DNA of 64,000 nucleotides, taken from IMG/VR virus record IMGVR_UViG_3300051215_000059. The stretch is one strand, 5' to 3'. The notes under the pieces are model-generated. The model was not told the origin of the DNA and made no database searches. It saw nothing but the letters and a program-made list of their open reading frames with translations. This document shows, piece after piece, positions 1 through 64,000 of this stretch. This stretch comes from a virus. Its lineage: Duplodnaviria > Heunggongvirae > Uroviricota > Caudoviricetes. Both the position numbers and the translations under genes were made by a program. Each line of letters starts with the position of its first letter. Position 1 is the first letter of the stretch.

Positions 1-402
1 GAAGCTGCCATTATCGTTATAGAAGAAATGGGCGAAGAACTATTTCCTGGTGAGTTTTTACATGAACCAAAGAAGGCTGGCGCAAAACGGGCAGTAAGAA
101 AAGGATTTACCACAACTCATCGCTCAAAGATTACATCATGTATGAAGTTGAAGGCATGGGTTGAATCGGATAAGATGCATCCAAAGAGTAAAAACTTGAT
201 ACGAGAGTTCAAAACGTTTATCGCAAGTGGCAAAAGCTATGAAGCCAAACTTGGCGAAAACGATGACTTGGTAAGTGCGACCATGCTGTGCGTAAGACAA
301 GTTCAGGTCATATCTCGTTTTGATGAAAAGTATGAAAACTTATTAGGCGAAACACTTGACGATGACAGCTATGAACTTGACCCGCTGCCAGTAGTATTCT
401 AA
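1..402 (+). CDS. terL: Terminase large subunit, C-terminal part (starts before window)
   Basis: Frame is open from base 1. Motifs LIREFKTF, SYEA and NDDLVSA match the T4 gp17-like nuclease domain end. Confidence 0.85.
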   Translation, partial: EAAIIVIEEMGEELFPGEFLHEPKKAGAKRAVRKGFTTTHRSKITSCMKLKAWVESDKMHPKSKNLIREFKTFIASGKSYEAKLGENDDLVSATMLCVRQVQVISRFDEKYENLLGETLDDDSYELDPLPVVF

Positions 403-403
403 A

Positions 404-411
404 GATAAATA
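404..411 (+). promoter_or_regulatory. T4-like late promoter GATAAATA
   Basis: Recurrent NATAAATA motif just upstream of the RBS of ORF 438. Confidence 0.65.
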
Positions 412-437
412 CTATCATACAATAAGGAACACATACT

Positions 438-2762
438 ATGGCTGTAAATATGAATGTAATCGCAGAGAAGATAATGAAGTTTATTCGTGGGAATGGACTT
501 CAAGTTCAAATGTTTGATGATAAAAACGGAAAGAGTGTCGCGGACCCAACTACTGCACGTTATTTCTATGTTGAAGACCCAAACATTATGGTTTTTCTTG
601 ATGACAGCACTGGCGAAATAAAGTTTCATATGGGTGAAAACGTATCACTTGAAGACCCAACCGTATCCAAAATATCAAAAAACATGAAATTGTTGGCAAG
701 ACGAAACATTCTTGACTTTGATATTAGAACTTTTGGAAAGCGTATTGAACCTCGTCATTATGGCTATAAAATAGAACAAAATAAGGAGCAGAATGTGGAC
801 GATGTATTTGAAAGTATTAGCCCATTAGAGGGTTCCAGCCGAACAAGTAGACAGACATTAGAAAATGCAAAAATAATCGTAAGACACCGTGCGCCAGTCA
901 ATGAAGAACAGCGTGGGTCTCGTTCACGTAATATTTCTGCAATCTTCATCGAAAACAATGCGGGTGAACGTTTCAAATATCCATTCAAGCATTTGTCTGG
1001 TGCTCGCGCTATGGCTCGCCACGTTTCATCTGGCGGAAACCCTATGGATACCACTGGTTCAGCTATTGTTGAAATGAGTGAAAACCTATACAAACTAAAA
1101 GAGTTTATGGGCATTGTTTCTAAGCAAGGTCTAATCAACGAAGCAAACCGTGATGTGGTTTTCAACGTAAAGAAAAAGATTGGTCAAATCAAAGAAACCA
1201 TTTCTAAACTGTCAACCTCCCGTGGATACACTTCGTTTGTTGAATCTCTGGCGTTGAATGAAACCGAACAGCAAGAAGAAATAACAGAAGACGTAATCAA
1301 CTCATACATTTCAAAGTTCACCAAATCAACATTTGAAGAATCTTTGAAAGACATTCTGCCACTTGTTCATCGTGTGAACGAAGAAGAATATCGCTCCAAC
1401 CGTGATGGTCAGGTGCAGAACATCATGCAGATCATTTCTGCTAAAGATGAGAATGGTGAGAAGCTAAACAAAATTTCATTCTCTGCGGGTGGGTCATACG
1501 ACTTTGACAAAATCAAACAGCAGTATAAAGACACTCCACAATCTCAATACGCAAAGATGGCTTCTACCTTCCAAGATTTGGCATCACGTGTCGATGTTGA
1601 TACAACGGAAGACCATCGCCGTAAGAACAAAGGACACGACCGTGCTGCGGTTATTTCTCTATTCTTGAATGATATGTCAGAAAAGTTAGAAACAAACCCA
1701 AAATCAATCACCAAACCAGAAATGCAACTTGCTACCTATTTCTTGAAACTATCCAAGATTGACAAGCCAGCCGAAGTAGCAGAATCACTTGACAAGAAGT
1801 TTGACAAGATGCTAAAAGAGTCATTGTCAAAGTATTCGGTCTTTGAAGAATTTGGTATTGATGAAGCAGAACAGATCGATGAGATTTCGGACGATATGAA
1901 GAATCGTTATTTAGATGCCGCAAAGGATGACGTAAAAAAACGTCAGGCTGGTGTGACAGACGCAAATAGAATCAAGAACGCTTCACGTAGAAACTTCCAT
2001 AGTCATTCGTTATGGATGGATGTTGCTAACAAGCGCAAGGAAAAGATGGATTCTCGCAAGGCTATCATGAAATCTACCAAAGATTCAATGAAAACTTCAA
2101 AGAAAAAAGCAACCAACGAAGCAGAAGGTGATGACACATCTTCCGACCTACAAGTATGGGAAGTCACTATTTGGAACAACTATTACCGTAATAAGTATGC
2201 GGATTGGTCTCCACGTCCATATCCAGTATTGGCAACTTCTGCGGAAGAAGCAAAACAGGTTGTTCTTCAACATGCCGACGAAATATTGAAAGACTTGTTG
2301 AGTAAGAAACTTCACAATGGAAAGCGTGTTCTGCCACCAAGAAGTGCTCTACCTATCACAGATAAGTTGATTGGCAGAGTAGAAGATGGCACTGTAAAAG
2401 GAAGACGTTCTACTTGGAAACCATTGAAATACATTTCGCCAAATGGTTGGATGGAAGTAACCCTAAAGGATGGTCATATTGTTGACGCCGAACAGGGTGA
2501 CAAACATCCTCTTGGCGAACACACAGACTATCAATCATATGTAAGTGACCTTCGTAAAGAAGGATACTCAATCTATGTTTCAAAAATTGCTGGTGGCGAA
2601 GGTGGCCTTCGTTTTGAGGTAGAAACCCCAGATGGCAAAGAGTTTGAGGTCATTGAAACACAAACTGGTGAATATGGGTTGTATCGCAACGGAGCAACAC
2701 TATCTGGCGAACCAGATGAATTGTTCCTATCACTAGCAGACGCCGTTCATTCAATGGAGTAA
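438..2762 (+). CDS. Large hypothetical, probable late/virion protein (774 aa)
   Basis: Long ORF with AAGGA RBS and late promoter. Acidic, modular C-terminal half. Confidence 0.75.
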   Translation: MAVNMNVIAEKIMKFIRGNGLQVQMFDDKNGKSVADPTTARYFYVEDPNIMVFLDDSTGEIKFHMGENVSLEDPTVSKISKNMKLLARRNILDFDIRTFGKRIEPRHYGYKIEQNKEQNVDDVFESISPLEGSSRTSRQTLENAKIIVRHRAPVNEEQRGSRSRNISAIFIENNAGERFKYPFKHLSGARAMARHVSSGGNPMDTTGSAIVEMSENLYKLKEFMGIVSKQGLINEANRDVVFNVKKKIGQIKETISKLSTSRGYTSFVESLALNETEQQEEITEDVINSYISKFTKSTFEESLKDILPLVHRVNEEEYRSNRDGQVQNIMQIISAKDENGEKLNKISFSAGGSYDFDKIKQQYKDTPQSQYAKMASTFQDLASRVDVDTTEDHRRKNKGHDRAAVISLFLNDMSEKLETNPKSITKPEMQLATYFLKLSKIDKPAEVAESLDKKFDKMLKESLSKYSVFEEFGIDEAEQIDEISDDMKNRYLDAAKDDVKKRQAGVTDANRIKNASRRNFHSHSLWMDVANKRKEKMDSRKAIMKSTKDSMKTSKKKATNEAEGDDTSSDLQVWEVTIWNNYYRNKYADWSPRPYPVLATSAEEAKQVVLQHADEILKDLLSKKLHNGKRVLPPRSALPITDKLIGRVEDGTVKGRRSTWKPLKYISPNGWMEVTLKDGHIVDAEQGDKHPLGEHTDYQSYVSDLRKEGYSIYVSKIAGGEGGLRFEVETPDGKEFEVIETQTGEYGLYRNGATLSGEPDELFLSLADAVHSME

Positions 2763-2782
2763 ATGGCCCTCTTGGACGAATG

Positions 2783-2815
2783 AAAATGAGGTGGCTTCGG
2801 TCGCCTCATTTTTTT
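2783..2815 (+). terminator. Intrinsic terminator, UUCG loop
   Basis: AAAATGAGGTGGC-TTCG-GTCGCCTCATTTT followed by a T run. Confidence 0.85.
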
Positions 2816-2901
2816 GTTCAAAATCAAGCATTTAGGGCTTGACTTTTGTTCAAAAGATAAGTAATATGGACACATGTTGTTATGAGATGTGTTGAGAAAA
2901 C

Positions 2902-2951
2902 CTAATATCTAACTAACATAAAATCTAATATCTAGCTAATATCTAACTAAC
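2902..2951 (+). repeat. Three CTAATATCTA repeats in the gp32 leader (putative autogenous translational operator)
   Basis: Copies at 2902-2911, 2925-2934 and 2936-2945. Nearly G-free and directly before the AGGAG RBS. Confidence 0.6.
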
Positions 2952-2965
2952 AGGAGAAATATATT

Positions 2966-3988
2966 ATGGCTACACTAGCAGAAATCCGTGCGAAACTTTT
3001 GGCACAAGACAAAAAAGCAGAAAATAACGCAAACCAATCACAAGGTTCAAACGCTCTATATCCATTTTGGAATATGGAAGTTGACAGCACTGCGGTTGTG
3101 CGTTTCCTCCCCGATGCAGACGCGACCAACGACTTTTTCTGGCGTGAGCGTCAAATCATCAAGCTACCATTTTCTGGAATCAAAGGCATTGCTGAAAGCA
3201 AGCCAATCACGATTCAAGTTCCTTGTGTTGAAATGTGGGGCGACCAATGCCCTATTCACGCGGAAATTCGTCCTTGGTATAAAGACCCATCAATGGAAAA
3301 ACTGGCAAGTCAGTATTGGAAGAAGCGTTCATACATTTTCCAAGGCTTTGTTGTCACCAATCCTATTGATGAAAAGGATGCACCAGAAAACCCAATCCGC
3401 CGTTTCATCATTTCCCCACAGATTTTCAAAATTCTGAAGGGCGCACTGATGGACCCAGATATGGAAACAGTCCCAACTGATTACGATGCTGGCACTGACT
3501 TCCGTCTGATCAAAACCCAAAATGGTCAGTATGCGGACTATGGAACCTCAAACTGGGCGCGTAAGGAACGTTCACTGAACGAACTAGAACGTGCAGCAAT
3601 TGAGCAATACGGTCTAAGCGATCTAAATGACTTCATGCCAAAGAAGCCAAATGCAGAAGAACTTTCCGCCATGGTGGAAATGTTTGAAGCATCAGTTGAT
3701 GGTGAACTTTATGATCCAGAACGTTGGGCGAACTTCTATCGTCCATACGGCATTGATCTTGGTGAGTTCAATCCAAAATCTACCAGCAATAGTGCTGGCT
3801 CTAATGGTCAGGCGGCTGCACCTTCTAAGAAGGCATCAGCACCAGCACCAGTGGATGACGACATCCCTTTTGATTCAAATGAAGAAGCCGAGGTAAAACA
3901 AAAAGCTGCTTCCGTTTCTTCACCAGCGAAGCCAAAACAGGATGCATCTGATATCCTTGCAATGATCCGTCAGCGCAAGGCAGACTAA
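2966..3988 (+). CDS. gp32: Single-stranded DNA-binding protein, T4 gp32-like
   Basis: VVRFLP, CVEMWGDQCP and YWKKRSY motifs, acidic DDDIPF segment, position upstream of uvsX. Confidence 0.85.
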   Translation: MATLAEIRAKLLAQDKKAENNANQSQGSNALYPFWNMEVDSTAVVRFLPDADATNDFFWRERQIIKLPFSGIKGIAESKPITIQVPCVEMWGDQCPIHAEIRPWYKDPSMEKLASQYWKKRSYIFQGFVVTNPIDEKDAPENPIRRFIISPQIFKILKGALMDPDMETVPTDYDAGTDFRLIKTQNGQYADYGTSNWARKERSLNELERAAIEQYGLSDLNDFMPKKPNAEELSAMVEMFEASVDGELYDPERWANFYRPYGIDLGEFNPKSTSNSAGSNGQAAAPSKKASAPAPVDDDIPFDSNEEAEVKQKAASVSSPAKPKQDASDILAMIRQRKAD

Positions 3989-4007
3989 GACAACTGTATC
4001 TGAACTT

Positions 4008-4053
4008 GGAGCGGCAAGCCAACACTACGGCACATATTGCCGCTCCTTTCTTT
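4008..4053 (+). terminator. Hairpin/terminator between gp32 and uvsX
   Basis: GGAGCGGCAA (4008-4017) pairs with TTGCCGCTCC (4037-4046), then TTTCTTT. Confidence 0.6.
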
Positions 4054-4069
4054 ATTTGAAAGGACCATC

Positions 4070-5152
4070 ATGGTAAAAGCATTTGACGTATCTAAATTTA
4101 GAAAAAGCATCACAAAATCAGTCCCAGGAATGAGCGTTGGTTTTCGTGACCCAGATACATGGATTTCTACAGGAAACTACTGTCTGAACAAACTAATTTC
4201 TGGTGATTTTTACAAGGGTATTCCTCTTGGAAAAGTCACCGTGCTTGCTGGCGAATCTGGCGCTGGCAAGTCATATATCGCATCGGGCAACATTGTAAAA
4301 AATGCTCAAGACCAAGGTATTTTCGTAGTTCTTATTGACAGCGAAAACGCACTTGACGAATCTTGGCTACATGCGTTGGGTGTAAGCACCGAACCAGAAA
4401 AACTACTAAAACTAAACGTAGCAATGATTGACGATGTGGCTAAAATCATTTCTGACTTTATGAAAGATTACAAAGCTGAATACGCAGACAAACCAGACGA
4501 AGAACGCCCAAAGGTATTGTTTGTTATTGACTCTCTTGGTATGCTTCTAACTCCAACTGACGTTGACCAGTTCAACAAGGGGGATATGAAGGGCGACATG
4601 GGTCGTAAGCCAAAGGCGTTGGCAGCATTGGTCCGAAACTCAGTGAACATGTTTGGTGAATATAACATTGGTATGATTGCAACAAACCATACCTATGCAT
4701 CACAAGATATGTTCGATCCAGACGACAAAATCTCTGGCGGTCAAGGGTTCATCTATGCATCTTCTATCGTTATCGCCATGCGCAAGCTAAAGCTAAAAGA
4801 AGACGAAGATGGCAACAAGATTTCCGAGGTTCGTGGCATTCGTTCATCATGTAAGGTCATGAAAACCCGATATGCTAAACCATTTGAAGGTGTGCAAGTA
4901 AAGATTCCATATGACACTGGTATGTCTCCATACTCTGGACTGTTGGATTTCTTTGAAGCAAAAGGTCTTCTAAAGAAAGTTGGTAACAAACTAGCATATA
5001 CTTCAAATTCAACGGGCGAAGTAATTTCAGAGTTCCGTAAGAACTGGACTGACGAAAAACTTGACATAATCATGAAAGAATGGAATAACAAGAACATTGA
5101 CGCAGAAGAAAATGAACTTGAGCCTCCAACCGAAGACCCACAACAAGACTAA
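4070..5152 (+). CDS. uvsX: RecA-like recombinase UvsX
   Basis: Walker A GESGAGKS, IDSENA, Walker B FVIDSLG, TNHTY, SGGQG. ATG at 4070 follows the AAGGA RBS. Confidence 0.93.
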   Translation: MVKAFDVSKFRKSITKSVPGMSVGFRDPDTWISTGNYCLNKLISGDFYKGIPLGKVTVLAGESGAGKSYIASGNIVKNAQDQGIFVVLIDSENALDESWLHALGVSTEPEKLLKLNVAMIDDVAKIISDFMKDYKAEYADKPDEERPKVLFVIDSLGMLLTPTDVDQFNKGDMKGDMGRKPKALAALVRNSVNMFGEYNIGMIATNHTYASQDMFDPDDKISGGQGFIYASSIVIAMRKLKLKEDEDGNKISEVRGIRSSCKVMKTRYAKPFEGVQVKIPYDTGMSPYSGLLDFFEAKGLLKKVGNKLAYTSNSTGEVISEFRKNWTDEKLDIIMKEWNNKNIDAEENELEPPTEDPQQD

Positions 5153-5164
5153 GGAGTAAATAAA

Positions 5165-5395
5165 ATGGCATCTATTGGTCCAATTGATGTTGCAGATATC
5201 TGGGCAACACTTTCATCATACATTCCAGCGAAAGAACGTCTTACCGCTGCGGAAGCATTAGTTCGTCTTTGTGATGAATTAGGCTTTACAGAGGAAGAGT
5301 TCTATGATATGATTGATGATAATAAAGTTTTGGAAACTGCCCATACACGGCATTTCGCAGAAGCAGAAGATGAGGAAGAAGATTGGGACGAATGA
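5165..5395 (+). CDS. Small acidic hypothetical protein
   Basis: AGGAG RBS; sits between uvsX and uvsY. Confidence 0.7.
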   Translation: MASIGPIDVADIWATLSSYIPAKERLTAAEALVRLCDELGFTEEEFYDMIDDNKVLETAHTRHFAEAEDEEEDWDE

Positions 5396-5859
5396 ATTGG
5401 TTCAGTGAAGTGGCAAAGGACTGGTCTAAAATACCAGATTGCTTAGAACACTTTGAGAAGGAACTTATTGAAGCCCGAAAAGAAGTCAAAATCTTCGGTA
5501 ACGTAGAAAAAAACGCAACGCAACTACCAGCATATGTTGAAATTAGGTTCGCACAGCTACAAGAGATTGAAGCCATTTTGGAACATATCAACATACAACT
5601 ACGAAAGAAACGTAGTGAGTATTTTAGAAAATATCTAGAAAACTACAATAAAGTTTTGAGTAGTAGGGATGCAGAAAAGTATGCTGATGGCGAAGACGAG
5701 GTAGTCGCCATCAGCGAAGTTGCAAACCAAATTGCATACGTTAGAAATCAATATCTAGGTATAACCAAATCTTTCGAAATTAAACATTATCAACTTACCA
5801 ACATCGTCAAATTGCGAGTCGCTGGTATGGAAGATGCCGAAATAAACAACAGATATTAA
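5392..5859 (+). CDS. uvsY: Recombination mediator UvsY-like protein
   Basis: Helical protein with SSRDAEKYADGE and a C-terminal LRVAGMED; synteny with uvsX. Confidence 0.7.
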   Translation: MNWFSEVAKDWSKIPDCLEHFEKELIEARKEVKIFGNVEKNATQLPAYVEIRFAQLQEIEAILEHINIQLRKKRSEYFRKYLENYNKVLSSRDAEKYADGEDEVVAISEVANQIAYVRNQYLGITKSFEIKHYQLTNIVKLRVAGMEDAEINNRY

Positions 5860-5910
5860 AATCTCAAAATTGAGTCTAAATATCTTACTGTTTTTTCGGA
5901 GTAAAGGAAC

Positions 5911-8205
5911 ATGATGAGCAATATATTAATAACAAAAAGAGACGGACGTAAAGAACCTATTGATCTTGAAAAGATGCACCGAGTTGTATTCGCCGCTTGC
6001 GAAGGCATCAATGGCGTATCACCAAGTGAAGTAGAAATCAAATCACACATTCAATTCTTTAATGGAATTTCAAGTTCTGAAATTCAAGAAACACTAATCA
6101 AGTCTGCCGCAGACTTGATTACAGAAGACACCCCAAATTATCAATGGGTGGCAGGAAACCTAATCAACTATCACATTCGCAAAGAAGTGTATGGCGATTT
6201 TACTCCTTGGCATATCCTAGACATTGTAAAACGAAACGTAGAAAAAGGCTTCTATGATCCAGCATTGCTTACTTCCTACACAGAAGAAGAATGGGAAAAA
6301 ATCAACGGCTTCATCAAGCATGACCGTGACTTTACCATTTCATATGTCGGAATGGAACAGTTTCGTGGCAAATATCTAGTCCAAAACCGAGTCACCAAAC
6401 AACTATTTGAAACCCCACAGGTCGCATACATTCTTATCGCTGCAACTCTGTTCAGCGAATATGAACAGAGTGAGCGTCTAAAGTGGGTAAAAGATTACTA
6501 CGACTCAATCAGTCTATTTGAAATTTCTCTTCCAACCCCAATCATGGCGGGGGTCAGAACTCCACAGCGTCAATTCAGTTCTTGTGTTGTTATTGAAACG
6601 GATGACTCTTTGGATTCAATCAATGCCACATCCAGTGCAGTGGTGAAGTATGTTTCACAAAAGGCTGGCATTGGTATTGGCGCTGGTAGTATTCGTGCAA
6701 TCAACTCTCCAATTCGCAATGGCGATGCATCACATACTGGTGTCATTCCATTCTATAAACTATTTCAAGCTGCGGTCAAATCTTGCTCACAAGGTGGGGT
6801 AAGAGGCGGTGCTGCAACACTACACTATCCAATTTGGCATTTGGAAGTTGAAGACCTATTAGTTCTCAAGAACAACAAAGGAACCGAAGAAAACCGAGTT
6901 CGTCACCTTGACTACAGTGTTCAGTTCAACAAGTTGATGTATGAGCGCCTATTGACTGGAGGAAATATTACTTTATTCTCTCCGAGTGATGTTCCTGGGT
7001 TGTATGAAGCGTTCTTTGCTGACCAAGATAAGTTCAAAGAACTATATGAAAAGGCAGAGCGTTCAAACAAGATACGTAAGAAAGTAGTTCCAGCAATTGA
7101 ACTGTTTTCTTCGTTTATGAACGAACGTAAAAATACTGGTCGCATCTATCTACAAAACGTAGACCATGTAAACTCTCATGGTTCATTCTTGCCAGAAGTT
7201 GCACCAATTCGTCAAAGTAACCTTTGCCAAGAGATTGACCTACCAACAAAGCCATTGACGGACTTCAATGATCCAAATGGTGAAATTTCACTTTGCACAT
7301 TGTCTGCGGTAAATTGGGGCGTAATCAAAACTCTTTCCGATTTTGAACGTATTTGTCGTTTGGCGGTTCGCGGCATTGACGCATTGCTATCTTACCAGAA
7401 TTATCCAGTCCTTGCGGCACAGCTTTCTACTATGAAGCGCCGCCCAATTGGTGTTGGTATTATCAACTTTGCATATTGGATGGCGAAGAATGATATGACT
7501 TACAGCAACCCAAACTTGGAAATGGTTGACGAGTGGGCAGAAGCATGGTCATACTATCTAATCAAGGCGTCTGTTGAACTGGCAAAAGAACAAGGACCAT
7601 GTGAAGGCACCAACGAAACTCGCTACGGTCTTGGTATCGTTCCAATGGATACCCGCAAGATAGAGGTTGACGAACTTGTTCCATATCAAGAGCGTATGGA
7701 TTGGGTATCACTCCGCGAAGATTTGAAAACTTACGGTATTCGCAATTCAACCCTTATGGCACTTATGCCAGCAGAAACATCGGCACAAATTTCAAACTCA
7801 ACGAATGGAATTGAGCCGCCACGTTCACTTGTTTCTGTAAAGCAGTCAAAGCATGGGGTATTGAAGCAAGTTGTTCCAGGTATTCATAAACTAAAGAATA
7901 AGTATGAACTTCTATGGGATCAGAAATCACCAGAAGGTTATTTGAAGATTTGTGCAGTTTTGCAGAAATATATTGACCAAGGTATTTCCGTAAACACATC
8001 ATACAACCCCGTTTACTTTGAAGATGAAAAAATACCAATGTCGGTGATGCTACAGCATCTACTCATGTTCTATAAGTATGGCGGAAAGCAGCTATACTAC
8101 TTCAATACTTACGATGGCCAAGGCGAAGTTGACGTAGGAAAACTAATGCAAGAAGAGCAATTGTCTGATATAGAGGCAGAAGATTGCGATAGTTGTGTAA
8201 TTTAA
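5911..8205 (+). CDS. nrdA: Ribonucleotide reductase class Ia alpha subunit
   Basis: ATP cone (KRDGRKE), QFSSC, SQGGVRGG, SNLCQEI, ETSAQ, C-terminal CDSC. Confidence 0.97.
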   Translation: MMSNILITKRDGRKEPIDLEKMHRVVFAACEGINGVSPSEVEIKSHIQFFNGISSSEIQETLIKSAADLITEDTPNYQWVAGNLINYHIRKEVYGDFTPWHILDIVKRNVEKGFYDPALLTSYTEEEWEKINGFIKHDRDFTISYVGMEQFRGKYLVQNRVTKQLFETPQVAYILIAATLFSEYEQSERLKWVKDYYDSISLFEISLPTPIMAGVRTPQRQFSSCVVIETDDSLDSINATSSAVVKYVSQKAGIGIGAGSIRAINSPIRNGDASHTGVIPFYKLFQAAVKSCSQGGVRGGAATLHYPIWHLEVEDLLVLKNNKGTEENRVRHLDYSVQFNKLMYERLLTGGNITLFSPSDVPGLYEAFFADQDKFKELYEKAERSNKIRKKVVPAIELFSSFMNERKNTGRIYLQNVDHVNSHGSFLPEVAPIRQSNLCQEIDLPTKPLTDFNDPNGEISLCTLSAVNWGVIKTLSDFERICRLAVRGIDALLSYQNYPVLAAQLSTMKRRPIGVGIINFAYWMAKNDMTYSNPNLEMVDEWAEAWSYYLIKASVELAKEQGPCEGTNETRYGLGIVPMDTRKIEVDELVPYQERMDWVSLREDLKTYGIRNSTLMALMPAETSAQISNSTNGIEPPRSLVSVKQSKHGVLKQVVPGIHKLKNKYELLWDQKSPEGYLKICAVLQKYIDQGISVNTSYNPVYFEDEKIPMSVMLQHLLMFYKYGGKQLYYFNTYDGQGEVDVGKLMQEEQLSDIEAEDCDSCVI

Positions 8206-8227
8206 AATAAAAAGAGAGAGAGAAAAA

Positions 8228-9358
8228 ATGTCAGTATTTGACTCGAAAAACAAAGCCGACCACACCAAAACACTTGCGTTTATGGACCCAAGTGGTGGGG
8301 TTACTATTCAGCGTTACGATATGCTGAAATACAAACAGTTTGACAAACTCACTGATAAGCAGCTTGGTTTCTTCTGGCGTCCAGAAGAAATTGACGTAAT
8401 CAAAGATGCAAACGATTTCAAGCAACTCACCGACCACGAGAAGCACATCTTTACGTCCAACCTAAAGCGTCAGATTTTGCTTGACTCTGTTCAGGGACGT
8501 GCTCCAGTTGAAGCATTTGGTCCACTTGTTTCCATTCCAGAATTGGAAGCATGGATTCAAACTTGGACCTTCTCCGAAACTATTCACTCACGTTCATATA
8601 CTCATATCATTCGTAATATCTATGCAGACCCATCAAAGGTGTTTGATGAAATGATGGACATTCAGGAAATCATGGATTGCGCAGATGATATTTCTCGTAA
8701 CTATGATGAGTTGATTGAACAATCTGCATATTTCAATCTATTGGGTGCTGGAACACATACCGTAAACGGCAAAGAAATTGTGATTGATCCATATGAGATT
8801 AAAAAATCTCTTTACAAAACACTTATGAGTGTAAACATTTTGGAAGGTGTTCGCTTCTATGTTTCATTCGCTTGTTCTTGGGCATTTGCAGAACTCAAGA
8901 AGATGGAAGGCAATGCAAAGATCATCAAGCTAATTGCTCGTGATGAAAACCTACACCTTGCATCAACTCAGACTCTACTAAAACTTCTACCAAAGGACGA
9001 TCCAGATTACATCAAGATCGCACAAGAAGTTGAAGAAGAATGCATTCATATGTTTGTCGATGCGGTTGAACAAGAAAAGAAGTGGGCAGAATACCTATTT
9101 AAAGATGGTTCAATGATCGGTCTAAACGTCAAGCTATTGAACGACTACATTGAGTGGATCGCATGTAAGCGTATGCAAGCGGTAAACCTAAAATGCCCAT
9201 ACACTGTTTCTCAGTCAAACCCACTACCTTGGACACAAAAGTGGATTGCGGGGGCAGAAGTTCAGGTTGCACCACAAGAAGTTGAACTAAGTTCTTACAC
9301 TATCGGTGCAGTAAAGCAAGACGTAGATAAAAATACCTTCAGCGGTTTCTCCTTGTAA
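8228..9358 (+). CDS. nrdB: Ribonucleotide reductase class Ia beta subunit
   Basis: FFWRPEE, LLDSVQG, ETIHSRSY (radical Tyr), LEGVRF, RDENLH. Confidence 0.97.
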   Translation: MSVFDSKNKADHTKTLAFMDPSGGVTIQRYDMLKYKQFDKLTDKQLGFFWRPEEIDVIKDANDFKQLTDHEKHIFTSNLKRQILLDSVQGRAPVEAFGPLVSIPELEAWIQTWTFSETIHSRSYTHIIRNIYADPSKVFDEMMDIQEIMDCADDISRNYDELIEQSAYFNLLGAGTHTVNGKEIVIDPYEIKKSLYKTLMSVNILEGVRFYVSFACSWAFAELKKMEGNAKIIKLIARDENLHLASTQTLLKLLPKDDPDYIKIAQEVEEECIHMFVDAVEQEKKWAEYLFKDGSMIGLNVKLLNDYIEWIACKRMQAVNLKCPYTVSQSNPLPWTQKWIAGAEVQVAPQEVELSSYTIGAVKQDVDKNTFSGFSL

Positions 9359-9384
9359 TTATGTAAAAACTGAAGGTAGATTGG

Positions 9385-9416
9385 AATCTGGACTGCGAAA
9401 GTGGTCCAGATTTTTT
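9385..9416 (+). terminator. Intrinsic terminator after nrdB
   Basis: AATCTGGAC...GAAA loop...GTCCAGATT plus T run. Confidence 0.75.
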
Positions 9417-9456
9417 CATAAATAAAATCACTTAGTATAACTTAGAAGGATTTCTA

Positions 9457-9513
9457 ATGGGAAAAAGAAGTGATTTCCGTGATTATTACCCGATTGTCCG
9501 AGATTTATACTAA
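9457..9513 (+). pseudogene. 18-codon remnant duplicating the N-terminus of the MTase at 10114
   Basis: Encodes MGKRSDFRDYYP versus MGKRSDFVRNERDYYQTP at 10114. Has its own AAGGA RBS and CATAAATA at 9417. Confidence 0.7.
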
Positions 9514-9535
9514 ATAGACATGTAAGGAGATTTAT

Positions 9536-10138
9536 ATGTTTATTGATAATAAATATACTAAGTGGTATTTTAAATTAATTGAGAATGCCAAGAACAGAAA
9601 TAATGTAGAAATATATATGGAAAAACACCACATAATTCCAAAGAGCCTTGGCGGAACTGATTATGAAAATATAGTGTTGCTTACCGCCAAAGAGCACTTT
9701 GTTGCTCATCATCTATTGACCAAAATGGTAGAAAACAAAAATGATAAAGGAAAAATGTGGTCTGCTTTTTTCCTTATGCATGTAGGACACGATGGTAAAC
9801 GCCCAATGTTTTCAAGAACATACGAAATATCAAGAATACAAATGGCAACCCATAAGAAAGAAATAAATCTTGGAGCGAATAATCCATACTATGGAAAAAA
9901 TCATACTACTGATGTAAGATCAAAGATGAGTAAAAATTGGAATAAATCTGCAAAACGAAATCACGATACTAAGATTTATACGTTTGTTCATGATAAATAT
10001 GGAATAGAAATATGTTCGAGAAATGAACTATGCCTCAAATACGGATTAAATCATAAACGTATTTGGACAATAATAAACAAAACGCAAAAGACTGCGAACG
10101 GATGGAGTGTATTATGGGAAAACGATCAGATTTTGTAA
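9536..10138 (+). CDS. HNH homing endonuclease with NUMOD3-like motif
   Basis: EKHHIIPKSLGG...N...EHFVAH and GANNPYYGKNHT. Confidence 0.85.
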   Translation: MFIDNKYTKWYFKLIENAKNRNNVEIYMEKHHIIPKSLGGTDYENIVLLTAKEHFVAHHLLTKMVENKNDKGKMWSAFFLMHVGHDGKRPMFSRTYEISRIQMATHKKEINLGANNPYYGKNHTTDVRSKMSKNWNKSAKRNHDTKIYTFVHDKYGIEICSRNELCLKYGLNHKRIWTIINKTQKTANGWSVLWENDQIL

Positions 10139-10644
10139 GAAACGAAAGGGATTATTATCAAACTCCATTGAAAGCGATAGAACCTTTGGTTACGCATTTA
10201 CCAGACACATTCACCTTTGCGGAACCTTGTGCTGGAGATGGAAGGCTAATTCAACATATTGCAAAACTAACAAACAATGGCGGCGTTGCTACTTTTATGT
10301 GTGACGTTGATCCGCAGGAAGATTGGATTATGGTTGGCGATGCATTAGAGGCAGTCATACCAGAAACCGTTGATTATATCATAACAAATCCACCTTGGGA
10401 TAGAAAGTTGCTTCATCCACTAATTGAACGATTTGCGATGATAAAACCAACTTGGCTATTGTTTGATGCTGACTGGATGCATACGATGCAGAGCATTCCA
10501 TATATGCCCTGGTGCGAAAAGATTGTTTCTGTTGGTCGCGTCAAGTGGATAGAAGGATCGACATCAGTCGGTAAGGATAATGCGGCATGGTATCTGTTTG
10601 ATGCTAACCATATTGGAGAAACTGCATTTTATGGCAGAACATAA
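10114..10644 (+). CDS. DNA adenine methyltransferase, small phage type
   Basis: DYYQTP, motif I EPCAGDG, motif IV ITNPPW. ATG at 10114 follows GGAG. Confidence 0.8.
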   Translation: MGKRSDFVRNERDYYQTPLKAIEPLVTHLPDTFTFAEPCAGDGRLIQHIAKLTNNGGVATFMCDVDPQEDWIMVGDALEAVIPETVDYIITNPPWDRKLLHPLIERFAMIKPTWLLFDADWMHTMQSIPYMPWCEKIVSVGRVKWIEGSTSVGKDNAAWYLFDANHIGETAFYGRT

Positions 10645-10667
10645 AAAGACCCTTCGGGGTCTTTTTT
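10638..10667 (+). repeat. 30-bp direct repeat copy 1, containing a UUCG terminator
   Basis: AACATAAAAAGACCCTTCGGGGTCTTTTTT, identical to 11774-11803. Confidence 0.9.
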
Positions 10668-10724
10668 TATTGACACGATAAGAAAAATGTTGTATTTTTG
10701 TTTGTATTGTAAATAGGAGATAGC

Positions 10725-11780
10725 ATGGGAAAAAATAATATGGAACACCCCGCATTCGTGTACCTTTGGCAAGACGCCAGAACAAAACCTTACATGTATT
10801 ACCTTGGCTATCACAAAGGTCATCCAGATGATGACTATACGCATTCCTCTACGGTGTTTGAATCTTTTACAAAAAACGCCATTCCGAGGGGAGTGACCAG
10901 AAGAATAATTGCCACTGGGTCAAATGACGATATGATTGCGTTGGAAACAAAACTTCTAAAAAATCGTAAAGAAAAACGATGGCAACAGTATTATAATATG
11001 AACGCTAACGAATACCCATATATGTGGGACGATCCAGAATATCGTTTAATGCAATCTGAGCAGATGTCTGAACAAATGAAGAAGCGATGGGAAGACCCAG
11101 AATACCGAGCACAGAAATCTGAAAGGTCGAAACAGCAATTGAAGAAGTTATGGGAAGACCCAGAGTATCGTGCACGGCAATCCGAAAAGTCAAAGAAGCA
11201 ATGGAGCGACCCGGATTTTCGTGCAAAGCAATCGGTATCGGTAAAGAAGTTATGGAAAGACCCAGAGTATCGTGAAATGAAATCCGATTTAACAAAGAAG
11301 CAATGGGAAAACCCACAATACCGAGCACAGCAATCCGAAAAGTTTAGACAGCAAGTCAAAAAGAAATGGGAAGACCCACAATACCGAGCACAGCAATCCG
11401 AAAGGTCAAAAAATCAATTTAAGAAGCTATGGGAAGACCCACAATACCGAGCACAGCAATCCGAAAGGTCAAAAAATCAGTGGAAAGACCCAGAATACCG
11501 AGCACAACAATCCGAAAAGTGTAGACAGCAATGGAAAGACCCAGAGTATCGTGCAAAGCAATCCGAAAAGTCTAGACAGAAAGCCAAGAAGCGATGGGAA
11601 GACCCAGAATACCGAGCACTGCAATCCGAAAGGTCAAAAAATCAATTTAAGAAGCTATGGGAAGACCCAGAGTATCGTGCACGGCAATCCGAAAAGCATA
11701 CTTGCACCGTATGTGGCCATGTTAGTAATAAGTCGAGTATTGCGCGATGGCATAATGATAACTGTAGGTATAAAACATAA
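10725..11780 (+). CDS. GIY-YIG (Seg-like) endonuclease with 12 WxDPxYR repeats and a C-terminal Cys/His finger
   Basis: FVYLW...YYLGYHKG N-terminus, tandem repeats, CTVC...WHNDNC end. Confidence 0.75.
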   Translation: MGKNNMEHPAFVYLWQDARTKPYMYYLGYHKGHPDDDYTHSSTVFESFTKNAIPRGVTRRIIATGSNDDMIALETKLLKNRKEKRWQQYYNMNANEYPYMWDDPEYRLMQSEQMSEQMKKRWEDPEYRAQKSERSKQQLKKLWEDPEYRARQSEKSKKQWSDPDFRAKQSVSVKKLWKDPEYREMKSDLTKKQWENPQYRAQQSEKFRQQVKKKWEDPQYRAQQSERSKNQFKKLWEDPQYRAQQSERSKNQWKDPEYRAQQSEKCRQQWKDPEYRAKQSEKSRQKAKKRWEDPEYRALQSERSKNQFKKLWEDPEYRARQSEKHTCTVCGHVSNKSSIARWHNDNCRYKT

Positions 11781-11803
11781 AAAGACCCTTCGGGGTCTTT
11801 TTT
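11774..11803 (+). repeat. 30-bp direct repeat copy 2, containing a UUCG terminator
   Basis: Identical to 10638-10667; both copies are followed by TTGACA. Confidence 0.9.
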
Positions 11804-11804
11804 G

Positions 11805-11833
11805 TTGACAAGAGAAACGAATCGTTATATAGT
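11805..11833 (+). promoter_or_regulatory. Early promoter with spacer CGAATCG
   Basis: TTGACA-N17-TATAGT, with GAATC at 11819-11823. Confidence 0.8.
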
Positions 11834-11851
11834 CATTCTGTAATCAAGAGG

Positions 11852-12232
11852 ATGATGAACATGACGACTTGGACCTATCTCCTGAAAGCTGAACGTGGCG
11901 CAGTCAATAGCGGCAAAGACATTACTTACTTCGTCACCAAGGTTGAAGTTCATCCTCACACCCACCCGCTATACATTCAGCGTTGCATCAAAGAACAAGC
12001 CGAAAGTCTTGGACTCGGTGTGAAAGATGGTTTTTATGAAACTATGGTTTCTGCTTGGAGTGAAGATTTTGACACGATTATCGCTGAACGAGAAAAAATG
12101 ATGGCTCATTATGAGTCTCGCAAAAAAGAGTTTCCGATGTATTACTACCCTATTGTTGAAGCTCTGAAACAAATCAAAGAAGCAAAACGTATTGTAGAAG
12201 AAGGATTGATTGTAAATGCCGAAGTTCTCTGA
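11852..12232 (+). CDS. Early hypothetical protein
   Basis: GAGG RBS downstream of an early promoter. Confidence 0.7.
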   Translation: MMNMTTWTYLLKAERGAVNSGKDITYFVTKVEVHPHTHPLYIQRCIKEQAESLGLGVKDGFYETMVSAWSEDFDTIIAEREKMMAHYESRKKEFPMYYYPIVEALKQIKEAKRIVEEGLIVNAEVL

Positions 12233-12611
12233 AAATGTGATTCACACCGCCATCAACTTCATTCGGTCCATTGAGTCCGAATTGGGAAGTTTGGGACAAG
12301 ACAAAGTTTTTGCGATGCTGGACGCATTCGATCCAGAACTTCGCGATGACATTTTGATGACACTTTTCATTGAGGATGACAATCTTCCAGTGAACGTGTA
12401 TGTTCGGAAAAATCCAAACTTCACGGGGCAGTATCAGAAAATCAACGCAATCAAAGAGATTCGCGCAGCAAGTGGCTATGGCCTGAAGCAAGCAAAGGAC
12501 GTGACCGATGCCGCCGACCTGTCGCAGATTGCATTGGTTGAAGTTGTTGGATACGAAAAGAAGCGAAGCCTCATCAACGGATTGATTGGAACTGGATACG
12601 AGGTAGTCTAA
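12216..12611 (+). CDS. Protein with ribosomal bL12 (L7/L12) C-terminal-like domain
   Basis: KINAIKEIRAASGYGLKQAKDVTDAA resembles the bL12 CTD motif KIxVIKxVRxxTGLGLKEAKDLV. Confidence 0.7.
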   Translation: MPKFSENVIHTAINFIRSIESELGSLGQDKVFAMLDAFDPELRDDILMTLFIEDDNLPVNVYVRKNPNFTGQYQKINAIKEIRAASGYGLKQAKDVTDAADLSQIALVEVVGYEKKRSLINGLIGTGYEVV

Positions 12612-12612
12612 T

Positions 12613-12906
12613 ATGGGATATTCGCCAGCAGTTCCAAGTTATGTGGAGTTCATCCAAGACTTCTTTTACGCCAAGATCAAGCATAAAAAATACACAACAA
12701 AAGAAGTCTTTTGTCTGAATCCATTTCATAGGTGTCCGATTACTGGAAATCGTCAGTTTTGGAAGAAGTCACTCCGTATTCGCATCGTGGGTGAAAAAAC
12801 CACATTTATGTGCGAACAGCATCAGTTTGAGCAATATCTATTTTTGACTGATTTTGACAGTCCCCTTGGAAATAGATATGCTGCATACAAAAAAATATCC
12901 TATTGA
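12613..12906 (+). CDS. Hypothetical protein
   Basis: ORF in the operon with coupled spacing. Confidence 0.55.
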   Translation: MGYSPAVPSYVEFIQDFFYAKIKHKKYTTKEVFCLNPFHRCPITGNRQFWKKSLRIRIVGEKTTFMCEQHQFEQYLFLTDFDSPLGNRYAAYKKISY

Positions 12907-12931
12907 CATTCCAACCGAATCACTATATACA
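12903..12931 (+). promoter_or_regulatory. Early promoter with spacer CGAATCA
   Basis: TTGACA-N17-TATACA, with GAATC at 12917-12921. Confidence 0.85.
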
Positions 12932-12958
12932 TAGTCTGTAGTCAGCAAGGAGAGAGAC

Positions 12959-13288
12959 ATGACCGACACTGAACTTTTCGCCAAGATTGATGCCTTCCGT
13001 GCGGTTCAAGATCGTGAAGGTTTCTCCACTGTTTGGAGCATTCACGAAGTTACTGACATTGAAGACAAGGTTCCGTTGAAAAACCAAGTCGGTCGCAAGG
13101 TTGTTTTCAACTATTGGGATAAAAACTTCAACGATAAAAAGGTTGAAACCACCATCAAAGGTGAAACTTGGCTTGATATGTGGCGGGCCGCAAACGAACT
13201 TGTAGTGACCAGCGGCGACTTTCATATCTTTGTTGAAAACTTTGTTATGCAAGAGGACGGTTCGTTTGAACTGATTTGCGGTAGCTAA
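12959..13288 (+). CDS. Early hypothetical protein
   Basis: AAGGAGAG RBS after the promoter. Confidence 0.75.
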   Translation: MTDTELFAKIDAFRAVQDREGFSTVWSIHEVTDIEDKVPLKNQVGRKVVFNYWDKNFNDKKVETTIKGETWLDMWRAANELVVTSGDFHIFVENFVMQEDGSFELICGS

Positions 13289-13584
13289 TGACAACCAATC
13301 TCCCATTTGAAGTAAAACGCCTTGACGGGCGTTTTACTCACTTCTATAAGTATCATTTTCGATATTATCTTCATTTTGAACACTACGAAAAAAAAGTAGT
13401 AGACACGATTGAAAGCTATTTGAAATCCACATACGGTAACTCTTGGCCAGGAACGTCTTCTTGGTCTGGAAATATAAAAAGACAGGCTGGATGGGATGCA
13501 CAGTTTCCCAACAAAAAGTCTACTGCATATCGCATTTATTTGCGTGACGAAGACATGTTGAACTATGTTATGATGATTTTGTAG
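13288..13584 (+). CDS. Hypothetical protein
   Basis: TAATG coupling to the upstream ORF. Confidence 0.65.
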   Translation: MTTNLPFEVKRLDGRFTHFYKYHFRYYLHFEHYEKKVVDTIESYLKSTYGNSWPGTSSWSGNIKRQAGWDAQFPNKKSTAYRIYLRDEDMLNYVMMIL

Positions 13585-13613
13585 TTGACAAACATCTCGA
13601 ATCACTATATACA
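13585..13613 (+). promoter_or_regulatory. Early promoter with spacer CGAATCA
   Basis: TTGACA-N17-TATACA, with GAATC at 13599-13603. Confidence 0.85.
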
Positions 13614-13645
13614 TAAACAGTAGTCAGAAAGAGAGAGGAAATCAA

Positions 13646-14071
13646 ATGGCCTATATGTCTCAAGAAATGAAAAAAGAACTCGCTCCCGCTATCAAAGCTG
13701 TGCTGAAAAAGTATGGCGTGAAAGGCAGCATTTCGGTTGACCATCACTCGTCTCTGGTTGTGACCCTCAAAGAAGGTGTCCTTGACTTCATCGGTCAAGC
13801 CAATACCGACAACAAGGAAGTTGCTGAACGGCGCGGTGAGCGGTTCTACGAAGTCAAAGGCAACTATCAAGCGAATCCTTACTACGCGCATGAAAGCGGA
13901 AACAAGAAGATTGGTTCTTTCTTCAAAGAACTGGTCGCCGCTATGAATGGCAAGGGTTCTAAAGTTGCCAATCACGACAACTCCGATATTATGACCGACT
14001 ACTTTGACGTTGGGTGGTATGTCAACATCAATGTTGGTAAATGGGACAAGCCCTACGTTCTGGTAAAATGA
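13646..14071 (+). CDS. Early hypothetical protein
   Basis: GAGAGG RBS after the promoter; biased codon usage. Confidence 0.8.
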   Translation: MAYMSQEMKKELAPAIKAVLKKYGVKGSISVDHHSSLVVTLKEGVLDFIGQANTDNKEVAERRGERFYEVKGNYQANPYYAHESGNKKIGSFFKELVAAMNGKGSKVANHDNSDIMTDYFDVGWYVNINVGKWDKPYVLVK

Positions 14072-14304
14072 TGCAACCTAAACGACTTCAATGGTCCGAA
14101 TCTGGCGATGGAAAAACGATTGCTGCTCCATCGCCTTGTATCGCAGACAACTATCTTGTCATCGTTGAACGGGATGGTATGTATCATATGAACTGGACAT
14201 ATGGGCCAGTAAACACCCTTTATACTGCTAAAGCACTTGGCAGATACTTTCATGAACGTGGTCTTGCTGACCTTTACTCACAATGGCTTGAATAAGGAAA
14301 CAAA

Positions 14305-14484
14305 ATGAAATATGCTATTCTTCTGTCTGTTCTTGCTCTTTCTGCCTGTTCTGCAATGATAACGCCTGAACAGATTGAAATTCGAAACGAGCAAGATCGT
14401 CTCAATCATGAACGATACTTGCAATCGTTGTATGACCCCGAATACCTCGCTGACTGTGAATATTATGAAATGGAATGCGAATGA
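14305..14484 (+). CDS. Small lipoprotein (59 aa)
   Basis: MKYAILLSVLALSAC: signal peptide with lipobox LSAC, AAGGA RBS. Below the ORF-track length cut-off. Confidence 0.7.
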   Translation: MKYAILLSVLALSACSAMITPEQIEIRNEQDRLNHERYLQSLYDPEYLADCEYYEMECE

Positions 14485-14663
14485 TTCCAAACACTTGGAA
14501 ATATGGGGCGCTGGAAAACCGCATTCATGCGATTGATATTGCTATCAGAAATCTTTCGCATACCAAATCGCCATTGGGACGCTGGCCATCAGTGGAACAA
14601 TTGCAAAAGCTAAAATCAGAACTTCAACAAGTTCAAGATTGTATCAACGAAGCAAAAGGATAA
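14475..14663 (+). CDS. Hypothetical protein
   Basis: Overlaps the upstream stop; operon context. Confidence 0.5.
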   Translation: MRMIPNTWKYGALENRIHAIDIAIRNLSHTKSPLGRWPSVEQLQKLKSELQQVQDCINEAKG

Positions 14664-14667
14664 TATT

Positions 14668-15084
14668 ATGGGAACTCGTAGCCGTATCGCAAAAGTAAAC
14701 GAAGATGGAACTGTAAAGTCTATCTATTGCCATTGGGATGGGTATCCGTCCAATAACGGCGTTCTTCTGTTTGACAACTACCAAGACCCTGACAAGATTG
14801 ATGCTCTTTTGGCATTGGGTGATATCAGTTCTCTTGATGCCGAGATTGGAGAGAAGCATGATTTTGACAATGCACCAAAAGGTGTGGTAAACGCTTACGG
14901 TCGTGACCGTGGTGAAACCGATATCGAAGCACGTGTTGACGCTGACCTTCTTGATTTTGTTTCTAAAATCGGAGAGTCTTGGGAAGAATATTCTTATGTT
15001 TACACGCTTGATGGTGAATGGGTTTGCTATGAAGGGACGAAAGGTCCGATTCCTCTGGATGAAGCCATCAAAAAAGACTCATAA
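14668..15084 (+). CDS. Early hypothetical protein (YCHWDGYP motif)
   Basis: AAGGA RBS; MGTRSRI...YCHWDGYP. Confidence 0.75.
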   Translation: MGTRSRIAKVNEDGTVKSIYCHWDGYPSNNGVLLFDNYQDPDKIDALLALGDISSLDAEIGEKHDFDNAPKGVVNAYGRDRGETDIEARVDADLLDFVSKIGESWEEYSYVYTLDGEWVCYEGTKGPIPLDEAIKKDS

Positions 15085-15090
15085 ATGTTC

Positions 15091-15119
15091 TTGACATTTC
15101 AAAGAATCACTGTTATATC
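15091..15119 (+). promoter_or_regulatory. Early promoter with GAATC shifted by 1 nt
   Basis: TTGACA-N17-TATATC, with GAATC at 15104-15108. Confidence 0.65.
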
Positions 15120-15141
15120 AAGAACATAAGGAGAAAAAAAG

Positions 15142-15351
15142 ATGGACATGGAAACTGCAATCGCCATTCTTGGCATCAACAGAACTCGCGACAATGATCT
15201 TCGCCCTATGGTGAAAGCACTTGAACTGTTTTCTGTGCTGAACACACCAGAAGAAGTTGAACGTCTGGAAGCCGCGAAGTATGTGCTTCGTCGGTGGAAA
15301 ACATATCAGGCGGAATGTAATCTTCGCCGTAGTATGCGGGGGATTGCATAA
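15142..15351 (+). CDS. Early hypothetical protein
   Basis: AAGGAG RBS. Confidence 0.7.
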   Translation: MDMETAIAILGINRTRDNDLRPMVKALELFSVLNTPEEVERLEAAKYVLRRWKTYQAECNLRRSMRGIA

Positions 15352-15611
15352 TGATCAAAACTTCTGCACCATCTATCGAAGATTGCCTTGCAAGAAAATG
15401 GCCAGTATATGTTGCTTATCGAGAATCTGATAAAGAGATTGTCGGTTACTGGCCATTTGGTGAAACCTTTGCCCGTGAAGCTGCACAAGCACGAAACAAC
15501 AAAGAGGGTCCGCTGTCATACAATTATGCCAAGTGGGATAGGTATTTGTTTGTTCTTGAACGGCACGAAAGGCATCTGGAACAACTGGAAGAAATTTCTA
15601 GGCGACTGTAA
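15351..15611 (+). CDS. Hypothetical protein
   Basis: TAATG coupling; followed by a terminator. Confidence 0.65.
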   Translation: MIKTSAPSIEDCLARKWPVYVAYRESDKEIVGYWPFGETFAREAAQARNNKEGPLSYNYAKWDRYLFVLERHERHLEQLEEISRRL

Positions 15612-15612
15612 T

Positions 15613-15638
15613 AGTAAAGCCCTTCGGGGCTTTACTTT
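15613..15638 (+). terminator. Intrinsic terminator, UUCG loop
   Basis: AGTAAAGCCC-TTCG-GGGCTTTACT. Confidence 0.8.
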
Positions 15639-15691
15639 GTTCGAACTATATGGTATTGTATACCGTAATCTTTGATTCTCTAAGGAATAAT

Positions 15692-16237
15692 ATGAACATC
15701 TTCCGTCTTGATAATGACCCAGTAGTAGCTGCTCAACTCCAATGCGACAAGCATGTGGTGAAGATGATTGTGGAAAGCGCACAGATGCTTTCCACTGTGC
15801 ATCGTATGTTGGATGGAAATCTTACTACTCGTCAATCTGCGAATGGTCGTAAGACCAGCTATTGGATGCACCCACAAGACGATGTGCTATATCGTGCAGT
15901 CCATCACAATCACCCTTCTACGGTATGGACTCGTGAAAGCAAAGCTAACTATGAATGGCATTATGCTCATTTCATTGGGCTGTGTCAGGAATATGAATAC
16001 CGATACAACAAGACCCATGCTACTTACGAAAAGTTGCATACTGCTCTTGCGTTTACTCCAAAAAATATTCCTGATATTGGCGAAACTCCATTCAAACTGG
16101 CAATGGGTGCAAATCCAGAATGTCAGTTCCCCGATGACCCAGTAAAGTCTTATCGTATGTTCTACCAGACCAAACAAGATCGTTTCAAGATGGTTTGGAC
16201 CAATCGCCCTGTTCCAGAGTGGTTCAGTGTAAAATAA
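15692..16237 (+). CDS. Pyrimidine dimer glycosylase/endonuclease V-like family protein
   Basis: MNIFRLD...CDKHVVKMIVESAQMLST...HHNHPSTVW. ATG at 15692 follows AAGGA. Confidence 0.65.
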   Translation: MNIFRLDNDPVVAAQLQCDKHVVKMIVESAQMLSTVHRMLDGNLTTRQSANGRKTSYWMHPQDDVLYRAVHHNHPSTVWTRESKANYEWHYAHFIGLCQEYEYRYNKTHATYEKLHTALAFTPKNIPDIGETPFKLAMGANPECQFPDDPVKSYRMFYQTKQDRFKMVWTNRPVPEWFSVK

Positions 16238-16248
16238 AGGAAAACAAA

Positions 16249-16656
16249 ATGAAATATCGTGTATCCGCCGCAGAACGTTGGTCGTTCTGGGAAACTTATG
16301 CAGTAAAGAACGCCAATGATGTGGTCATCGAGTTGGAGATTTGTTGCAAGTATGGTTCAATTATTGTTGACGTTCCAGAAGGATATGAGTTCGGAGAATC
16401 GTTCAGCACCGATGAATTTGATAGCGACCAATATCAAATCGAAGAAACGGGCGATGAAAGCCTTGAAGGTTGGGATATTTTTGGACTATCTGACGAAGAA
16501 GAACAAAAACTTCGTGAGGAACTTGAAGCACAATATGATCCAGAAAGTGATGATTACTACGATTTCCGAGAGTATCTTGAACTAAACGGTTGGGAGTTCA
16601 CGGATTACAGTGTCAGCATTCCCTCAATTGAGGTAGAACCTTATCCATATGAGTGA
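16249..16656 (+). CDS. Acidic hypothetical protein
   Basis: AAGGA RBS before ATG 16249. Confidence 0.65.
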   Translation: MKYRVSAAERWSFWETYAVKNANDVVIELEICCKYGSIIVDVPEGYEFGESFSTDEFDSDQYQIEETGDESLEGWDIFGLSDEEEQKLREELEAQYDPESDDYYDFREYLELNGWEFTDYSVSIPSIEVEPYPYE

Positions 16657-17452
16657 TATAATCCAAGAGGATTGTATCTTGGGAATGAAGAAGCTGGACG
16701 CAGAATCTATTGATATCTGCGTCACTTCCCCTCCATATAATCTAAACATTCAATATGGACAATACAAAGACAACCAACCAAGAGAGAATTACCTTTCATG
16801 GTTGAATGACGTATTTGTAGAAGTCAAGCGAGTTCTCAAACCAAACGGTCATTTCTTTCTCAACATGGGATATTCTAATATTGACCCTTGGGTCGGAATG
16901 GATGTTGCAAATGTGGCAAGGTCGCATTATGTTTTGCAAAATAACATCACATGGGTAAAGAGTATATATGTAGATGGCAAAACATCTGGCCACTTCAAGC
17001 CAATCAACAGCAAAAGATTTTCCAATCCAACTTGGGAACACTTATTTCATTTCACCAAGAAAGGTGATGTAGAAGTAGATAAGTTGGCGGTTGGCGTTCC
17101 ATACGAATGGAAATCAAATATTGAACGCTTTGACCAAGCGGGAGACTTGCGATGCAGGGGAAACACATGGTTTGTTCCATACGATACCATTGCCAACAGA
17201 AAGAAGCATCGTGGCAACCATCCAGCTACGTTTCCAGTTGAGTTGGTTGAAATGTGCATAAAGTTTTCTGGTGTGAAATCTGGAACGTTGCTTGACCCGT
17301 TTATGGGTTCTGGGACATCTGCAATTGCTGCTATGAAATGTCACATAGAATATATTGGATACGAGATTGATTCCGATTATTTTTTGTTTGCAAATGATAG
17401 AATCATGGAGTATAACATGTCTAAACCGTCATCACTGATTGAGATTCTATAA
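16649..17452 (+). CDS. DNA N4-cytosine/N6-adenine methyltransferase (beta class)
   Basis: Motif IV VTSPPY, HPATFP, motif I LDPFMGSGT. Confidence 0.9.
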   Translation: MSDIIQEDCILGMKKLDAESIDICVTSPPYNLNIQYGQYKDNQPRENYLSWLNDVFVEVKRVLKPNGHFFLNMGYSNIDPWVGMDVANVARSHYVLQNNITWVKSIYVDGKTSGHFKPINSKRFSNPTWEHLFHFTKKGDVEVDKLAVGVPYEWKSNIERFDQAGDLRCRGNTWFVPYDTIANRKKHRGNHPATFPVELVEMCIKFSGVKSGTLLDPFMGSGTSAIAAMKCHIEYIGYEIDSDYFLFANDRIMEYNMSKPSSLIEIL

Positions 17453-18057
17453 TGAGCACATATCAAAAACTTGTTCCGTTAATTCAACGTAGACTAGAAC
17501 TACACCACCAACTATATTCTGGGCAGTGCAAAGCTGAACTATGGGAAGAAAAGTCTGCATGGGCATTACGTCAAGCAGGGTTTGGAAGTGATTGGAAACC
17601 AGACTTCAACCATGCGGTGGGTGTAGACCAATATACCAATGATGGGGTTGCCATTAGCAACAAGGGTGGCAAGATGAACGCGAATAATACGCTTATGACC
17701 ATCAGTGGTTCGCGTCTTACACAACATAAAACCATTCAAGAGAAACTTGAGTTTTTGAAATCTAAACCAGAACAGTTTGTTTTTTGTCTGGCAACCAACA
17801 ATAAAGAATGGCAGCAAGACCTGAAACGATACTATTTTGTGGTGGTTGATGCTAAGAAACTGGACTATCATAATCAGGAATGGATTCCTACATATCCACA
17901 AAAGGGCGGCGACGCTCCAAATGGATATAAATGCGATGCTGGCAAGTTTCGTGCGAAGATTACCAAGTCAATGTCTGACCAAATCTGGACCGATATTTCT
18001 TCTGACCTTTTTGAAGAATTTTACCAGATTGATGTTGAAACTCAACCGATTTTGTAA
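17452..18057 (+). CDS. Hypothetical protein, possible PD-(D/E)xK restriction-like nuclease
   Basis: TAATG-coupled to the MTase. ELWEE...GVD...ISNK resembles a Type II REase catalytic layout. Confidence 0.45.
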   Translation: MSTYQKLVPLIQRRLELHHQLYSGQCKAELWEEKSAWALRQAGFGSDWKPDFNHAVGVDQYTNDGVAISNKGGKMNANNTLMTISGSRLTQHKTIQEKLEFLKSKPEQFVFCLATNNKEWQQDLKRYYFVVVDAKKLDYHNQEWIPTYPQKGGDAPNGYKCDAGKFRAKITKSMSDQIWTDISSDLFEEFYQIDVETQPIL

Positions 18058-18062
18058 TAAAA

Positions 18063-18112
18063 ATCCCATTTACACGCGGTATTAGATAAATAATAATACA
18101 AGTAAATGGGAT
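18063..18112 (+). promoter_or_regulatory. RBS-sequestering hairpin with late promoter GATAAATA in its loop
   Basis: ATCCCATTTAC/GTAAATGGGAT 11-bp stem, inner GTATTA/TAATAC stem, loop at 18085-18093. Confidence 0.75.
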
Positions 18113-18118
18113 AATAAT

Positions 18119-18769
18119 ATGAAACAAGTAAATGAAGCTGAAATATGCCAATACTATCTTGAACATTTGGTGAGTTTGCGGGATGTTTCCCGTGCGTATG
18201 AGATTGATCATCATCGAGTGAAACGTATATTGACTGATGGCGGGGTGTATGATAGTCAACGAAAAGTTCCGTCTGTTCGTGATCCTTCTGCTACGAAGAA
18301 GGGTGTAGAAACCAGAAAACGCAACGGGTCTTATATCGCACACAACAAAGGGAAACAAGCATCAGAAGATCAACGGCGTTTGAATATGAAAGCTAAGATG
18401 AAAACTGGAATAGACTTGTCGGTATATGAAGATTACGATAGACTGCTATTTCTGACCAGATACTTGGCGAAACACAAGACATATTTTGATTCTGACGAAA
18501 AAAGAAAATCGTTTCTGGATAAGTTTTATGTTGACGAGCAGTTCCTAATGATATACAATGTCTGGATACAAGATAAAGAAAACAAATGGCTGCGTCCTTC
18601 GTTGGACCATAAAACCCCAAAAAGTGTGGGCGGATCATTTGACTTGGAAAATCTACAGTTTTTGACTTGGTTTGAAAACCGAGCGAAAGCTGACATGTCC
18701 GAAGAAGAATGGAAGTTATTCAAGGACACAACTAACACCGAATCAGATTACTTTATAAGGAAACAATAA
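18119..18769 (+). CDS. HNH endonuclease
   Basis: RPSLDHKTPKSVGG...ENLQFLTWFENRAK. Confidence 0.8.
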   Translation: MKQVNEAEICQYYLEHLVSLRDVSRAYEIDHHRVKRILTDGGVYDSQRKVPSVRDPSATKKGVETRKRNGSYIAHNKGKQASEDQRRLNMKAKMKTGIDLSVYEDYDRLLFLTRYLAKHKTYFDSDEKRKSFLDKFYVDEQFLMIYNVWIQDKENKWLRPSLDHKTPKSVGGSFDLENLQFLTWFENRAKADMSEEEWKLFKDTTNTESDYFIRKQ

Positions 18770-19540
18770 TGGATAAGGAGAGCAATGTAGGGCAACAGTT
18801 TTCGCTTTATAACGAAGACTGCTTGGTCGCATTGAGTCGTGTCCCCGATAAGTCGGTGGATATGATTCTTTGTGACTTGCCCTATGGTTAGCACCACAGC
18901 ATGTGCTTGGGATTTCATCATTCCCATGGATAAACTATGGGAACATTACTATCGGGTATGCAAGAAGAACGCCGCTATGGTGTTCACTGCATCACAACCA
19001 TTTACAACTACTCTAATTTCATCTAACTTGAAAGACTTTCGTTATGAATGGATTTGGGAAAAACCGCAAGGAACCAATCCAATGAACGCAAAGGTTATGC
19101 CGCTAAAGTCACATGAAAATGTGTTAGTGTTCTATCGTGAGAAACCAACCTATAACCCACAAATGTGGTATAGCACTCCATATGGTGGCTTCAAGAGTGA
19201 CACATCAAAGATTGGCGAAGTATATGGTTCTGCCAAATCACAGCATCGCGACAATCCAGATGGGTCACGATATCCAAGAACTGTTCAAAAGTTCAAGCAA
19301 GAGAAGGGCTTTCATCCAACACAGAAGCCAGTGGAAATGATGGAATACTTCATCAAAACTTACTCTAATAAGGGTGAGACTATTCTTGATAACACAATGG
19401 GTTCTGGAACAACTGGTGTTGCTGCGGTCAAGTTGGGACGTAACTTTATTGGTATGGAACAAGAAGCTAAGTATTTTGAGATTGCTAAAACTCGTATTGA
19501 CGAGGTAAAGGAAGAGACAAAGTTTTTTGACTTTGAGTAA
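18769..19540 (+). pseudogene. Beta-class DNA methyltransferase interrupted by a stop and frameshift after motif IV
   Basis: 18769-18891 encodes ...MILCDLPYG then TAG. Continuation TTACAWD...HPTQKP...DNTMGSGTTG lies in the +1 frame. Confidence 0.75.
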
Positions 19541-19548
19541 AGGATATC

Positions 19549-20370
19549 ATGTATAACAAATCAATCTTGAAGTGGGCTGGCAACAAAATACGTATCATGA
19601 ATACGTTACAGGGGTATATCGGAACCCCTAATATCTTTGTTGAACCATTCGGCGGTTCATTTGTGGTATCTCTGAATACTACTGCCCAAGAGTATAGGAT
19701 TGGGGACATCAACTCCGACATCATTAGCCTTTACAATGCGGTCATAGATGATTCCAATTTTATACAGACTGCACAACAGTATTATGTAAATGGCATTGAT
19801 AGAGACAAATACAACAAACTGAGAGACGAGTTCAACAAAACACGTTCTCCCTATTTGTTTTTGTATCTGAACCGCCATTGCTTCAACGGATTGACTCGTT
19901 ACAACAAAGACGGAAAATTCAATGTTCCGTTTGGTGATTATGATAAGGTTCACTTTCCAGAAGAAGAAATAAAAAACTTCAAGAACAAGTTCACCAACAT
20001 CCCATTCAAAAACACCACATTTGAAGACCCTTCTTACTATGAGGGATTGGGAGAAGGCGATGTTGTTTATTTTGACCCTCCATATTTCCCCGCGTCTGAA
20101 ACTGCGAACTTCACTGATTATACCAAAGAAGGCTTCAGTTTAGAACAGCAAGAACATTTGGCAGACATTTGCAAGAAGTTAGCCAAGGATGGCGTCAAGG
20201 TCATCGTGTCAAATCACGATGTTCCTGTTGCTCGTAAGCTGTATGACGGTGCAATGTTTCATCCGATTTCAGTAGCAAGAAGTATTTCTGCGTCTGGTGA
20301 TTCCAGAAAGAAAGCAAAAGAAATCATTGCGGTTTGGAATAATAACGACAACGCTTTGTTTGATTTCTAG
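19549..20370 (+). CDS. dam: Dam-family DNA adenine methyltransferase
   Basis: LKWAGNK, VEPFGG, LNRHCFNGLTRYN, YFDPPY, RSIS. Confidence 0.9.
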   Translation: MYNKSILKWAGNKIRIMNTLQGYIGTPNIFVEPFGGSFVVSLNTTAQEYRIGDINSDIISLYNAVIDDSNFIQTAQQYYVNGIDRDKYNKLRDEFNKTRSPYLFLYLNRHCFNGLTRYNKDGKFNVPFGDYDKVHFPEEEIKNFKNKFTNIPFKNTTFEDPSYYEGLGEGDVVYFDPPYFPASETANFTDYTKEGFSLEQQEHLADICKKLAKDGVKVIVSNHDVPVARKLYDGAMFHPISVARSISASGDSRKKAKEIIAVWNNNDNALFDF

Positions 20371-20417
20371 TCAATCAAATGGATAAATAGGTTATAAGAT
20401 ATAAATCGGAGTAACCT

Positions 20418-21641
20418 ATGAAATTTAGAGATTTGATAGAATCTGGTGACGTAAACCAAGGTAAAAAGTTTGAAGATGACATTGTTACTCTTGCGTTGCT
20501 ATGTGGTGAAAATTTGGGCGAAGACTTGGACAAATTGTATGCCAAGAACTCTGACAAGTTTTTGAGTCCATCCACTAAGTCACAAACTATTGCTGCGGTT
20601 GCCGCACTTAACAAGAAGTTTCCAGGAGAGCAATGGACTGATGGCTACAATTCTAACAAGCATCAGTCCGACATAACTCCAAACTATGGACAGGCTACTG
20701 CCAAGTCAGACATAGTTCTGAACGACATTCCATTCTCAGTTAAGATGAGTGGTTCTTTTGTTATTTTGAGTGCGCAAAGCAAGTCAGAATTTGGTGGTGT
20801 ATTCCAATATGCAATCAACAAGTATATGGAAGATAAAGGAATTGAGTTAGAAGTTGATTCATCTATCAAGCAACTTCAAGAAACATTCATAGAAATTCGT
20901 GATACCTACATTGGTGAAGTTTTTCAACAGGTGAAAAGCAAAAGACGCCAACTATCGGTAGTCAAAAAGTTTTCTGATACCACGGATTTATATGAAGATT
21001 TGCGCCAGTATATGGAAGATATGCAAGATAAGATTGAAGATACATACAAGGACGCGATTCAGAAACTAAAAGAAGAAGTGTTGGTTAAGTTGAAAACCTC
21101 GTTGGATGACAACCAAGAACTAAAAGAATATGTCACATGGGAAGCGTTAAGTTCCACATTGAAATATGATGGTAAGTTTCCGTATGCCCCATACGTATTA
21201 TCACCAAAAGGTGTTTCTGATATTTCCAAGCCTGATACTCCATATGTGAAAGCATGTGCCAAAGAATCTAAATTCAGTATTCGTGGGCTACCTACGGGTG
21301 GAATGAGAAGTGGTTCTAAGACATACGCAAAACAGCAAACATCTGCTTACGAAAAAGGCACAGTTGACGTTGCTGGAATTTTTGCTGGTATTGGGTCAAT
21401 GGCAATGAACTTGAAGGTAGATATTAGTGATGCGACTTCTCGCAACCTACCGATAGATGAGGCGTTTGACATTCGGCAAATCTGGGACCAACTTGTTTCT
21501 ATCGTTAGGTCGGTAATGAGTAAGTTGGCAAAAAAGTTCAACAAGATTATATCTGACATCACTGAACTGTTTGAGGCAACGCCAGCCGACTGGGTTACTG
21601 GACTTGGGATTGAGGCAGACGGTGAAATAAAAATGGTCTAA
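20418..21641 (+). CDS. Late, probably head-packaged protein; possible PD-(D/E)xK fold
   Basis: GATAAATA at 20382, N-terminus MKFRDLIES, motifs FEDDIV...KSDIVLN...FSVK. Confidence 0.6.
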   Translation: MKFRDLIESGDVNQGKKFEDDIVTLALLCGENLGEDLDKLYAKNSDKFLSPSTKSQTIAAVAALNKKFPGEQWTDGYNSNKHQSDITPNYGQATAKSDIVLNDIPFSVKMSGSFVILSAQSKSEFGGVFQYAINKYMEDKGIELEVDSSIKQLQETFIEIRDTYIGEVFQQVKSKRRQLSVVKKFSDTTDLYEDLRQYMEDMQDKIEDTYKDAIQKLKEEVLVKLKTSLDDNQELKEYVTWEALSSTLKYDGKFPYAPYVLSPKGVSDISKPDTPYVKACAKESKFSIRGLPTGGMRSGSKTYAKQQTSAYEKGTVDVAGIFAGIGSMAMNLKVDISDATSRNLPIDEAFDIRQIWDQLVSIVRSVMSKLAKKFNKIISDITELFEATPADWVTGLGIEADGEIKMV

Positions 21642-21667
21642 AATAATCGCCCTTTTGGGCGATTATT
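21642..21667. terminator. Stem-loop terminator
   Basis: AATAATCGCCC-TTTT-GGGCGATTATT. Confidence 0.7.
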
Positions 21668-21669
21668 CA

Positions 21670-21698
21670 TTGACATTCCCAACGAATCGAGATATACA
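21670..21698 (+). promoter_or_regulatory. Early promoter with spacer CGAATCG
   Basis: TTGACA-N17-TATACA, with GAATC at 21684-21688. Confidence 0.85.
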
Positions 21699-21724
21699 TA
21701 ATCTGTAACCAAGAGGGAAAACCG

Positions 21725-22009
21725 ATGAACGTAGCCACCATCATTCGTGACCAAATTCGTGCTCTTGACCGCCGCGCCTTTATGGCATGGGGTGCAAAAG
21801 ATTTTGTTGGTATGGGCGATGGATTGAAGTTCAAAACTTCTGGTCTGGTCAAATGGAAAGGCTACGTCTACATCAAGTATGACGAAGGTATGGACCTTTA
21901 CAACGTTCAGTTCGCCCGTATCCGAAACCTTGACTGGAAGGTTGACAAAGAGGTAAACGGCGTGTATGCCGAAGACCTCGTTGGCATTATCGACGGTCAA
22001 GTCGGTTAA
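21725..22009 (+). CDS. Early hypothetical protein
   Basis: GAGGG RBS after the promoter. Confidence 0.75.
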   Translation: MNVATIIRDQIRALDRRAFMAWGAKDFVGMGDGLKFKTSGLVKWKGYVYIKYDEGMDLYNVQFARIRNLDWKVDKEVNGVYAEDLVGIIDGQVG

Positions 22010-22196
22010 AATCAACACAATCAATAAGGAAACCATAATGACTCGTTTTGCCGCCGCAGTAATGATTGCTTTTTTCTTGCTTATCGGACTTTCGGTGCAA
22101 TATTACACCATTAGCAAGTGTGGGTGGAGCACTTTCTTTCTTGGAAAGAACGCTGCGATTGCAGCGGTTACGGGCATGTGCGATGACGAATAACGC

Positions 22197-22225
22197 TTGA
22201 CATTCCTGACGAATCACTGTATACA
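22197..22225 (+). promoter_or_regulatory. Early promoter with spacer CGAATCA
   Basis: TTGACA-N17-TATACA, with GAATC at 22211-22215. Confidence 0.85.
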
Positions 22226-22255
22226 TATCCTGTAAGCAAGAGAAAGAGGAACACA

Positions 22256-23242
22256 ATGCAGATTGCCCACATTGAAAACGGTTCGTATAACAACCAACCG
22301 ATTTCTGGTTCGTTTCCTTTGGTGCAGGGTTTGAAACCTTCTGCCAAGGGCGGGTTTTTCATTACGGTTGATGCTTCTGACAGTGCAGTCAAGAAGCCCA
22401 AGATTCGTATTCGTGTTGAATCGGAAGATGACGTTTCGATTGATGGTGAAGCGGGCGAAACTGCCTGTGTGACTGAAAGTGACGAAGAAGCGATTGAACG
22501 TATTGCTGAACGTTTCAAAATTCTTGATGATATGACGGGCGCTACCATTGATGGTGTCGTGCGTGGCATGGTCGTTTCTGGACCTCCCGGCGTTGGTAAA
22601 ACCTATGGTGTGGAACAGGTTCTTGAGCAAGACTCGTTGTTTGACATTATGGCTGACCGTCCCCTGCGCCACACGTTTGTGAAGGGAACCATGTCGCCCA
22701 TCGGTCTGTATTCCACGCTTTACAAATACAGCGATGAAAAGAATATCGTGGTGCTTGATGACTGCGACTCCATCCTGTTCAACGAAGATGCTTTGAATAT
22801 TCTCAAAGCTGCTCTGGACAGTGGCAAGAAGCGTAAAATCTCTTGGCACTCGGACTCTCACTTTTTGCGCCGCGAGGGGGTTCCTGACCAATTTGAGTTC
22901 AAAGGTTCGGTCATCTTCATCACCAACTTGAAGTTTGACAAGGTGAAATCCTCCAAAATCAAGGACCACCTTGAAGCAATCATGTCGCGTTGCCACTATC
23001 TGGATTTGACCATCAGCACGACTCGTGACAAACTCCTGCGGTGCAAACAGATTGTCCGTCAAGGTATGCTGAATTCCTACGGTTTCTCGGACCAAGAACA
23101 ACATGAGATTATGTCCTATATGGAAGTCAACCAATCTCGTCTGCGTGAAATCTCTCTCCGTATGATCACCAAGATTGCTGACCTTCGCAAAGCGATGCCG
23201 CAATCTTGGGAACGGACTGCCAACCTGACTTGCTGCAAGTAA
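22256..23242 (+). CDS. AAA-type ATPase
   Basis: Walker A GPPGVGKT, Walker B VVLDDCD, AIMSR. Confidence 0.85.
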   Translation: MQIAHIENGSYNNQPISGSFPLVQGLKPSAKGGFFITVDASDSAVKKPKIRIRVESEDDVSIDGEAGETACVTESDEEAIERIAERFKILDDMTGATIDGVVRGMVVSGPPGVGKTYGVEQVLEQDSLFDIMADRPLRHTFVKGTMSPIGLYSTLYKYSDEKNIVVLDDCDSILFNEDALNILKAALDSGKKRKISWHSDSHFLRREGVPDQFEFKGSVIFITNLKFDKVKSSKIKDHLEAIMSRCHYLDLTISTTRDKLLRCKQIVRQGMLNSYGFSDQEQHEIMSYMEVNQSRLREISLRMITKIADLRKAMPQSWERTANLTCCK

Positions 23243-23263
23243 CTCTGAGTTGAAATAAACTTC

Positions 23264-23291
23264 AAAAACGATCCCTTCGGGGATCGTTTTT
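23264..23291 (+). terminator. Intrinsic terminator, UUCG loop
   Basis: AAAAACGATCCC-TTCG-GGGATCGTTTTT. Confidence 0.85.
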
Positions 23292-23345
23292 CTATTGAAA
23301 TCAAAGACTTATTATGGTATATTATATGAAACGTTGAGGGTATAC

Positions 23346-24797
23346 ATGAAAAAATGTAAAATAGTAATCAAAGATGAGGTAAACATAAAGTTGGATGGGC
23401 TTGACCCATCAACCAGACGTAAGTGCTCAGACAAATTGAAGTTCTTTCTTCCCCATGCTTTCCACACCCCTGCCTATAAACTTGGCAGATGGGATGGAAC
23501 AGTTCGGTTCTGTGACGTGGGCGGTAGAACATATCTGAACCTTTTGGATGATATTGTTCCTATTATTGTAGATGCTGGCTATGAGTTTGAGATTGAAGAC
23601 AATCGTATGAACCATGGCACTCTGGAATTTGACCAGATTGCAGAAGACTATTGGGGCGACAAGACATGGCCAAAAGGACATAAGCATGAGGGCGAACTTA
23701 TTCGTCTGCGTGACTACCAAGTAGAAATCATCAACAAGTTCATTGAGAACCCACAGGCATTACAGGAAGTCGCCACTGGCGCTGGTAAGACCATTATGAC
23801 TGCCACCATGGCGAGTATGGTAGAAAAGCATGGTAGGTCAATCGTAATCGTTCCAAACAAAGACCTTGTGAAACAAACCGCTAAGGATTATGAAAACTGC
23901 GGGTTGGATTATGGTGTTTATTTTGGTGACAAGAAAGACATAGGAAAGACTCATACTGTTTGCACTTGGCAATCATTGAACTCGCTATTGAAGCAAACCA
24001 AGGAAGGCAAAGCTGATATACAAGACTTCATTGATGGCGTGGTATGTGTTATCGTAGATGAAGTCCATCAGGCAAAAGCAGACGTTCTGAAGGAACTTCT
24101 GACTGGTGTATTTGCGAATGTCCCATTGCGTTGGGGACTTACTGGAACCATTCCGAAAGGCGAGTGGGATGTAGCGTCAATCAACGCAAGTCTTGGTAAG
24201 GTTATTCACCAGTTGAGTGCAAAGACTCTGCAAGACGAAGGCGTATTGTCTAAATGTCACGTAGAGATTATACAAACGCAAGAAACGGCTGAGTATAATA
24301 ACTATCAATCAGAACTCAAGTTTCTGCTGGAAGATGCGAAACGTGCCGATTACATGGCACAGAAGATTATGGAAATCTCAAATACAGGCAACACGCTTGT
24401 TCTTGTAGACCGTTTGGCGGCTGGTAATGCGTTGATAGAACGGCTTCCACTAGGAACGGTATTTGTCAGTGGCAAGATGAAAACTGATGACCGCCAAAAT
24501 GAATATGATGAAATCAATCAGTCTATTAACAGCATTACGGTTGCCACATATGGGGTTGCTGCGGTGGGCCTCAACATTCCACGAATATTCAATCTGGTTA
24601 TGATTGAACCAGGAAAATCGTTTGTTCGGGTAATTCAGTCTATTGGGCGTGGTGTTCGGACAGCGAAAGACAAAGACTTTGTTCAGATATGGGACTTCAC
24701 AAGTCGGTGTAAGTTCAGTAAGCGTCATTTGACGGAACGAAAGAAATATTATGCCGATGCAGAGTATCCCTATCGTGTCAACAAAGTTACTTACTAA
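23346..24797 (+). CDS. uvsW: SF2 DNA helicase UvsW
   Basis: LRDYQ, ATGAGKT, DEVH, GLTGT, QSIGRGVR. Confidence 0.9.
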   Translation: MKKCKIVIKDEVNIKLDGLDPSTRRKCSDKLKFFLPHAFHTPAYKLGRWDGTVRFCDVGGRTYLNLLDDIVPIIVDAGYEFEIEDNRMNHGTLEFDQIAEDYWGDKTWPKGHKHEGELIRLRDYQVEIINKFIENPQALQEVATGAGKTIMTATMASMVEKHGRSIVIVPNKDLVKQTAKDYENCGLDYGVYFGDKKDIGKTHTVCTWQSLNSLLKQTKEGKADIQDFIDGVVCVIVDEVHQAKADVLKELLTGVFANVPLRWGLTGTIPKGEWDVASINASLGKVIHQLSAKTLQDEGVLSKCHVEIIQTQETAEYNNYQSELKFLLEDAKRADYMAQKIMEISNTGNTLVLVDRLAAGNALIERLPLGTVFVSGKMKTDDRQNEYDEINQSINSITVATYGVAAVGLNIPRIFNLVMIEPGKSFVRVIQSIGRGVRTAKDKDFVQIWDFTSRCKFSKRHLTERKKYYADAEYPYRVNKVTY

Positions 24798-24808
24798 GGA
24801 GAAGAAAA

Positions 24809-25309
24809 ATTAAAATACTAACCCCCGAAAATACTTGTTTTGAAATGAATGACCTTCCTGATGAAATAGAAGATATTCGTTATTGTGTCATGGATGTGTC
24901 GGACAAATCAGAACCAGACTTCTTTTTTATCCCATTGGTCTTTATTGAGACCTTTAATACGCCAAGCATCAGTTTGTCAATTGGCAATCATGTCATTGAA
25001 ATGCCACTTGATTGGAACATTTTGATTGGTGACCGTGACTTGGGGCAATTGGAATTTGTTCCACTCACAAGTATTAATGAACGAGACTTTCAGACGATTA
25101 TTACGAACCCGCTGAATGGATTTTCCCAAGAATGGGCACCAATCCGTGTGAATAATATTTTTGCTGATGTAAAATGGTTCTTGCCAAAACTCAAATATGG
25201 GCATATACTGGCAATACCACTCGAACATAAATCCAGCCCTCGTTGTGCATATTTCGTGAAGGATATGAACCGTATACCAGATGTATTGAACAGCTACGAC
25301 TTCTTCTAA
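24809..25309 (+). CDS. Conserved hypothetical protein, probable AUU start
   Basis: AGGAG at 24797-24801 lies 7 nt before an in-frame ATT. The first ATG (24845) lacks an RBS. Confidence 0.6.
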   Translation: MKILTPENTCFEMNDLPDEIEDIRYCVMDVSDKSEPDFFFIPLVFIETFNTPSISLSIGNHVIEMPLDWNILIGDRDLGQLEFVPLTSINERDFQTIITNPLNGFSQEWAPIRVNNIFADVKWFLPKLKYGHILAIPLEHKSSPRCAYFVKDMNRIPDVLNSYDFF

Positions 25310-25572
25310 TGTATAAAATCATATACAAAGCTAATCGCGAATCTATGAAAGAGGCAAGAAACTGGTGTGACAACGCTGGTATTTCGTATGCCACTTCATA
25401 CAAGGACGATATATATGACCAGAGAGATATAGGATATCTGCCTGGTTCTGTGCAGGACAAGATGGATATTGCTTGTTATTTTGCATTTGAACATGAGTTG
25501 GATGCGGCTACGTTTTGTATGATGTTTGGAGGAAGGATAAACTATGTTAGCGGACAGCGACACTTTGTATGA
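25309..25572 (+). CDS. Hypothetical protein
   Basis: TAATG coupling. Confidence 0.55.
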   Translation: MYKIIYKANRESMKEARNWCDNAGISYATSYKDDIYDQRDIGYLPGSVQDKMDIACYFAFEHELDAATFCMMFGGRINYVSGQRHFV

Positions 25573-25780
25573 TGTAAGTTTGTATGTGTCGTTCACTGCA
25601 TCCGCTTCATTTGAAGCCTTCATATATAAAAACCGTATGCGACCATACTCAAAGATAATAGAATCCAACAACGGGTGCATATATGTATTTGAGAAGATGA
25701 CGTTACAAGACTGCTCATACATTTCACTTATGTTTGATGTAACAATAGAAAAGATGCAAGGAGTAATGAACTTTGGCTAA
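25544..25780 (+). CDS. Hypothetical protein
   Basis: GGAGG RBS; operon context. Confidence 0.55.
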   Translation: MLADSDTLYDVSLYVSFTASASFEAFIYKNRMRPYSKIIESNNGCIYVFEKMTLQDCSYISLMFDVTIEKMQGVMNFG

Positions 25781-26258
25781 ACAGATTCCTCTCAATGATA
25801 TGCTTGCTGCGTTAGATCGGCAGGACTTTGACTGGTATAAGAACCTGACCGATGAGGAAAGAAAATCTTGGTCAAGCTGGCTCACGTTGCGTTATGCAAG
25901 TAGCGTCAAAGGTAAAGGCCAAGACGATGCGTTGCTGAACACAAACGAGTTTGTCAATAAGCATTATCTTGACCTTTACAAAGATGATGATTTGATGTGG
26001 CGTCTAATGTGCCTCACTGGAACAGGCAAGGGGCAGTATCATGAATGGATCAAACCGCCACACAGCAACAAGACAAAAGACAAAGTGTCGCAGTTTGTTA
26101 TGTCGGTGTATCCCCATTTCAAGTCTGACGAGGTAGAGTTGTTTTGCAAGATGAACTCCACTAAGGAGCTAATGTCTCTGGCAGTCAGTATGGGATTGAC
26201 AGATGGCGAAATTAATGATATATTTGGCAAAACATCAAAGAAAGGCAAGGCGAAATGA
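25773..26258 (+). CDS. Possible clamp-loader small subunit (gp62-like)
   Basis: Helical protein with a WLTLRYASS...WIKP pattern reminiscent of gp62; replication module context. Confidence 0.45.
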   Translation: MAKQIPLNDMLAALDRQDFDWYKNLTDEERKSWSSWLTLRYASSVKGKGQDDALLNTNEFVNKHYLDLYKDDDLMWRLMCLTGTGKGQYHEWIKPPHSNKTKDKVSQFVMSVYPHFKSDEVELFCKMNSTKELMSLAVSMGLTDGEINDIFGKTSKKGKAK

Positions 26259-26929
26259 GTTTCACTTGTCAGTTTTGCTCTAAGACGTTCCAGCGAGAAC
26301 GAACCTTGTCGGCACATCTATGTGAACAAAAGCGTAGGTGGCTGAACAAGGATGAAAAGTATGTTGTTCTTGGCTTCTTGGCATTTCGTAGGTTCTACGA
26401 AATCTCTATGGGAGAAAAGAAAGAAAAGACATACGAACAGTTTGCCAGTTCTCAGTATTATACCGCCTTCACTAAGTTTGGAAGGCACATGTTGCATATC
26501 AATGCGGTTGACCCTGAGAACTTTATTGACTTTGTTATTCGTTCAAGTGTCCCAGTGGACAAATGGTGCAACGAAGCAGTGTATGAAACATATATTCATG
26601 AATTGAATAAAAAGGAAACTGCGGAGAGGGCATTGGAACGTGGTATCATATTGATGCAAGAATGGGGGAATGAGAATGATAAACCGTTTAATGTATTCTT
26701 TCGGGAGAATAGTCGGTCGCGTATTATCTACTGGATACGGTCTGGACGTATTAGCCCTTGGATTATTTTTAACTGCGATTCTGGTGTGGAACTCCTAAGT
26801 GAGTTTTCCGACCAAGAATTAAAATTGGTAAACGACTATATGGACCCAGAGTTCTGGACCAGAAAGTTTCAAGTTCGCAAAGATGATGTGAACTTTGTTC
26901 GGAATGTATTAGAGAAAGCGGGATTATGA
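26255..26929 (+). CDS. Conserved hypothetical protein with an N-terminal C2HC zinc finger
   Basis: CQFC...HLC; ATGA coupling. Confidence 0.7.
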   Translation: MSFTCQFCSKTFQRERTLSAHLCEQKRRWLNKDEKYVVLGFLAFRRFYEISMGEKKEKTYEQFASSQYYTAFTKFGRHMLHINAVDPENFIDFVIRSSVPVDKWCNEAVYETYIHELNKKETAERALERGIILMQEWGNENDKPFNVFFRENSRSRIIYWIRSGRISPWIIFNCDSGVELLSEFSDQELKLVNDYMDPEFWTRKFQVRKDDVNFVRNVLEKAGL

Positions 26930-27120
26930 ACGTAGAAAAAATAGGAGACAATCGCTGGTTGGCGACTGTCATGAAAAATGGTAAAGAAGAAGATTTGATT
27001 ATCGAGTTTAGTGAAGAAATGCTCAATCAGGTTGGATGGGCACCTGGGGATGTTATTGAATGGTTTGATAATTCCGATGGAACTTTCACTCTAAGAAAAA
27101 AGGAAAATGACAATGGATAA
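26926..27120 (+). CDS. AbrB/MazE-like small DNA-binding protein
   Basis: LIIEFSEEMLNQVGWAPGDVIEW...FTLRK. Confidence 0.65.
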   Translation: MNVEKIGDNRWLATVMKNGKEEDLIIEFSEEMLNQVGWAPGDVIEWFDNSDGTFTLRKKENDNG

Positions 27121-27529
27121 TGATTACAGCCTTCAAGAACTTATTGCAAACATGCAACAAATGGTTCAATCAAATAGCAACAAGCTAAACAGTGCGGCAT
27201 CCACATCTGGTGGACCATCGTGGACTTATACCACTCCTAACATAAGTGACCACGTAAAATCGGTTTACTACCCAAGTGATTATTATGGTAAGCAGTGGGA
27301 TGACCGTTATACTTACACAGGAGGCACCACGTCGACTACTTCGGTTGAGGAAATCAGACATATGGCATTGGTCAATCGGATTGATCGTCTAGAAAAGATG
27401 CTGGAAGAACGTCTTTGTGTTTTGAACCCAAACCCAGAAATGCTACAAAAGTGGGAAATCCTTCAAGAAATCTACAATCAGTATAAAGCTGCGGAAGCAC
27501 TATTGTTTGGACATGACGCCGATGAGTGA
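27107..27529 (+). CDS. Hypothetical protein, paralog A
   Basis: C-terminal RL...L...YNQYKAAEALLFG shared with the next ORF. Confidence 0.65.
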   Translation: MTMDNDYSLQELIANMQQMVQSNSNKLNSAASTSGGPSWTYTTPNISDHVKSVYYPSDYYGKQWDDRYTYTGGTTSTTSVEEIRHMALVNRIDRLEKMLEERLCVLNPNPEMLQKWEILQEIYNQYKAAEALLFGHDADE

Positions 27530-27941
27530 AGAAGTAAAGTATATATATGAATCGCCCGATGGTGGCAAGACTGTGACCCGTAGGGAGTTCGGAAGTTTGA
27601 ATAAAGAAGAATACTATGGAACACCTGAGTTTTCGGATGAAGATTATATCTCTTCTGATACAAACTACACTCTTGACGTAAGCGCATTAGATGTTGGAAA
27701 TCTGTTAGTTTATACTGGGTCTTCTTTTGTCGCTACGGATATTAGCGTCAACGAAAATTACAATAAGTCTTTCAATCTTTTTGAATTGCATGAACGTTTG
27801 GAAACCATTGAGAAACGCTTGACAATTCTTGTGCCTGATGCTAAACTATTAGAACAATACCAAGTTTTACAAGATTTATATGCACAATACAAAGCTGCCG
27901 AATCTCTATTATTTGGACCTGAAATTGAGGATGAAAAATGA
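27507..27941 (+). CDS. Hypothetical protein, paralog B
   Basis: YIYESPDGGKTV; C-terminal YAQYKAAESLLFG. Confidence 0.65.
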   Translation: MDMTPMSEEVKYIYESPDGGKTVTRREFGSLNKEEYYGTPEFSDEDYISSDTNYTLDVSALDVGNLLVYTGSSFVATDISVNENYNKSFNLFELHERLETIEKRLTILVPDAKLLEQYQVLQDLYAQYKAAESLLFGPEIEDEK

Positions 27942-28480
27942 CCAAAGTAGTAAATTACACATGGGATGATGTTGAACGTGCAGTTCGCGATATTGCGATG
28001 CAAATGTATAAAGACAATTGGCGACCAGACTATATTGTTGGGATTACACGAGGTGGATTAGTTCCAGCCGTTATGTTGTCGCATATATCTGGTATACCAA
28101 TGCACACGTTATGTGTTCAACTTGCCACAGAAGGTCTGGAAGAAAACACTGAAACTAATTGCTGGATGAGCGAAGATGCGTTTGGGTTTGTATTGCCAGA
28201 AGGGCAAATCACTGGTGGCCAATCCAGCGTTGAAGCACGAAAGCAAATTCTAATCATTGATGACATCAACCGTGGCGGCGATGCTATGGAATGGATTATG
28301 AAGGATTGGAGTTCATCTTGCTTGCCAAACTCAGATGCATGGGAAGAAGTATGGCATACTAATGTTCGCTTCGCGGCATTGATTGACAATGCAAACTCAA
28401 AAGTTTCAATGGACTATCAGTGCGAAGAGTTTAACGATGTTGACAACGATACATGGGTATCGTTTCCTTGGGAACGTTGA
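27938..28480 (+). CDS. Type I phosphoribosyltransferase (Gpt-like)
   Basis: IVGITRGGLVPA, PRPP loop ILIIDDINRGG, WVSFPWE. Confidence 0.85.
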   Translation: MTKVVNYTWDDVERAVRDIAMQMYKDNWRPDYIVGITRGGLVPAVMLSHISGIPMHTLCVQLATEGLEENTETNCWMSEDAFGFVLPEGQITGGQSSVEARKQILIIDDINRGGDAMEWIMKDWSSSCLPNSDAWEEVWHTNVRFAALIDNANSKVSMDYQCEEFNDVDNDTWVSFPWER

Positions 28481-28767
28481 TGGCTTCCTCCCGCACACAA
28501 TCTACACTTGAACGTCTTCGATCTCTCGTAAAGAGATCGAAGAATCAACGTAGGTATGTGAGTGAGTTCAGCCACAATGAATACGAATCTTGGACGTTAG
28601 TTGATCTTGGTAAACTTCCGCCACAAAAAACACTTATTCCAAATTCAGTTAACAGTAATGTGATATGGTGTGAAGATAATTGTCAGGATGAGTTTGTATT
28701 TTATAGACGGCGCATCTATTTCAAGAGTTCAGATGATGCCGCATACTTTTTGGTAGTTTGGCAATGA
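28480..28767 (+). CDS. Hypothetical protein
   Basis: TGATG coupling. Confidence 0.5.
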   Translation: MASSRTQSTLERLRSLVKRSKNQRRYVSEFSHNEYESWTLVDLGKLPPQKTLIPNSVNSNVIWCEDNCQDEFVFYRRRIYFKSSDDAAYFLVVWQ

Positions 28768-29369
28768 AGATTTCAACCGACATTGACATTGACTTTGTGA
28801 ACCGAGACGATATTCTTCGGTTCATAAAGCATATTCCAGCGACTACTCGTCAAGAGAACGTATTGAAAAAACATAATAGTGGTGTGTATTTCAATCCTAT
28901 TCCACATGACCCTCTCACTGGATTTGCTGCGATTGATTTTAGGCAAGCAGAAGAGCGTGGATATTTTAAGATAGACTTTCTAAATAACAGTCTGTATTCT
29001 GGTATCAAGGATGAAGCACATCTTGACCGCTTGATTTCAACCGAGCCGTTTTGGGAACTATTAGAAGAGAAAGATATAGTATCGCAACTTGCTCATATTC
29101 ATAATCATTATGATACGGTAAGTTTATTGAAGCCGAAGTCAATTGAACAATTGGCTGCGGTTTTGGCAGTTATAAGACCAGCCAAGAAACATCTTATTCG
29201 CCAGGGATGGCAAGCAATTATGCAAGAAGTTTGGGTAAAACCAGATGACGATACAGGCTACTACTTCAAGAAATCACATGCTATTTCTTATGCAACTGCC
29301 GTGGTAGTTCAACTTAATCTAATTTGCGAACAAGCTGTATTGAACGCCTCTTCACACGCTTCTGTATAA
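28764..29369 (+). CDS. Miniature DnaE (Pol III alpha)-like protein, about 200 aa
   Basis: TDIDIDF, KHNSGVY, GYFKIDFLN, LAVIRPA and YYFKKSHAISYA are C-family polymerase motifs. Confidence 0.8.
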   Translation: MKISTDIDIDFVNRDDILRFIKHIPATTRQENVLKKHNSGVYFNPIPHDPLTGFAAIDFRQAEERGYFKIDFLNNSLYSGIKDEAHLDRLISTEPFWELLEEKDIVSQLAHIHNHYDTVSLLKPKSIEQLAAVLAVIRPAKKHLIRQGWQAIMQEVWVKPDDDTGYYFKKSHAISYATAVVVQLNLICEQAVLNASSHASV

Positions 29370-29703
29370 TATTTGTAAGACTTGTTTCTGGACCCCACAA
29401 TATCTCAACATCTTTTGTATTCATATTTACTATTGAATACTTGAAAGGGGAGATTTGCGCCCCTAAAAATATATTGATGGGAATAAGTCTATTTGATTCC
29501 CACCACCATTGCTCACCAAGTTCTACAAAACTTTTTCTTTCGTCTGGCGATGAAATCTTTTCAAAGTTGTATAAAGATGTTATAGTGGGGTCGGTATTAA
29601 TTAAAATACCGAGGTAGTATGTGTAATCTTTTTTGCCATATTGAATATAGGAGAAATACGGGTAATTCTCTTGTATCCATTCTTTTTTTTCATTATCAAA
29701 CAT
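29314..29703 (-). CDS. Conserved hypothetical protein
   Basis: Fills the gap, divergent from 29729; LGEQWWWESNRLIPI. Confidence 0.65.
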   Translation of the reverse strand: MFDNEKKEWIQENYPYFSYIQYGKKDYTYYLGILINTDPTITSLYNFEKISSPDERKSFVELGEQWWWESNRLIPINIFLGAQISPFKYSIVNMNTKDVEILWGPETSLTNIIQKRVKRRSIQLVRKLD

Positions 29704-29728
29704 AATTATATTTAGCATAAATATATCT

Positions 29729-30529
29729 ATGATAAATGTAAATGTATTTCAATATAACAGAGAAATAGAACTGGTGTGTCTGGATTCAACCAACACAGCT
29801 AGTGCCACAGCATATTTGGGGAACATGCCGATGTATGATGGACATCACAAACTACACAAGGGTATAGATAATACTCTGAGATTTCGTATAAGAGATACAG
29901 ACCGTAAGCCTGTTGACCTTACAAACAAAACCTTGATATTCAAAATGTATGACCGTCAGTCCAGAGAAAATGTCCTTTTCATGTATCCAACTGTTGAAAA
30001 TGCAACAAAAGGGTTGGCGTCTCTTGTGATTCCCACCGCTGATACTATAATGCTTCCAGAAGGATTTTATACATTTGCGATGTATACCGTTCAAGATGGG
30101 GTTGAGCAAATCATATACACTGACACATACGACAATGCCAAGGGTGTTATTGAAGTTATTGACGATGTGTATCCAGAGTTTGAAGATTCACAAGAAACTT
30201 CTATCTTCTTTTATGATGGCATCAAGCACATATCAACCGTTTTTGATGGTGCAGGAAATACCGTGAAGTCAAAATCACTTCATACTATAGCCATATACTA
30301 CGAAGGGTTTACAGGGACCGTGACTATTCAGGGTGATTTGAGTGTTCAACCAAGTTCAAGTGATTCTGATTGGTTTGACTTGACACCTCGTTTGCTGTAT
30401 GATTCTTCCATCACAATCAATAACGAGACTGGTGTTCAAGCGTATGTAGTTCAGGCAAACGTGAACTGGTTGAGAGTTGTGTATACAAACACCACTGGCT
30501 CAATATCCAAGATTCTTCTTCGAAACTAA
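29729..30529 (+). CDS. Virion structural protein (BppU/Ig-like N-domain)
   Basis: CATAAATA at 29716; KPVDLT...KGLASL...EGFYTF pattern. Confidence 0.55.
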   Translation: MINVNVFQYNREIELVCLDSTNTASATAYLGNMPMYDGHHKLHKGIDNTLRFRIRDTDRKPVDLTNKTLIFKMYDRQSRENVLFMYPTVENATKGLASLVIPTADTIMLPEGFYTFAMYTVQDGVEQIIYTDTYDNAKGVIEVIDDVYPEFEDSQETSIFFYDGIKHISTVFDGAGNTVKSKSLHTIAIYYEGFTGTVTIQGDLSVQPSSSDSDWFDLTPRLLYDSSITINNETGVQAYVVQANVNWLRVVYTNTTGSISKILLRN

Positions 30530-30566
30530 CTTGACTTTTCGGCTCCAATGATATATATTGGTGAGT

Positions 30567-31568
30567 ATGAATCTTCAAGAAGTAGTATTATCATATATTC
30601 CAAGTAACAGCAGGAACAGTTCGGGCGGTTGGAGGTCATTCAACTGTCCTTGCTGTGTTGATAATGGAGAACCACGACCCGACACCCGTATGAGAGGTGG
30701 TATTCGGTTTGAACCTGATTTGATTTCATATCATTGTTTCAACTGTGGTTTTACTGCCTCACATCGTAAGGGAAGAACCATCAACAAGAAGTTCTTGCGA
30801 TTTATGAAGCTGTTGGGAATACCAGATAGTGATATAAAGAGATTGCAACTTGATAGCATCCGAGAAAAGGAGCTATCAAGTGGTCCCAGTTTCTTCATGC
30901 CAACTCATAATACCATTTCACTGCCTACCTTTCCAGAAGTAGAATTGCCAAAAGGCACATTTCCATTAAGTGAATGGCTTATGATGGCAGATGAACCACC
31001 TGAAAATAGCATATATGCTGCTAAGTATCTTGTAGACAGAGGTGTTTATGACCATGTAGATGCCTATTGGTGCAATGACATGAAGTTTCGCAAGCGAGTG
31101 ATATTTCCGTATTTTCAAGGTAATACAATTGTCGGATATGCGGCAAGAGACATCACTGGAAGGTCTGAAACTAAATATCTTGCCCAAGCACCTAATGGAT
31201 ATTTGTATAATATTCATAAAATTGCGGAACCTACAAAGTTTCTTATTGTGGTTGAGGGAGTAATTGATGCTGCCGCTTTAGATTGTGTCGGGGTATTGTC
31301 AAATGAAGCTGGACAGGCACAGATTGACTATCTAAACCAATATAAAGGCGAGATAATCGTTTGTCCAGATAGAGACAATGCAGGGAAGAAACTTGCAAAG
31401 CAAGCGATTGAGAATGGATGGAGCGTTTCCTTTCCAGAATGGGAACCAAACATTAAAGATGCGGCTGATGCTGTAAATAGATACGGAAAGTTTTATACCC
31501 TAAAGAGTATAATTGATGGTAGAATTTCAAACACTACCAAAATAAATGTTAAACTAAAAATAAAGTGA
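30567..31568 (+). CDS. gp61: DNA primase (gp61/DnaG-like)
   Basis: Zinc motifs CPCC and HCFNC; TOPRIM VVEGVIDA and PDRDNAG. Confidence 0.88.
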   Translation: MNLQEVVLSYIPSNSRNSSGGWRSFNCPCCVDNGEPRPDTRMRGGIRFEPDLISYHCFNCGFTASHRKGRTINKKFLRFMKLLGIPDSDIKRLQLDSIREKELSSGPSFFMPTHNTISLPTFPEVELPKGTFPLSEWLMMADEPPENSIYAAKYLVDRGVYDHVDAYWCNDMKFRKRVIFPYFQGNTIVGYAARDITGRSETKYLAQAPNGYLYNIHKIAEPTKFLIVVEGVIDAAALDCVGVLSNEAGQAQIDYLNQYKGEIIVCPDRDNAGKKLAKQAIENGWSVSFPEWEPNIKDAADAVNRYGKFYTLKSIIDGRISNTTKINVKLKIK

Positions 31569-31591
31569 TTCTGATTCACGAAGGAGAGATA

Positions 31592-33013
31592 GTGTCAGAT
31601 ATTAAAAATTACACCCCAGATTTACAAAAACTATTTGTTCAGTTTATGTTGACTGATCCTGAACTATACACACGGGTTCGGGGCATCATCAAGCCTGAAT
31701 ATTTTGATCGTAGTATTCGTCCAGTTGTATCCGAAATCATTTCATATAGTGAAAAATATTCGTCAATGCCAAGTCCTCAGATGATTAAAGCAGAGACGGG
31801 GCAAACAGTAGAAAAACTGGACAATATTGCACAACACTCCGAATGGTTTGTTGATGAGTTTGAAATTTTCTGTCGTCATAAGGCTATTGAGAAGGCTATC
31901 ATTGATAGCACAGATTTGTTGGAAGCTGGAAAGTATGGCGAAGTTGAACTGCGTATCAAAGAAGCAGTTCAGATTGGTCTTGCACGTTCATTAGGCACAG
32001 ACTTCTTTGCTGATCCAAGAGGGATTCTTGAGGCACTAAAAAGCAAAAACGGACAAATCACTACTGGCTGGAAATCGTTAGATGACAAGTTGTATGGTGG
32101 CATCAACCGTGGCGAAATTACTATTTTTGCTGGTGGTTCTGGTGCTGGTAAGTCTCTATTCATGCAAAACATGTCGTTGAATTGGGCAGAGATGGGACTA
32201 AACTGTGTTTACTTCACCTTAGAATTGAGTGAAGGTCTATCCTGTATGCGTATGTATGCAATGGAAACTGACCGTGGCACAAAGAAGATTTTTAAAGAGT
32301 TGGATGATGTTGAACTTCATGTCAAGATGAAGGCAAAGAAATCTGGTATGCTACGAGTAAAATACCTACCATCAGGCTCAACTGTGAATGACTTGCGTTC
32401 ATACCTGAAAGAACTTCAGATTCAAACTGGCGTCAAAGTTGACTGTATTTGCGTAGACTACCTTGACCTTCTTATGCCAGCAACTAAGAAAGTTCCAGCA
32501 AGTGATCTATTCATCAAAGACAAGTATGTCACCGAAGAACTTCGTAACTTCTCTATGGAAACAAACATGGTAGTTGTAACGGCATCACAGCTTAACCGTT
32601 CCGCTGTTGAAGAAGTTGAGTTTGACCACTCACACATCGCTGGTGGTATTTCTAAGATTCAGACCGCCGACAACGTGATTGGTATTTTTACTTCCAATGC
32701 GATGAGAGAGCGCGGACAATATCAGCTACAGTTGTTAAAAACACGTTCAAGTAATGGGGTTGGCAGTAAGGTCAATCTGGTGTTTGATATTGATAGTTTG
32801 AAGATTTCTGATGATACCACTGGAACAGCATTTGATACTGCCGACACATCAACTGCAAGTATGGTAGATACCCTTCGAAAGAAAACAGTAGTCAACAAAA
32901 AAGCATCTGACGATGAAGACACCCCAGTTATGGATAACGGGAAAAACAATGCCACTGCAAGCCTACGTGCTATGCTAAAGACAAAAACCCGTTCTGCATT
33001 TGATGAAGTGTGA
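31592..33013 (+). CDS. gp41: Replicative helicase (gp41/DnaB-like)
   Basis: GGSGAGKS, FTLELSE, VDYLDL, TASQLNR, SKIQTAD. GTG start after GGAGAG. Confidence 0.92.
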   Translation: MSDIKNYTPDLQKLFVQFMLTDPELYTRVRGIIKPEYFDRSIRPVVSEIISYSEKYSSMPSPQMIKAETGQTVEKLDNIAQHSEWFVDEFEIFCRHKAIEKAIIDSTDLLEAGKYGEVELRIKEAVQIGLARSLGTDFFADPRGILEALKSKNGQITTGWKSLDDKLYGGINRGEITIFAGGSGAGKSLFMQNMSLNWAEMGLNCVYFTLELSEGLSCMRMYAMETDRGTKKIFKELDDVELHVKMKAKKSGMLRVKYLPSGSTVNDLRSYLKELQIQTGVKVDCICVDYLDLLMPATKKVPASDLFIKDKYVTEELRNFSMETNMVVVTASQLNRSAVEEVEFDHSHIAGGISKIQTADNVIGIFTSNAMRERGQYQLQLLKTRSSNGVGSKVNLVFDIDSLKISDDTTGTAFDTADTSTASMVDTLRKKTVVNKKASDDEDTPVMDNGKNNATASLRAMLKTKTRSAFDEV

Positions 33014-33037
33014 TAAATACATTACGGGAGAAATGCT

Positions 33038-33283
33038 ATGACCAAAATTCGTAAAAGTTTGTTTGAAGAACTCAGTAGTATTGCTGTATCAAAAGACAAG
33101 GATAGAATTGTCGAACAGAAGGCAGAGAATATTATTGCCAGTGCTATAAATTTGATGGAATACATCAATTCTCATTACGATGAGGATACAGCAAGCGATT
33201 TGACAAAACGTTTGGTAAACAGCATTCGCACTCAAGACCCTCGCAAGTTCAAGAGAGGCATTGAAACAATGAAGAAGTCGTAA
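33038..33283 (+). CDS. Late hypothetical protein
   Basis: GATAAATA at 33012; GGGAG RBS. Confidence 0.7.
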   Translation: MTKIRKSLFEELSSIAVSKDKDRIVEQKAENIIASAINLMEYINSHYDEDTASDLTKRLVNSIRTQDPRKFKRGIETMKKS

Positions 33284-33507
33284 TGAGCATAGAAAAGCAA
33301 ATCAACGAACTTAAAAGACTGGCGGGCATATACAAGGTGTATGATCCAAATTTCCCAGTTCAGCAAGAGAACATTTCTCATACTGGAACCGAAAAATCTC
33401 GGTATATGAAAAAGCATAACATCCAGCCGGGAACAGATGAGTGGTTTAAGTTGTGGTTTGCACGTCCATATCTTACTGGTGAAAATCCATTCGGGAAATC
33501 AAAATGA
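33283..33507 (+). CDS. Late hypothetical protein
   Basis: Coupled; INELKRLAG and PGTDEWFKLWF. Confidence 0.7.
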   Translation: MSIEKQINELKRLAGIYKVYDPNFPVQQENISHTGTEKSRYMKKHNIQPGTDEWFKLWFARPYLTGENPFGKSK

Positions 33508-34445
33508 AAATAAGTGAAATCATATTAGACAAAGGTAGAGACCGTAAGAGACGTGGCCCACGTCCACCTTGGGACAAGCATATAGAGTTCCATAGCAGAA
33601 CTGGTGAGGTTGCCAATTCAAGTGGCAAAGTAATCAGTGAAAGTGGTTCAATGCCAGGTGTTGGTGCGATTCACATTTCCGAAATTGAACCAACATTGCG
33701 TCCACTTGAAAAGGCACTTGGCATTGACCTGATGAACAATGTATTGGGTTCAGTCGGTAAGAAGCAATTTTCTGGGGATATTGACGTTGCGCTAAACCTT
33801 TCACGAGAAGAGATTCCTGCATTTATGGAAAAGTTGAAGTCCTTGCCTCAAATACTGGACATTGCACAGAGTAGTGTCATCATGACCAAACTCAAAATTG
33901 GCAAGTATGACCCATCCATTCAAACAGACAAGGAACGCACTGGTTATGTTCAGCTTGATTTCATGCCTGGCGATCCAGAGTGGATGAAGGTGTTTTATCA
34001 TGCGCCACACGAGAACGATTCAAGATACAAAGGCGTGATGAGAACTACATTCTTGGCGACTATTGCTGCAATTGCCAATCAGAAAAATTCATCAGAAACC
34101 ACTGACGATGGCAGACCATTAGAAAGCCAACGTTTCATGTTTAGTCCAAGAGACGGACTCATTCGTGTAAAAAGAACACCAGTTCCAAAAAAGACTGGCG
34201 GCGGCTATACCAAACAAAATAATAATGAAATTATCGGTGGACCTTGGAAAAAGACTGACGAGATTGCTGACGTTCTCAACCTTGGAACTGGAAAAGACTT
34301 AGACAGCTTTGAGACGTTGTATAACGCAGTCAAGAAGAACTATGATGGCGCAACTGCTACGAAAATCTTTACTGACTTTGCAAATGCAGACTTGACAAAA
34401 GAGCTAGGAGTTCCGTCCGAAATAGAAAAATATGCGGAGAGATAA
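33504..34445 (+). CDS. Pol-beta-superfamily nucleotidyltransferase-like late protein
   Basis: GSVGKKQFSGDIDVAL and VQLDFM; N-terminus MKISEII. Confidence 0.7.
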   Translation: MKISEIILDKGRDRKRRGPRPPWDKHIEFHSRTGEVANSSGKVISESGSMPGVGAIHISEIEPTLRPLEKALGIDLMNNVLGSVGKKQFSGDIDVALNLSREEIPAFMEKLKSLPQILDIAQSSVIMTKLKIGKYDPSIQTDKERTGYVQLDFMPGDPEWMKVFYHAPHENDSRYKGVMRTTFLATIAAIANQKNSSETTDDGRPLESQRFMFSPRDGLIRVKRTPVPKKTGGGYTKQNNNEIIGGPWKKTDEIADVLNLGTGKDLDSFETLYNAVKKNYDGATATKIFTDFANADLTKELGVPSEIEKYAER

Positions 34446-34446
34446 T

Positions 34447-35211
34447 ATGGATGAGTTGCAGTTTGTCAACACCTTATGCGAAAGCAAGCTATTCAGAACA
34501 AAACAGGTAGTTGAAAGCCTGAATGTAGATGATGCCGCTGAACTTGCATTTGTGTATTTTATGATTTTGAATGTGTGGAACAAGGATTATGACTTTGCGC
34601 CTCTTGCGAAAGAGTATGCAGAACGAACAACTATGTTTTCAAACTTCAATACATTTAGACCAAGTGCAACGGATTTATATATTTCTCTGAACCGTCTGAT
34701 TGGAACTGACCAGACGTATAGTGATGAAAAAGACCAGATCGCAATGAAGCGAATAAACTTGAAGCCATTGGATGTAAAACGATATTTGGCTCATATTGCA
34801 AATAATAACAGTAATGCAACATATGAAAATGCAATGCTAATGAAGTTCCAGCGTGATTTGAATATTCAAGACAGTATGCTGCGTTCAATGAGAAGATTGG
34901 TTGCAGATTGGGATAATATTAGCAAATCACAACGTGCATTGGTGGTAACTAGACTTACGCAGTATATTAAGTTAAGAGCAATTCGTAGTGATGCATATTC
35001 GCCATTGGTGGCGTTTCAGAACCACAAAGGATACAAAGTGGACGACAGTAGAGATACTAAAAAGAGTGTATGGGATAGTCCTATTGCGACTATTGCAAAG
35101 GGAGTTGCAATGGTATACGGCGCTAAAAAACTGGGCCAGCATTTAGGAAAGACGGGATTGGATTCGGCTGGCTCAGAAATCCCAAGCAGATTCCCTTCAA
35201 AAAGCAAATAA
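34447..35211 (+). CDS. Late hypothetical/virion protein
   Basis: GGAG RBS; late block. Confidence 0.7.
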   Translation: MDELQFVNTLCESKLFRTKQVVESLNVDDAAELAFVYFMILNVWNKDYDFAPLAKEYAERTTMFSNFNTFRPSATDLYISLNRLIGTDQTYSDEKDQIAMKRINLKPLDVKRYLAHIANNNSNATYENAMLMKFQRDLNIQDSMLRSMRRLVADWDNISKSQRALVVTRLTQYIKLRAIRSDAYSPLVAFQNHKGYKVDDSRDTKKSVWDSPIATIAKGVAMVYGAKKLGQHLGKTGLDSAGSEIPSRFPSKSK

Positions 35212-35278
35212 ACAGTTCAAAAAAGATAAATAAAAGTATAGAAGGTATTATCCTTCATAGATTTACAGGAGAAATAAA

Positions 35279-35539
35279 ATGGTAACTAAAGTTCATGAAG
35301 CATTTAACCCAGGCCAGTTTCTAACAGGCAACCTAAACCACTTCACCGTCACCAATGATGGTGCAGATGTTGACCTAAAGCACCTAGTTGAAACAACTGG
35401 TACACGTGCAACCGTAGTTCTACTAGGTGCAGGCGATACATCAGTTCGCATCGGTGTTGAAAACAACGGCGCATGGGATGCAGACACACTAGCAGCAGCA
35501 CTAGGCGGCGACTACGCAGTTGCAGCTTTCACATACTAA
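35279..35539 (+). CDS. Small, probably abundant virion protein
   Basis: Own late promoter (35225), AGGAG RBS and terminator; LTGNLN motif shared with the next gene. Confidence 0.75.
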   Translation: MVTKVHEAFNPGQFLTGNLNHFTVTNDGADVDLKHLVETTGTRATVVLLGAGDTSVRIGVENNGAWDADTLAAALGGDYAVAAFTY

Positions 35540-35562
35540 TACCACATTAGTATTACAAGATG

Positions 35563-35591
35563 AAGACCTAGCTTCGGCTAGGTCTTTTTTT
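35563..35591 (+). terminator. Intrinsic terminator, UUCG loop
   Basis: AAGACCTAGC-TTCG-GCTAGGTCTT plus T run. Confidence 0.85.
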
Positions 35592-35633
35592 ATTGATTAT
35601 ATAAGATAAATATGATATATAAGGAGATGGCAA

Positions 35634-36029
35634 ATGTCAAGAATACATGGAGCCGCAAGTGCAAGTGAGCACCTAACTGGCAATTTAAACTTTTACACTT
35701 TGTATATCACTGATGCAGTTGACATTACTGCATCGGGAAACATACTTGATCAATCACAGCAAAACTTTGACGATGTAGTAAATCTAATTAACTTAGTAGC
35801 ACAACCAGTTCTAATGAACAATCCAATTTCAGTAGTGTTGGATGATTATGCACCAACACTATCTGGAAATGGATACATTTTCAAGTTTGCCGTTGAGCAT
35901 GGACACGTTTTTGCTCGTAACGGAGACAATGTTGCAATTCTTGCAGAACTGTTTGATGGCGTTACGATTGATGGAGTATTGCTTGAAGTCGGGTCAAACA
36001 TTGAATTTCTAATGTCTGATCTTCTATAA
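35634..36029 (+). CDS. Virion protein, paralog of 35279
   Basis: Late promoter at 35605; HLTGNLNFYTL. Confidence 0.7.
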   Translation: MSRIHGAASASEHLTGNLNFYTLYITDAVDITASGNILDQSQQNFDDVVNLINLVAQPVLMNNPISVVLDDYAPTLSGNGYIFKFAVEHGHVFARNGDNVAILAELFDGVTIDGVLLEVGSNIEFLMSDLL

Positions 36030-36093
36030 TGGCGTCCCCGCGTTATTGTTGAATAACCCTCTAATAATATGGTAAACTAAGTCAATAATGCAC

Positions 36094-36122
36094 CCCAGAG
36101 GTTTCGGCCTCTGGGCTTTTTA
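36094..36122 (+). terminator. Intrinsic terminator
   Basis: CCCAGAGGT-TTCG-GCCTCTGGG plus T run. Confidence 0.8.
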
Positions 36123-36170
36123 TTGGAATATTATTGGTAGTATCAAATGATAAATACTGTATAGGCAGAC

Positions 36171-36440
36171 ATGCCAAGATGGGAGTTTGATATGGAACCG
36201 ATTGATCCAAAGTTAGCAGAAATAGAAATGAAAAATTTAGAGGTTCATGTAGCAGCCTCACATATGCGTTATCAGAATTTAGAGCAAGGGCTTGCTCGTA
36301 TTGAGAAGTCTGTGGAAAAACTTGCGTCTGATACAAAAGATGAGTTCAGTGAGATTAAAAAAATAATCGTATGGACTGCATCTACTCTTTTCGGCACGAT
36401 GCTGATCGCGTTACTATCAACAGTATTCAAGGTGTTGTAA
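36171..36440 (+). CDS. Coiled-coil protein with a C-terminal transmembrane helix
   Basis: Late promoter at 36149; IIVWTASTLFGTMLIALLSTVF. Confidence 0.65.
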   Translation: MPRWEFDMEPIDPKLAEIEMKNLEVHVAASHMRYQNLEQGLARIEKSVEKLASDTKDEFSEIKKIIVWTASTLFGTMLIALLSTVFKVL

Positions 36441-36718
36441 TGATATTGGAAGAATTGTTTGAAGAAACATTGGAAGAAGCCAAACTTGTATATGCCCGCA
36501 AAGGCAAACAGGTTGTTCGTAAGTATCGTTGTAGTTCTGGTAGATTGGCTGGAAAAACTGTGTCTAACCCATCGGCATGTTTTAAGCCAGTTGATATAAA
36601 GAAGCGTTTCGTTCTTGCCAGAACAAAGGCAAAAATGGGTGCGAGAATCGCTAAAAAATCAAAAGCTACAAAAAAATTAAATCCTGCCAGCCGTATGCTG
36701 AAGACATTAAATAAGTGA
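36440..36718 (+). CDS. Basic late protein
   Basis: MILEELFEE acidic leader followed by a K/R-rich body. Confidence 0.7.
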   Translation: MILEELFEETLEEAKLVYARKGKQVVRKYRCSSGRLAGKTVSNPSACFKPVDIKKRFVLARTKAKMGARIAKKSKATKKLNPASRMLKTLNK

Positions 36719-36726
36719 GATAAAAC

Positions 36727-37287
36727 ATGGAATTGGGAAATAGAATTAAAATGTCAATGATGTCTGAAGGCATTGAGAGAAATTACGAAGAAATTTCTCA
36801 ACTTTCTGGTGTGAAGATTGAAGACGTAAGACAGAAAATGAAAACCATGAAATTCACTGATTATATTGATGTTATGAAAGCATTGAAAAATCAAGATGCT
36901 GACACTTTGAAAGAGATACTTGGCGTTACCCTAGAATACAACATGGGTGGCACTGTTTCTCCTGCACAGATGAGAGCACAAAAAGGACAGCCTGTTGGAC
37001 AGGGCGACAGTCAAGGCGTAACAGATGTTGAACCAACACAGACTCCAATGCAATCACAGCAACAACGTGTTATGGCAATGCAAAAGCTAGGAAAGAAAAA
37101 TCTTGGTGGAGCATCCGCACAACAAGCAGCGAGTGCAATTGACGCAGCATCAAATGCAAAACCGTTGAACCCAGTGCAGAGAAAGTCTTTGGCTACACAA
37201 GCCGCAGCAGTGGATGCACTTGCTCAAGACCCAAGAACCGCAGCGCAGTTCAGACAACTGCTAAATAGATTGAACAAGGGGGCATAA
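36727..37287 (+). CDS. Late hypothetical protein
   Basis: Operon context; Q/A-rich. Confidence 0.65.
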   Translation: MELGNRIKMSMMSEGIERNYEEISQLSGVKIEDVRQKMKTMKFTDYIDVMKALKNQDADTLKEILGVTLEYNMGGTVSPAQMRAQKGQPVGQGDSQGVTDVEPTQTPMQSQQQRVMAMQKLGKKNLGGASAQQAASAIDAASNAKPLNPVQRKSLATQAAAVDALAQDPRTAAQFRQLLNRLNKGA

Positions 37288-37482
37288 ATGCGTCTAACCG
37301 AAGTTTTAGGAGGTCTGTATGTTATGATTTCCGAAGAAGAATACGATTTGATTGAAGAATTTTTCAATGAGACTGACTATGTGAGCGAGGCTCAATTGTC
37401 AGATCGTCAAGTCGTGCTTGCAGAAGGACTTGTAAAGAAGGGAGTGCTGAACCCAACTTTACGAGGTTTCAAAATGGTATAA
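37288..37482 (+). CDS. Late hypothetical protein
   Basis: MRLTEVL N-terminus; abuts the upstream stop. Confidence 0.65.
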   Translation: MRLTEVLGGLYVMISEEEYDLIEEFFNETDYVSEAQLSDRQVVLAEGLVKKGVLNPTLRGFKMV

Positions 37483-37494
37483 TCGGAGGATAAT

Positions 37495-38109
37495 ATGACA
37501 GCACCAAGTAGGCAAGATGTAAATGCAATGACAAACATACTAAAAGCGTTGAATGGTGACACATCAGGCTTGAAATCACAACCATCATCAGTTTCGTCTG
37601 GCAGTCCAATTGACTTGAAGCCAGGGGTGTCATCTGATGATGTAAAAGCGATGGAAGGCATACTAAAAAACTTTTATGGAGCAAGCCAAAATGTTGCTAA
37701 AAAAGTAGTAAGCACAATCAATGAGTCAACAAAAATTGACAATGGAGTTGCCGTTGGTGTTTTTAGTATTGAAAAAAATGACAAAGAGTTATACGATATT
37801 AGAGACATGCGTTCACAGGATACATTGTTTGAAGGTCTAAGACTATACGAGACTGCTTATCTTTTGGCAAACTACTTGAACGAAGGAAAGAAAATCAATT
37901 CCGCCGAAATAACAAAAATTATTTCATCAAATGCTGTATTTGAAACATATTATTATGATGCTATTTCTCATAAGCGTTCATACAATACCGCAAAAAAACG
38001 AGGCGACACAACCAAGATGGATATAGCCGAAGCAAGATTTGACCGTGCTAAATCGGAAGCACAAGCAGCGCGTATGCAAATCAAAGCACTCTACGAAAAT
38101 AAAAGATAA
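37495..38109 (+). CDS. Late hypothetical/virion protein
   Basis: GGAGG RBS. Confidence 0.7.
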   Translation: MTAPSRQDVNAMTNILKALNGDTSGLKSQPSSVSSGSPIDLKPGVSSDDVKAMEGILKNFYGASQNVAKKVVSTINESTKIDNGVAVGVFSIEKNDKELYDIRDMRSQDTLFEGLRLYETAYLLANYLNEGKKINSAEITKIISSNAVFETYYYDAISHKRSYNTAKKRGDTTKMDIAEARFDRAKSEAQAARMQIKALYENKR

Positions 38110-38140
38110 ATACTATATCAAGTAATATAGGGGTTACAAC

Positions 38141-39454
38141 ATGAATAAATTTTTTACACCAACATCCATTCGCGTGTCATCACGCTTGAATGATTACCTA
38201 AAAGAAAACTTTGGCTATACTGTTGAAGGCGACATCAAGGAACTGCAAAAGGCAAAAGCAAAACTAGAAGTAATGCAAGAGTCTGGCAAGAACTATGTAG
38301 AAACCACCATGATGCTAGAAGCAATCAAGGCACTACTGCATGTCCGTATGGATGAAGTTTCAGCAGACCTAGCAAAGCGTTATAAGAAACGTGCTAAGAT
38401 GGATATGGAGTTCAACGATGATGACATTGACCGTAATGTCAGAATGCATCGTTATGGAACGGATGACCAATCTGCAAACGCAGCAAGTGAAATCAACCGC
38501 TTGCAAAAGCGTAACACTAAGCGTCACAACGGCATCAAGCGAGCTAATCAGCGTATTGGTGAAGCAGCAAAGCCAGACTTCCTTGACGTTGATAAAGATG
38601 GCAACAAAAAAGAGCCAATGAAAAAAGCACTCGATGACAAGAAAAAGAAAGTTGACGAAGCCGGTATCAAGACTGCATATGGCACTACAAAGACCAATAA
38701 GTATGGCGGTGTTAGTAGCAAGTCAAACAAACCCGCACCACAGCCAGGCACTAAAGAATATGACAAGTGGAAGGCTAATTATGACAAGAAAAAGAAAGTC
38801 AACGAAGTTGATATGGGTCAAGCAAAATCAGTTCAAGACAAAAAAGATGAAGCTGGTTCAAAAAAAGGCAAATACAACGTTGTAAACGGCAATGGCAAAG
38901 TAGTTTCATCACACGATAATCATGGTGATGCGATGAGAGCCGCGAATAAAAAAGACGAATACAAAGTCAAAAAAGTCAACGAATCTGTAACTCTACAGCG
39001 TGTTCTACTTTCACAACTAAACTCACTACTAGAAGGTGATGCAGCATCAGCAGAAATCACAATGGCAGCACGTGGTATTGTTGATGAACTACAGGACATT
39101 ATTGAAAAGCTAGGTAAGATTCAGAACGATCAACTTGGACCACTAGCTGACCAAATGGCATATTCACATGGCGCAGACCAATCAACAACCTTCAAATCAA
39201 GCGTTGACGAGGCAATCAGCGGTCTACTAGATAATGCACGTTCTGCAAAAGACGCAGTAAATAACGCAGTATTGGTTCTATCTGGTGAGCAACCAGCAAC
39301 CGACACTATGGCACCATCAAGCGAAGACATTGGCGGCGACATGGCAGATGATTTTGAAGATGATATTGAAGCAGATATTGACACTGACGTAGTTGGTGGC
39401 GATGAAGCTATGTCTGGCCCAAAGGAAGAACCACTAGGCAGAGCGAGACGCTAA
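38141..39454 (+). CDS. Probable head core/internal protein
   Basis: Late promoter at 38105; repeated KKVNE/KVDE segments; PDFLDVDKDGNKKEPMKKA; acidic tail. Confidence 0.65.
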   Translation: MNKFFTPTSIRVSSRLNDYLKENFGYTVEGDIKELQKAKAKLEVMQESGKNYVETTMMLEAIKALLHVRMDEVSADLAKRYKKRAKMDMEFNDDDIDRNVRMHRYGTDDQSANAASEINRLQKRNTKRHNGIKRANQRIGEAAKPDFLDVDKDGNKKEPMKKALDDKKKKVDEAGIKTAYGTTKTNKYGGVSSKSNKPAPQPGTKEYDKWKANYDKKKKVNEVDMGQAKSVQDKKDEAGSKKGKYNVVNGNGKVVSSHDNHGDAMRAANKKDEYKVKKVNESVTLQRVLLSQLNSLLEGDAASAEITMAARGIVDELQDIIEKLGKIQNDQLGPLADQMAYSHGADQSTTFKSSVDEAISGLLDNARSAKDAVNNAVLVLSGEQPATDTMAPSSEDIGGDMADDFEDDIEADIDTDVVGGDEAMSGPKEEPLGRARR

Positions 39455-39455
39455 T

Positions 39456-39779
39456 ATGAAAATATCTACACTTTTGAGCGAGGGCGAAAACTACGCAGTT
39501 CAACTTAACAATGACTTGAATATGTATTTGACTCGCTTGAAAGCGAATGGCATATACACCATTGCCACTGATATGTTGTCAAACGAATTAGACCGTTTGG
39601 GACATAGCGTAACCCCAGAGGCTTTGGTGGACATGCTTGCGGATAATAAGTATATTCAAAATGCTACAATAGATAGTATTGATCTGAAAGGTGCTCCGAC
39701 CTCTAACGATCTATCAGCGGATGAGGCCAAGATGAAAGTTCATAATATGGCAATATCAGCATCTAGAAAGGGTATTTAA
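39456..39779 (+). CDS. Late hypothetical protein
   Basis: MKISTLLSE N-terminus. Confidence 0.65.
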   Translation: MKISTLLSEGENYAVQLNNDLNMYLTRLKANGIYTIATDMLSNELDRLGHSVTPEALVDMLADNKYIQNATIDSIDLKGAPTSNDLSADEAKMKVHNMAISASRKGI

Positions 39780-39780
39780 T

Positions 39781-40029
39781 ATGAAAATATACGAGAGCGC
39801 GGTAAAGTTAAAAAAGATGATTCAAAGTATTATAGCTGGTGCAATCAAAACCACCCCGATTGTTGTCACCGCAAATCAGGTCAAAGAAGAAATTAAGGCT
39901 GAACTACCAGCTTTTGAAAAAATGACAAAAGCTGCGATTGAAGAATGGGCATTGTCAAAGCTGGGCGTCAGTGTTGACATGCGCAAAACTAAAGCCAAAA
40001 TGATCGAAGAGTTGAAAAAACACTTGTGA
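39781..40029 (+). CDS. Late hypothetical protein
   Basis: Operon context. Confidence 0.6.
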   Translation: MKIYESAVKLKKMIQSIIAGAIKTTPIVVTANQVKEEIKAELPAFEKMTKAAIEEWALSKLGVSVDMRKTKAKMIEELKKHL

Positions 40030-40058
40030 TTGTTGAAAGAGTGTAGTATACTGACCGT

Positions 40059-40748
40059 ATGCTAAATGAAAAATTCACATATCAAAAACTATCGCGTATA
40101 GAAAAAAATGGGTTTCGTCGGTATGTCCTTGAAGGGTCTGCCGACGAACCTGTTCCAAGCGTCACCACTATTCTTGACGCATTGAAAGATAAAACTTTCC
40201 TTAAAGAGTGGCGGGCATCTGTTGGTGAAGAAGCAGCCGCACAAATCACTAAAGAATCTGCCAATATTGGAACTATTGTTCACAAGCATATTGAACAGCA
40301 TATTCTTTCTGAATCTCGTCCCGAAGGTTCAAACCTAATCTACTTAAAAGCAAAAGCCCTTTCAGACATTGTAATTGAAAAGGGATTGTCAAACGTAAAC
40401 GAAGTATGGGGGACGGAAGTTCCTCTATACTATCCGCAACTATATGCAGGGACTACAGACTGCGTTGGACTGTGGAAAGGCAAAGAATCTATTATTGACT
40501 TCAAGACAAGTCGCAAGGCAAAGAAGAAAGAATGGATTACTGACTACTTCCTTCAGGGTGCAGCCTACGCAGCCGCTCACAATTTTGTTTACGGTAGTAA
40601 TATTAAAAACATTGTGATTATGATGATTGGTTGGGACGAAGGTAACTACGGAAACTACCAAGAGTTTGTTATTGAGGGCGACGAGTTTGAACACTATTCA
40701 GAGCAATGGGCTTTGAAAGTTCAAGCATACTATGATAAATACATATAA
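40059..40748 (+). CDS. PD-(D/E)xK exonuclease (RecB/Cas4-like)
   Basis: PSVTTIL, GTIVH, YAGTTDC, IIDFKTS, Q..AY. Confidence 0.85.
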   Translation: MLNEKFTYQKLSRIEKNGFRRYVLEGSADEPVPSVTTILDALKDKTFLKEWRASVGEEAAAQITKESANIGTIVHKHIEQHILSESRPEGSNLIYLKAKALSDIVIEKGLSNVNEVWGTEVPLYYPQLYAGTTDCVGLWKGKESIIDFKTSRKAKKKEWITDYFLQGAAYAAAHNFVYGSNIKNIVIMMIGWDEGNYGNYQEFVIEGDEFEHYSEQWALKVQAYYDKYI

Positions 40749-40760
40749 CTTAGGAGTTAT

Positions 40761-41543
40761 ATGATGGCTGATTATGATATAATAATTATACGCCGTGGTC
40801 TTCGTTCAGAAATCACAGGTGACACTCTACAAACTGCGGAACAAGGTTTTACTACCGACACCAACCAATTGTTCATCGGAACTGATGATGCGTTGAATGA
40901 AATTGTTTTTGATCCATTCGCAAACGCACATGCTACCATTCAATCTTGGTTGAGTAGTTCAGAATGTCCACAACCAGGATTGGTTATTGATGAAGATTTA
41001 GTTATACGCAACGTAGACGATGTGAACGCACTACTATCTGCGATGCAAGTATCTGCATCATTCAATGTTGGTCTTTATGCTCGTGCAAGACGCAACGTAG
41101 AAATCATCACTGAAAACAGTTTCAACCAACTGTTTGCGGATCAGCACCTATCAAGTTTGGACCAATCAACTGGCCTTCGTTCCAGTTTGTATTCAAAGGT
41201 TCTTACTGGAGAAAGTGGCGTGTTCCTGTCATATGATATGAATGTATGCACTTCATTTTTTATCGATTATTCATTGAAGCAAACCAATGGAACTATCACA
41301 TATGTAAGAGTTGGAACTATACGTGTCATCAATGGTATTCCACAAGGAATAACACAAGGAAAACTAACAGACGAAAATACTGAAATTTGGCAAGATGATG
41401 GAGATTCTTTCCCTCAAGTTGAAGAATTTTCAAACATATCGTTTGATGTTCAATACACCGATGCTTATATGCAAGTTGCATATACTCAATTGCCAGATTT
41501 CATAACAAGCATAACATATACAGTGAAGAGATGGTCAATGTAA
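40761..41543 (+). CDS. Virion (tail/baseplate) protein with Mtd N-terminal-like motif
   Basis: IIIRRG...EQGFTTDTNQLFIG; late promoter at 40734. Confidence 0.6.
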   Translation: MMADYDIIIIRRGLRSEITGDTLQTAEQGFTTDTNQLFIGTDDALNEIVFDPFANAHATIQSWLSSSECPQPGLVIDEDLVIRNVDDVNALLSAMQVSASFNVGLYARARRNVEIITENSFNQLFADQHLSSLDQSTGLRSSLYSKVLTGESGVFLSYDMNVCTSFFIDYSLKQTNGTITYVRVGTIRVINGIPQGITQGKLTDENTEIWQDDGDSFPQVEEFSNISFDVQYTDAYMQVAYTQLPDFITSITYTVKRWSM

Positions 41544-41990
41544 ATGACAGACAAAGCAGACATGCTATTTAAATGGCGTGAAGTAAGACTAGAACTACAA
41601 AAGAATTTCAATAAAGAAAATTTGCAAAAGGTTTTGAATTGGTGGGAATCCACAAAATATCACATTAATGGTTTCAACTTTGACGATATGTCAACGTGGA
41701 CCGATGTGTGGCAATATATTAACGATGGTTATTACACAAAGAGCGGCAACGGATTAGGTATATTTTTCACCATATTTTATGCCGACGAAGACAAAGATGT
41801 GGAATTGTGGCTAGTCCATGATTTATACCATTCAAACATTTATTTGGTTGCATACGTAGATGGATACATACTAAATAGAGCAAGTGGCGAAGTAGAACTA
41901 TACGAAGACGTAAAAAACGATTTGAGTATACTAGAAGTGCATAATAAATATGATATTATTAATGCAATTAAACATAACAATCAGGGATGA
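41544..41990 (+). CDS. Hypothetical protein
   Basis: Operon context. Confidence 0.6.
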   Translation: MTDKADMLFKWREVRLELQKNFNKENLQKVLNWWESTKYHINGFNFDDMSTWTDVWQYINDGYYTKSGNGLGIFFTIFYADEDKDVELWLVHDLYHSNIYLVAYVDGYILNRASGEVELYEDVKNDLSILEVHNKYDIINAIKHNNQG

Positions 41991-42304
41991 AAATGCTTAC
42001 AGAAAAAACACATAAACCAAACGATACCGTAACGGTTTCTCTTATCAATGGACAAGAACTAATTGGGCGGTATATCAAAGAGGATATGTATAACGTCACT
42101 ATCAAAAAGCCATTGACACTTGCAATTGGTCCACAGGGTGCAGCGTTTCAACCTTTCACTATGACTGGTAACAGCGATGGTGAAGTCAGTATCCGACTAG
42201 GTGCTATTGTGTCAATCTTGTCTGCTCGTAGTGAGATTTCAACCGCATACGGTGCGGCGACATCTGGTCTAGTTGTCCCAGAAACATCAGGACTTATAAT
42301 CTAA
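41987..42304 (+). CDS. Conserved hypothetical protein (Sm-like beta fold possible)
   Basis: TVSLINGQELIGR...IKKPL. Confidence 0.6.
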   Translation: MKMLTEKTHKPNDTVTVSLINGQELIGRYIKEDMYNVTIKKPLTLAIGPQGAAFQPFTMTGNSDGEVSIRLGAIVSILSARSEISTAYGAATSGLVVPETSGLII

Positions 42305-42597
42305 TGGCAAAACAGATCGCAAGAACCACTGACCCCATATCTCCGCACTCTCCCTGTGGCCCAGGCCAGTGTGGTGTTGGGTCGTCAAAGGTTCTTGTTG
42401 AGAACAAAATGGTGTATTGTGTGGGGCATAGCACATTTCCACATGGTGTCCCGCCATTTTGCATACCTCACGTTACCGTTCTAACGAATGGCTCATCAAA
42501 GGTATTCGTTGAGGGGAAACAGGTCGGAAGAGTCGGTGACGCACATGCTTGTGGAGTTATTATTACATCTGGATCGTCAAAGGTAATGTTGGGGTAA
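42304..42597 (+). CDS. PAAR spike-tip protein (gp5.4-like)
   Basis: Three repeats (ARTTD, GSSKVLVE, GRVGD) with His/Cys metal ligands. Confidence 0.85.
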   Translation: MAKQIARTTDPISPHSPCGPGQCGVGSSKVLVENKMVYCVGHSTFPHGVPPFCIPHVTVLTNGSSKVFVEGKQVGRVGDAHACGVIITSGSSKVMLG

Positions 42598-42599
42598 AA

Positions 42600-44321
42600 A
42601 TGAGCGAATCAGAATATGAACGTTTATATCAAGAGTTTGTAAGAAAAGGCGGCGGGACGTATACCTTTGATGGCATTTCCCAAACCCCTGCGGAATATTA
42701 TGATATTACTTCACTCAGTGAACTCAGTGCCGAAGAACGTGCAAGATTAGATGCCGCACAAGAGCAATACAATCGTCAAGCCGCACTGAATGCTATCAAC
42801 GATGAACTTTTGAATGGTGGGTTCACAAACCCATTGACCAATATAGTTCAATCTGGACGAAATTCATTCAATACGATGGAAACTGACGAAGGTGTTTTGC
42901 TTCTTGACGCACTTAATTCTGCAATAAACGCCAGCCTTTATCGCCAAGATATACTTGACTATTTTATAGCATCTGGCATTGGCCTTGGTTTTCTATCAAC
43001 TTCTGGATTGCCAAGTCAAGCATATCCCATGTATGACCAAGTTCAAACGCATACGGATTCTCAAGTATCGAATTTAGTTCAAACTATACAAGATGTAAAT
43101 AGTCTTGTGAGTATGTCAAAACAATTCGGAGAACAAGATAATTCTTGTAACCAATTCAATGCACTTATGGGATTACTGTCTGGCTCGTTTGATGGGATAT
43201 TCAGCTTCTTAGAAGGAGTAACGAAACCTATAATGGATTTCATTCGCCCGTTTATGGGTCCAATAAGCAGTATTATAGGCATAATTCAGGGTGGTGCGGC
43301 TGGAATAATAAATGCAATATCTGGTGTGTTGAGTCCAATTATGAGTGTATTCACAAGTGCTATGAACTCTGTTTCCGAATTAGTATCAAAGGCAACTGGA
43401 TTTATAAGTTCCATCACAAGTCAGATTGCAAGTGAAGTATCTGGACTTCTCAACATGGTGTCCAGCTTGGTTCAAATGGCGCAAGCACTTGCAATCGCAG
43501 CAGCGTCATTTGACGTATGCCAACTGGCAGTGTTGTTGAGAACAGGAAGTCCTACATTAACCTCTGCGTTGCAACAATATTCGACACCACTTCCAAGCAT
43601 ACCGTCTGCCATATCCACTTCTATTGACCCACGTGCCAATCCACTGAGTGTTCAGAACGCGGTAACAGCAGCAAGACAGTCAACTCTTACTGCTCCTGGT
43701 GTTCCGCAATCTCCAATGATACCATCTGCGATGCTATATCAGCCAATGAGTGCATATCTAACTTCTCCATTGAGTAAATTGATAGCTCCTATAAGTGAAG
43801 CATTTTCTGCGATACAGACTGTTACTGGTCAGATAAGCATGGTTAAAAACGCGCTTACAAACTTTCAATCTTTTGGTTCGGCTAGTGGCATATCAACTGT
43901 TGATTATGTGCAGCCAACTTCCACAGTAAAAATGGTCAAAAGCAAAGCATTTTCTACATACTCAGCAACTTACATGAACCAAATTCTGAGAAGAAAAACA
44001 GATTTGAAAACTCTTAGAAATGAAATAACCCAAGGTATAAGTAGAAATGATGTTGGCTATTCAACCTCGGTAAAAGGACAAGCCAAGTCAATCATTGAAT
44101 CCCTTGCATTGGCAGAGCGTTCAATAACTACTACAATGGATGGACATACCGCCGTTCTTGTCTATTCCACGCCTGATGGCAAAAGAAACGAAGATATTGA
44201 AACTTTTGCCAAAAATGAATATGACACGGTTATATCTCCGTCAGTGACTGGAATACTTACAAACACAAAACGTGTATACGATACATCGCTTACTTGGTGG
44301 AACTCGGTAAAAATTGGATAA
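42600..44321 (+). CDS. Virion tail/baseplate-associated protein
   Basis: Follows PAAR; S/T/A-rich amphipathic helical segments. Confidence 0.6.
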   Translation: MSESEYERLYQEFVRKGGGTYTFDGISQTPAEYYDITSLSELSAEERARLDAAQEQYNRQAALNAINDELLNGGFTNPLTNIVQSGRNSFNTMETDEGVLLLDALNSAINASLYRQDILDYFIASGIGLGFLSTSGLPSQAYPMYDQVQTHTDSQVSNLVQTIQDVNSLVSMSKQFGEQDNSCNQFNALMGLLSGSFDGIFSFLEGVTKPIMDFIRPFMGPISSIIGIIQGGAAGIINAISGVLSPIMSVFTSAMNSVSELVSKATGFISSITSQIASEVSGLLNMVSSLVQMAQALAIAAASFDVCQLAVLLRTGSPTLTSALQQYSTPLPSIPSAISTSIDPRANPLSVQNAVTAARQSTLTAPGVPQSPMIPSAMLYQPMSAYLTSPLSKLIAPISEAFSAIQTVTGQISMVKNALTNFQSFGSASGISTVDYVQPTSTVKMVKSKAFSTYSATYMNQILRRKTDLKTLRNEITQGISRNDVGYSTSVKGQAKSIIESLALAERSITTTMDGHTAVLVYSTPDGKRNEDIETFAKNEYDTVISPSVTGILTNTKRVYDTSLTWWNSVKIG

Positions 44322-44346
44322 ATATGAGAAATAAGGAGCAATATAA

Positions 44347-45069
44347 ATGCGTATTGATGAAGTATTAAATCGTCGTCTTGAAGAGGGGGTTGACGATCCT
44401 CATATTTTCAAAGCACTATTTTTGGCTGGTGGCCCCGGTTCTGGAAAAAGTTATGTCTCTGGTAAAATGACAGGACAAAAGCACGTCAGAACTGGATTGA
44501 AGGTTGTAAACTCGGATGACATGTATGAGTATCTAATGGGCAAGGAAGGCATGGAAATGTCTCCTGACAATATCTTTAGTCCAAAAGGACAGGAGTTACG
44601 CCAACGTGCAAAAGAACTCACCAAGAGCCGCGAACAAATTTATACTGATGGGCGTCTTGGGCTAATCATTGATGGAACTGGTAAGGACGTAGACAAAGTT
44701 CGTGTCCAAAAAGAAAAGTTGGAAGAACTTGGGTATGACACGATGATGCTATTCATCAACACAAGTGAAGATATTGCTATTGCACGTGATGCGTCTCGTG
44801 AACGTTCGGTTGGTGCGAAAGAAGTTTCAAAAATGTGGAAATCGGTTCAAGATAATATTATGAAATTCCAACAGCTATTTGGTGCAAAAGACTTTCACGT
44901 TGTTGACAACTCTGGTGGCCTAGAAGATACTGACCGTGCTGATGAGTTTGCAAAAGTTGAATTAAATATTGACAAATTCCTAGCCACGCCACCACGAAAG
45001 CCACAGGCCAAGAAATGGATTCGTGCAGCAAAAGAAATCAAATCAAACGACCAGACACTTGACATTTGA
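44347..45069 (+). CDS. P-loop kinase (zeta-toxin/AAA_33-like)
   Basis: FLAGGPGSGKS, VVNSDD, LIIDGTG; late promoter at 44317. Confidence 0.8.
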   Translation: MRIDEVLNRRLEEGVDDPHIFKALFLAGGPGSGKSYVSGKMTGQKHVRTGLKVVNSDDMYEYLMGKEGMEMSPDNIFSPKGQELRQRAKELTKSREQIYTDGRLGLIIDGTGKDVDKVRVQKEKLEELGYDTMMLFINTSEDIAIARDASRERSVGAKEVSKMWKSVQDNIMKFQQLFGAKDFHVVDNSGGLEDTDRADEFAKVELNIDKFLATPPRKPQAKKWIRAAKEIKSNDQTLDI

Positions 45070-45096
45070 TTGTCAGTATGGTATAAAGGCTATTAA

Positions 45097-45933
45097 ATGA
45101 GTGATATAATAAAGCAACTACAACAGTTTAGAAAGCCGCTTGATTTGGAAAAACTCAAGCAAACGCATGTCCACTATTTCACACCTTGTTATGGTGGAAT
45201 GTTGACCGAAGGATTTTTTCGTTCTTGGAGCAAAGGAAATATTCTTTTCACAAAATACGGAATACCATATTCGGTAACGACAAGCGCAAATGAATCACTG
45301 ATACCACGTGCTCGCTGTCACATGGTTGCATACTTTCTTGCAAACCCAAAAGCAACGCACATGATGTTTATTGATGCCGACATCACATTTGACCCTGTTG
45401 ATATTCTGAATATGATACAACACGACAAAGATGTAATCGTTGGCGCATATCCAAAGAAAGAAGTTGATTGGAACAGCGTGAAGTCTGCGATTGAAAGCGG
45501 CATTGCTGGCAACCAACTCCGTGATACAGGTGCATCATATGCAATCAATTATGAATGGAAGTATGAAGACCAAGAAGATGGCACACAGAAACGAACACTT
45601 CAAATTGAGAATGGTTTGGTCAAGTTGAAAGATGGCGCTACTGGGTTTATGCTAATCAAACGCAGCGTATTTGAAAAGATGATCGAAGCGTATCCAGAAC
45701 TATACTTCAAAAATGACCTAAACCTTCCAGAAGATGTTGCCAAATGGACATATCTGTTTTTTGACTGTATGCATGACCCAGAATCAAAACGTTATTTGTC
45801 AGAAGATTATGCGTTCTGTCGCCGCTGGCAAAATCTAGGTGGCGAGGTGTGGCTTGACCCATTAGTGAAACTAGACCACATGGGAAGTTTCAACTTCAAC
45901 GGAAACGTAAGCAAAATGTTTCGTAGAATATAA
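45097..45933 (+). CDS. GT-A fold glycosyltransferase-like protein
   Basis: TPCYGG, DxD motif FIDADI, ATGFMLIKR, LSEDYAFC. Confidence 0.75.
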   Translation: MSDIIKQLQQFRKPLDLEKLKQTHVHYFTPCYGGMLTEGFFRSWSKGNILFTKYGIPYSVTTSANESLIPRARCHMVAYFLANPKATHMMFIDADITFDPVDILNMIQHDKDVIVGAYPKKEVDWNSVKSAIESGIAGNQLRDTGASYAINYEWKYEDQEDGTQKRTLQIENGLVKLKDGATGFMLIKRSVFEKMIEAYPELYFKNDLNLPEDVAKWTYLFFDCMHDPESKRYLSEDYAFCRRWQNLGGEVWLDPLVKLDHMGSFNFNGNVSKMFRRI

Positions 45934-45963
45934 AAAAAGCGGGGTTTATTTCCCCGCTTTTTT
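45933..45963. terminator. Bidirectional terminator
   Basis: A7-GCGGGG stem CCCCGC-T run between convergent genes. Confidence 0.8.
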
Positions 45964-46020
45964 CTTCTTTACTGGACGTGGCAGTTCTTCGTCTTCGCCA
46001 TAGTATGGAATATGTGACAT
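45946..46020 (-). CDS. Microprotein, 24 aa (MSHIPYYGEDEELPRPVKKKKAGK)
   Basis: AAGGAGG RBS; TAATG coupling. Confidence 0.6.
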   Translation of the reverse strand: MSHIPYYGEDEELPRPVKKKKAGK

Positions 46021-46082
46021 TACTTTCCTCCTTTTTTCTTTTCAGGCTGGCCGCGAAAGTATGTATGGTCTGGGTCTATCAT
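46020..46082 (-). CDS. Microprotein, 20 aa (MIDPDHTYFRGQPEKKKGGK)
   Basis: AAGGA RBS; TAATG coupling at both ends. Confidence 0.55.
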   Translation of the reverse strand: MIDPDHTYFRGQPEKKKGGK

Positions 46083-46252
46083 TATATCCATCCTTTCAAA
46101 TTTTGTTTTGCTCTAAGTTGCCATGGTGCTTCCCCACGTGCAATCAGGCGTTGACGGCGTTCTAAATCTGATAGGCTTAGACTGTCTGCCAGATATTCTT
46201 CAATAATGGTTTTCTCATCCTTGCGGACAAAAAGAGTTCTGATAAAATTCAT
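46082..46252 (-). CDS. DUF3563-like microprotein (56 aa)
   Basis: EEYLADSLSLSDLERRQRLIARG. Confidence 0.65.
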   Translation of the reverse strand: MNFIRTLFVRKDEKTIIEEYLADSLSLSDLERRQRLIARGEAPWQLRAKQNLKGWI

Positions 46253-46416
46253 CATTTGTTTGTTGCTCCATATGTTGCTTCATGTGCGATACCATGAATA
46301 TCACCTCTAGTGAATCCTAGGTCGTATAGTTCTCTGTCTGACATGCTTGACAGTTCGTTGAATGTCTGGCGATAAATCGCTCTTCTATTCCACCAAGTAA
46401 TGAACGCAGAAATCAT
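46252..46416 (-). CDS. DUF1127 small protein (54 aa)
   Basis: YRQTFNELSSMSDRELYDLGFTRGDI...A.EA.YG is the DUF1127 signature. Confidence 0.85.
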   Translation of the reverse strand: MISAFITWWNRRAIYRQTFNELSSMSDRELYDLGFTRGDIHGIAHEATYGATNK

Positions 46417-46586
46417 ATCTTCACTCCAACTGTTGGAAGTCTTCCGTTAGAGTTCAGAAGATATTCGTATGCCCACTGCCAGTCATTGCCATATTCAATT
46501 TTTGCCAAGGTCATCAAATCTGAACGATGCGACTTGGATTTGTTTGAGAACATTTTTACAAATGGTGCAAAAAATAGGTTAGTCAT
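46413..46586 (-). CDS. Microprotein (57 aa), first gene of the small-protein operon
   Basis: GGAG RBS; ATGA coupling to the DUF1127 gene. Confidence 0.7.
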   Translation of the reverse strand: MTNLFFAPFVKMFSNKSKSHRSDLMTLAKIEYGNDWQWAYEYLLNSNGRLPTVGVKI

Positions 46587-46757
46587 TTTAGTCTCCGTAT
46601 ATGTGTGATGTGTAAATAAAATGCCGCAATGCAGCATTAGTATTTATATGAATATATCAGTAAAATTGACCTATTTCAACCCACATTTTGGAAGACTCGG
46701 TTTGCGCTAACCGCATAGCTAGGGGCAGATAAATAAATTTGAACAAATGAGGTATCT

Positions 46758-47681
46758 ATGAAATTCAATGGGAACGTATTGGTTACTGGCGGCGCAGGGT
46801 TCGTCGGCAAGCACGTGGTAAGGAAGTTACAGTTAGAAGGATATAACGTAACTGTAATAGACCTGAAACCGCAACCAGATGACTTACAATTTGTTACATA
46901 CATTCAGGGTGACATTGTAGATATATCATCTTGTTTGACTGCTTGTGAAGATCAAGATTATGTTATACATATTGCCGCCAAGGCAAGAATACCAGAAAGT
47001 TTCACAAATCCAAGTGCATACTTTTTGAATAACGTAGTTGGCACACAGAACTTACTGGCGGCGGCGGCAGCTAAAAAAGTAAAAAAGGTGATATACGCAA
47101 GCAGTTCGAGTGTATACGGAAACCATCCAACACCAAACAAGCCATACCATAAACCAAATCCTCTGAACTATTATGCTATGACTAAGTTGTTCGGTGAACA
47201 TTTGTGTAAGCAGTTTCGTAATCTTTATGGGTTGGAATATACCATACTGAGACTGTTTACTGTATATGGTGATGGCCAACCGAATGATGATTCAAACGGT
47301 CTTATGATTTCAAAGTTTGCTCGGATGGCAGTAGAAGGAACCCCACTCACAGTTCATGGGGATGGTTCGGCAAGACGGGATTTCATCCATGTGTATGATG
47401 TTGCCAATGCGTTTTATGTTGCGATGAAAAGCAAGGTGAAAAACGAAGTGTTCAACGTAGGAACAGGAGAAAACATTTCTGTCAACGAAGTGGTTGACAT
47501 ATTGAAATCTTATGTAACTGACCTAAATATAAATCAGGTGTCCAATCCAAAAGGATATGCTACCACAACATTGGCTGACATATCAAAGATACGAAAGCTG
47601 ACGGGGTGGAAGCCAACTATCATGCCCGCCGATGGGATTTCTCTATTTTATTATGACTTGTTTAGTCAGAAAATACATTGA
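46758..47681 (+). CDS. NAD-dependent epimerase/dehydratase (extended SDR)
   Basis: GGAGFVG, ASSSSVYG, YAMTK, RDFIHV; late promoter at 46728. Confidence 0.92.
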   Translation: MKFNGNVLVTGGAGFVGKHVVRKLQLEGYNVTVIDLKPQPDDLQFVTYIQGDIVDISSCLTACEDQDYVIHIAAKARIPESFTNPSAYFLNNVVGTQNLLAAAAAKKVKKVIYASSSSVYGNHPTPNKPYHKPNPLNYYAMTKLFGEHLCKQFRNLYGLEYTILRLFTVYGDGQPNDDSNGLMISKFARMAVEGTPLTVHGDGSARRDFIHVYDVANAFYVAMKSKVKNEVFNVGTGENISVNEVVDILKSYVTDLNINQVSNPKGYATTTLADISKIRKLTGWKPTIMPADGISLFYYDLFSQKIH

Positions 47682-47738
47682 CTTTAGGCAATATGTATGA
47701 TATAAATATAGCATGTATTCTATTCAGAAAGATGAGTA

Positions 47739-48959
47739 ATGTCCGATAATAAAGATAAATTCAATCACAACCTTGATCCAATCTCACGGGTGAAATCAAA
47801 GATTAATGACCCGATGAACTTGCCTATGACTGGCGATCCAGACAAAGATAATATTACGATTCTTCCAGATCGTCCACCAATTTTTCACAACGTTCCGAAC
47901 TATACCATTGAAAAAAATCCATTTTCGTTCTTGTATATTGATATGACATACAAGTGTAACATGGAATGTGGTTTCTGCGATACGCCTGTTCGGCACTACA
48001 AAGATATGCCTATTGAAGTGTTTGAAGATATGTGCCGTAGGCTTCCTCGTCCAGTCAGTATGCGACTTCTTGGTGCAGAACCTACGTTGTATAAAGACTT
48101 GTTCAAGGCTATTGAAGTAGGAACAAAGTATGGCCATCAGCTTGCCATTGTCACTAACGGCATCCGTCTATCAAACAAAAATTATGTGAAAGATTTGAAA
48201 CGTGCAATTGATAATTGCGCTGACCCAAAACTTGTAAATCTATCTATTTCGCTGAATGGTGGATTTGAACGCGATGATTGGTATGAGACCATTGACCATG
48301 ATATCAGTCATCGTGCAAAGAAAGTTCAAGGTTTCCATAACGTTGTTGAGGCTGGATTCCGCAGACTATGTATCAATGCAATTATTGTCAAAAACCTAAA
48401 CGAAGGTGTTGTGAAAGAGTTCTACGACAAAGCAACTAGCTTACCACCGGGGGTGGTAACCAATATCCGTTTTAGAACCGCTGCAAAGCAGGGACGATAT
48501 GTTGAAGACCTTTATGAGAGTGAAGAAGAACACACATCGTATAGCGGTGTTGAACTCAACGAATATATCAAAACAATCATTCCCGAAGCAAACGCTCCGT
48601 TGAAATGGATTCGTGACGGTGTGAACCCAAGTGACGGTGCTGGCAATCATATCAACAACCCAAACCTAAAGTGCAATCAGTGTTGCTTGATGTATTACAT
48701 TCAGCCAAAACTATGGGTTGCCACTGTTGAGTTTGGCTCACACAACTCTGCTCTATGTTGGAGACGTGGACAATTTGTAACTTCAACGCAGACCATTCAG
48801 CCAGCCCACCATTATATTGACGAATTGAGTCGATATGTAAATACTTACGTTCCAGAAGGTATGAAACAACTTTCGGCACACCAACTAAAAAAGCGTATGT
48901 ATACAGATGTGGTCAAAAAGGGACGCAACCCATTGACTAATCCAAACTGGCAGGAGTAG
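47739..48959 (+). CDS. Radical SAM enzyme (MoaA-like N-domain)
   Basis: CNMECGFC, LGAEP, TNG; extra C-terminal CNQCC. Confidence 0.88.
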   Translation: MSDNKDKFNHNLDPISRVKSKINDPMNLPMTGDPDKDNITILPDRPPIFHNVPNYTIEKNPFSFLYIDMTYKCNMECGFCDTPVRHYKDMPIEVFEDMCRRLPRPVSMRLLGAEPTLYKDLFKAIEVGTKYGHQLAIVTNGIRLSNKNYVKDLKRAIDNCADPKLVNLSISLNGGFERDDWYETIDHDISHRAKKVQGFHNVVEAGFRRLCINAIIVKNLNEGVVKEFYDKATSLPPGVVTNIRFRTAAKQGRYVEDLYESEEEHTSYSGVELNEYIKTIIPEANAPLKWIRDGVNPSDGAGNHINNPNLKCNQCCLMYYIQPKLWVATVEFGSHNSALCWRRGQFVTSTQTIQPAHHYIDELSRYVNTYVPEGMKQLSAHQLKKRMYTDVVKKGRNPLTNPNWQE

Positions 48960-48960
48960 T

Positions 48961-49194
48961 ATGAAAATATTCGACTTTTCGCATTTGAACACAGTTGGAG
49001 AAACATATTGGCAGCATCTAAGATGGTGCCTATATTCCACTGGTGTTTTTGTCGTTATGATCTTTCTTGCGGTAGCACATGGAATATTTCCGTTTCTTTT
49101 TGCAAATCTTCCAGACCGTGTTATGATTTCGTATTTGAGAAATTTTCGAAAGCGTAGATATGAAACAGGACAGGCGGAAAGATTACCTGAATGA
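48961..49194 (+). CDS. Small membrane protein (DUF6356-like)
   Basis: HLNTVGETYWQH...AVAHGIFPFLF. Confidence 0.65.
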   Translation: MKIFDFSHLNTVGETYWQHLRWCLYSTGVFVVMIFLAVAHGIFPFLFANLPDRVMISYLRNFRKRRYETGQAERLPE

Positions 49195-50318
49195 TGTTTT
49201 CAACTGCATACATTCCATACCGTGCTTATTATTCTTCTCCGTATTCTCGTTACGGAAAAACATTCAAAAATGAAAACGCTATTGAACTAAGTTCTGCCAC
49301 CACTAAAAAATGGATGGAATCAAAATCATTTGATCCGTCCATTGTGGATTTTGTTATATACGGTAATTCAGTTCATCAGCATCATGGATTTTGGGCTGGA
49401 CCTTGGAGTGCTGCACTTATCGGAGCAGTCCATACAACAGGGACGATGATAAGTCAGGCTTGCACAACTGGTGCAACTGCGATATATCAAGCAGCATCGA
49501 ATGTTGAACTTGGTCTTTGCAACACTACATATACATTGGTAGCAGATAGAACATCAAATGGCCCAATCGTTCAGTGGGCAGAGTATGACAAAACAGAAAA
49601 TTGGATTGAGGATAACTTTCTTCTAGACCCATGGGGCAAGACTTCCATGCTGGAAACTGCCGATAGAGTTGCAAACTCTAAGGGTATAAGCAAATCGCAA
49701 GTTGATGACATTACAGTAAGACGATATGAACAGTATTATTCTTTATCCGAAAGACCATATATTTTTGAAACACTAGGATTGAAAGCAGACGAGGGTGTTA
49801 AAAAGATTGACCATGCAAGATTGGCTCGTTTATCTCCCGTTCAGTCGCATGGAGTTCATAGTATTGGAAATCTGACCTATCCTGCCGATGGGCATTGTGG
49901 AATATTTGTAACCGACCCATATACCGCAAAAGAAATGTCGAGTGAGTTGATACCAATACAACTATTGTCATATGGATACTCAAGATGTGAAAAATCTATG
50001 ATGCCTATTGCGTCAGTGGATGCAGCAAAGATGGCACTCAAAAATGCAGATGCATCCATTACAGATATGAAGGTAGTCAATCAACACAATGCTTTTGCTG
50101 TAAACGATATTGCTTTCGCAAATGAATTTGGAATCGACCCGTATGTAATGAACAACTATGGAAGTCCGTTGGTTTACGGACACCCTCAAAGCCCAGTTCT
50201 ATCGAGATTGATAATAGAAGGAATTGAGGAAGCGGTATCTGTTGGCGGCGGCTATGTTCTTGTAGCGGGCGCGGCTGGCGGGGATACTGGTGCAGCAGTG
50301 GTATTGAAAGTTGGATAA
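49191..50318 (+). CDS. Thiolase-family protein
   Basis: ISQACTTG, DRTSNGP, QHNAFAVND, YGHP, AAGGDTG. Confidence 0.85.
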   Translation: MMFSTAYIPYRAYYSSPYSRYGKTFKNENAIELSSATTKKWMESKSFDPSIVDFVIYGNSVHQHHGFWAGPWSAALIGAVHTTGTMISQACTTGATAIYQAASNVELGLCNTTYTLVADRTSNGPIVQWAEYDKTENWIEDNFLLDPWGKTSMLETADRVANSKGISKSQVDDITVRRYEQYYSLSERPYIFETLGLKADEGVKKIDHARLARLSPVQSHGVHSIGNLTYPADGHCGIFVTDPYTAKEMSSELIPIQLLSYGYSRCEKSMMPIASVDAAKMALKNADASITDMKVVNQHNAFAVNDIAFANEFGIDPYVMNNYGSPLVYGHPQSPVLSRLIIEGIEEAVSVGGGYVLVAGAAGGDTGAAVVLKVG

Positions 50319-50910
50319 GTTTGAAAACATACCTTGGCCAAACTGGAAAGGGCAAAAGTATTTAGGTGAGATTGACTTGTCTGGTCCTTCTCTTATCGAC
50401 TATTTGGATTGTCCAGAGGCAGCACCATTGCATCAAAATATTGTTTCTATACTAAAAAATAATGATTGCAAGAATGTCGTGGATGTTGGATGTGGCGAAG
50501 CAAGAATAGTGGAAAGATATGATTTTTCTCATTACATGGGTTTTGATTTAGAAAAACGACTTCTTCTTAGAGCACGACGAAGATACCGAGAAAAACAGAA
50601 CCATGAGTTTAGGCATTGCGGTTGGAATGATGACGTGTCTGTGAGTTTCAAGGTGGATGCGTTAATGTTCATAGGAACACTAAGTTACAATGAGAACCAT
50701 ATAGATGGGTTTGAAAAACTTTGTCAACTATACCGACCACGCATAGTAATAATTCAAGAAATTTTGCAGGAACAGACATATGTCGCAGAAACAAACAAGT
50801 TGAAAGCGATGCCGCTTGATTATTATATGTCATATCCTCATAAGTATCACGAGTTTGATTTGCCAGTATGGTGTGGACACAGAGCGCAGTTAGAGATTTA
50901 CTATGAGTAA
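50311..50910 (+). CDS. Class I SAM-dependent methyltransferase
   Basis: VVDVGCGEAR, YMGFDLE; TTG start overlapping the thiolase stop. Confidence 0.8.
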   Translation: MDKFENIPWPNWKGQKYLGEIDLSGPSLIDYLDCPEAAPLHQNIVSILKNNDCKNVVDVGCGEARIVERYDFSHYMGFDLEKRLLLRARRRYREKQNHEFRHCGWNDDVSVSFKVDALMFIGTLSYNENHIDGFEKLCQLYRPRIVIIQEILQEQTYVAETNKLKAMPLDYYMSYPHKYHEFDLPVWCGHRAQLEIYYE

Positions 50911-51679
50911 ATTTACGAAACAAGTAAGACCAATAGTCTTACCAGAAGTAAATAGTCTCATTAAAAAATCTGGTATCATGCCAATCAATGATGACTGTAG
51001 ATATAAGACAAATATAAAAGAATGGCTAAGTCCTGTCATTGACCTAAGTGAATTTTATGTATATCCTATCAATGGAATTACAGAAGGATTGAATTACTGG
51101 TCTGGAAAAGAACAGAGGAATATTACAAAAATTGATGGCGATTACGAATGGGTAGATTCCACATTTTGTAGAAATGGTGAAATAAGATATGTATCTGTGC
51201 CAAGTTCAGTTGACGGAAATTTCAAAGAACTCGACTATGACGGACCTATCGCATTAGATATAGCATATGTTGGAACCACGAAGCCACAATTCATACCTAT
51301 GGCTGAAAGCATTGAAACTGTATTCTATAGTCTTAGTAAACCGTTTGGTCTTAAAAATCTAAGAACTGGTTGGTATTTCACACGGCGTCCAGATGTGAAA
51401 CTTTACAATCTTCATATCAAGTCAAACTACTATAACTATTTCTCTCATCAAATAGCAGAACTTGTGATTGAGCACTTTACAATTGACTATGTTTATGATA
51501 GAATGAGAAAAATACAGTTGGATGTATGTGATAAAATGAACCTCATTCCGAGTGATAGTGTTTGGCTTGCTACATCAGATGATAATATCTATGATAGCTT
51601 CAAACGTGGAAACACCAATCGGCTGTGTATTACTGAGTTTATGAAAGAGCATGAAGGTATATCAGAACTTTATTCTTGA
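50903..51679 (+). CDS. Truncated PLP-dependent fold-type I enzyme
   Basis: NGITEGL, LDIAY, PLP-lysine motif YSLSKPFGLKNLRTGW. Confidence 0.7.
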   Translation: MSKFTKQVRPIVLPEVNSLIKKSGIMPINDDCRYKTNIKEWLSPVIDLSEFYVYPINGITEGLNYWSGKEQRNITKIDGDYEWVDSTFCRNGEIRYVSVPSSVDGNFKELDYDGPIALDIAYVGTTKPQFIPMAESIETVFYSLSKPFGLKNLRTGWYFTRRPDVKLYNLHIKSNYYNYFSHQIAELVIEHFTIDYVYDRMRKIQLDVCDKMNLIPSDSVWLATSDDNIYDSFKRGNTNRLCITEFMKEHEGISELYS

Positions 51680-52541
51680 TAGCACACGTTGGAACCACAT
51701 TGCAGAACGCGATGGGGATGTAATTGTTTCAACTCCTTATAAGAGTGGAACCACGTGGATGCAAAATATTGTCTTGCATCTTATATTCTTAGACTTTCAG
51801 TCAAGAAACATCAACACTTTTTCTCCTTGGATAGAAAACAGAATCAAACCTATAAATGAACTCAAAGAGATTGTGGAGTCACAGCAACACCGCAGATGCT
51901 TCAAGACGCACTTACCAGCAGATGGCTTGAAAATACGAGGTAACAGCAAATACATTATTGTTGGGCGTGATCCAAGGGATGTGTTTGTGTCTCTATGGAA
52001 CCAATATAAAAACTACACTCCTGAGTTTTATGAGTTAGTAAACAATACGCCAGGTCGTGTAGGAAATGAATTACCAGTATGCCCAACACATGTTTCTGAT
52101 TTTTGGGATATGTGGATAAACAGAGGATGGTTTCCTTGGGAGAATGAAGGATATCCGCACTGGTCAAATCTTAGAAATGTTCAAACTTGGTGGGATATAT
52201 CAACACATCCAAATATATTGTTAGTCCACTATAACGATTTGTTGGTAACGCCAATAGATGAAATTAAAAAAATATCCCAGTTTTTGAATATATACATAGA
52301 CATGGAAGCTGCTAAACGTATCTCTGAATTAGTAAGTTTTTCATACATGAAATCAAATTCGGATATCCTATTGCCAAATAGTTCTAAAACCTATAAAGAT
52401 GGAAATCATTCTTTTTTTAATAGCGGAACATCAAATCAATGGAAGTCAGTTTTATCTGAGAAACAGCTTTCGGAATACGAAATAGTATCAAACAATGAAC
52501 TTACAAAAGAATGCAAAAAATGGTTAGAGGGAAGTGAATAA
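51651..52541 (+). CDS. PAPS-dependent sulfotransferase (SULT-like)
   Basis: 5'-PSB TPYKSGTTW, catalytic KTHLP, 3'-PB RDPRDVFVS. Confidence 0.9.
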   Translation: MKVYQNFILDSTRWNHIAERDGDVIVSTPYKSGTTWMQNIVLHLIFLDFQSRNINTFSPWIENRIKPINELKEIVESQQHRRCFKTHLPADGLKIRGNSKYIIVGRDPRDVFVSLWNQYKNYTPEFYELVNNTPGRVGNELPVCPTHVSDFWDMWINRGWFPWENEGYPHWSNLRNVQTWWDISTHPNILLVHYNDLLVTPIDEIKKISQFLNIYIDMEAAKRISELVSFSYMKSNSDILLPNSSKTYKDGNHSFFNSGTSNQWKSVLSEKQLSEYEIVSNNELTKECKKWLEGSE

Positions 52542-53961
52542 GATGAACAAGAACGCAACACAGTATTTCATACGCAAAGCGCCGACTATTGCAATTTATT
52601 ACGAAGATGAAAAGATTACATATGATTCTCTGTATGACAACGTGAATCGTTATGCGAATCTGCTTTCATCAAAATATAATAAGGGAGACGAAATCCTTGT
52701 TATTATGAATGACCGCCCAGAATATTTCTATTTGTTTTGGGGGGCAGTCAAGGTTGGTATTATCCCTTCACTTCTAAGCACTATGCTAACAGACGATGAA
52801 TACCAAAAAATCAAGAGCGAAAAAAAATACAAACATGTTTTCACTGATGAAAACATTGCAGAGTTTGATGCCGCTGCAACATCAACCGACGAGTGTGATA
52901 TGGCTCATGCAGAAGATACAGACCTGTGTTTCTACTTGTTTTCAAGTGGGACAACTGGTTATATAACTGCCATTCCGCATAAGCATCGGGACATGGCACG
53001 AACAGCAATCAATTATGCCAAAAAAACATTGAATATGACCGCATATGATGTTTGCTACAGTTCTGCAAAACTATTCTTTGCTTATGGATTTGGCAACAGC
53101 ATGACATTTCCATTGTTTGTGGGTGCATCAACAGTTCTGGTATCAGAGTCATCTACTGCGAAAACCGCACTGGAAACAATTGAGAAGTATAAGCCATCGC
53201 TATATTTCGGAGTTCCAACTTTATATGCACATATGTTGAAATCTCTATCAACGTCTTCTCGTGACCTTAGTTCAGTCCGTTTGTGTATTAGTGCAGGGGA
53301 ACCATTATCTGCCAAAATATTCAATGATTGGAACAAAACGACTGGTGCGAAAATACTTGATGGCATCGGGACGACTGAGGCTCTACACATCTTCATTTCT
53401 AATCGTGTTGAAGACAACGAAGCTGGATGCAGTGGAAGATTGGTTCCTGGGTATCAGGCACGAATACTTGATGTTCAAGGAAATGAGGTTCCAGATGGTG
53501 AAGTTGGATATCTTTACATAAAAGGAGAAAGCATCAGCGGCGACAATGAGTGGAATAGCACTGGCGATATGTTTATAAAGAATGGTCCAAAGTATTACTA
53601 TCAGGGACGAGCAAATGACATGCTCAAAATTGGTGGACTTTGGGTGTCTCCAACAAAAATTGAAAGTAAAATCATGGAACATTCAAATGTTCTTGAAGTC
53701 GGGGTGGTTCAAAGTTCAGACGCCAATGGACTGATAAAACCAAAAGCGTATGTTGTCACCAAGTCGCCATGCGATGACCCAATAAAGTTTCGCAATGAAC
53801 TAAAAAAACTATGCATTGATGAGTTGCCACCAAATCACTATCCGAATTGGATAGAACTTGTTTCGAGTCTACCAAAAACTGCGACTGGAAAAATAAAACG
53901 ATTTCAACTCCGAGTGGCAGATGCATTTTCTCCACCAAATGAAGAAGTGAGTGAGGGGTGA
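52534..53961 (+). CDS. Benzoate-CoA ligase-family adenylating enzyme
   Basis: KLFFAYGFGNSMTFPL, FGVPTLY, ISAGEPL, DGIGTTE.LHIF, TGD, LPKTATGKIKR. Confidence 0.88.
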   Translation: MNKMNKNATQYFIRKAPTIAIYYEDEKITYDSLYDNVNRYANLLSSKYNKGDEILVIMNDRPEYFYLFWGAVKVGIIPSLLSTMLTDDEYQKIKSEKKYKHVFTDENIAEFDAAATSTDECDMAHAEDTDLCFYLFSSGTTGYITAIPHKHRDMARTAINYAKKTLNMTAYDVCYSSAKLFFAYGFGNSMTFPLFVGASTVLVSESSTAKTALETIEKYKPSLYFGVPTLYAHMLKSLSTSSRDLSSVRLCISAGEPLSAKIFNDWNKTTGAKILDGIGTTEALHIFISNRVEDNEAGCSGRLVPGYQARILDVQGNEVPDGEVGYLYIKGESISGDNEWNSTGDMFIKNGPKYYYQGRANDMLKIGGLWVSPTKIESKIMEHSNVLEVGVVQSSDANGLIKPKAYVVTKSPCDDPIKFRNELKKLCIDELPPNHYPNWIELVSSLPKTATGKIKRFQLRVADAFSPPNEEVSEG

Positions 53962-54594
53962 TTAAATATCACCCCAATTACAATATCCACTAAAGTTTAT
54001 AAACACTCTTGTGGTGTTTGCGTTTCGAACACCATGAATTACCTTGTTGGCGTTTAGCACGGTTGGGTGCTGAGTGCTATAAGAGTGAGTTCCCAACAAA
54101 TAATCTTCATTGTGTTCTACAGTTGTAAAGTTGCCCTTATTCACTACTGGCAAATCATCTTTATATAAGTGAACAGTTGCGCCGCCTTCCGCTGGAAGTA
54201 TTGGGACCATAATGCTGCATGTTCTTGCGAAATCTTTGTGTGGTGGAAGTTCAAAGTTTGGTCCGTATATCCAAAGAACTGGAAAGTTTGGTCCAGTTGT
54301 TTTTGTAATATATTCCAATTCTTTTGTGAGTCTGTTTACTTCTGGATTGTCATATCTTTCCAGATGACGAATGAACTTGTGTTGGTCCCCAGAATGTTGA
54401 TGCTTTCCAGATGGAAGGCATTTTGGGCATATACATCTAAAGTATGGGCTATCTTCCGCATCATCTTCAATATAATCCGTGTGACGTTCTATATAGTTCA
54501 CAGCCTTGTGTTTTATGCTGTGATAAAATCGTTCAAGTTCTTCACGGTCATAAGTTATATGTTTTAGTTCTTTGATGTGTGCTTCAGTTATCAT
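53962..54594 (-). CDS. Fe(II)/2OG-dependent oxygenase-like protein
   Basis: HxD in PPHKD, distal His in IHGVRN, downstream R. Confidence 0.65.
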   Translation of the reverse strand: MITEAHIKELKHITYDREELERFYHSIKHKAVNYIERHTDYIEDDAEDSPYFRCICPKCLPSGKHQHSGDQHKFIRHLERYDNPEVNRLTKELEYITKTTGPNFPVLWIYGPNFELPPHKDFARTCSIMVPILPAEGGATVHLYKDDLPVVNKGNFTTVEHNEDYLLGTHSYSTQHPTVLNANKVIHGVRNANTTRVFINFSGYCNWGDI

Positions 54595-55120
54595 TTTTTG
54601 TGCTTTCTAAAAACTTTTCTACATTCAATTTCCACAATGTCTGTGGGGTATCGTATAATATAACTTCTTTTATATATTCTATGTAGGAATCATTTATTTT
54701 AGATTCTATTTTGAGTGACCTATCATACCGTGTGATTTCTCCATAAACTGGATTTTCTACATTTGTTGTCACATATAAGTCTTTGGTTGGAAGTTCAGTG
54801 ATGAAGGAATTTATATATAGCTTTCCTCTTGCACCAGTCCCACGATGCAGACCTTTGTTTGTTCCTGACTTTGGAAGGGTGGCACTGCGAAAAAATATTC
54901 TCCAAGCGTTTTCTGAAATCTGTGGAAGATATTGATATCCAGCAACCGACACCAGTTTGTCGTTGACAGTGATTCCAAAAAATCCGCCACCTTCATTTAT
55001 AGTCCGTTCAAATTTCATTGCCTTCAAAGAGCTATTATTTACCCAACCCAGTGCCTCGCATTCTTTACAGAAGCCTTCCACTACTGACTTGTCTTCTAAA
55101 GATAGTTTATGTATTATCAT
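54584..55120 (-). CDS. GNAT-fold acyltransferase-like protein
   Basis: FFGITVNDKLVSVAG...RIFFRSATLP. Confidence 0.5.
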   Translation of the reverse strand: MIIHKLSLEDKSVVEGFCKECEALGWVNNSSLKAMKFERTINEGGGFFGITVNDKLVSVAGYQYLPQISENAWRIFFRSATLPKSGTNKGLHRGTGARGKLYINSFITELPTKDLYVTTNVENPVYGEITRYDRSLKIESKINDSYIEYIKEVILYDTPQTLWKLNVEKFLESTKNDN

Positions 55121-55694
55121 CCAAAATCACTGCTACCAAATGTATGCGGTCTTCCTTACTGCCATTGAAGGCTGTATGATGAAGAATAGTATTTGTATGC
55201 CACCAAGTTTGTTGAGGCAAGTGTTTTACTTCGTCCTCAATAATCATAAAACAACCCTCTTGAGTTTTGATTGGAAAGTGAATACGGGGGGTCGAGTCAA
55301 CGTGCCAAGTCAAGCAAGTTTTTGATTTGCTTTTCATGATACGAACTCTTCCAACGTGGTAATGTTTGGTTAGTTCTTTGTATACATCTTCAAATACGGT
55401 GCTTTCAAATTGCTTACACAACACGTTGAAATCGCCTTCTTTCAATGGAACGTCATACGGAGGAACTATTATTTTTTCGTGTCCATATTCATCTATGGTT
55501 TCAATGGCATTGTCCCAATCTAAGCTGAGACTTCCCGTTCCCTTTTTGTAGTTTGTTTCATGCCCGATAATGCTGTTCAAACATATTTGATTCGAGTCTG
55601 CCCAACTTATGGTGTTTGATGCCAAAAGTTTGTTTAGCTCTTCAAGTAAGTTTGTGTATATAGGTAGGTTAGTGAGTTGAGTATAATGTGACAT
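55107..55694 (-). CDS. Asp/Asn beta-hydroxylase-like Fe(II)/2OG oxygenase
   Basis: RVRIM...LTWHVD...RIHFPI...HHTAFN...DRIHLV. ATG at 55694 follows GAGGA; CATAAATA on the minus strand at 55718-55725. Confidence 0.75.
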   Translation of the reverse strand: MSHYTQLTNLPIYTNLLEELNKLLASNTISWADSNQICLNSIIGHETNYKKGTGSLSLDWDNAIETIDEYGHEKIIVPPYDVPLKEGDFNVLCKQFESTVFEDVYKELTKHYHVGRVRIMKSKSKTCLTWHVDSTPRIHFPIKTQEGCFMIIEDEVKHLPQQTWWHTNTILHHTAFNGSKEDRIHLVAVILDDNT

Positions 55695-55734
55695 TTTATC
55701 CTCGTTGTTTATACAACTATTTATGCTTTGCCTA

Positions 55735-55765
55735 TTGACATTCCAAGACGAATCGTGTATAAATA
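55735..55765 (+). promoter_or_regulatory. Composite sigma70/late promoter of tmRNA, with GAATC
   Basis: TTGACA-N17-TATAAA overlapping TATAAATA; GAATC at 55750-55754. Confidence 0.7.
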
Positions 55766-55769
55766 GTAT

Positions 55770-56085
55770 TGTAATCGTTGAAGCAGACGATAGACATTCT
55801 GGACCTGGGGGCAGTACCCAGCGGGTCCACCACAGATACATTCCTACAGGAATCTGATCAATTCTGGGTTGGTTCCACACCGTGCAAGAGGAACTGAGTG
55901 TATCTTTGATGGGCTCGAAATAGGATCGACAGGTGTTGAAAGCAAGTGGAGATTACCGTGTTGGCCTACGTTATTCAGCCAAAAAACTAAATGCAAACGA
56001 AAACTTTGCTCCTGTAGCTTACGCACTAGCTGCCTAATCTACTTGGGTGGGTCACCTACCTCGAAACAGAAACGGTGACACTCAC
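55770..56085 (+). ncRNA. ssrA: Circularly permuted two-piece tmRNA
   Basis: Acceptor piece: T-arm CTGGG-GGCAGTA-CCCAG then CGGGTCC-ACCA (ends 55832). Coding piece starts GGGCTCG at 55911 (G3:U70 pair). Tag ANENFAPVAYALAA* at 55993-56037. Outer ends are approximate. Confidence 0.92.
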
Positions 56086-56206
56086 ACCACAACTTAGAAA
56101 GAATTAGATGAAGTATATACTCAAACTACTTTCGTTGGATAAATATTCAGGTGATAGAAGTATGCACAGAGTGCATCAATCAAAATATGAGGATTTATGC
56201 CAATAA

Positions 56207-56806
56207 ATGGAACCAACTCCTACTGGATTTTCGGATAAAATAGCTTACGGTTTGACTATGAGTTTCCGTTGGTTTGCAGATACATTTTTTGCAAAACGAT
56301 ATGGACATAGAGCCGTAGTGTTAGAAACTGTCGCGGGAGTTCCTGGAATGGTGGCGGGAATGTGGCAACACTTGCGAAGTCTTCGCAAGATGAAACCAGA
56401 TGAACGTGGATGGATCAAAACCTTATTGGACGAAGCAGAAAACGAGCGTATGCATCTCATGATTTTCATTGAGATTGCAAAACCAAACTGGTTTGAACGA
56501 TTACTTGTGCTGTTTGCTCAATTTGTGTTTTGGCACTTCTACTTCGTTCTATATGTTTTCTTTCCGAAAACTGCACACCGAATGATTGGTTACTTTGAAA
56601 ACCAAGCAGTAGTGAGTTACACACAATACTTAGAAGAAATTGACTCTGGCAGAACAGAGAATATACCAGCACCGAAAATAGCGATAGACTACTATAAGCT
56701 GAAATCCACTGCAACGTTGCGAGACGTTATAGTTGCAGTGAGAGCCGACGAACAAGGGCATGCTGATGTGAACCACGGAATGGCAGACGAACTAATAACC
56801 AAGTAA
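56207..56806 (+). CDS. aox: Alternative oxidase (ubiquinol oxidase)
   Basis: LETVAGVPGM, EAENERMHL, ENQAVVSY and RADEQGH diiron motifs. Confidence 0.93.
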   Translation: MEPTPTGFSDKIAYGLTMSFRWFADTFFAKRYGHRAVVLETVAGVPGMVAGMWQHLRSLRKMKPDERGWIKTLLDEAENERMHLMIFIEIAKPNWFERLLVLFAQFVFWHFYFVLYVFFPKTAHRMIGYFENQAVVSYTQYLEEIDSGRTENIPAPKIAIDYYKLKSTATLRDVIVAVRADEQGHADVNHGMADELITK

Positions 56807-56828
56807 GATTTTATCGTCAGATTGAAAT

Positions 56829-56853
56829 AAAGGGTGGCTTCGGCCACCCTTTT
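56829..56853 (+). terminator. Intrinsic terminator, UUCG loop
   Basis: AAAGGGTGGC-TTCG-GCCACCCTTT. Confidence 0.85.
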
Positions 56854-56888
56854 GTTTTTGATAAATACACTAAATATGGAGAAACTTC

Positions 56889-57932
56889 ATGAGATTTAGT
56901 GAAATAACTGAAACAATGTTGTCAGAAATGATTGTTCGTCACCAGACAGAACGTGGTGATATGCTTGTTGCGTTCAAGGATAGTATATGGATTTTTGACC
57001 AAGACGAATATGACCATAACGAAAATGCCATTCAAGACAATATAGAAAAGATAGCTGGCCCCATGCCAACATATGCGTCAAGCATTTCCGATGAAAGACC
57101 AGACATGGTGGTTGGCTCATATAATGATATAGACAATACACTTACCATTGAAGGTTCAGATACTAAACAGCATCCAGTCACTTCAAAACTAATTCAGAAA
57201 GTTGTAAAACAGCTTGGTATAGAAAATGTAGAATACGCATCGCTATCTGGTGACGTTGATTCATCTTATTCTCCAAAAGAAATAAAAGGAAAACTTCCAG
57301 AATACGGATACCATGGAACCAGCCTTCGTAGACTACGTGGTATTTTGAAGACTGGACTTGCGGCACAGAATATGGGAAACTGGGGGAATATTCATACGAA
57401 GGGTGCGATATTTTTTGCCGTAAGCGATAGCGTCCCCCGTTTTCATGCGAATAGAACAGCAACAAGAGACACAGATATTCCTGTAATCATAAAGTTCAAA
57501 ATACCAGACCAATCAAGAATATTTGCGGACTATGATGTTGCATCTGAGTTGTATGGGTCTTGGAGTCCACACGCGCCAAAAGAATACCAAAATTCAGCAA
57601 CGATGCCAGCGAGAGATAATAGCATAACGAAGCATCACAAGCGCCCAGAGAATCTATGGAAAGATATGGGAATCTTTGGATATAAAGGCAGAATACCACC
57701 ATCCATGTTTGTTGAGTTCTATACCACTTCTATGGCACCGAGTGATTATCCAGAAGAAGATGGATATGTGGAGCGCAGCCGAGAAGAAATGAATGATTAC
57801 ATGAAGGCGTATGTTTATGTTGCTGACAATTTTGGTGATGTTCAAGATTATATAGATGACAACTGGTTGCATTATAGTGCGGATGATATTATCGCTGATT
57901 TTGAACCAGAAGAAGATGAAGAAGACCTATGA
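56889..57932 (+). CDS. Late protein with ADP-ribosyltransferase-like domain, paralog A
   Basis: YGYHGTS...ILKTGL...IFFA; late promoter at 56860; MRFSEITE. Confidence 0.65.
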   Translation: MRFSEITETMLSEMIVRHQTERGDMLVAFKDSIWIFDQDEYDHNENAIQDNIEKIAGPMPTYASSISDERPDMVVGSYNDIDNTLTIEGSDTKQHPVTSKLIQKVVKQLGIENVEYASLSGDVDSSYSPKEIKGKLPEYGYHGTSLRRLRGILKTGLAAQNMGNWGNIHTKGAIFFAVSDSVPRFHANRTATRDTDIPVIIKFKIPDQSRIFADYDVASELYGSWSPHAPKEYQNSATMPARDNSITKHHKRPENLWKDMGIFGYKGRIPPSMFVEFYTTSMAPSDYPEEDGYVERSREEMNDYMKAYVYVADNFGDVQDYIDDNWLHYSADDIIADFEPEEDEEDL

Positions 57933-58171
57933 AAATAAATGAAATAGAACGTATGCTGGATGAAGAAGCCGTATTCTCAAGTTGGATAGATGACTTGAGT
58001 TTGGCAAAGGATGGCTCTGGTGACGTTGTTATGACATTACACAGTGGTCGTAGATATGTAGTGTCAGATGTTGGCAAACCATTATTCATAGAATGGATAA
58101 GTGCGATGTCAAAAGGAAAGTTTTGGCATTCCGACATAAGAGACTATCACACCACTTACAGGGTTCAATAA
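57929..58171 (+). CDS. KTSC-domain protein
   Basis: SSWID...VMTLHSGRRY...SKGKFWHSDIR. Confidence 0.75.
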   Translation: MKINEIERMLDEEAVFSSWIDDLSLAKDGSGDVVMTLHSGRRYVVSDVGKPLFIEWISAMSKGKFWHSDIRDYHTTYRVQ

Positions 58172-58181
58172 GGAAGTTCTA

Positions 58182-59294
58182 ATGAAAATAAATGAAATAA
58201 TCACCGAAAGCAGAGTTGGTCTTTTTGAAATGCGAGTTCGATTGAACCGAGTTTCGCAAGGCAGTGAACTTCCAGAAGGTTCAGTTGTGTTTGGTTATGC
58301 AGACAGTATTTGGGTAGTTACCAGAACCGATTGGAAAGAAAACAAAGAACAAATCGTGGCGGATATCCGCCAAAAGATGGGTCTGGATGACAGCGAACTA
58401 AAGGCTGGATGGTCGTTAGAAGCATTGATGGATTTGGGTGACATACGCTCTGATGTAGTGGCGTTCAAAATGGATGAAGGAAGATTACTATATCGTCGCC
58501 ATACCTATGGACAGTCGCCACAAACTTCTCCTTTATTCAAGAAAGTTACTTCTTACATAAAGCAAACATTTGGCATTGACCCACAGCCATTTTCTATGGG
58601 TGTGCGAATGGATACTGGAAATAAAAGAGAGGTTGACCCATCTACATTTAGAGGCGAACTTCCAAGAGAAGGATGGCATGGAACAAGTATTGATGCAGTC
58701 TCATCTATGTTGTCAAAAGGTATTGTTCCACAAAAAGCTGGAAACTATGGTGACGTTCATACTCCTGGTTATGTATTTTTTGCTGCTGATAAATCATCGT
58801 TGGTTCACAGATATGCTATGCATTCATCAGGTGGAATGTGGACTATGAAAACCATTCCAATAATTGTGCATTTCAAAGTTCCAGACGAAAACAGAATCAA
58901 GCCAGATGTTGATGTGGCACATAACTTGTATGGTAAAAAAGCAGCACAAGCAAACCCAGACTACAAACATCTTCCATTTACTGACAAGGAAGAAGGGCAA
59001 CCAGATTCAACAAAGGGCAAAAAGAATCCAGAACGTATGTGGAAGCATAGTGAACTTTTTGGATATAAGGGTCGTATTCCGCCATCACATATTATAAGTT
59101 TCATTTCATACAAGCAGTTTGGTGGAGAGAACATAAGCGTTGAACAAATGATTGAAAATATCAAGGCTTGGAATTATTTGAAAACAAAATATACTATGCA
59201 GGACATATTCAAGTCTCAAGTGAACTGGGGTGGAAAAAACGCAAAACAGATTGTCAAAGAAGTTTCTGAAGCCTTAGACCAACCAGAACAGTGA
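58182..59294 (+). CDS. Late protein with ADP-ribosyltransferase-like domain, paralog B
   Basis: GWHGTS...MLSKGI...VFFA; shares DVA..LYG and FGYKGRIPP with 56889. Confidence 0.65.
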   Translation: MKINEIITESRVGLFEMRVRLNRVSQGSELPEGSVVFGYADSIWVVTRTDWKENKEQIVADIRQKMGLDDSELKAGWSLEALMDLGDIRSDVVAFKMDEGRLLYRRHTYGQSPQTSPLFKKVTSYIKQTFGIDPQPFSMGVRMDTGNKREVDPSTFRGELPREGWHGTSIDAVSSMLSKGIVPQKAGNYGDVHTPGYVFFAADKSSLVHRYAMHSSGGMWTMKTIPIIVHFKVPDENRIKPDVDVAHNLYGKKAAQANPDYKHLPFTDKEEGQPDSTKGKKNPERMWKHSELFGYKGRIPPSHIISFISYKQFGGENISVEQMIENIKAWNYLKTKYTMQDIFKSQVNWGGKNAKQIVKEVSEALDQPEQ

Positions 59295-59415
59295 CAAAAA
59301 TATCACACTTTGCACTTTCGCATAAATAAGTCTTGTAATCTTATGACATATGGATTATATTAATACAAATGAACCAGAGAGTTCATTTGGAATACAAAAA
59401 AGGAATCACTTACAC

Positions 59416-60177
59416 ATGAAAACTACACTTATTGCAGCCGCAGTATGCGGTCTAATCGCGACTCAAGCATCCGCTCTTGAACTATCATTCGGAACTGACG
59501 TTTCTGTTCTTTCTACTGAGGGCGTAGAAACTTCTTCTGCTGAGTTTTCCGTTGATGGAAAGCATGACCTTGGCGGCTTCACTGCTATTGCTGGCGTAAC
59601 ATATGACGTTACCGAGACTGACCTAACCGAGTTCTACGTTGGTGCAATCGTTGGTAATACCACTCTTTCTTATGGCGACCAATCTGGCGTTTTTGACTTC
59701 GCTGGTGGCCTAACCAAAATTTCTGGCAATGTTCTTGCTGATCCAGCCGCAACTGACCGCACATTTGTTGTGTCGGGTCTTGCATATTCCGCATCAGTCG
59801 GTCTGAATGATAGCGAAGTTGAGAATGTCCAAGCAACCTATGCTATTCCAACCTTCAACGGTATTGATGCAACTGTTGGTGCTGACTACAACCTAACAAC
59901 CGAAGATGTAACACTTGGTCTTGCTGCAAACACCAAACTTGGTAACGGTGTTGTTGTTGGTGGCGTCCTAACTTATGCTGATGACTACGCAGTTGAACTA
60001 AACGGTTCATACAAGAACGCATCTGCGTTTGTCACATTTGATGATGAAGGTGCTGATGTTCTTGGCGTTGGATACACTCACACCGTAAGCGATAAAGCCG
60101 ACCTATATGCAGAAGCGGGTTATGACTTCAACACTGAAGATACCACTGTTGCATTGGGTGCTGCCCTACGTTTCTGA
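59416..60177 (+). CDS. Outer-membrane porin-like beta-barrel
   Basis: Signal peptide MKTTLIAAAV...ASA, alternating beta-strand pattern, C-terminal Phe (LGAALRF). Confidence 0.8.
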   Translation: MKTTLIAAAVCGLIATQASALELSFGTDVSVLSTEGVETSSAEFSVDGKHDLGGFTAIAGVTYDVTETDLTEFYVGAIVGNTTLSYGDQSGVFDFAGGLTKISGNVLADPAATDRTFVVSGLAYSASVGLNDSEVENVQATYAIPTFNGIDATVGADYNLTTEDVTLGLAANTKLGNGVVVGGVLTYADDYAVELNGSYKNASAFVTFDDEGADVLGVGYTHTVSDKADLYAEAGYDFNTEDTTVALGAALRF

Positions 60178-60196
60178 TAAAATCAGCAACTAAAAC

Positions 60197-60223
60197 AAAA
60201 AGTCGCCTTCGGGCGACTTTTTT
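60197..60223 (+). terminator. Intrinsic terminator, UUCG loop
   Basis: AAAAAGTCGCC-TTCG-GGCGACTTTTT. Confidence 0.85.
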
Positions 60224-60305
60224 ATTGACAATCAATGACTTATTTGATATAAATATAGAAATAGTTGACGAGCAACTATTTTATACACACACAGAAATGG
60301 AGAAA

Positions 60306-60632
60306 ATGATGAACGATTATGCAAAACAAATGCAAGAGTTTATGACACAGATGACTGAGGCAATGACTTCAGCTATGCCAAAAGTAAAGCCAAACAAGAA
60401 TGGCTACGAGATTCGCACCAAGGTTCTTGAAATCGCAAAAGATATGGAACAGTTTGAATACAGTGTAAAGTTCAATGGGTGGGAACAAACCGTTGAGCGT
60501 GACACTTCAACTGGACAGATTATCACAACTGTAAAAATGCCAGAAGTCCCAAGTGCAGACAAAGTTTTGGAAACTGCGCAAAAGTTCTACGACTTCATCA
60601 ACAACGCATCGTCAGGCAAAAAAAGCTCTTGA
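60306..60632 (+). CDS. Hypothetical protein (KNGYEIR motif)
   Basis: GGAG RBS; TTGACA (60225)/TATAAATA (60248) promoter. Confidence 0.7.
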   Translation: MMNDYAKQMQEFMTQMTEAMTSAMPKVKPNKNGYEIRTKVLEIAKDMEQFEYSVKFNGWEQTVERDTSTGQIITTVKMPEVPSADKVLETAQKFYDFINNASSGKKSS

Positions 60633-60945
60633 CGAATCACCCAGAATAGGGTATATTGAATAAATAATAAGGCAATATAAAACACACTGAATATGTTGCC
60701 TTATTTGTAAAAACACTAAAACTTACTTATATCGGATATGGACCCTGCTTTTTCATTCTATATCATTATAACATAGACTTTATATAGTATTGGTTCGGTC
60801 ACTGACTTTCATACCGAATAACAGAGTGAAAAATCTAAATTTTCAATAGATTTGAACTTTTATATAGCAAACTTAGTAATCTAACAATAAGAAAAGCCGA
60901 GATACTGGACGCAGTATTCTCGGTTTTTCTACCTACGGAGAATAA

Positions 60946-61101
60946 ATGAAAAAGTATTGGATGGTGTGCCTTGGGCGTATAAGTTTTGATGTTGTGTTGG
61001 CAACCACCGCCGATGAAGCAATTGCTAACATAAGAGAACGGTTTGGCGATGAAACCAACTACATTTATTTTGAAAAATATCGTGCCTTTCTTATAGAATA
61101 G
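60946..61101 (+). CDS. Small hypothetical protein (51 aa)
   Basis: GGAG RBS. Confidence 0.5.
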   Translation: MKKYWMVCLGRISFDVVLATTADEAIANIRERFGDETNYIYFEKYRAFLIE

Positions 61102-61103
61102 TG

Positions 61104-61132
61104 TTGACTTCCTCTGCGAATCGATATATACA
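61104..61132 (+). promoter_or_regulatory. Early promoter with spacer CGAATCG
   Basis: TTGACT-N17-TATACA, with GAATC at 61118-61122. Confidence 0.85.
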
Positions 61133-61162
61133 TATCATGTAGCCAAGAGAGAGGAAATCACT

Positions 61163-61630
61163 ATGGGCCGTTCAGTTTCTTATCCTTCTAATACCGCTGC
61201 TGTTTGCTTCCGCGATGTATCCAGCTTCGGGTATGTGATGGACGAAGATGGTGTTGTCACTGACGAATACGATGAGTGGCAGGGCCGTGACGACTGGGAT
61301 TGGTTTGTTGAAAGCATCAAGAATGACGCGACCGAAAAGTGGTCTTCGTTCTCTGAATGTGACGAATGGGTTGGTCGTGAAGACCGTGCCATTCTTGAAA
61401 ATAACTTCGCTTACATCGGCGTGAGCGAATACTGTGGCCTTGCTGCGGTGTGGCTGTTACCCAAAACTGAAGCACTGTTGAACACTGGTTACAGCGAAGA
61501 TGCTGCGATGGCAAACCTTTCTGAAAACTGGTGCAAACGGATTGCCAAAAACTTTGAAAAGCTGTTTGGTGAGTATGTCAAAGTTGCCGTGATGAGCAAC
61601 GGCGAAGGTGTTTACAAAAAAGTGGCGTAA
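61163..61630 (+). CDS. Early hypothetical protein
   Basis: GAGAGG RBS. Confidence 0.75.
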   Translation: MGRSVSYPSNTAAVCFRDVSSFGYVMDEDGVVTDEYDEWQGRDDWDWFVESIKNDATEKWSSFSECDEWVGREDRAILENNFAYIGVSEYCGLAAVWLLPKTEALLNTGYSEDAAMANLSENWCKRIAKNFEKLFGEYVKVAVMSNGEGVYKKVA

Positions 61631-61663
61631 TGGTGCGCCACGTAACTTATCTTGAGGATTAGA

Positions 61664-61972
61664 ATGAAAGAACTACTTATTGGTGTATCTGCCGTTGTCG
61701 GCATTGGTCTACTAACATGGGGCGGAATCTATGTGAATGGATTCTTCAACGCAGAACGTGAAGCACAACGAACAAAAGTGTTTCAAGAATCGCAAGCATA
61801 CAATGATGGTATGCGTCTGCAACTGAATAACCAGTGTATTGAATACGACAAGGCTGATGCGGCTGGTCGTGTTGGAATCAAGAATATGGTTCAGGATACT
61901 TTCGCATCACTTGATACTTCTGATTATCCCGCTCATCTTCAACAATGCCTTCGGAACATGGGAGTTCGCTAA
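61664..61972 (+). CDS. Membrane-anchored hypothetical protein
   Basis: N-terminal transmembrane helix. Confidence 0.7.
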   Translation: MKELLIGVSAVVGIGLLTWGGIYVNGFFNAEREAQRTKVFQESQAYNDGMRLQLNNQCIEYDKADAAGRVGIKNMVQDTFASLDTSDYPAHLQQCLRNMGVR

Positions 61973-62511
61973 TGAAAAATCTTCTTGCCGCCATTCTTCT
62001 TGTCGCATCTGCATCAGTTGCAAATGCTGGATGGTTTGATGTTGAACCGCCTTCATCGGACGAAGCTGTTTCTGAGCAGATGGAAAAGCTGCTAAAAGAA
62101 GGTGAGCGTCAAACTGGACTTCCTGCTATCACTAACTTCACCGAAAAGCGTATGGTGAAATGGCTGTATGAGTTGCGTGACCAGCCAAACTATCGCACAT
62201 ACACATATATTGTCACCATGAATGGACAACTTATCAAGATTTGCGACTCTGTTGGTTACGGCATCAATGCCTCCATTCAGTATAGCAATCCTGAAAAGGT
62301 TGTTGACTACGAAGAATTTATTGGTGACCGTATTGACGCACATGTTGGGACACTTCCACAAGCTGAACCTAACGGTCTGTTCATGCCAGAAGGTCTTGCC
62401 GCCACCTACGTCATGTGTGTGGATGGCGATAAAGAAGACGTGAAAGCGGTTTACCTTGAACCCGAAATCATCGTGTCACCGTTCCCACTTGACAGTGTAA
62501 ACGGACAATAA
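61972..62511 (+). CDS. Exported hypothetical protein
   Basis: Signal peptide MKNLLAAILLVASASVANA; LPQAEPNGLF. Confidence 0.75.
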   Translation: MKNLLAAILLVASASVANAGWFDVEPPSSDEAVSEQMEKLLKEGERQTGLPAITNFTEKRMVKWLYELRDQPNYRTYTYIVTMNGQLIKICDSVGYGINASIQYSNPEKVVDYEEFIGDRIDAHVGTLPQAEPNGLFMPEGLAATYVMCVDGDKEDVKAVYLEPEIIVSPFPLDSVNGQ

Positions 62512-62512
62512 G

Positions 62513-62538
62513 AAAAAGAGGCTTCGGCCTCTTTTTTT
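62513..62538 (+). terminator. Intrinsic terminator, UUCG loop
   Basis: AAAAAGAGGC-TTCG-GCCTCTTTTT. Confidence 0.85.
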
Positions 62539-62540
62539 AT

Positions 62541-62569
62541 TTGACAATCCCTACGAATCACGATATACA
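62541..62569 (+). promoter_or_regulatory. Early promoter with spacer CGAATCA
   Basis: TTGACA-N17-TATACA, with GAATC at 62555-62559. Confidence 0.85.
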
Positions 62570-62596
62570 TATTCTGTAGTCAGCAAGGAGAGACAA

Positions 62597-62884
62597 ATGA
62601 CGAAACCCGCTCGTAAAACGATTGAAGTTGGTAAGGTTCTGCGTATGGCGAACCATTTTCTCGCCGCAAAAAATACCACTGCTGATGAGCGGGAAGGTGT
62701 TTGCTCGTTGATCGAAGCGATGCTTTTTGAGTCTGGCAACTATAACGGCTTCTGCTATTTGCCCTCAAAAGACTATCCCAATGAGGTTGATGGTCTTGGT
62801 TCTCGTCGTTTCTACTATCCTTCGCGCACGATTGTTGAGGACCACGATGCCGACCTTCGCAACGTCAACAAAATTCGTGTGTAA
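62597..62884 (+). CDS. Early hypothetical protein
   Basis: AAGGAGAG RBS. Confidence 0.75.
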   Translation: MTKPARKTIEVGKVLRMANHFLAAKNTTADEREGVCSLIEAMLFESGNYNGFCYLPSKDYPNEVDGLGSRRFYYPSRTIVEDHDADLRNVNKIRV

Positions 62885-62890
62885 AAGGTC

Positions 62891-62919
62891 TTGACAATCC
62901 CCGCGAATCACTATATACA
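62891..62919 (+). promoter_or_regulatory. Early promoter with spacer CGAATCA
   Basis: TTGACA-N17-TATACA, with GAATC at 62905-62909. Confidence 0.85.
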
Positions 62920-62948
62920 TATCCTGTAAGCAAGAGAGAGGAAATCAG

Positions 62949-63158
62949 ATGCGTAACGTGACTATCACTCCCGAACTGGTTGATGTTGATGTGTGCTACG
63001 GTGATTACGATGGTTTCATTACCAAGACGACTTGGGTGGTTGAAATGTTTGAGGGTAAAGAACAGGTCACCACGATGTTCTTGAAAACTGAAGAGTTTGC
63101 AAAAGAAGCTGCCGACAAATTCATTCGCCTTGGCCTGTGCGCCTTTGGCTATTGCTGA
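62949..63158 (+). CDS. Early hypothetical protein
   Basis: GAGAGG RBS. Confidence 0.7.
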   Translation: MRNVTITPELVDVDVCYGDYDGFITKTTWVVEMFEGKEQVTTMFLKTEEFAKEAADKFIRLGLCAFGYC

Positions 63159-63180
63159 AATCAAGATAGGAGAGAACACT

Positions 63181-63378
63181 ATGGCTTGGAATCGTGAAGG
63201 TGATTTTGTCGCTGGCAACTATATGGGTATCTTTCCCTATGCTGGCAAGATTTCTGAATCTCGTGTGAAGTATGGTGGCAAGGTCCAGCATACGGTGAAA
63301 CTCCTGTCTGCCATCAACGTGTTTGGTGACGTGCGGGATACGATTTTGGTTGATGAAGACGAACTGGTTGTTGTGTAA
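63181..63378 (+). CDS. Early hypothetical protein
   Basis: AGGAG RBS before ATG 63181. Confidence 0.65.
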   Translation: MAWNREGDFVAGNYMGIFPYAGKISESRVKYGGKVQHTVKLLSAINVFGDVRDTILVDEDELVVV

Positions 63379-63385
63379 ACAGTTC

Positions 63386-63414
63386 TTGACTTTCTACTCG
63401 AATCACTATATACA
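63386..63414 (+). promoter_or_regulatory. Early promoter with spacer CGAATCA
   Basis: TTGACT-N17-TATACA, with GAATC at 63400-63404. Confidence 0.85.
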
Positions 63415-63444
63415 TACACTGTAGCCAACAGAAAGGGACTTCCA

Positions 63445-63786
63445 ATGGATATTCAACTTGTTCACTCTCTCGCTCTTGCTGACGCTAAAGCCGCTTCGGA
63501 TGCTGCGCTGAAACAGTGGGGTAGTGACTTCGGTGCTTGCGGTTTCGCTTGGGTGAAAGTCACTCCCAAAGAAAAAGGCAACACCAAAGGTGGTCGTGCT
63601 GAACGGAAACTTCTCGAGTCGATTGGTTTCCGTAAGGATTGGACTGGCAAATCGTGGGAACTGTGGAACCCCTCTAAGTATCCCGGTCAGAACATTGATA
63701 TCAAAGAGGCTGGTGCTCGTGCCTATGCCGCAAAGATGCGTGAACTGACTGATCTGGATGCATGGGCGGGGTCGCGGCTGGACTAA
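63445..63786 (+). CDS. Early hypothetical protein (GACGFAWV motif)
   Basis: AAGGG RBS after the promoter. Confidence 0.75.
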   Translation: MDIQLVHSLALADAKAASDAALKQWGSDFGACGFAWVKVTPKEKGNTKGGRAERKLLESIGFRKDWTGKSWELWNPSKYPGQNIDIKEAGARAYAAKMRELTDLDAWAGSRLD

Positions 63787-64000
63787 AATGTCTGATATGC
63801 CACCCGTTCCATTGTTTTGGAAAATCATTCCCCGCAATATGGCGGGGATACCAAAACATCAGTTCAAGGAACGTATCAAACAATATGGAATATATCACAC
63901 GATTGGAGTGATATATCATTCTTACGACGAAGAGTCGTTGGCATTGATGCTTATGATGGAAGGCGATGAAAACAACATTCGCATCATTCCATATACGCAT

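Follow-up and report, generated by a model that had tools for sequence, protein, structure and literature searches.

GcrA and CcrM form the best-studied epigenetic transcription module of bacteria. GcrA is an alphaproteobacterial cofactor that sits on domain 2 of sigma-70, while its tethered DNA-binding domain grips GANTC sites with YGAKTCK flanks, and to our knowledge no phage uses this module. In T4, the activator MotA works through sigma-70 as well, at promoters where the MotA box replaces the -35 element and is read by phage proteins. In T4-type phages, PeSL (promoter-early stem-loop) cassettes are recognised by the recombination that occurs between them, and no box is conserved in their spacer.

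The GcrA-activated sigma-70 promoters of Caulobacter crescentus, such as PcsM, depend on the sigma-70-bound cofactor, which makes up for weak core elements (Haakonsen 2015, PMC4647560; Wu 2018, PMC5887438; Wu 2023, PMC9976885). The GcrA motif was published as YGAKTCK, with TGATTCG as its best form (Haakonsen et al., PMC4647560), and the centre of a GcrA box falls at -20 +/- 1 (within the spacer), at -30 +/- 2, or at +5 to +30 from the start (PMC9976885). In alphaproteobacterial phages, CtrA-binding sites (TTAA-N7-TTAA) have been described as clustered in one region, and a GcrA matrix run over phage genomes in the same work gave no signal (Mascolo 2022, PMC9437464). A further reference point is PA5oct, a jumbo phage of Pseudomonas whose transcription relies on host polymerase, from promoters with plain TTGAC and TATAATA elements (Lood 2020, PMC7318152).

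The DNA studied here is a window of 64,000 nucleotides from a 113-kb contig of a jumbo phage (IMGVR_UViG_3300051215_000059), where a set of promoters carries a GANTC box in the spacer. As in the PcsM type of Caulobacter, the box has YGAKTCK/G flanks, a centre near -20 and GAATC on the non-template strand, but it is viral, lies ~1 bp closer to the -10, sits in AT-rich DNA, is invariably GAATC and recurs in at least a dozen promoters of each genome; GcrA dependence and methylation, known from the Caulobacter promoters, would be putative traits of the phage ones. An extra conserved core-promoter box sets a phage class in the middle promoters of T4 too (MotA box, AsiA-remodelled sigma-70), whereas the present phage combines a perfect -35 TTGACA with a spacer box for which no phage reader was found. 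With PeSL cassettes it shares repeated promoter-leader units before small ORFans, some with a hairpin upstream, but here the spacer box is conserved and a clear terminator hairpin precedes just three of the nine exact copies of the window. Phages with CtrA sites (PMC9437464) likewise have viral expression wired to a host cell-cycle regulator, which is CtrA in their case and would be GcrA, as a candidate, in ours. Finally, PA5oct belongs to the same broad clade (DnaB ~53% identical) and has TTGAC and TATAATA elements, but it lacks the spacer box and infects a gammaproteobacterium, a difference that was counted for reading by GcrA.

Two promoter classes in the phage genome

The pattern TTGACW-N7-CGAATCR-N3-TATA has exactly nine matches in the window, all on the + strand and at the positions of the preliminary description, whose claims of a fixed spacer position, a preceding C and a following purine hold for every one of them. 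The enrichment over a shuffled background that it proposed as a check was also borne out, 100 dinucleotide-preserving shuffles of the window giving 0 matches (0 expected). Across the whole contig there are 12 exact sites, every one on the gene strand, and 0 matches to the reversed control pattern. When the pattern is relaxed to TTGACN-N16-18-TAnA, the + strand of the window has 27 sites, and a GANTC falls within the spacer in 11 of them, at an offset of 8 (n=9), 7 (n=1) or 9 (n=1).

The first exact promoter (11805..11833; TTGACA, CGAATCG, -10 TATAGT) follows a terminator hairpin and precedes a 126-aa ORF (11852-12232). Those at 12903..12931 and 13585..13613, both with CGAATCA, lie before the ORFs 12959-13288 and 13646-14071, and that at 21670..21698 (CGAATCG) before the ORF 21725-22009, while the promoter at 22197..22225 (CGAATCA) leads into the genes of an AAA ATPase (22256-23242) and a ResIII/DEAD helicase (23295-24797). 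The remaining four are found at 61104..61132 (CGAATCG; ORF 61163-61630), 62541..62569 (CGAATCA, with a terminator hairpin before; ORF 62597-62884), 62891..62919 (CGAATCA; ORF 62949-63158) and 63386..63414 (CGAATCA; ORF 63445-63786). Two variants, shifted by 1 nt, read as previously claimed: at 15091..15119 (+) the box AGAATCA is 1 nt farther from the -10 (TATATC) and heads a block containing both DNA methyltransferase genes, and at 55735..55763 (+), in the promoter of the tmRNA gene, CGAATCG is 1 nt nearer the -10 (TATAAA). The genes downstream of box promoters are mostly small ORFans, plus the tmRNA, and it is these ORFans that suggest an early timing of the class. Within this genome the conserved unit is longer, TTGACW..CGAATCR..TATACATA..CTGTAG.CAAGAGAGAGGAAA..ATG, comprising promoter, start site, leader and ribosome site, and the resulting 70-nt promoter-leader cassette is similar between copies.

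As also anticipated, most -10 elements lack the last T: the hexamer is TATACA, with no T at -7, in eight of the nine exact promoters, and a generic sigma-70 scanner demanding the -7 T recovers 11805 alone among the box promoters. The TTGAC promoters put forward as an internal control are indeed devoid of the box. They lie on the + strand at 10670..10698 (TTGACA), 30531..30559 (TGn extended -10, TGATATATT, with a primase/helicase block downstream), 45059..45087 (TGn, TGGTATAAA), 47678..47706 (previously 47679; TGn, TGATATAAA, with a radical-SAM operon downstream) and 60225..60253 (TGn, TGATATAAA).

The box promoters are one of two promoter classes in this phage. Among the candidate promoters of this contig (G000) and two further genomes (G001 and G002), a T at -7 is present in 3/13, 0/15 and 4/17 of those with the box, respectively, and in 5/9, 25/34 and 9/16 of those lacking it. 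The TGn element occurs in 34 of 59 box-less promoters (7/9, 18/34 and 9/16) and in none of the 45 with the box; the possibility that the latter are of the extended -10 type was discarded, with TG at -15/-14 in 0/45. Such an architecture, with a deficient -10 and TGn absent, is of the activator type and was counted for reading by GcrA. In four genomes, 48 box promoters conserve TTGACA, the box, TATA and a start-site GTA and nothing else; flanks and leader have diverged between genomes around an invariant box, which is a single asymmetric half-site showing neither dyad nor repeat. Moreover, YGATTCG is depleted on the gene strand outside promoters (O/E 0.36 in G000, and again in G001). This depletion and the conservation across genomes suggest that selection acts on the box itself.

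Comparison with the GcrA box

On the template strand, YGATTCG is found in all 12 exact copies and in the 55735 variant, whereas the 15091 variant has TGATTCT, which is still YGAKTCK; in sequence, the phage box fits the published GcrA motif. With the start predicted from the -10 register, CGAATCR extends from about -22 to -16 and GAATC from -21 to -17, with its centre at about -19, a position that would agree with the -20 +/- 1 of GcrA boxes. The register can be checked at the tmRNA gene, where the predicted transcript start (~55770), 7 nt past the -10 of its promoter, coincides with the base at which the covariance-model match begins. As for the strand, the PcsM scaffold used for cryo-EM reads TTGACA-N7-GAATC-N5-TATAAT on the non-template strand and the phage arrangement is TTGACW-N8-GAATC-N4-TATA, with GAATC on the non-template strand in all copies, so that the phage box has the same strand as in the GcrA-RNAP-promoter complex and lies 1 bp closer to the -10. 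The opposite orientation forms no multi-copy promoter class in IMG/VR. A detail counted against GcrA is the middle base of the box: GcrA reportedly tolerates C there as well as A (K = G/T on the other strand), but the phage box has A without exception.

The tmRNA itself (55770..56080, +) is a two-piece (permuted) molecule of the alphaproteobacterial type (RF01849, 114.8 bits; RF04321, 121.1 bits). Its tag, ANENFAPVAYALAA, resembles the ANDNFAPVAVAA of an alphaproteobacterial genome of low GC in which GcrA is encoded too; the cofactor is present in eight of the ten alphaproteobacterial genomes examined, and RF01849 alpha_tmRNA was detected in all seven large box-bearing contigs tested, one of them T4-like. 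These are hints at an alphaproteobacterial host, but a tmRNA of this type is no proof of it, because Melnitz, which infects betaproteobacterial OM43, carries the same. The identification of the box as a GcrA site stands in part: published motif, position, strand, deficient -10 and alpha-type tmRNA speak for it, whereas the tmRNA marker is shared with Melnitz and none of nine cultured phages has the box, including the five from alphaproteobacterial hosts (Cr30, Atu_ph07, Phosso, HTVC008M and PAU), whose lack of the motif counts against reading by GcrA.

Distribution among phages

We found no published description of this phage box motif, yet the exact pattern is present in at least 115 IMG/VR stretches, many of them multi-copy. 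When both gaps are left unconstrained, N7/N3 outnumbers every other arrangement by a wide margin; N3 dominates the distance from box to -10, flanked by shoulders at N2 and at a spacer of 16 nt. The variants CGASTCR, which cover twice the sequence space, give 68 single matches in a complete IMG/VR scan. The box-bearing contigs belong mostly to the same jumbo-phage clade as this phage, with which proteins are common at 24 of the 25 multi-copy loci, so that a clade-specific phage factor would explain the distribution almost as well as GcrA. One contig (G411) comes from a T4-like lineage and has 54 ORFs in common with the jumbo clade. The small proteins common to it and the jumbo contigs are PAAR, SNase, Hsp20, S21, a PD-(D/E)XK nuclease, a zeta-toxin-like kinase, LPD29 and an M15 peptidase, plus one 86-aa protein matching no family.

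Candidate readers of the box

Motif, position, strand, the existence of two promoter classes and their conservation across diverged phages are direct observations, from which we infer GcrA as the reader. Its docking is the best reading of the box promoters, and we give it about an even chance. These would be host sigma-70-type promoters of an activator-dependent class, where RNA polymerase would bind a consensus -35 TTGACA and a weakened -10 (TATACA/TATAAC/TATAAA; TGn absent, -7 T usually missing), and the spacer CGAATCR would be a docking site on the DNA face that points away from the polymerase. The best candidate to occupy this site is the GcrA of the host, which would compensate for the poor -10 and allow strong expression of the small ORFans and the tmRNA by the host polymerase alone.

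A different reader is possible though somewhat unlikely: a host protein other than GcrA, or a phage protein that enters with the DNA or is expressed from the box-less TGn promoters, would define a phage-specific temporal class, like the T4 middle promoters read by MotA. The origin of 24/25 multi-copy loci in one broad clade would be accounted for, as would the strictly kept A in the middle of the box and its absence from cultured alphaproteobacterial phages; the box-less promoters, with their full consensus, could be the first to fire, and with 54 ORFs common to G411 and the clade a reader gene could be common as well. However, the small proteins that they have in common offered no candidate, the genes that follow box promoters resemble early ORFans, and the coincidence with the consensus, strand and position of GcrA would have to be chance (~16/16,384 heptamers x ~3/11 spacer positions). 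That no extra protein is needed, the element being touched by host polymerase or sigma, or setting the spacer geometry, and thereby offsetting the weak -10, is improbable. The fixed distance to the -10 (N3 dominant, N2 and 16-nt spacer shoulders) and the mutual exclusion with TGn, the other known spacer-proximal element, fit this idea, but we know of no case where sigma-70 recognises seven specific bases at -22 to -16 by contact, and in other promoters the box is 2-3 bp farther upstream, which is easier to reconcile with a tethered reader than with a rigid contact.

Even less probable is an operator through which a phage or host repressor shuts the promoters off. The box overlaps the core promoter and its 7-mer is avoided elsewhere in the genome, as often for strong binding sites, but a single asymmetric half-site free of dyad or repeat, paired with a weak -10, is a signature of activation, not repression. 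Finally, mobile promoter cassettes are known from T4-type phages, and the whole 70-nt cassette is alike from copy to copy in this genome, as would be expected of a functionless box hitchhiking in a promoter-leader unit spread by duplication and recombination. We hold this to be very improbable, given that between genomes flanks and leader diverged around an invariant box, that the exact 7-mer sits at one offset in 45/115 candidate TTGACW-N17-TAnA promoters of three genomes, and that it is depleted outside promoters.

If GcrA is the reader, this would be the first virus to have built a promoter class on a methylation-reading sigma-70 cofactor of its host. The box would then allow alphaproteobacterial hosts to be assigned from sequence alone in a large group of uncultured jumbo phages, and its promoters, as strong, compact and natural GcrA-box promoters, would provide a simple in vitro test system. 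Should GcrA not be the reader, the box is still a hitherto undescribed regulatory element, seven invariant base pairs of the spacer that set apart one of two classes of promoters in many phages.

Methylation and methyltransferases

The phage may borrow the epigenetic machinery of its host, as the sequence, strand and position of the box suggest. A wider proposal, where in a large uncultured aquatic phage group (jumbo and T4-like) the host GcrA-sigma-70 holoenzyme is the obligatory reader of a promoter class gated by the GANTC-adenine state on incoming or replicating DNA, and tied to the host CcrM/GcrA cell-cycle clock, seems doubtful to us. A role of methylation at the box promoters is thus to be regarded as tentative, and their shut-off through methylation dilution, as advanced in the preliminary description, as speculation; in published binding data, methylation changes GcrA affinity just 1.4- to 1.7-fold (PMC4647560).

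The suggested search for phage-encoded gcrA or ccrM gave no homologue in the contig or in a 92%-complete relative. For the GcrA family (PF07750), a six-frame HMM search in which Caulobacter, the positive control, scores gave no match at E <= 1 here and none at E <= 0.1 in five other large contigs related to this one. CcrM orthologues, taken as those above the NCBIfam equivalog cut-off of 830 bits or at least with a full-length strong match, were absent from this contig, the best score among related contigs being 97 bits, and G001, the 92%-complete relative, had no match at all; virion GANTC methylation has therefore no evident source except a cell-cycle-limited host enzyme.

Two beta-class DNA methyltransferase genes of the phage were rejected as CcrM orthologues, one at 16649..17452 (+) with an SPPY motif (74 bits versus the cut-off of 830) and another at 18769..19540 (+) with a DLPY motif (64 bits versus 830), the latter broken by a +1 frameshift near 18889. 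GANTC is depleted (O/E 0.64-0.86), but other palindromes are avoided far more strongly, and the T4-like contig has no such depletion.

Box promoters in the phage contig and its relatives

The promoter sequence TTGACW-N7-CGAATCR-N3-TATA was recovered at the nine window positions of the preliminary description (11805, 12903, 13585, 21670, 22197, 61104, 62541, 62891 and 63386), always on the gene strand and never in 100 shuffles, and the full IMG/VR virus contig (G000, 113 kb) holds 12 copies against none of the reversed control pattern. The two copies displaced by 1 nt (15091 and 55735) and the five TTGAC promoters lacking the CGAATCR box (10670, 30531, 45059, 47679 and 60225) also read as described there. 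The observation of the box promoters is solid, and broader than initially reported. Regarding GcrA, the alphaproteobacterial sigma-70 cofactor proposed as reader of the box, no report of its boxes in phage promoters was found in the literature searched, and a scan of phage genomes with a GcrA matrix gave no signal (Mascolo 2022, PMC9437464). A further TTGAC promoter-like site at 60629-60657 shows GAATC directly abutting the -35 (TTGACGAATCAC...), close to the second reported position of the GcrA box (-30 +/- 2).

A completeness of 31% (CheckV) at 113 kb implies that G000 comes from a jumbo phage, with a GC content of about 40% and almost all genes on the same strand. Its DnaB-type helicase shows 50-53% identity to those of Pseudomonas phage PA5oct, Sinorhizobium phage Phosso and Agrobacterium phage Atu_ph07, and megablast with 20 kb of this DNA gave no matches. 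Two larger related contigs, G001 (IMGVR_UViG_3300027757_000397; 342 kb, 92% complete) and G002 (155 kb), were used for comparison. G001 encodes 28 tRNAs, among them one with anticodon CTA (132737-132811, minus strand), a tRNA-Pyl according to ARAGORN and a possible amber suppressor.

Within G000 the conserved unit is longer than the promoter, which is followed by TATACATA, then by CTGTAG where transcription is predicted to start, and further by a leader rich in purines and a ribosome site. Among 48 box promoters from four genomes, conservation is confined to TTGACA, the box, TATA and, at the start site, a GTA, with flanks and leaders varying between genomes. Such a divergence around a preserved box argues that the box is under its own constraint, rather than being just the passenger of a recently copied cassette. 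Moreover, the full 7-mer is depleted away from promoters (O/E 0.36 in both G000 and G001), which is more telling than the depletion of GANTC as such.

Two classes of promoters

Candidate TTGACW-N17-TAnA promoters of G000, G001 and G002 fall into two classes. A TGn extended -10 never occurs in the box promoters of these three contigs, whereas it is found in 7/9, 18/34 and 9/16 of the box-less ones, respectively; similarly, a T at position -7 is present in 3/13, 0/15 and 4/17 box promoters against 5/9, 25/34 and 9/16 box-less ones. A generic sigma-70 scanner requiring this T detects just one of the five box promoters between 11.5 and 24 kb. Activator-dependent promoters classically look like this, with a perfect -35, a defective -10 and one more conserved element. 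Judging from these sequence features, the box marks an activator-type class of promoters across a large group of uncultured phages.

The genes downstream of box promoters are mostly small ORFans; the tmRNA gene and those of an AAA ATPase and a helicase are also among them, a content that is compatible with an early class and no proof of it. One small ORF of a box-driven unit (12216-12611) weakly matches the ribosomal protein L7/L12 C-terminal domain, with 27.7 bits at a cut-off of 25.9.

Occurrence among phages

The exact motif was found in at least 115 IMG/VR stretches with GC contents of 32-45% and varied leaders, many of them holding 2-4 copies, whereas G or C variants of the middle base gave just 68 single matches in a complete IMG/VR scan covering twice the sequence space, which is roughly chance level. 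With the box turned round, so that the top strand reads YGATTCG, the IMG/VR matches listed comprise a few single-locus families repeated over near-identical contigs, and no multi-copy promoter sets were seen among them. When both gaps were left free, the N7/N3 arrangement dominated, with N8/N2 and N6/N3 shoulders and a smaller group 2-3 bp upstream, in a pooled count that the first scan had partly biased. Of the 25 multi-copy loci, 24 have proteins in common with G000 or G001, so that the carriers are for the most part members of a single broad jumbo clade. Four box promoters, these with good -10 elements, occur in a T4-like contig (G411, 145 kb, 95% complete) whose gp5 shows 42% identity to that of Methylophilales phage Melnitz. 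One exact box promoter is also present in a microvirus-like circular contig of 5.9 kb (L017, IMGVR_UViG_3300048022_000342), where a major head protein is encoded along with a replication initiator.

A related sequence, CGAGTCR, occupies the identical spacer offset in promoter families of other phage contigs (GC 37-50%; loci L369, L371, L374, L377, L384 and L423, and L380, L382, L397, L415, L420, L429 and L430), together with a TGn extended -10. By its sequence, CGAGTCR forms a second spacer box that contains GANTC, in seemingly unrelated promoters.

The candidate reader of the box

The methylation site preferred by GcrA is TGATTCG, or more broadly YGAKTCK (Haakonsen et al., PMC4647560), and sites in GcrA-regulated promoters are either narrowly centred around -20 or scattered over +2 to +30 (PMC4647560); in the spacer, the position of the GcrA box is -20 +/- 1 (Wu et al., PMC9976885). 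The match to this motif claimed in the preliminary description holds, as every copy in this phage has TGATTCG or CGATTCG on its template strand. Compared with the cryo-EM scaffold, which reads TTGACA-N7-G(m6A)ATC-N5-TATAAT on the non-template strand (PMC9976885), the phage TTGACW-N8-GAATC-N4-TATA has its box on the identical strand, 1 bp nearer to the -10. The register of the -10 is backed by the tmRNA gene, whose covariance-model match starts at 55770, 7 nt past the -10 of the 55735 promoter. As a match of sequence, strand and position it is specific: about 16 of the 16,384 heptamers would fit, at about 3 of the 11 offsets in the spacer. To our knowledge, no factor other than GcrA sits on sigma-70 domain 2 and at the same time docks at -20 in the spacer. 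Docking of GcrA would be the best single explanation for the box promoters, with a chance of being right that we consider about even.

The main rival, which we regard as rather unlikely, is that the box is read by another factor, either phage-encoded or a different host protein. A phage as small as L017 cannot plausibly carry its own activator gene, and a search for a reader protein shared by the phages gave no candidate. In a comparison meant to show whether TTGAC-N7/8-CGAATCR is enriched in Alphaproteobacteria but not in Gammaproteobacteria, 301 genomes of the former held about 200 matches and about 79 of the reversed-pattern control (ratio 2.5), and 201 genomes of the latter about 247 and about 126 (ratio 2.0), all tallied by hand; the ratios are too alike to separate the two groups, and the control is evidently imperfect. 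One of the 247 comes from an unpublished genome (G453), on which no other result depends. The full motif gave only single matches dispersed over many bacterial phyla, and therefore no clue to the host, and a search with the AMP-binding enzyme gave no pointer to host taxa either. The motif was absent from the nine cultured phages examined (Atu_ph07, Phosso, PA5oct, Cr30, HTVC008M, PAU, S-PM2, KVP40 and Melnitz), five of which infect alphaproteobacterial hosts, including Caulobacter phage Cr30, and only chance matches arose when a cassette was compared by BLAST with 50,697 phage records.

Methylation and the proposed early switch

The preliminary description had proposed that host or phage GcrA reads methylation on the early promoters, in a switch that shuts off as replication dilutes the methylation. 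Neither a gcrA nor a ccrM homologue was found in the contigs examined: six were searched for the GcrA gene, no CcrM-like enzyme was detected in G001, and the two methyltransferases of the window scored 74 and 64 bits against the equivalog of CcrM, the GANTC-specific methyltransferase (cut-off 830). GANTC methylation of the phage DNA would thus need the CcrM of the host, an enzyme that in model organisms is present only briefly per cell cycle (PMC4647560). Moreover, the preference of GcrA for methylated DNA is a modest 1.4- to 1.7-fold (PMC4647560), so that the box could function unmethylated and a sharp dilution switch finds no support. Taken jointly, reading by GcrA plus a methylation-gated, self-extinguishing early switch seems improbable.

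GANTC is depleted (O/E 0.75, 0.64 and 0.86), with no such depletion in G411. We rejected this as CcrM-specific evidence and read it as general restriction avoidance, because G000 avoids other palindromes far more strongly and G411 lacks the effect. GTAC occurs 11 times in G000 against 334 expected (O/E 0.03), followed by CCGG (0.13), TTAA (0.26), GATC (0.31) and TCGA (0.33), whereas G001 avoids CTGCAG, AGATCT, GTGCAC and AAGCTT instead, which points to distinct restriction pressures on close relatives. The second methyltransferase gene of the window (18769-19540) is split by a +1 shift at about 18889. Its N-terminal part, 40 codons that finish with the catalytic DLPYG, occupies one frame and the remainder the shifted one, which may reflect a programmed shift, an error of assembly or decay to a pseudogene.

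The tmRNA and hints about the host

The tmRNA gene lies under a box-class promoter (55735-55770), with the RNA start of the covariance model at the predicted start site, and would share its regulatory class with the small ORFan genes. With 114.8 bits for RF01849, this tmRNA belongs to the two-piece alphaproteobacterial type, a family found in each of the seven large contigs with box promoters that were tested, in one of them slightly below the cut-off. Its tag ANENFAPVAYALAA is similar to ANDNFAPVAVAA of an alphaproteobacterial genome of low GC in which GcrA is encoded as well. Both features would hint at an alphaproteobacterial host, and only hint, because Melnitz, which infects a betaproteobacterial OM43 strain and lacks box promoters, also has an alpha-type tmRNA (L366, 45973-46446; 106.7 bits). 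In 401 alphaproteobacterial genomes, BLAST matches to the tmRNA reached no further than its universally conserved arms (<=86% over about 50 nt), and hence no close donor was identified. Directly after the Melnitz tmRNA there is a match to the glutamine riboswitch aptamer (RF01739, 52.8 bits).

Follow-up and report, generated by a model that had tools for sequence, protein, structure and literature searches.

Eleven genes, most of them enzyme-coding, form a tightly packed cassette in an uncultured marine jumbo phage, within the stretch of 64,000 nucleotides analysed here (the window). The reading that we favour, although at somewhat less than even confidence, is that this is a virus-specific, functional biosynthetic cassette that would produce a tailored small acyl/aryl amine acting at the cell envelope or at the virion surface. 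The cassette represents one variety ("type C") within a larger family of variable islands, apparently restricted to viruses, that are anchored on a compact PLP enzyme.

Layout of the cassette and its promoter-like motifs

The eleven open reading frames, their overlaps and the zero-gap convergent junction lie where the sequence-only reading had placed them, as judged from the list of open reading frames and the sequence itself (Table 1). Starting with the radical SAM gene, neighbouring frames are separated by 1 nt at most and overlap by up to 29 nt, and at the convergent junction the TGA at 53959-53961 is directly followed by TTA, the reverse complement of TAA, at 53962-53964. The 60 nt around this junction fold at -16 kcal/mol, and the hairpin is kept in the diverged strain L020. 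Regarding gene starts, the list gives the AspH-like frame as 55107-55880, starting at a GTG further upstream, with homologues favouring the ATG at 55694, and the true start of the ligase is possibly the ATG at 52543.

Table 1. Features of the cassette and its surroundings (window coordinates)
Feature	Position	Strand	Remark
Mtd_N-domain fibre-type protein	40761-41543	+	~5 kb upstream; context, outside cassette
P-loop kinase (Zeta_toxin/AAA_33)	44347-45069		profile match
Extended-SDR NDP-sugar epimerase/dehydratase-type enzyme, 307 aa	46758-47681	+	accessory
Radical SAM enzyme, 406 aa	47739-48959	+	core
DUF6356 small membrane protein, 77 aa	48961-49194	+	facultative
Thiolase-like enzyme, 375 aa	49191-50318	+	core
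Class-I SAM methyltransferase, 199 aa, TTG start	50311-50910	+	facultative
Compact class-I fold-type-I PLP enzyme (predicted), 258 aa	50903-51679	+	anchor gene of island family
PAPS-type sulfotransferase, 296 aa	51651-52541	+	accessory tailoring enzyme
Benzoate-CoA-ligase-family adenylate-forming enzyme, 475 aa	52534-53961	+	core
Perfect 8-bp hairpin, GGGGTGAT/ATCACCCC	53955-53975	strandless	covers both stop codons of convergent junction
DSBH Fe(II)/2OG oxygenase (predicted), 210 aa	53962-54594	-	core
GNAT-fold acyltransferase (predicted), 178 aa	54584-55120	-	core
Asp/Asn-beta-hydroxylase-family (LpxO/AspH-like) Fe/2OG oxygenase, 195 aa	55107-55694	-	usual core companion

The motif NATAAATA occurs at 46728, 47701 and 55718 (minus strand), reading GATAAATA before the SDR gene, TATAAATA before the radical SAM gene and CATAAATA before the AspH-like oxygenase gene (55718-55725). 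With 4 copies against 3.2 expected, the strict octamer TATAAATA shows no enrichment. The shorter ATAAATA is strongly strand-biased, with 23 copies on the plus and 2 on the minus strand. Among the 23, 12 are found 26-43 nt 5' of a plus-strand gene start, and one more at 12 nt. This bias and this spacing make ATAAATA a plausible promoter element. The motif positions reported earlier are correct; by analogy with T4, these elements may act late. A GT-A glycosyltransferase formerly called at 45097 comes down to a weak Anp1 match (E 0.0013) and a language-model lead (45097-45933).

Enzyme families and catalytic residues

Ten enzyme assignments made from the letters alone find support in Pfam or NCBIfam models, in predicted folds or in the conservation of catalytic residues. 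The SDR matches Pfam Epimerase (1e-63), with GxxGxxG and YxxxK readable in its sequence; against the GalE model it reaches 174 bits, short of the equivalog cut-off of 262. The radical SAM enzyme (Pfam Radical_SAM, 1.4e-14) has C73x3C77x2C80 and the C-terminal C312, C315, C316 and C340 invariant in 26 sequences, and its 41 homologue clusters (53-97% identity) are of metagenomic source throughout. Its best matches, MoaA, BlsE and GDGT-MAS (E about 1e-7 to 1e-13), reflect the core fold alone, with no close characterised relative. The small membrane protein matches Pfam DUF6356 (1.6e-10).

Both Thiolase_N and Thiolase_C score above cut-off in the thiolase-like enzyme, whose nearest solved structure is BktB (4.6e-20). 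Cys91, Asn300 and His331 are present and the second catalytic Cys is replaced by Ala ("MCIGGGQG" of BktB aligning to "GAAGGDTG" of the phage enzyme), a substitution invariant in 9 distinct homologues. The ligase falls in the benzoate-CoA ligase family (TIGR02262, 408 bits vs a cut-off of 375), with structure matches to benzoate-CoA ligase 2v7b (1.5e-87) and anthranilate-CoA ligase 4wv3 (1e-85); its ANL motifs are conserved, including the A10 Lys in "PKTATGK", and its P-loop reads SSGTTGYIT, relatives having ...GY(I/L)K. The sulfotransferase (Sulfotransfer_1, 8.7e-40; "YKSGTTW", "KTHLP" and "RDPRDVFVS" readable) comes closest, among solved structures, to cytosolic phenol/aryl SULT1 enzymes (8e-18), and no APS kinase was found in the 113-kb record. 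The methyltransferase matches Methyltransf_25/31/12 at about 2e-5, below Pfam cut-offs, and contains the SAM motif I "VVDVGCGEA".

Predicted structures were used for three proteins that obtained no Pfam match. The 258-aa protein is predicted to be a class-I fold-type-I PLP enzyme: its AF2 model (pLDDT 81) matches alliinase, TAA1, HisC, CobD and C-S lyases in Foldseek with probability 1.0, it carries the class-I "SxSKxxGxxxxRxG" signature, and N106, D119, Y122, S143, S145, K146 and R154 are invariant. The 210-aa protein (AF2 pLDDT 84), in which H119xD121...H187, R196 and an N-terminal Cys-rich C54/C56/C59/H65 set are invariant, is modelled as a DSBH 2OG oxygenase, with Foldseek matches to ALKBH5, AlkB, AsqJ and P4H (probability 1.0, TM about 0.5). 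The Atlas model of the 178-aa protein indicates a GNAT fold, with TM 0.58-0.65 in alignments to bona fide GNATs; the closest viral clusters are named N-acetyltransferase. Finally, the AspH-like oxygenase matches Asp_Arg_Hydrox (1.1e-8, 35.6 bits vs 22.6), with H131xD133...H172/H173 and R183 conserved.

A co-inherited core with exchangeable add-ons

Six genes, encoding the radical SAM enzyme, the thiolase-like enzyme, the compact PLP enzyme, the aryl-CoA ligase, the DSBH oxygenase and the GNAT, usually joined by the AspH-like oxygenase, keep together in 7-8 distinct loci of marine viruses, at 44-84% identity (L002/L041, L013/L014, L015/L016, L020/L021, L022/L023, L024, L027 and, in part, L017). 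The linkage survives changes of gene order or strand, as in L017 and L027, and the GNAT and DSBH genes stay beside the PLP or the radical SAM gene even after switching strand; the GNAT is co-conserved in L002, L013, L015, L017, L022-L024 and L027. Over all 47 analysed loci the PLP enzyme is present in 44 and the AspH-like family in 19. Comparison across these diverged phages shows that the core and the AspH-like gene are a co-inherited unit.

The same comparison shows the SDR, methyltransferase, sulfotransferase and DUF6356 genes to be exchangeable add-ons. SDR homologues are restricted to the near-identical strains L020/L021 (L017 has an unrelated SDR), and the sulfotransferase occurs in two lineages only (L002/L041 and L020/L021), its slot in L022-L024 and L027 being taken by an unrelated 303-aa protein. 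DUF6356 is found in L013/L014, L020, L022/L023 and L027, with a small SET-domain protein instead in L002 and L017. Homologues of the methyltransferase exist in L004-L006 and L013/L014 (identity 57% in L013, 42% in L004), and its family extends to L020, L022/L023, the Mosig island (30%) and L049/L050/L052.

Measured against L020, dN/dS is 0.011-0.093 for ten genes (SDR 0.055, radical SAM 0.011, thiolase-like 0.038) at dS of 0.8-2.3; for the methyltransferase the ratio is not computable, since dS is saturated (dN 0.039). The cassette genes are intact, and strong purifying selection acts on them. A lack of co-conservation in relatives, or catalytically dead enzymes, had been named beforehand as evidence against a common pathway, and for the core we observed the opposite, namely adjacency in 7-8 loci, conserved catalytic residues and low dN/dS. 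The accompanying claim of one ten-enzyme pathway was overstated: the SDR gene has its own promoter-like motif, and the sulfotransferase, methyltransferase and DUF6356 genes are facultative.

One may also consider that independent auxiliary metabolic genes without a shared product have come to lie side by side, as a mosaic, by chance in a hypervariable region. Island make-up indeed differs greatly among related phages, the add-ons are gained and lost between loci, and the neighbouring AOX gene is simply present or absent between close strains. However, six to seven core genes remain linked through this divergence and rearrangement, the overlaps throughout amount to translational coupling, and there are natural fusions of the PLP enzyme with radical SAM (L061, 676 aa), PhyH (P0152) and SET (P0053) proteins, which we count as support for a functional coupling to neighbour families. 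Moreover, the cassette families are nearly absent from 185,579 cellular species genomes (2 matches, one on a 6.9-kb MAG contig), and therefore the cassette genes are not copies of host metabolic genes. A chance mosaic thus appears very unlikely, and the seven-gene core probably makes one modified acyl-amine-type compound.

The anchoring PLP family comprises 638 clusters at 50% identity, nearly all of 240-330 aa, and in half of the related islands it occurs without a radical SAM enzyme of the cassette type. The sequence-only reading had overlooked that the cassette belongs to these widespread islands beside tail-fibre genes.

Candidate product and its relation to known systems

Our best guess for the product is a hydroxylated, methylated and sulfated acyl/aryl amine at the envelope or virion surface, all chemical steps being read from family membership. 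The ligase would convert a carboxylic acid, probably aromatic, into a CoA thioester; the thiolase-like enzyme would load the acyl group onto Cys91 and, because the base cysteine is missing, perform either an acyl transfer or a decarboxylative condensation yielding a beta-keto thioester. The compact PLP enzyme may then install or process an amine on the acyl skeleton, and the radical SAM enzyme may carry out a radical rearrangement or a C-C/C-H step on the same intermediate. The GNAT would N-acylate, the two Fe/2OG oxygenases hydroxylate, the methyltransferase methylate and the sulfotransferase O-sulfate, the PAPS being of host origin or provided by the two-thirds of the genome not seen here. 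This route would lead to a small acyl/aryl amine bearing these decorations, or to a moiety of such a kind, with the cell envelope or the virion surface as its likely site of action and a possible effect on host recognition or superinfection exclusion. The TIGR02262 score, the benzoate/anthranilate ligase matches, the kinship to phenol SULT1 enzymes and the fold of TAA1, an aromatic aminotransferase, together provide a lead towards an aryl-acid substrate. We also count as support a possible thioester theme common to type B islands (ACP and PPTase) and type C (ligase and thiolase), and a possible membrane link through DUF6356 here and a membrane FA_desaturase in 22 of the 47 loci.

The desaturase, DUF6356 and the ACP and PPTase of type B would also suit the tailoring of a host membrane lipid (ornithine-lipid, sphingolipid or sulfonolipid-like) that alters the cell surface during infection. 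The Asp_Arg_Hydrox family of the AspH-like enzyme includes the lipid hydroxylases LpxO and OlsC, and bacterial aminolipids and ceramides are made by GNAT-fold N-acyltransferases, SDR reductases, acyl-CoA/ACP ligases and PLP condensing enzymes. We nevertheless regard a lipid product as unlikely: the PLP enzyme has a class-I signature, and HisC, alliinase and TAA1 rather than alpha-oxoamine synthases make up its top 50 fold matches, the ligase lies in the benzoate/anthranilate rather than the fatty-acyl clade, and type C lacks the desaturase.

Proximity to fibre genes is a circumstantial clue to the target. In marine myophages PLP-anchored islands lie beside tail-fibre and baseplate genes and often begin straight after an Mtd_N tail-fibre gene, which in 8 related loci is at most one gene upstream; here the Mtd_N match (PF18454, 36.9 bits) is at G000:C1:40811-40909, window 40782-40880. 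The tail fibre or baseplate might itself be modified, with the oxygenases, GNAT and SET acting on residues of the fibre and an acyl group, provided by the ligase and the thiolase-like enzyme, being attached to it. AspH-family, prolyl-hydroxylase-like DSBH, SET and GNAT proteins are classical protein modifiers, late-type promoter motifs would co-express the cassette with structural genes, and in L002 an S8 peptidase lies ahead of the cassette. Yet fold-type-I PLP enzymes need a free amine, and we know of none acting on internal protein residues; the CoA ligase and thiolase-like enzyme, the desaturase, the ACP and the SULT1-type sulfotransferase point to a small-molecule or lipid substrate, and neither a candidate precursor peptide nor a modified fibre motif turned up. 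We consequently give protein modification a low probability.

The cassette could instead build a hypermodified base shielding phage DNA from host nucleases, using the radical SAM and PLP enzymes, the AlkB-like oxygenase, the GNAT, the methyltransferase and others. Pairs of radical SAM and PLP enzymes serve in phage thymidine hypermodification, as reported by Lee et al. (2018). ALKBH5 and AlkB are top fold matches of the 210-aa oxygenase, a P-loop kinase gene lies nearby, ThyA (thymidylate synthase), ThyX or DHFR genes border several related islands, and the hypervariability of the islands is consistent with an arms race against restriction systems. Relatives' islands also hold QueC-like PP-loop and Fer4_12 radical SAM pairs, NUDIX and NTP-transferase genes, as well as carbamoyltransferases, a family tied to phage cytosine modification (PMC8670742). 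However, profile searches recognised no base hydroxymethylase, aGPT-Pplase-type transferase or DpdA/TGT in the cassette, which sits behind structural and fibre genes, away from the replication/nucleotide block with RNR genes (5911-9358), and the AlkB-like match is weak, no better than that to prolyl hydroxylases. To our knowledge, aryl-CoA ligases, thiolase-like enzymes, phenol-type sulfotransferases, membrane proteins and, from sister islands, membrane desaturases and ACP belong to no known DNA-modification route. Base modification thus seems improbable to us, and a small acyl/aryl amine remains our preferred product.

Compared with known systems, type B islands have an ACP and a phosphopantetheinyl transferase at the place where type C has its ligase and thiolase, and the desaturase is missing from type C. 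In Pelagibacter phage Mosig, which is cultured, a PLP-anchored island adjoins the tail-fibre genes, and pelagimyophage "host recognition cluster" islands with radical SAM cassettes are already published, such islands having been treated only coarsely in that literature (PMC7029224). The logic of the proposed steps resembles the ligase/condensing enzyme/aminotransferase loading module of iturin-type lipopeptides, although the HisC/alliinase/TAA1-like 258-aa PLP enzyme is unlike both the aminotransferase domains of iturin synthetases and the alpha-oxoamine synthases.

Gene layout, junctions and promoter-like motifs

The source IMG/VR record is 113,174 bases long, and a CheckV completeness of 31% at this length implies a jumbo phage. 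The rest of its gene content (RNR subunits, helicases, primase, virion proteins) is typical of phages, GC content is ~40% throughout, and the cluster shows no compositional break. ORF listing reproduced all gene coordinates given in an earlier, sequence-only reading of this DNA. It also bore out the zero-gap convergent junction, with the last base of the ligase TGA at 53961 and the first position of the 210-aa gene's TAA, read as its reverse complement, at 53962, and the start of the last minus-strand gene, most likely the ATG at 55694, where the homologue alignments begin. On the plus strand, the joins between consecutive genes, radical SAM first and ligase last, are a 1-nt gap followed by overlaps of 4, 8, 8, 29 and 8 nt, and the minus-strand trio overlaps by 11 and 14 nt. 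A perfect 8-bp hairpin with a 5-nt loop (GGGGTGAT/ATCACCCC) lies exactly across the abutting stop codons of the ligase and the oxygenase; it is kept in the closest strain, L020, different hairpins are found at the same junction in the relatives L002 and L015, and it may serve as a bidirectional terminator or a stability element.

Features of the cassette and its flanks, in window coordinates
Feature	Position	Strand	Placement
Mtd_N-domain fibre protein	40761-41543		precedes cassette
DUF7217 structural protein			precedes cassette, between Mtd_N fibre protein and P-loop kinase
Zeta_toxin/AAA_33 P-loop kinase (240 aa) and GT-A/Anp1-like protein (278 aa)	44347-45933	+	between DUF7217 gene and cassette
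Small-protein operon (DUF3563, DUF1127, 74-aa ORF)	46082-46637	-	between GT-A-like gene and SDR gene
Eleven-gene cassette	46758-55694	+ and -	
Hairpin	53955-53975		junction of ligase and 210-aa genes
210-aa oxygenase (DSBH)	53962-54594	-	cassette
178-aa GNAT	54584-55120	-	cassette
195-aa oxygenase (AspH-like)	55107-55694	-	cassette
Permuted alphaproteobacterial-type tmRNA	55731-56080	+	divergent from minus-strand cassette operon
Alternative oxidase (AOX), with own terminator	56207-56806	+	

The three NATAAATA sites that had been read as late promoter motifs are present. The strict T4 octamer, TATAAATA, showed no enrichment across the window. The shorter ATAAATA is found in 23 copies on the plus strand and two on the minus strand; of the former, 12 stand 26-43 nt before the start of a plus-strand gene, at positions that together cover ~2% of the window, and the latter lie ahead of the two minus-strand operons. 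Such strand bias and spacing make ATAAATA a credible promoter element, probably a phage promoter core. Its lateness is an analogy with T4.

Both the kinase and the GT-A/Anp1-like protein are kept in the two closest strains, L020 and L021, as is the small-protein operon. The kinase and the GT-A-like protein might supply the cassette, e.g. by way of a phosphorylated sugar or nucleotide. The tmRNA scored 114.8 bits with Rfam alpha_tmRNA and 121.1 bits with tmRNA_permuted, and together with the intergenic stretch up to the 195-aa gene it is nearly identical in L020, despite saturated synonymous sites in the coding genes. The gene for the alternative oxidase (Pfam AOX, 1.5e-80) and its terminator are missing from L020/L021, where the first ART-like gene comes immediately after the tmRNA; in the comparison with L020:17960-18435, this is a clean presence/absence difference of ~770 bp.

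Assignment of the cassette enzymes

The list of ten enzymes proposed from sequence stands, on the basis of Pfam and NCBIfam matches together with invariant residues and folds for three proteins that these databases did not call. The radical SAM enzyme scored 55.1 bits against a Pfam cut-off of 29.5, and its CX3CX2C motif (C73/C77/C80) as well as four C-terminal Cys are invariant in 26 sequences. It could be placed in no characterised subfamily (MoaA, BlsE, SPASM, B12 and others): all NCBIfam models stayed far under their cut-offs (the best at 48 bits vs 325), and PDB matches, at 1e-7, cover the core only. Its homologues fall into 41 clusters (53-97% identity), every one of marine or aquatic metagenomic origin, and a tblastn search of 50,697 phage records gave only a chance-level match.

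The PLP enzyme, at 258 aa vs ~350-400 aa for full-length enzymes, scored 16.8 bits with Pfam Aminotran_1_2, under the cut-off of 19.7; remoter members of its family do pass (e.g. protein P0048, 36.9 bits). Residues N106, D119, Y122, SxSK146 and R154 are invariant in eight homologues and, by analogy with known motifs, would represent the Schiff-base Lys (K146) and the PLP ligands. Its AlphaFold model (pLDDT 81) matched alliinase, TAA1, HisC, CobD and C-S lyases in Foldseek at probability 1.0, with a TMq of ~0.6 for the first four. As judged from this predicted fold, the protein is a miniaturised class-I, fold-type-I PLP enzyme. A sphingolipid/SPT-like reading was rejected, as it is opposed by the class-I signature and the fold matches.

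In the thiolase-like enzyme both domains scored over their cut-offs (Thiolase_N 40.8 bits, Thiolase_C 45 bits), and the nucleophilic C91, the oxyanion-hole N300 and H331 are invariant. It thus resembles the thiolases BktB and PhaA in its two-domain fold and its nucleophilic Cys, Asn and His, and differs from them in lacking the second catalytic (acid/base) Cys near the C-terminus: the BktB sequence 'MCIGGGQG' aligns with 'GAAGGDTG', and the position is Ala in this protein and Ala or Gly in 9 of 9 distinct homologues. This is a stable trait of the family rather than decay, and the absence of this Cys rules out the canonical thiolase (Claisen/thiolysis) mechanism, so that the protein is filed as thiolase-like.

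The ligase scored 408.2 bits with TIGR02262, against a curated cut-off of 375.25, and matched PDB 2v7b at 1.5e-87. Its ANL motifs (P-loop A3, A5 GEP, A7 DGxGxTE, A8 hinge and the A10 catalytic Lys) are kept in eight homologues, with a slightly unusual A3 P-loop, SSGTTGYIT, in which relatives have a Lys (GY[IL]K). It is therefore similar to benzoate/anthranilate-CoA ligases (2v7b, 4wv3 and BadA 4eat; E 1e-82 to 1e-87), from which it is set apart by an N-terminus ~45-50 aa shorter, the variant P-loop and the viral context. The sulfotransferase (Sulfotransfer_1, 137 bits vs 22) shows 'YKSGTTW', 'KTHLP' and 'RDPRDVFVS', corresponding to the 5'-PSB loop, the catalytic His and the 3'-PB motif. No APS kinase was found in the 113-kb record, so PAPS would come from the host or from the remaining two-thirds of the genome.

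The 210-aa oxygenase, like its five homologues, has no Pfam match. It carries an invariant HxD...H (H119, D121, H187), an invariant Arg and an N-terminal CxCxxC...H motif, and its predicted fold gave DSBH matches at probability 1.0 and TM ~0.5. The 195-aa oxygenase belongs to the Asp/Asn beta-hydroxylase family (35.6 bits vs 22.6; H131, D133 and H172/H173 kept), and profile-profile comparison of the two oxygenases, based on shallow alignments, gave nothing. The 178-aa GNAT also lacks a Pfam match, and its 'HRGTGARG' fits the acyl-CoA motif A (R/QxxGxG/A) just loosely; its fold matched, at TM 0.58-0.65, clusters in which 98-100% of members have Acetyltransf_1. The methyltransferase falls under Pfam cut-offs and is recognised by SAM motif I and conserved homologues, while Pfam and NCBIfam back the epimerase-type SDR and DUF6356.

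Compared with the diverged strain L020 (dS 0.8-2.3), 10 of the 11 genes have dN/dS values of 0.011-0.093; for the remaining gene, the methyltransferase, dN is 0.039 and the ratio is not computable, dS being saturated. Two readings by parallel with known pathways were rejected. For a biotin-like one (BioW/BioF/BioB/BioC), the NCBIfam equivalog models were without match, and for an OleABCD-like one, OleD was just one weak SDR match in a list of 50 families, and the ligase belongs to the benzoate clade.

Co-inheritance of the core and the wider family of islands

All ORFs of 47 loci were clustered into a neighbourhood map, the loci being taken from contigs with radical SAM homologues and from IMG/VR loci recovered by thiolase, sulfotransferase and PLP alignment. 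One gene order recurs: radical SAM, (DUF6356 or SET), thiolase-like, (methyltransferase), PLP, (sulfotransferase or an unrelated 303-aa protein), ligase. It is seen in L002/L041, L013/L014, L015/L016, L020/L021, L022/L023, L024 and L027, and in the same loci the DSBH, the GNAT and usually the AspH-like gene converge on this operon. L027 differs, and so does L017 (radical SAM, SET, thiolase, PLP, GNAT, DSBH; no ligase): here the GNAT and DSBH genes are co-directional and upstream instead of convergent, yet still adjacent. Linkage of the core despite rearrangement is the pattern expected for a functional unit. The 303-aa protein in the sulfotransferase slot (L022-L024, L027) was considered as a diverged sulfotransferase and rejected, as there is no similarity. 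Pfam or NCBIfam recognised nothing in 12 of fifteen unnamed neighbour families, and the 9.1-kb region had no megablast match in 50,697 phage records.

The cassette is an intact, selected and co-inherited enzyme set behind promoter-like motifs. One may also consider a random AMG mosaic, which the sequence-only reading had named as the finding that would speak against a single pathway; the linkage data contradict it, and we regard it as very improbable. The single-pathway proposal itself is partly supported: it agrees with the linkage of the core and with the integrity and selection of the genes, and less well with two of the enzymes it included, since within the 47-locus map the SDR is confined to the closest strain and only two lineages have the sulfotransferase.

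Of the 47 loci, 44 carry the compact PLP gene, which serves as the anchor of islands of three flavours; the present cassette represents type C. In type A, an Mtd_N fibre gene is followed by a membrane desaturase, PLP, AspH-like and an unnamed 158-aa protein. Type B combines PLP with the radical SAM family of the cassette, an 81-aa PP-binding carrier, a phosphopantetheinyl transferase (ACPS) and a 525-aa radical SAM enzyme. The type B loci (L007, L010, L026, L028-L032) have HAD, NTP-transferase and several unnamed families of 286-371 aa as extras, and DHFR and thymidylate synthase border these islands. Other recurrent island members are TauD, SET, B12-radical SAM, QueC-like PP-loop, carbamoyltransferases, NTP-transferase, HAD and nitroreductase. 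QueC-like PP-loop ATPases occur in L022/L023, L033/L034, L036-L038 and L049-L052, and in L022/L023 and L049-L052 a Fer4_12-type radical SAM gene adjoins the QueC-like gene, a pairing reminiscent of QueC/QueE. These pairs provide a lead to nucleobase chemistry in some island variants.

An exhaustive profile search placed the PLP family in 638 clusters at 50% identity, almost all of 240-330 aa. Three fusions were observed: an N-terminal radical SAM with PLP (676 aa, L061:6777-8807, plus strand, in an Obscuribacterales MAG), an N-terminal PhyH oxygenase with PLP (609 aa, P0152) and PLP with a C-terminal SET (424 aa, P0053). That the PLP enzyme is fused to the same families as its neighbours argues for a shared substrate. 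Among 185,579 cellular species genomes, a pattern scan returned just two matches, the fusion protein and a single short contig of a MAG, and the family thus appears to be virus-restricted, as far as a pattern-based scan, which could miss distant homologues, indicates.

In L002/L041 the Mtd_N fibre gene lies one gene upstream of the cassette, with an S8 peptidase between; in other Mtd_N loci it directly precedes the island, and island content varies among related phages. This location, and the AspH, SET and GNAT families, would suit an enzyme set that modifies virion proteins, a reading into which the PLP and thioester enzymes do not fit and which we consider unlikely.

Candidate product and comparison with known systems

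In the scheme that we propose, the ligase would activate an acid, Cys91 of the thiolase-like enzyme would be acylated and then support transfer or decarboxylative condensation, and the PLP enzyme would install or process an amine. The radical SAM enzyme would perform a radical step and the GNAT an N-acylation, with hydroxylations, methylation and PAPS-dependent sulfation as the remaining tailoring. The ligase lies in the benzoate/anthranilate clade, the sulfotransferase is nearest to the phenol SULT1 and the PLP fold matches include TAA1, similarities of sequence and predicted fold that together suggest an aromatic substrate. An envelope or virion-surface destination is favoured by the DUF6356 membrane protein, the desaturase of sister islands, the fibre-gene neighbourhood and the hypervariability. 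Tailoring of aminolipids would also account for LpxO/OlsC-type hydroxylases and for desaturases; in type C it is opposed by the class-I PLP signature and the aryl-type ligase, and it seems doubtful to us. Our tentative reading, which we hold to be possible rather than probable, is that marine myophages and jumbo phages possess a large, virus-restricted, combinatorial, natural-product-like toolkit built on a mini PLP enzyme, and that the product of this cassette would be a sulfated, hydroxylated aryl-acyl amine on the fibre or the infected-cell surface, helping to set host range or superinfection exclusion. If true, phages would be making specialised metabolites or surface modifications of a new class. 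A product acting on receptors, fibres or DNA would add a new layer of host-range control to marine virus-host dynamics, and a free metabolite would make the cassette a rare example of specialised metabolism encoded by a phage.

Some of this chemistry has a counterpart in the iturin/mycosubtilin loading module, in which an acyl-AMP ligase, an ACP, a ketosynthase and a PLP aminotransferase domain yield a beta-amino acyl thioester. The islands share with it an adenylate-forming ligase, a thiolase-superfamily condensing enzyme, a PLP aminotransferase fold and thioester carriers, as an analogy and not a membership. Unlike the parts of the megasynthase, the cassette proteins are free-standing and, in type C, CoA-using; the likeness drawn here is one of chemistry, and the cassette adds radical SAM, oxygenases, GNAT and sulfotransferase.

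Phage thymidine hypermodification clusters contain a radical SAM isomerase and a PLP decarboxylase, a 5-HMUDK kinase and aGPT-Pplase. The cassette resembles them in its adjacent radical SAM and PLP genes, in its variability among relatives and in the P-loop kinase 2.4 kb upstream, and differs in having a CoA ligase, a thiolase-like enzyme and a sulfotransferase. Among 50,697 GenBank phage records, no homologues of the radical SAM and PLP enzymes were found except for the PLP enzyme of Pelagibacter phage Mosig (see below). A DNA hypermodification island could draw on this radical SAM/PLP precedent, on AlkB-like fold matches, on the ThyA/ThyX/DHFR flanks and on the carbamoyltransferases and QueC-like genes of relatives. 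Nevertheless, Pfam and NCBIfam recognised none of the hallmark enzymes (dUMP/dCMP hydroxymethylase, 5-HMUDK, aGPT-Pplase) in 44347-55880. Such an island would also leave the CoA, ACP and membrane enzymes unexplained, and we give it little credence.

The closest likeness in genomic setting is with the pelagimyophages, where a hypervariable 'host recognition cluster' with tail fibres, glycosyltransferases and radical SAM cassettes has been described, no function being assigned (Zaragoza-Solas et al. 2020, PMC7029224). Common to the cassette and the host recognition cluster of pelagimyophages and cyanomyophages are a variable island beside tail fibres and the radical SAM, AspH-like, methyltransferase and acetyltransferase families. 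Unlike in the pelagimyophages, the cassette lies in a jumbo-phage fragment with a different backbone around it. Its gene set is not described in the host recognition cluster literature, and we found this combination in no phage paper in open-access text. The cultured Pelagibacter phage Mosig EXVC030M (MT647606) has homologues of the PLP enzyme (44% identity) and the methyltransferase (30%), in a sister island of AspH, desaturase, PLP, TauD, methylase, N-acetyltransferase and AspH that runs into the tail-fibre genes. The 24.7-kb Mosig island region holds neither the sulfotransferase nor the type C core (the radical SAM family, thiolase-like enzyme, aryl-CoA ligase, 210-aa DSBH and 178-aa GNAT).

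Phages of the most abundant ocean bacteria give 5-15 kb of a size-limited genome to such islands. For their study, Mosig offers a cultured entry point, the compact PLP gene a marker for finding all island variants, and the seven co-inherited genes a defined minimal unit for expression. The cassette is a variant, here in a jumbo phage, of the coarsely described, tail-fibre-adjacent variable enzyme islands of marine myophages, and it has a defined conserved core and unusual enzymes: a fold-type-I PLP enzyme of ~250 aa, a thiolase that does without its base cysteine, and a radical SAM enzyme of an uncharacterised family whose C-terminus bears a motif of four Cys.
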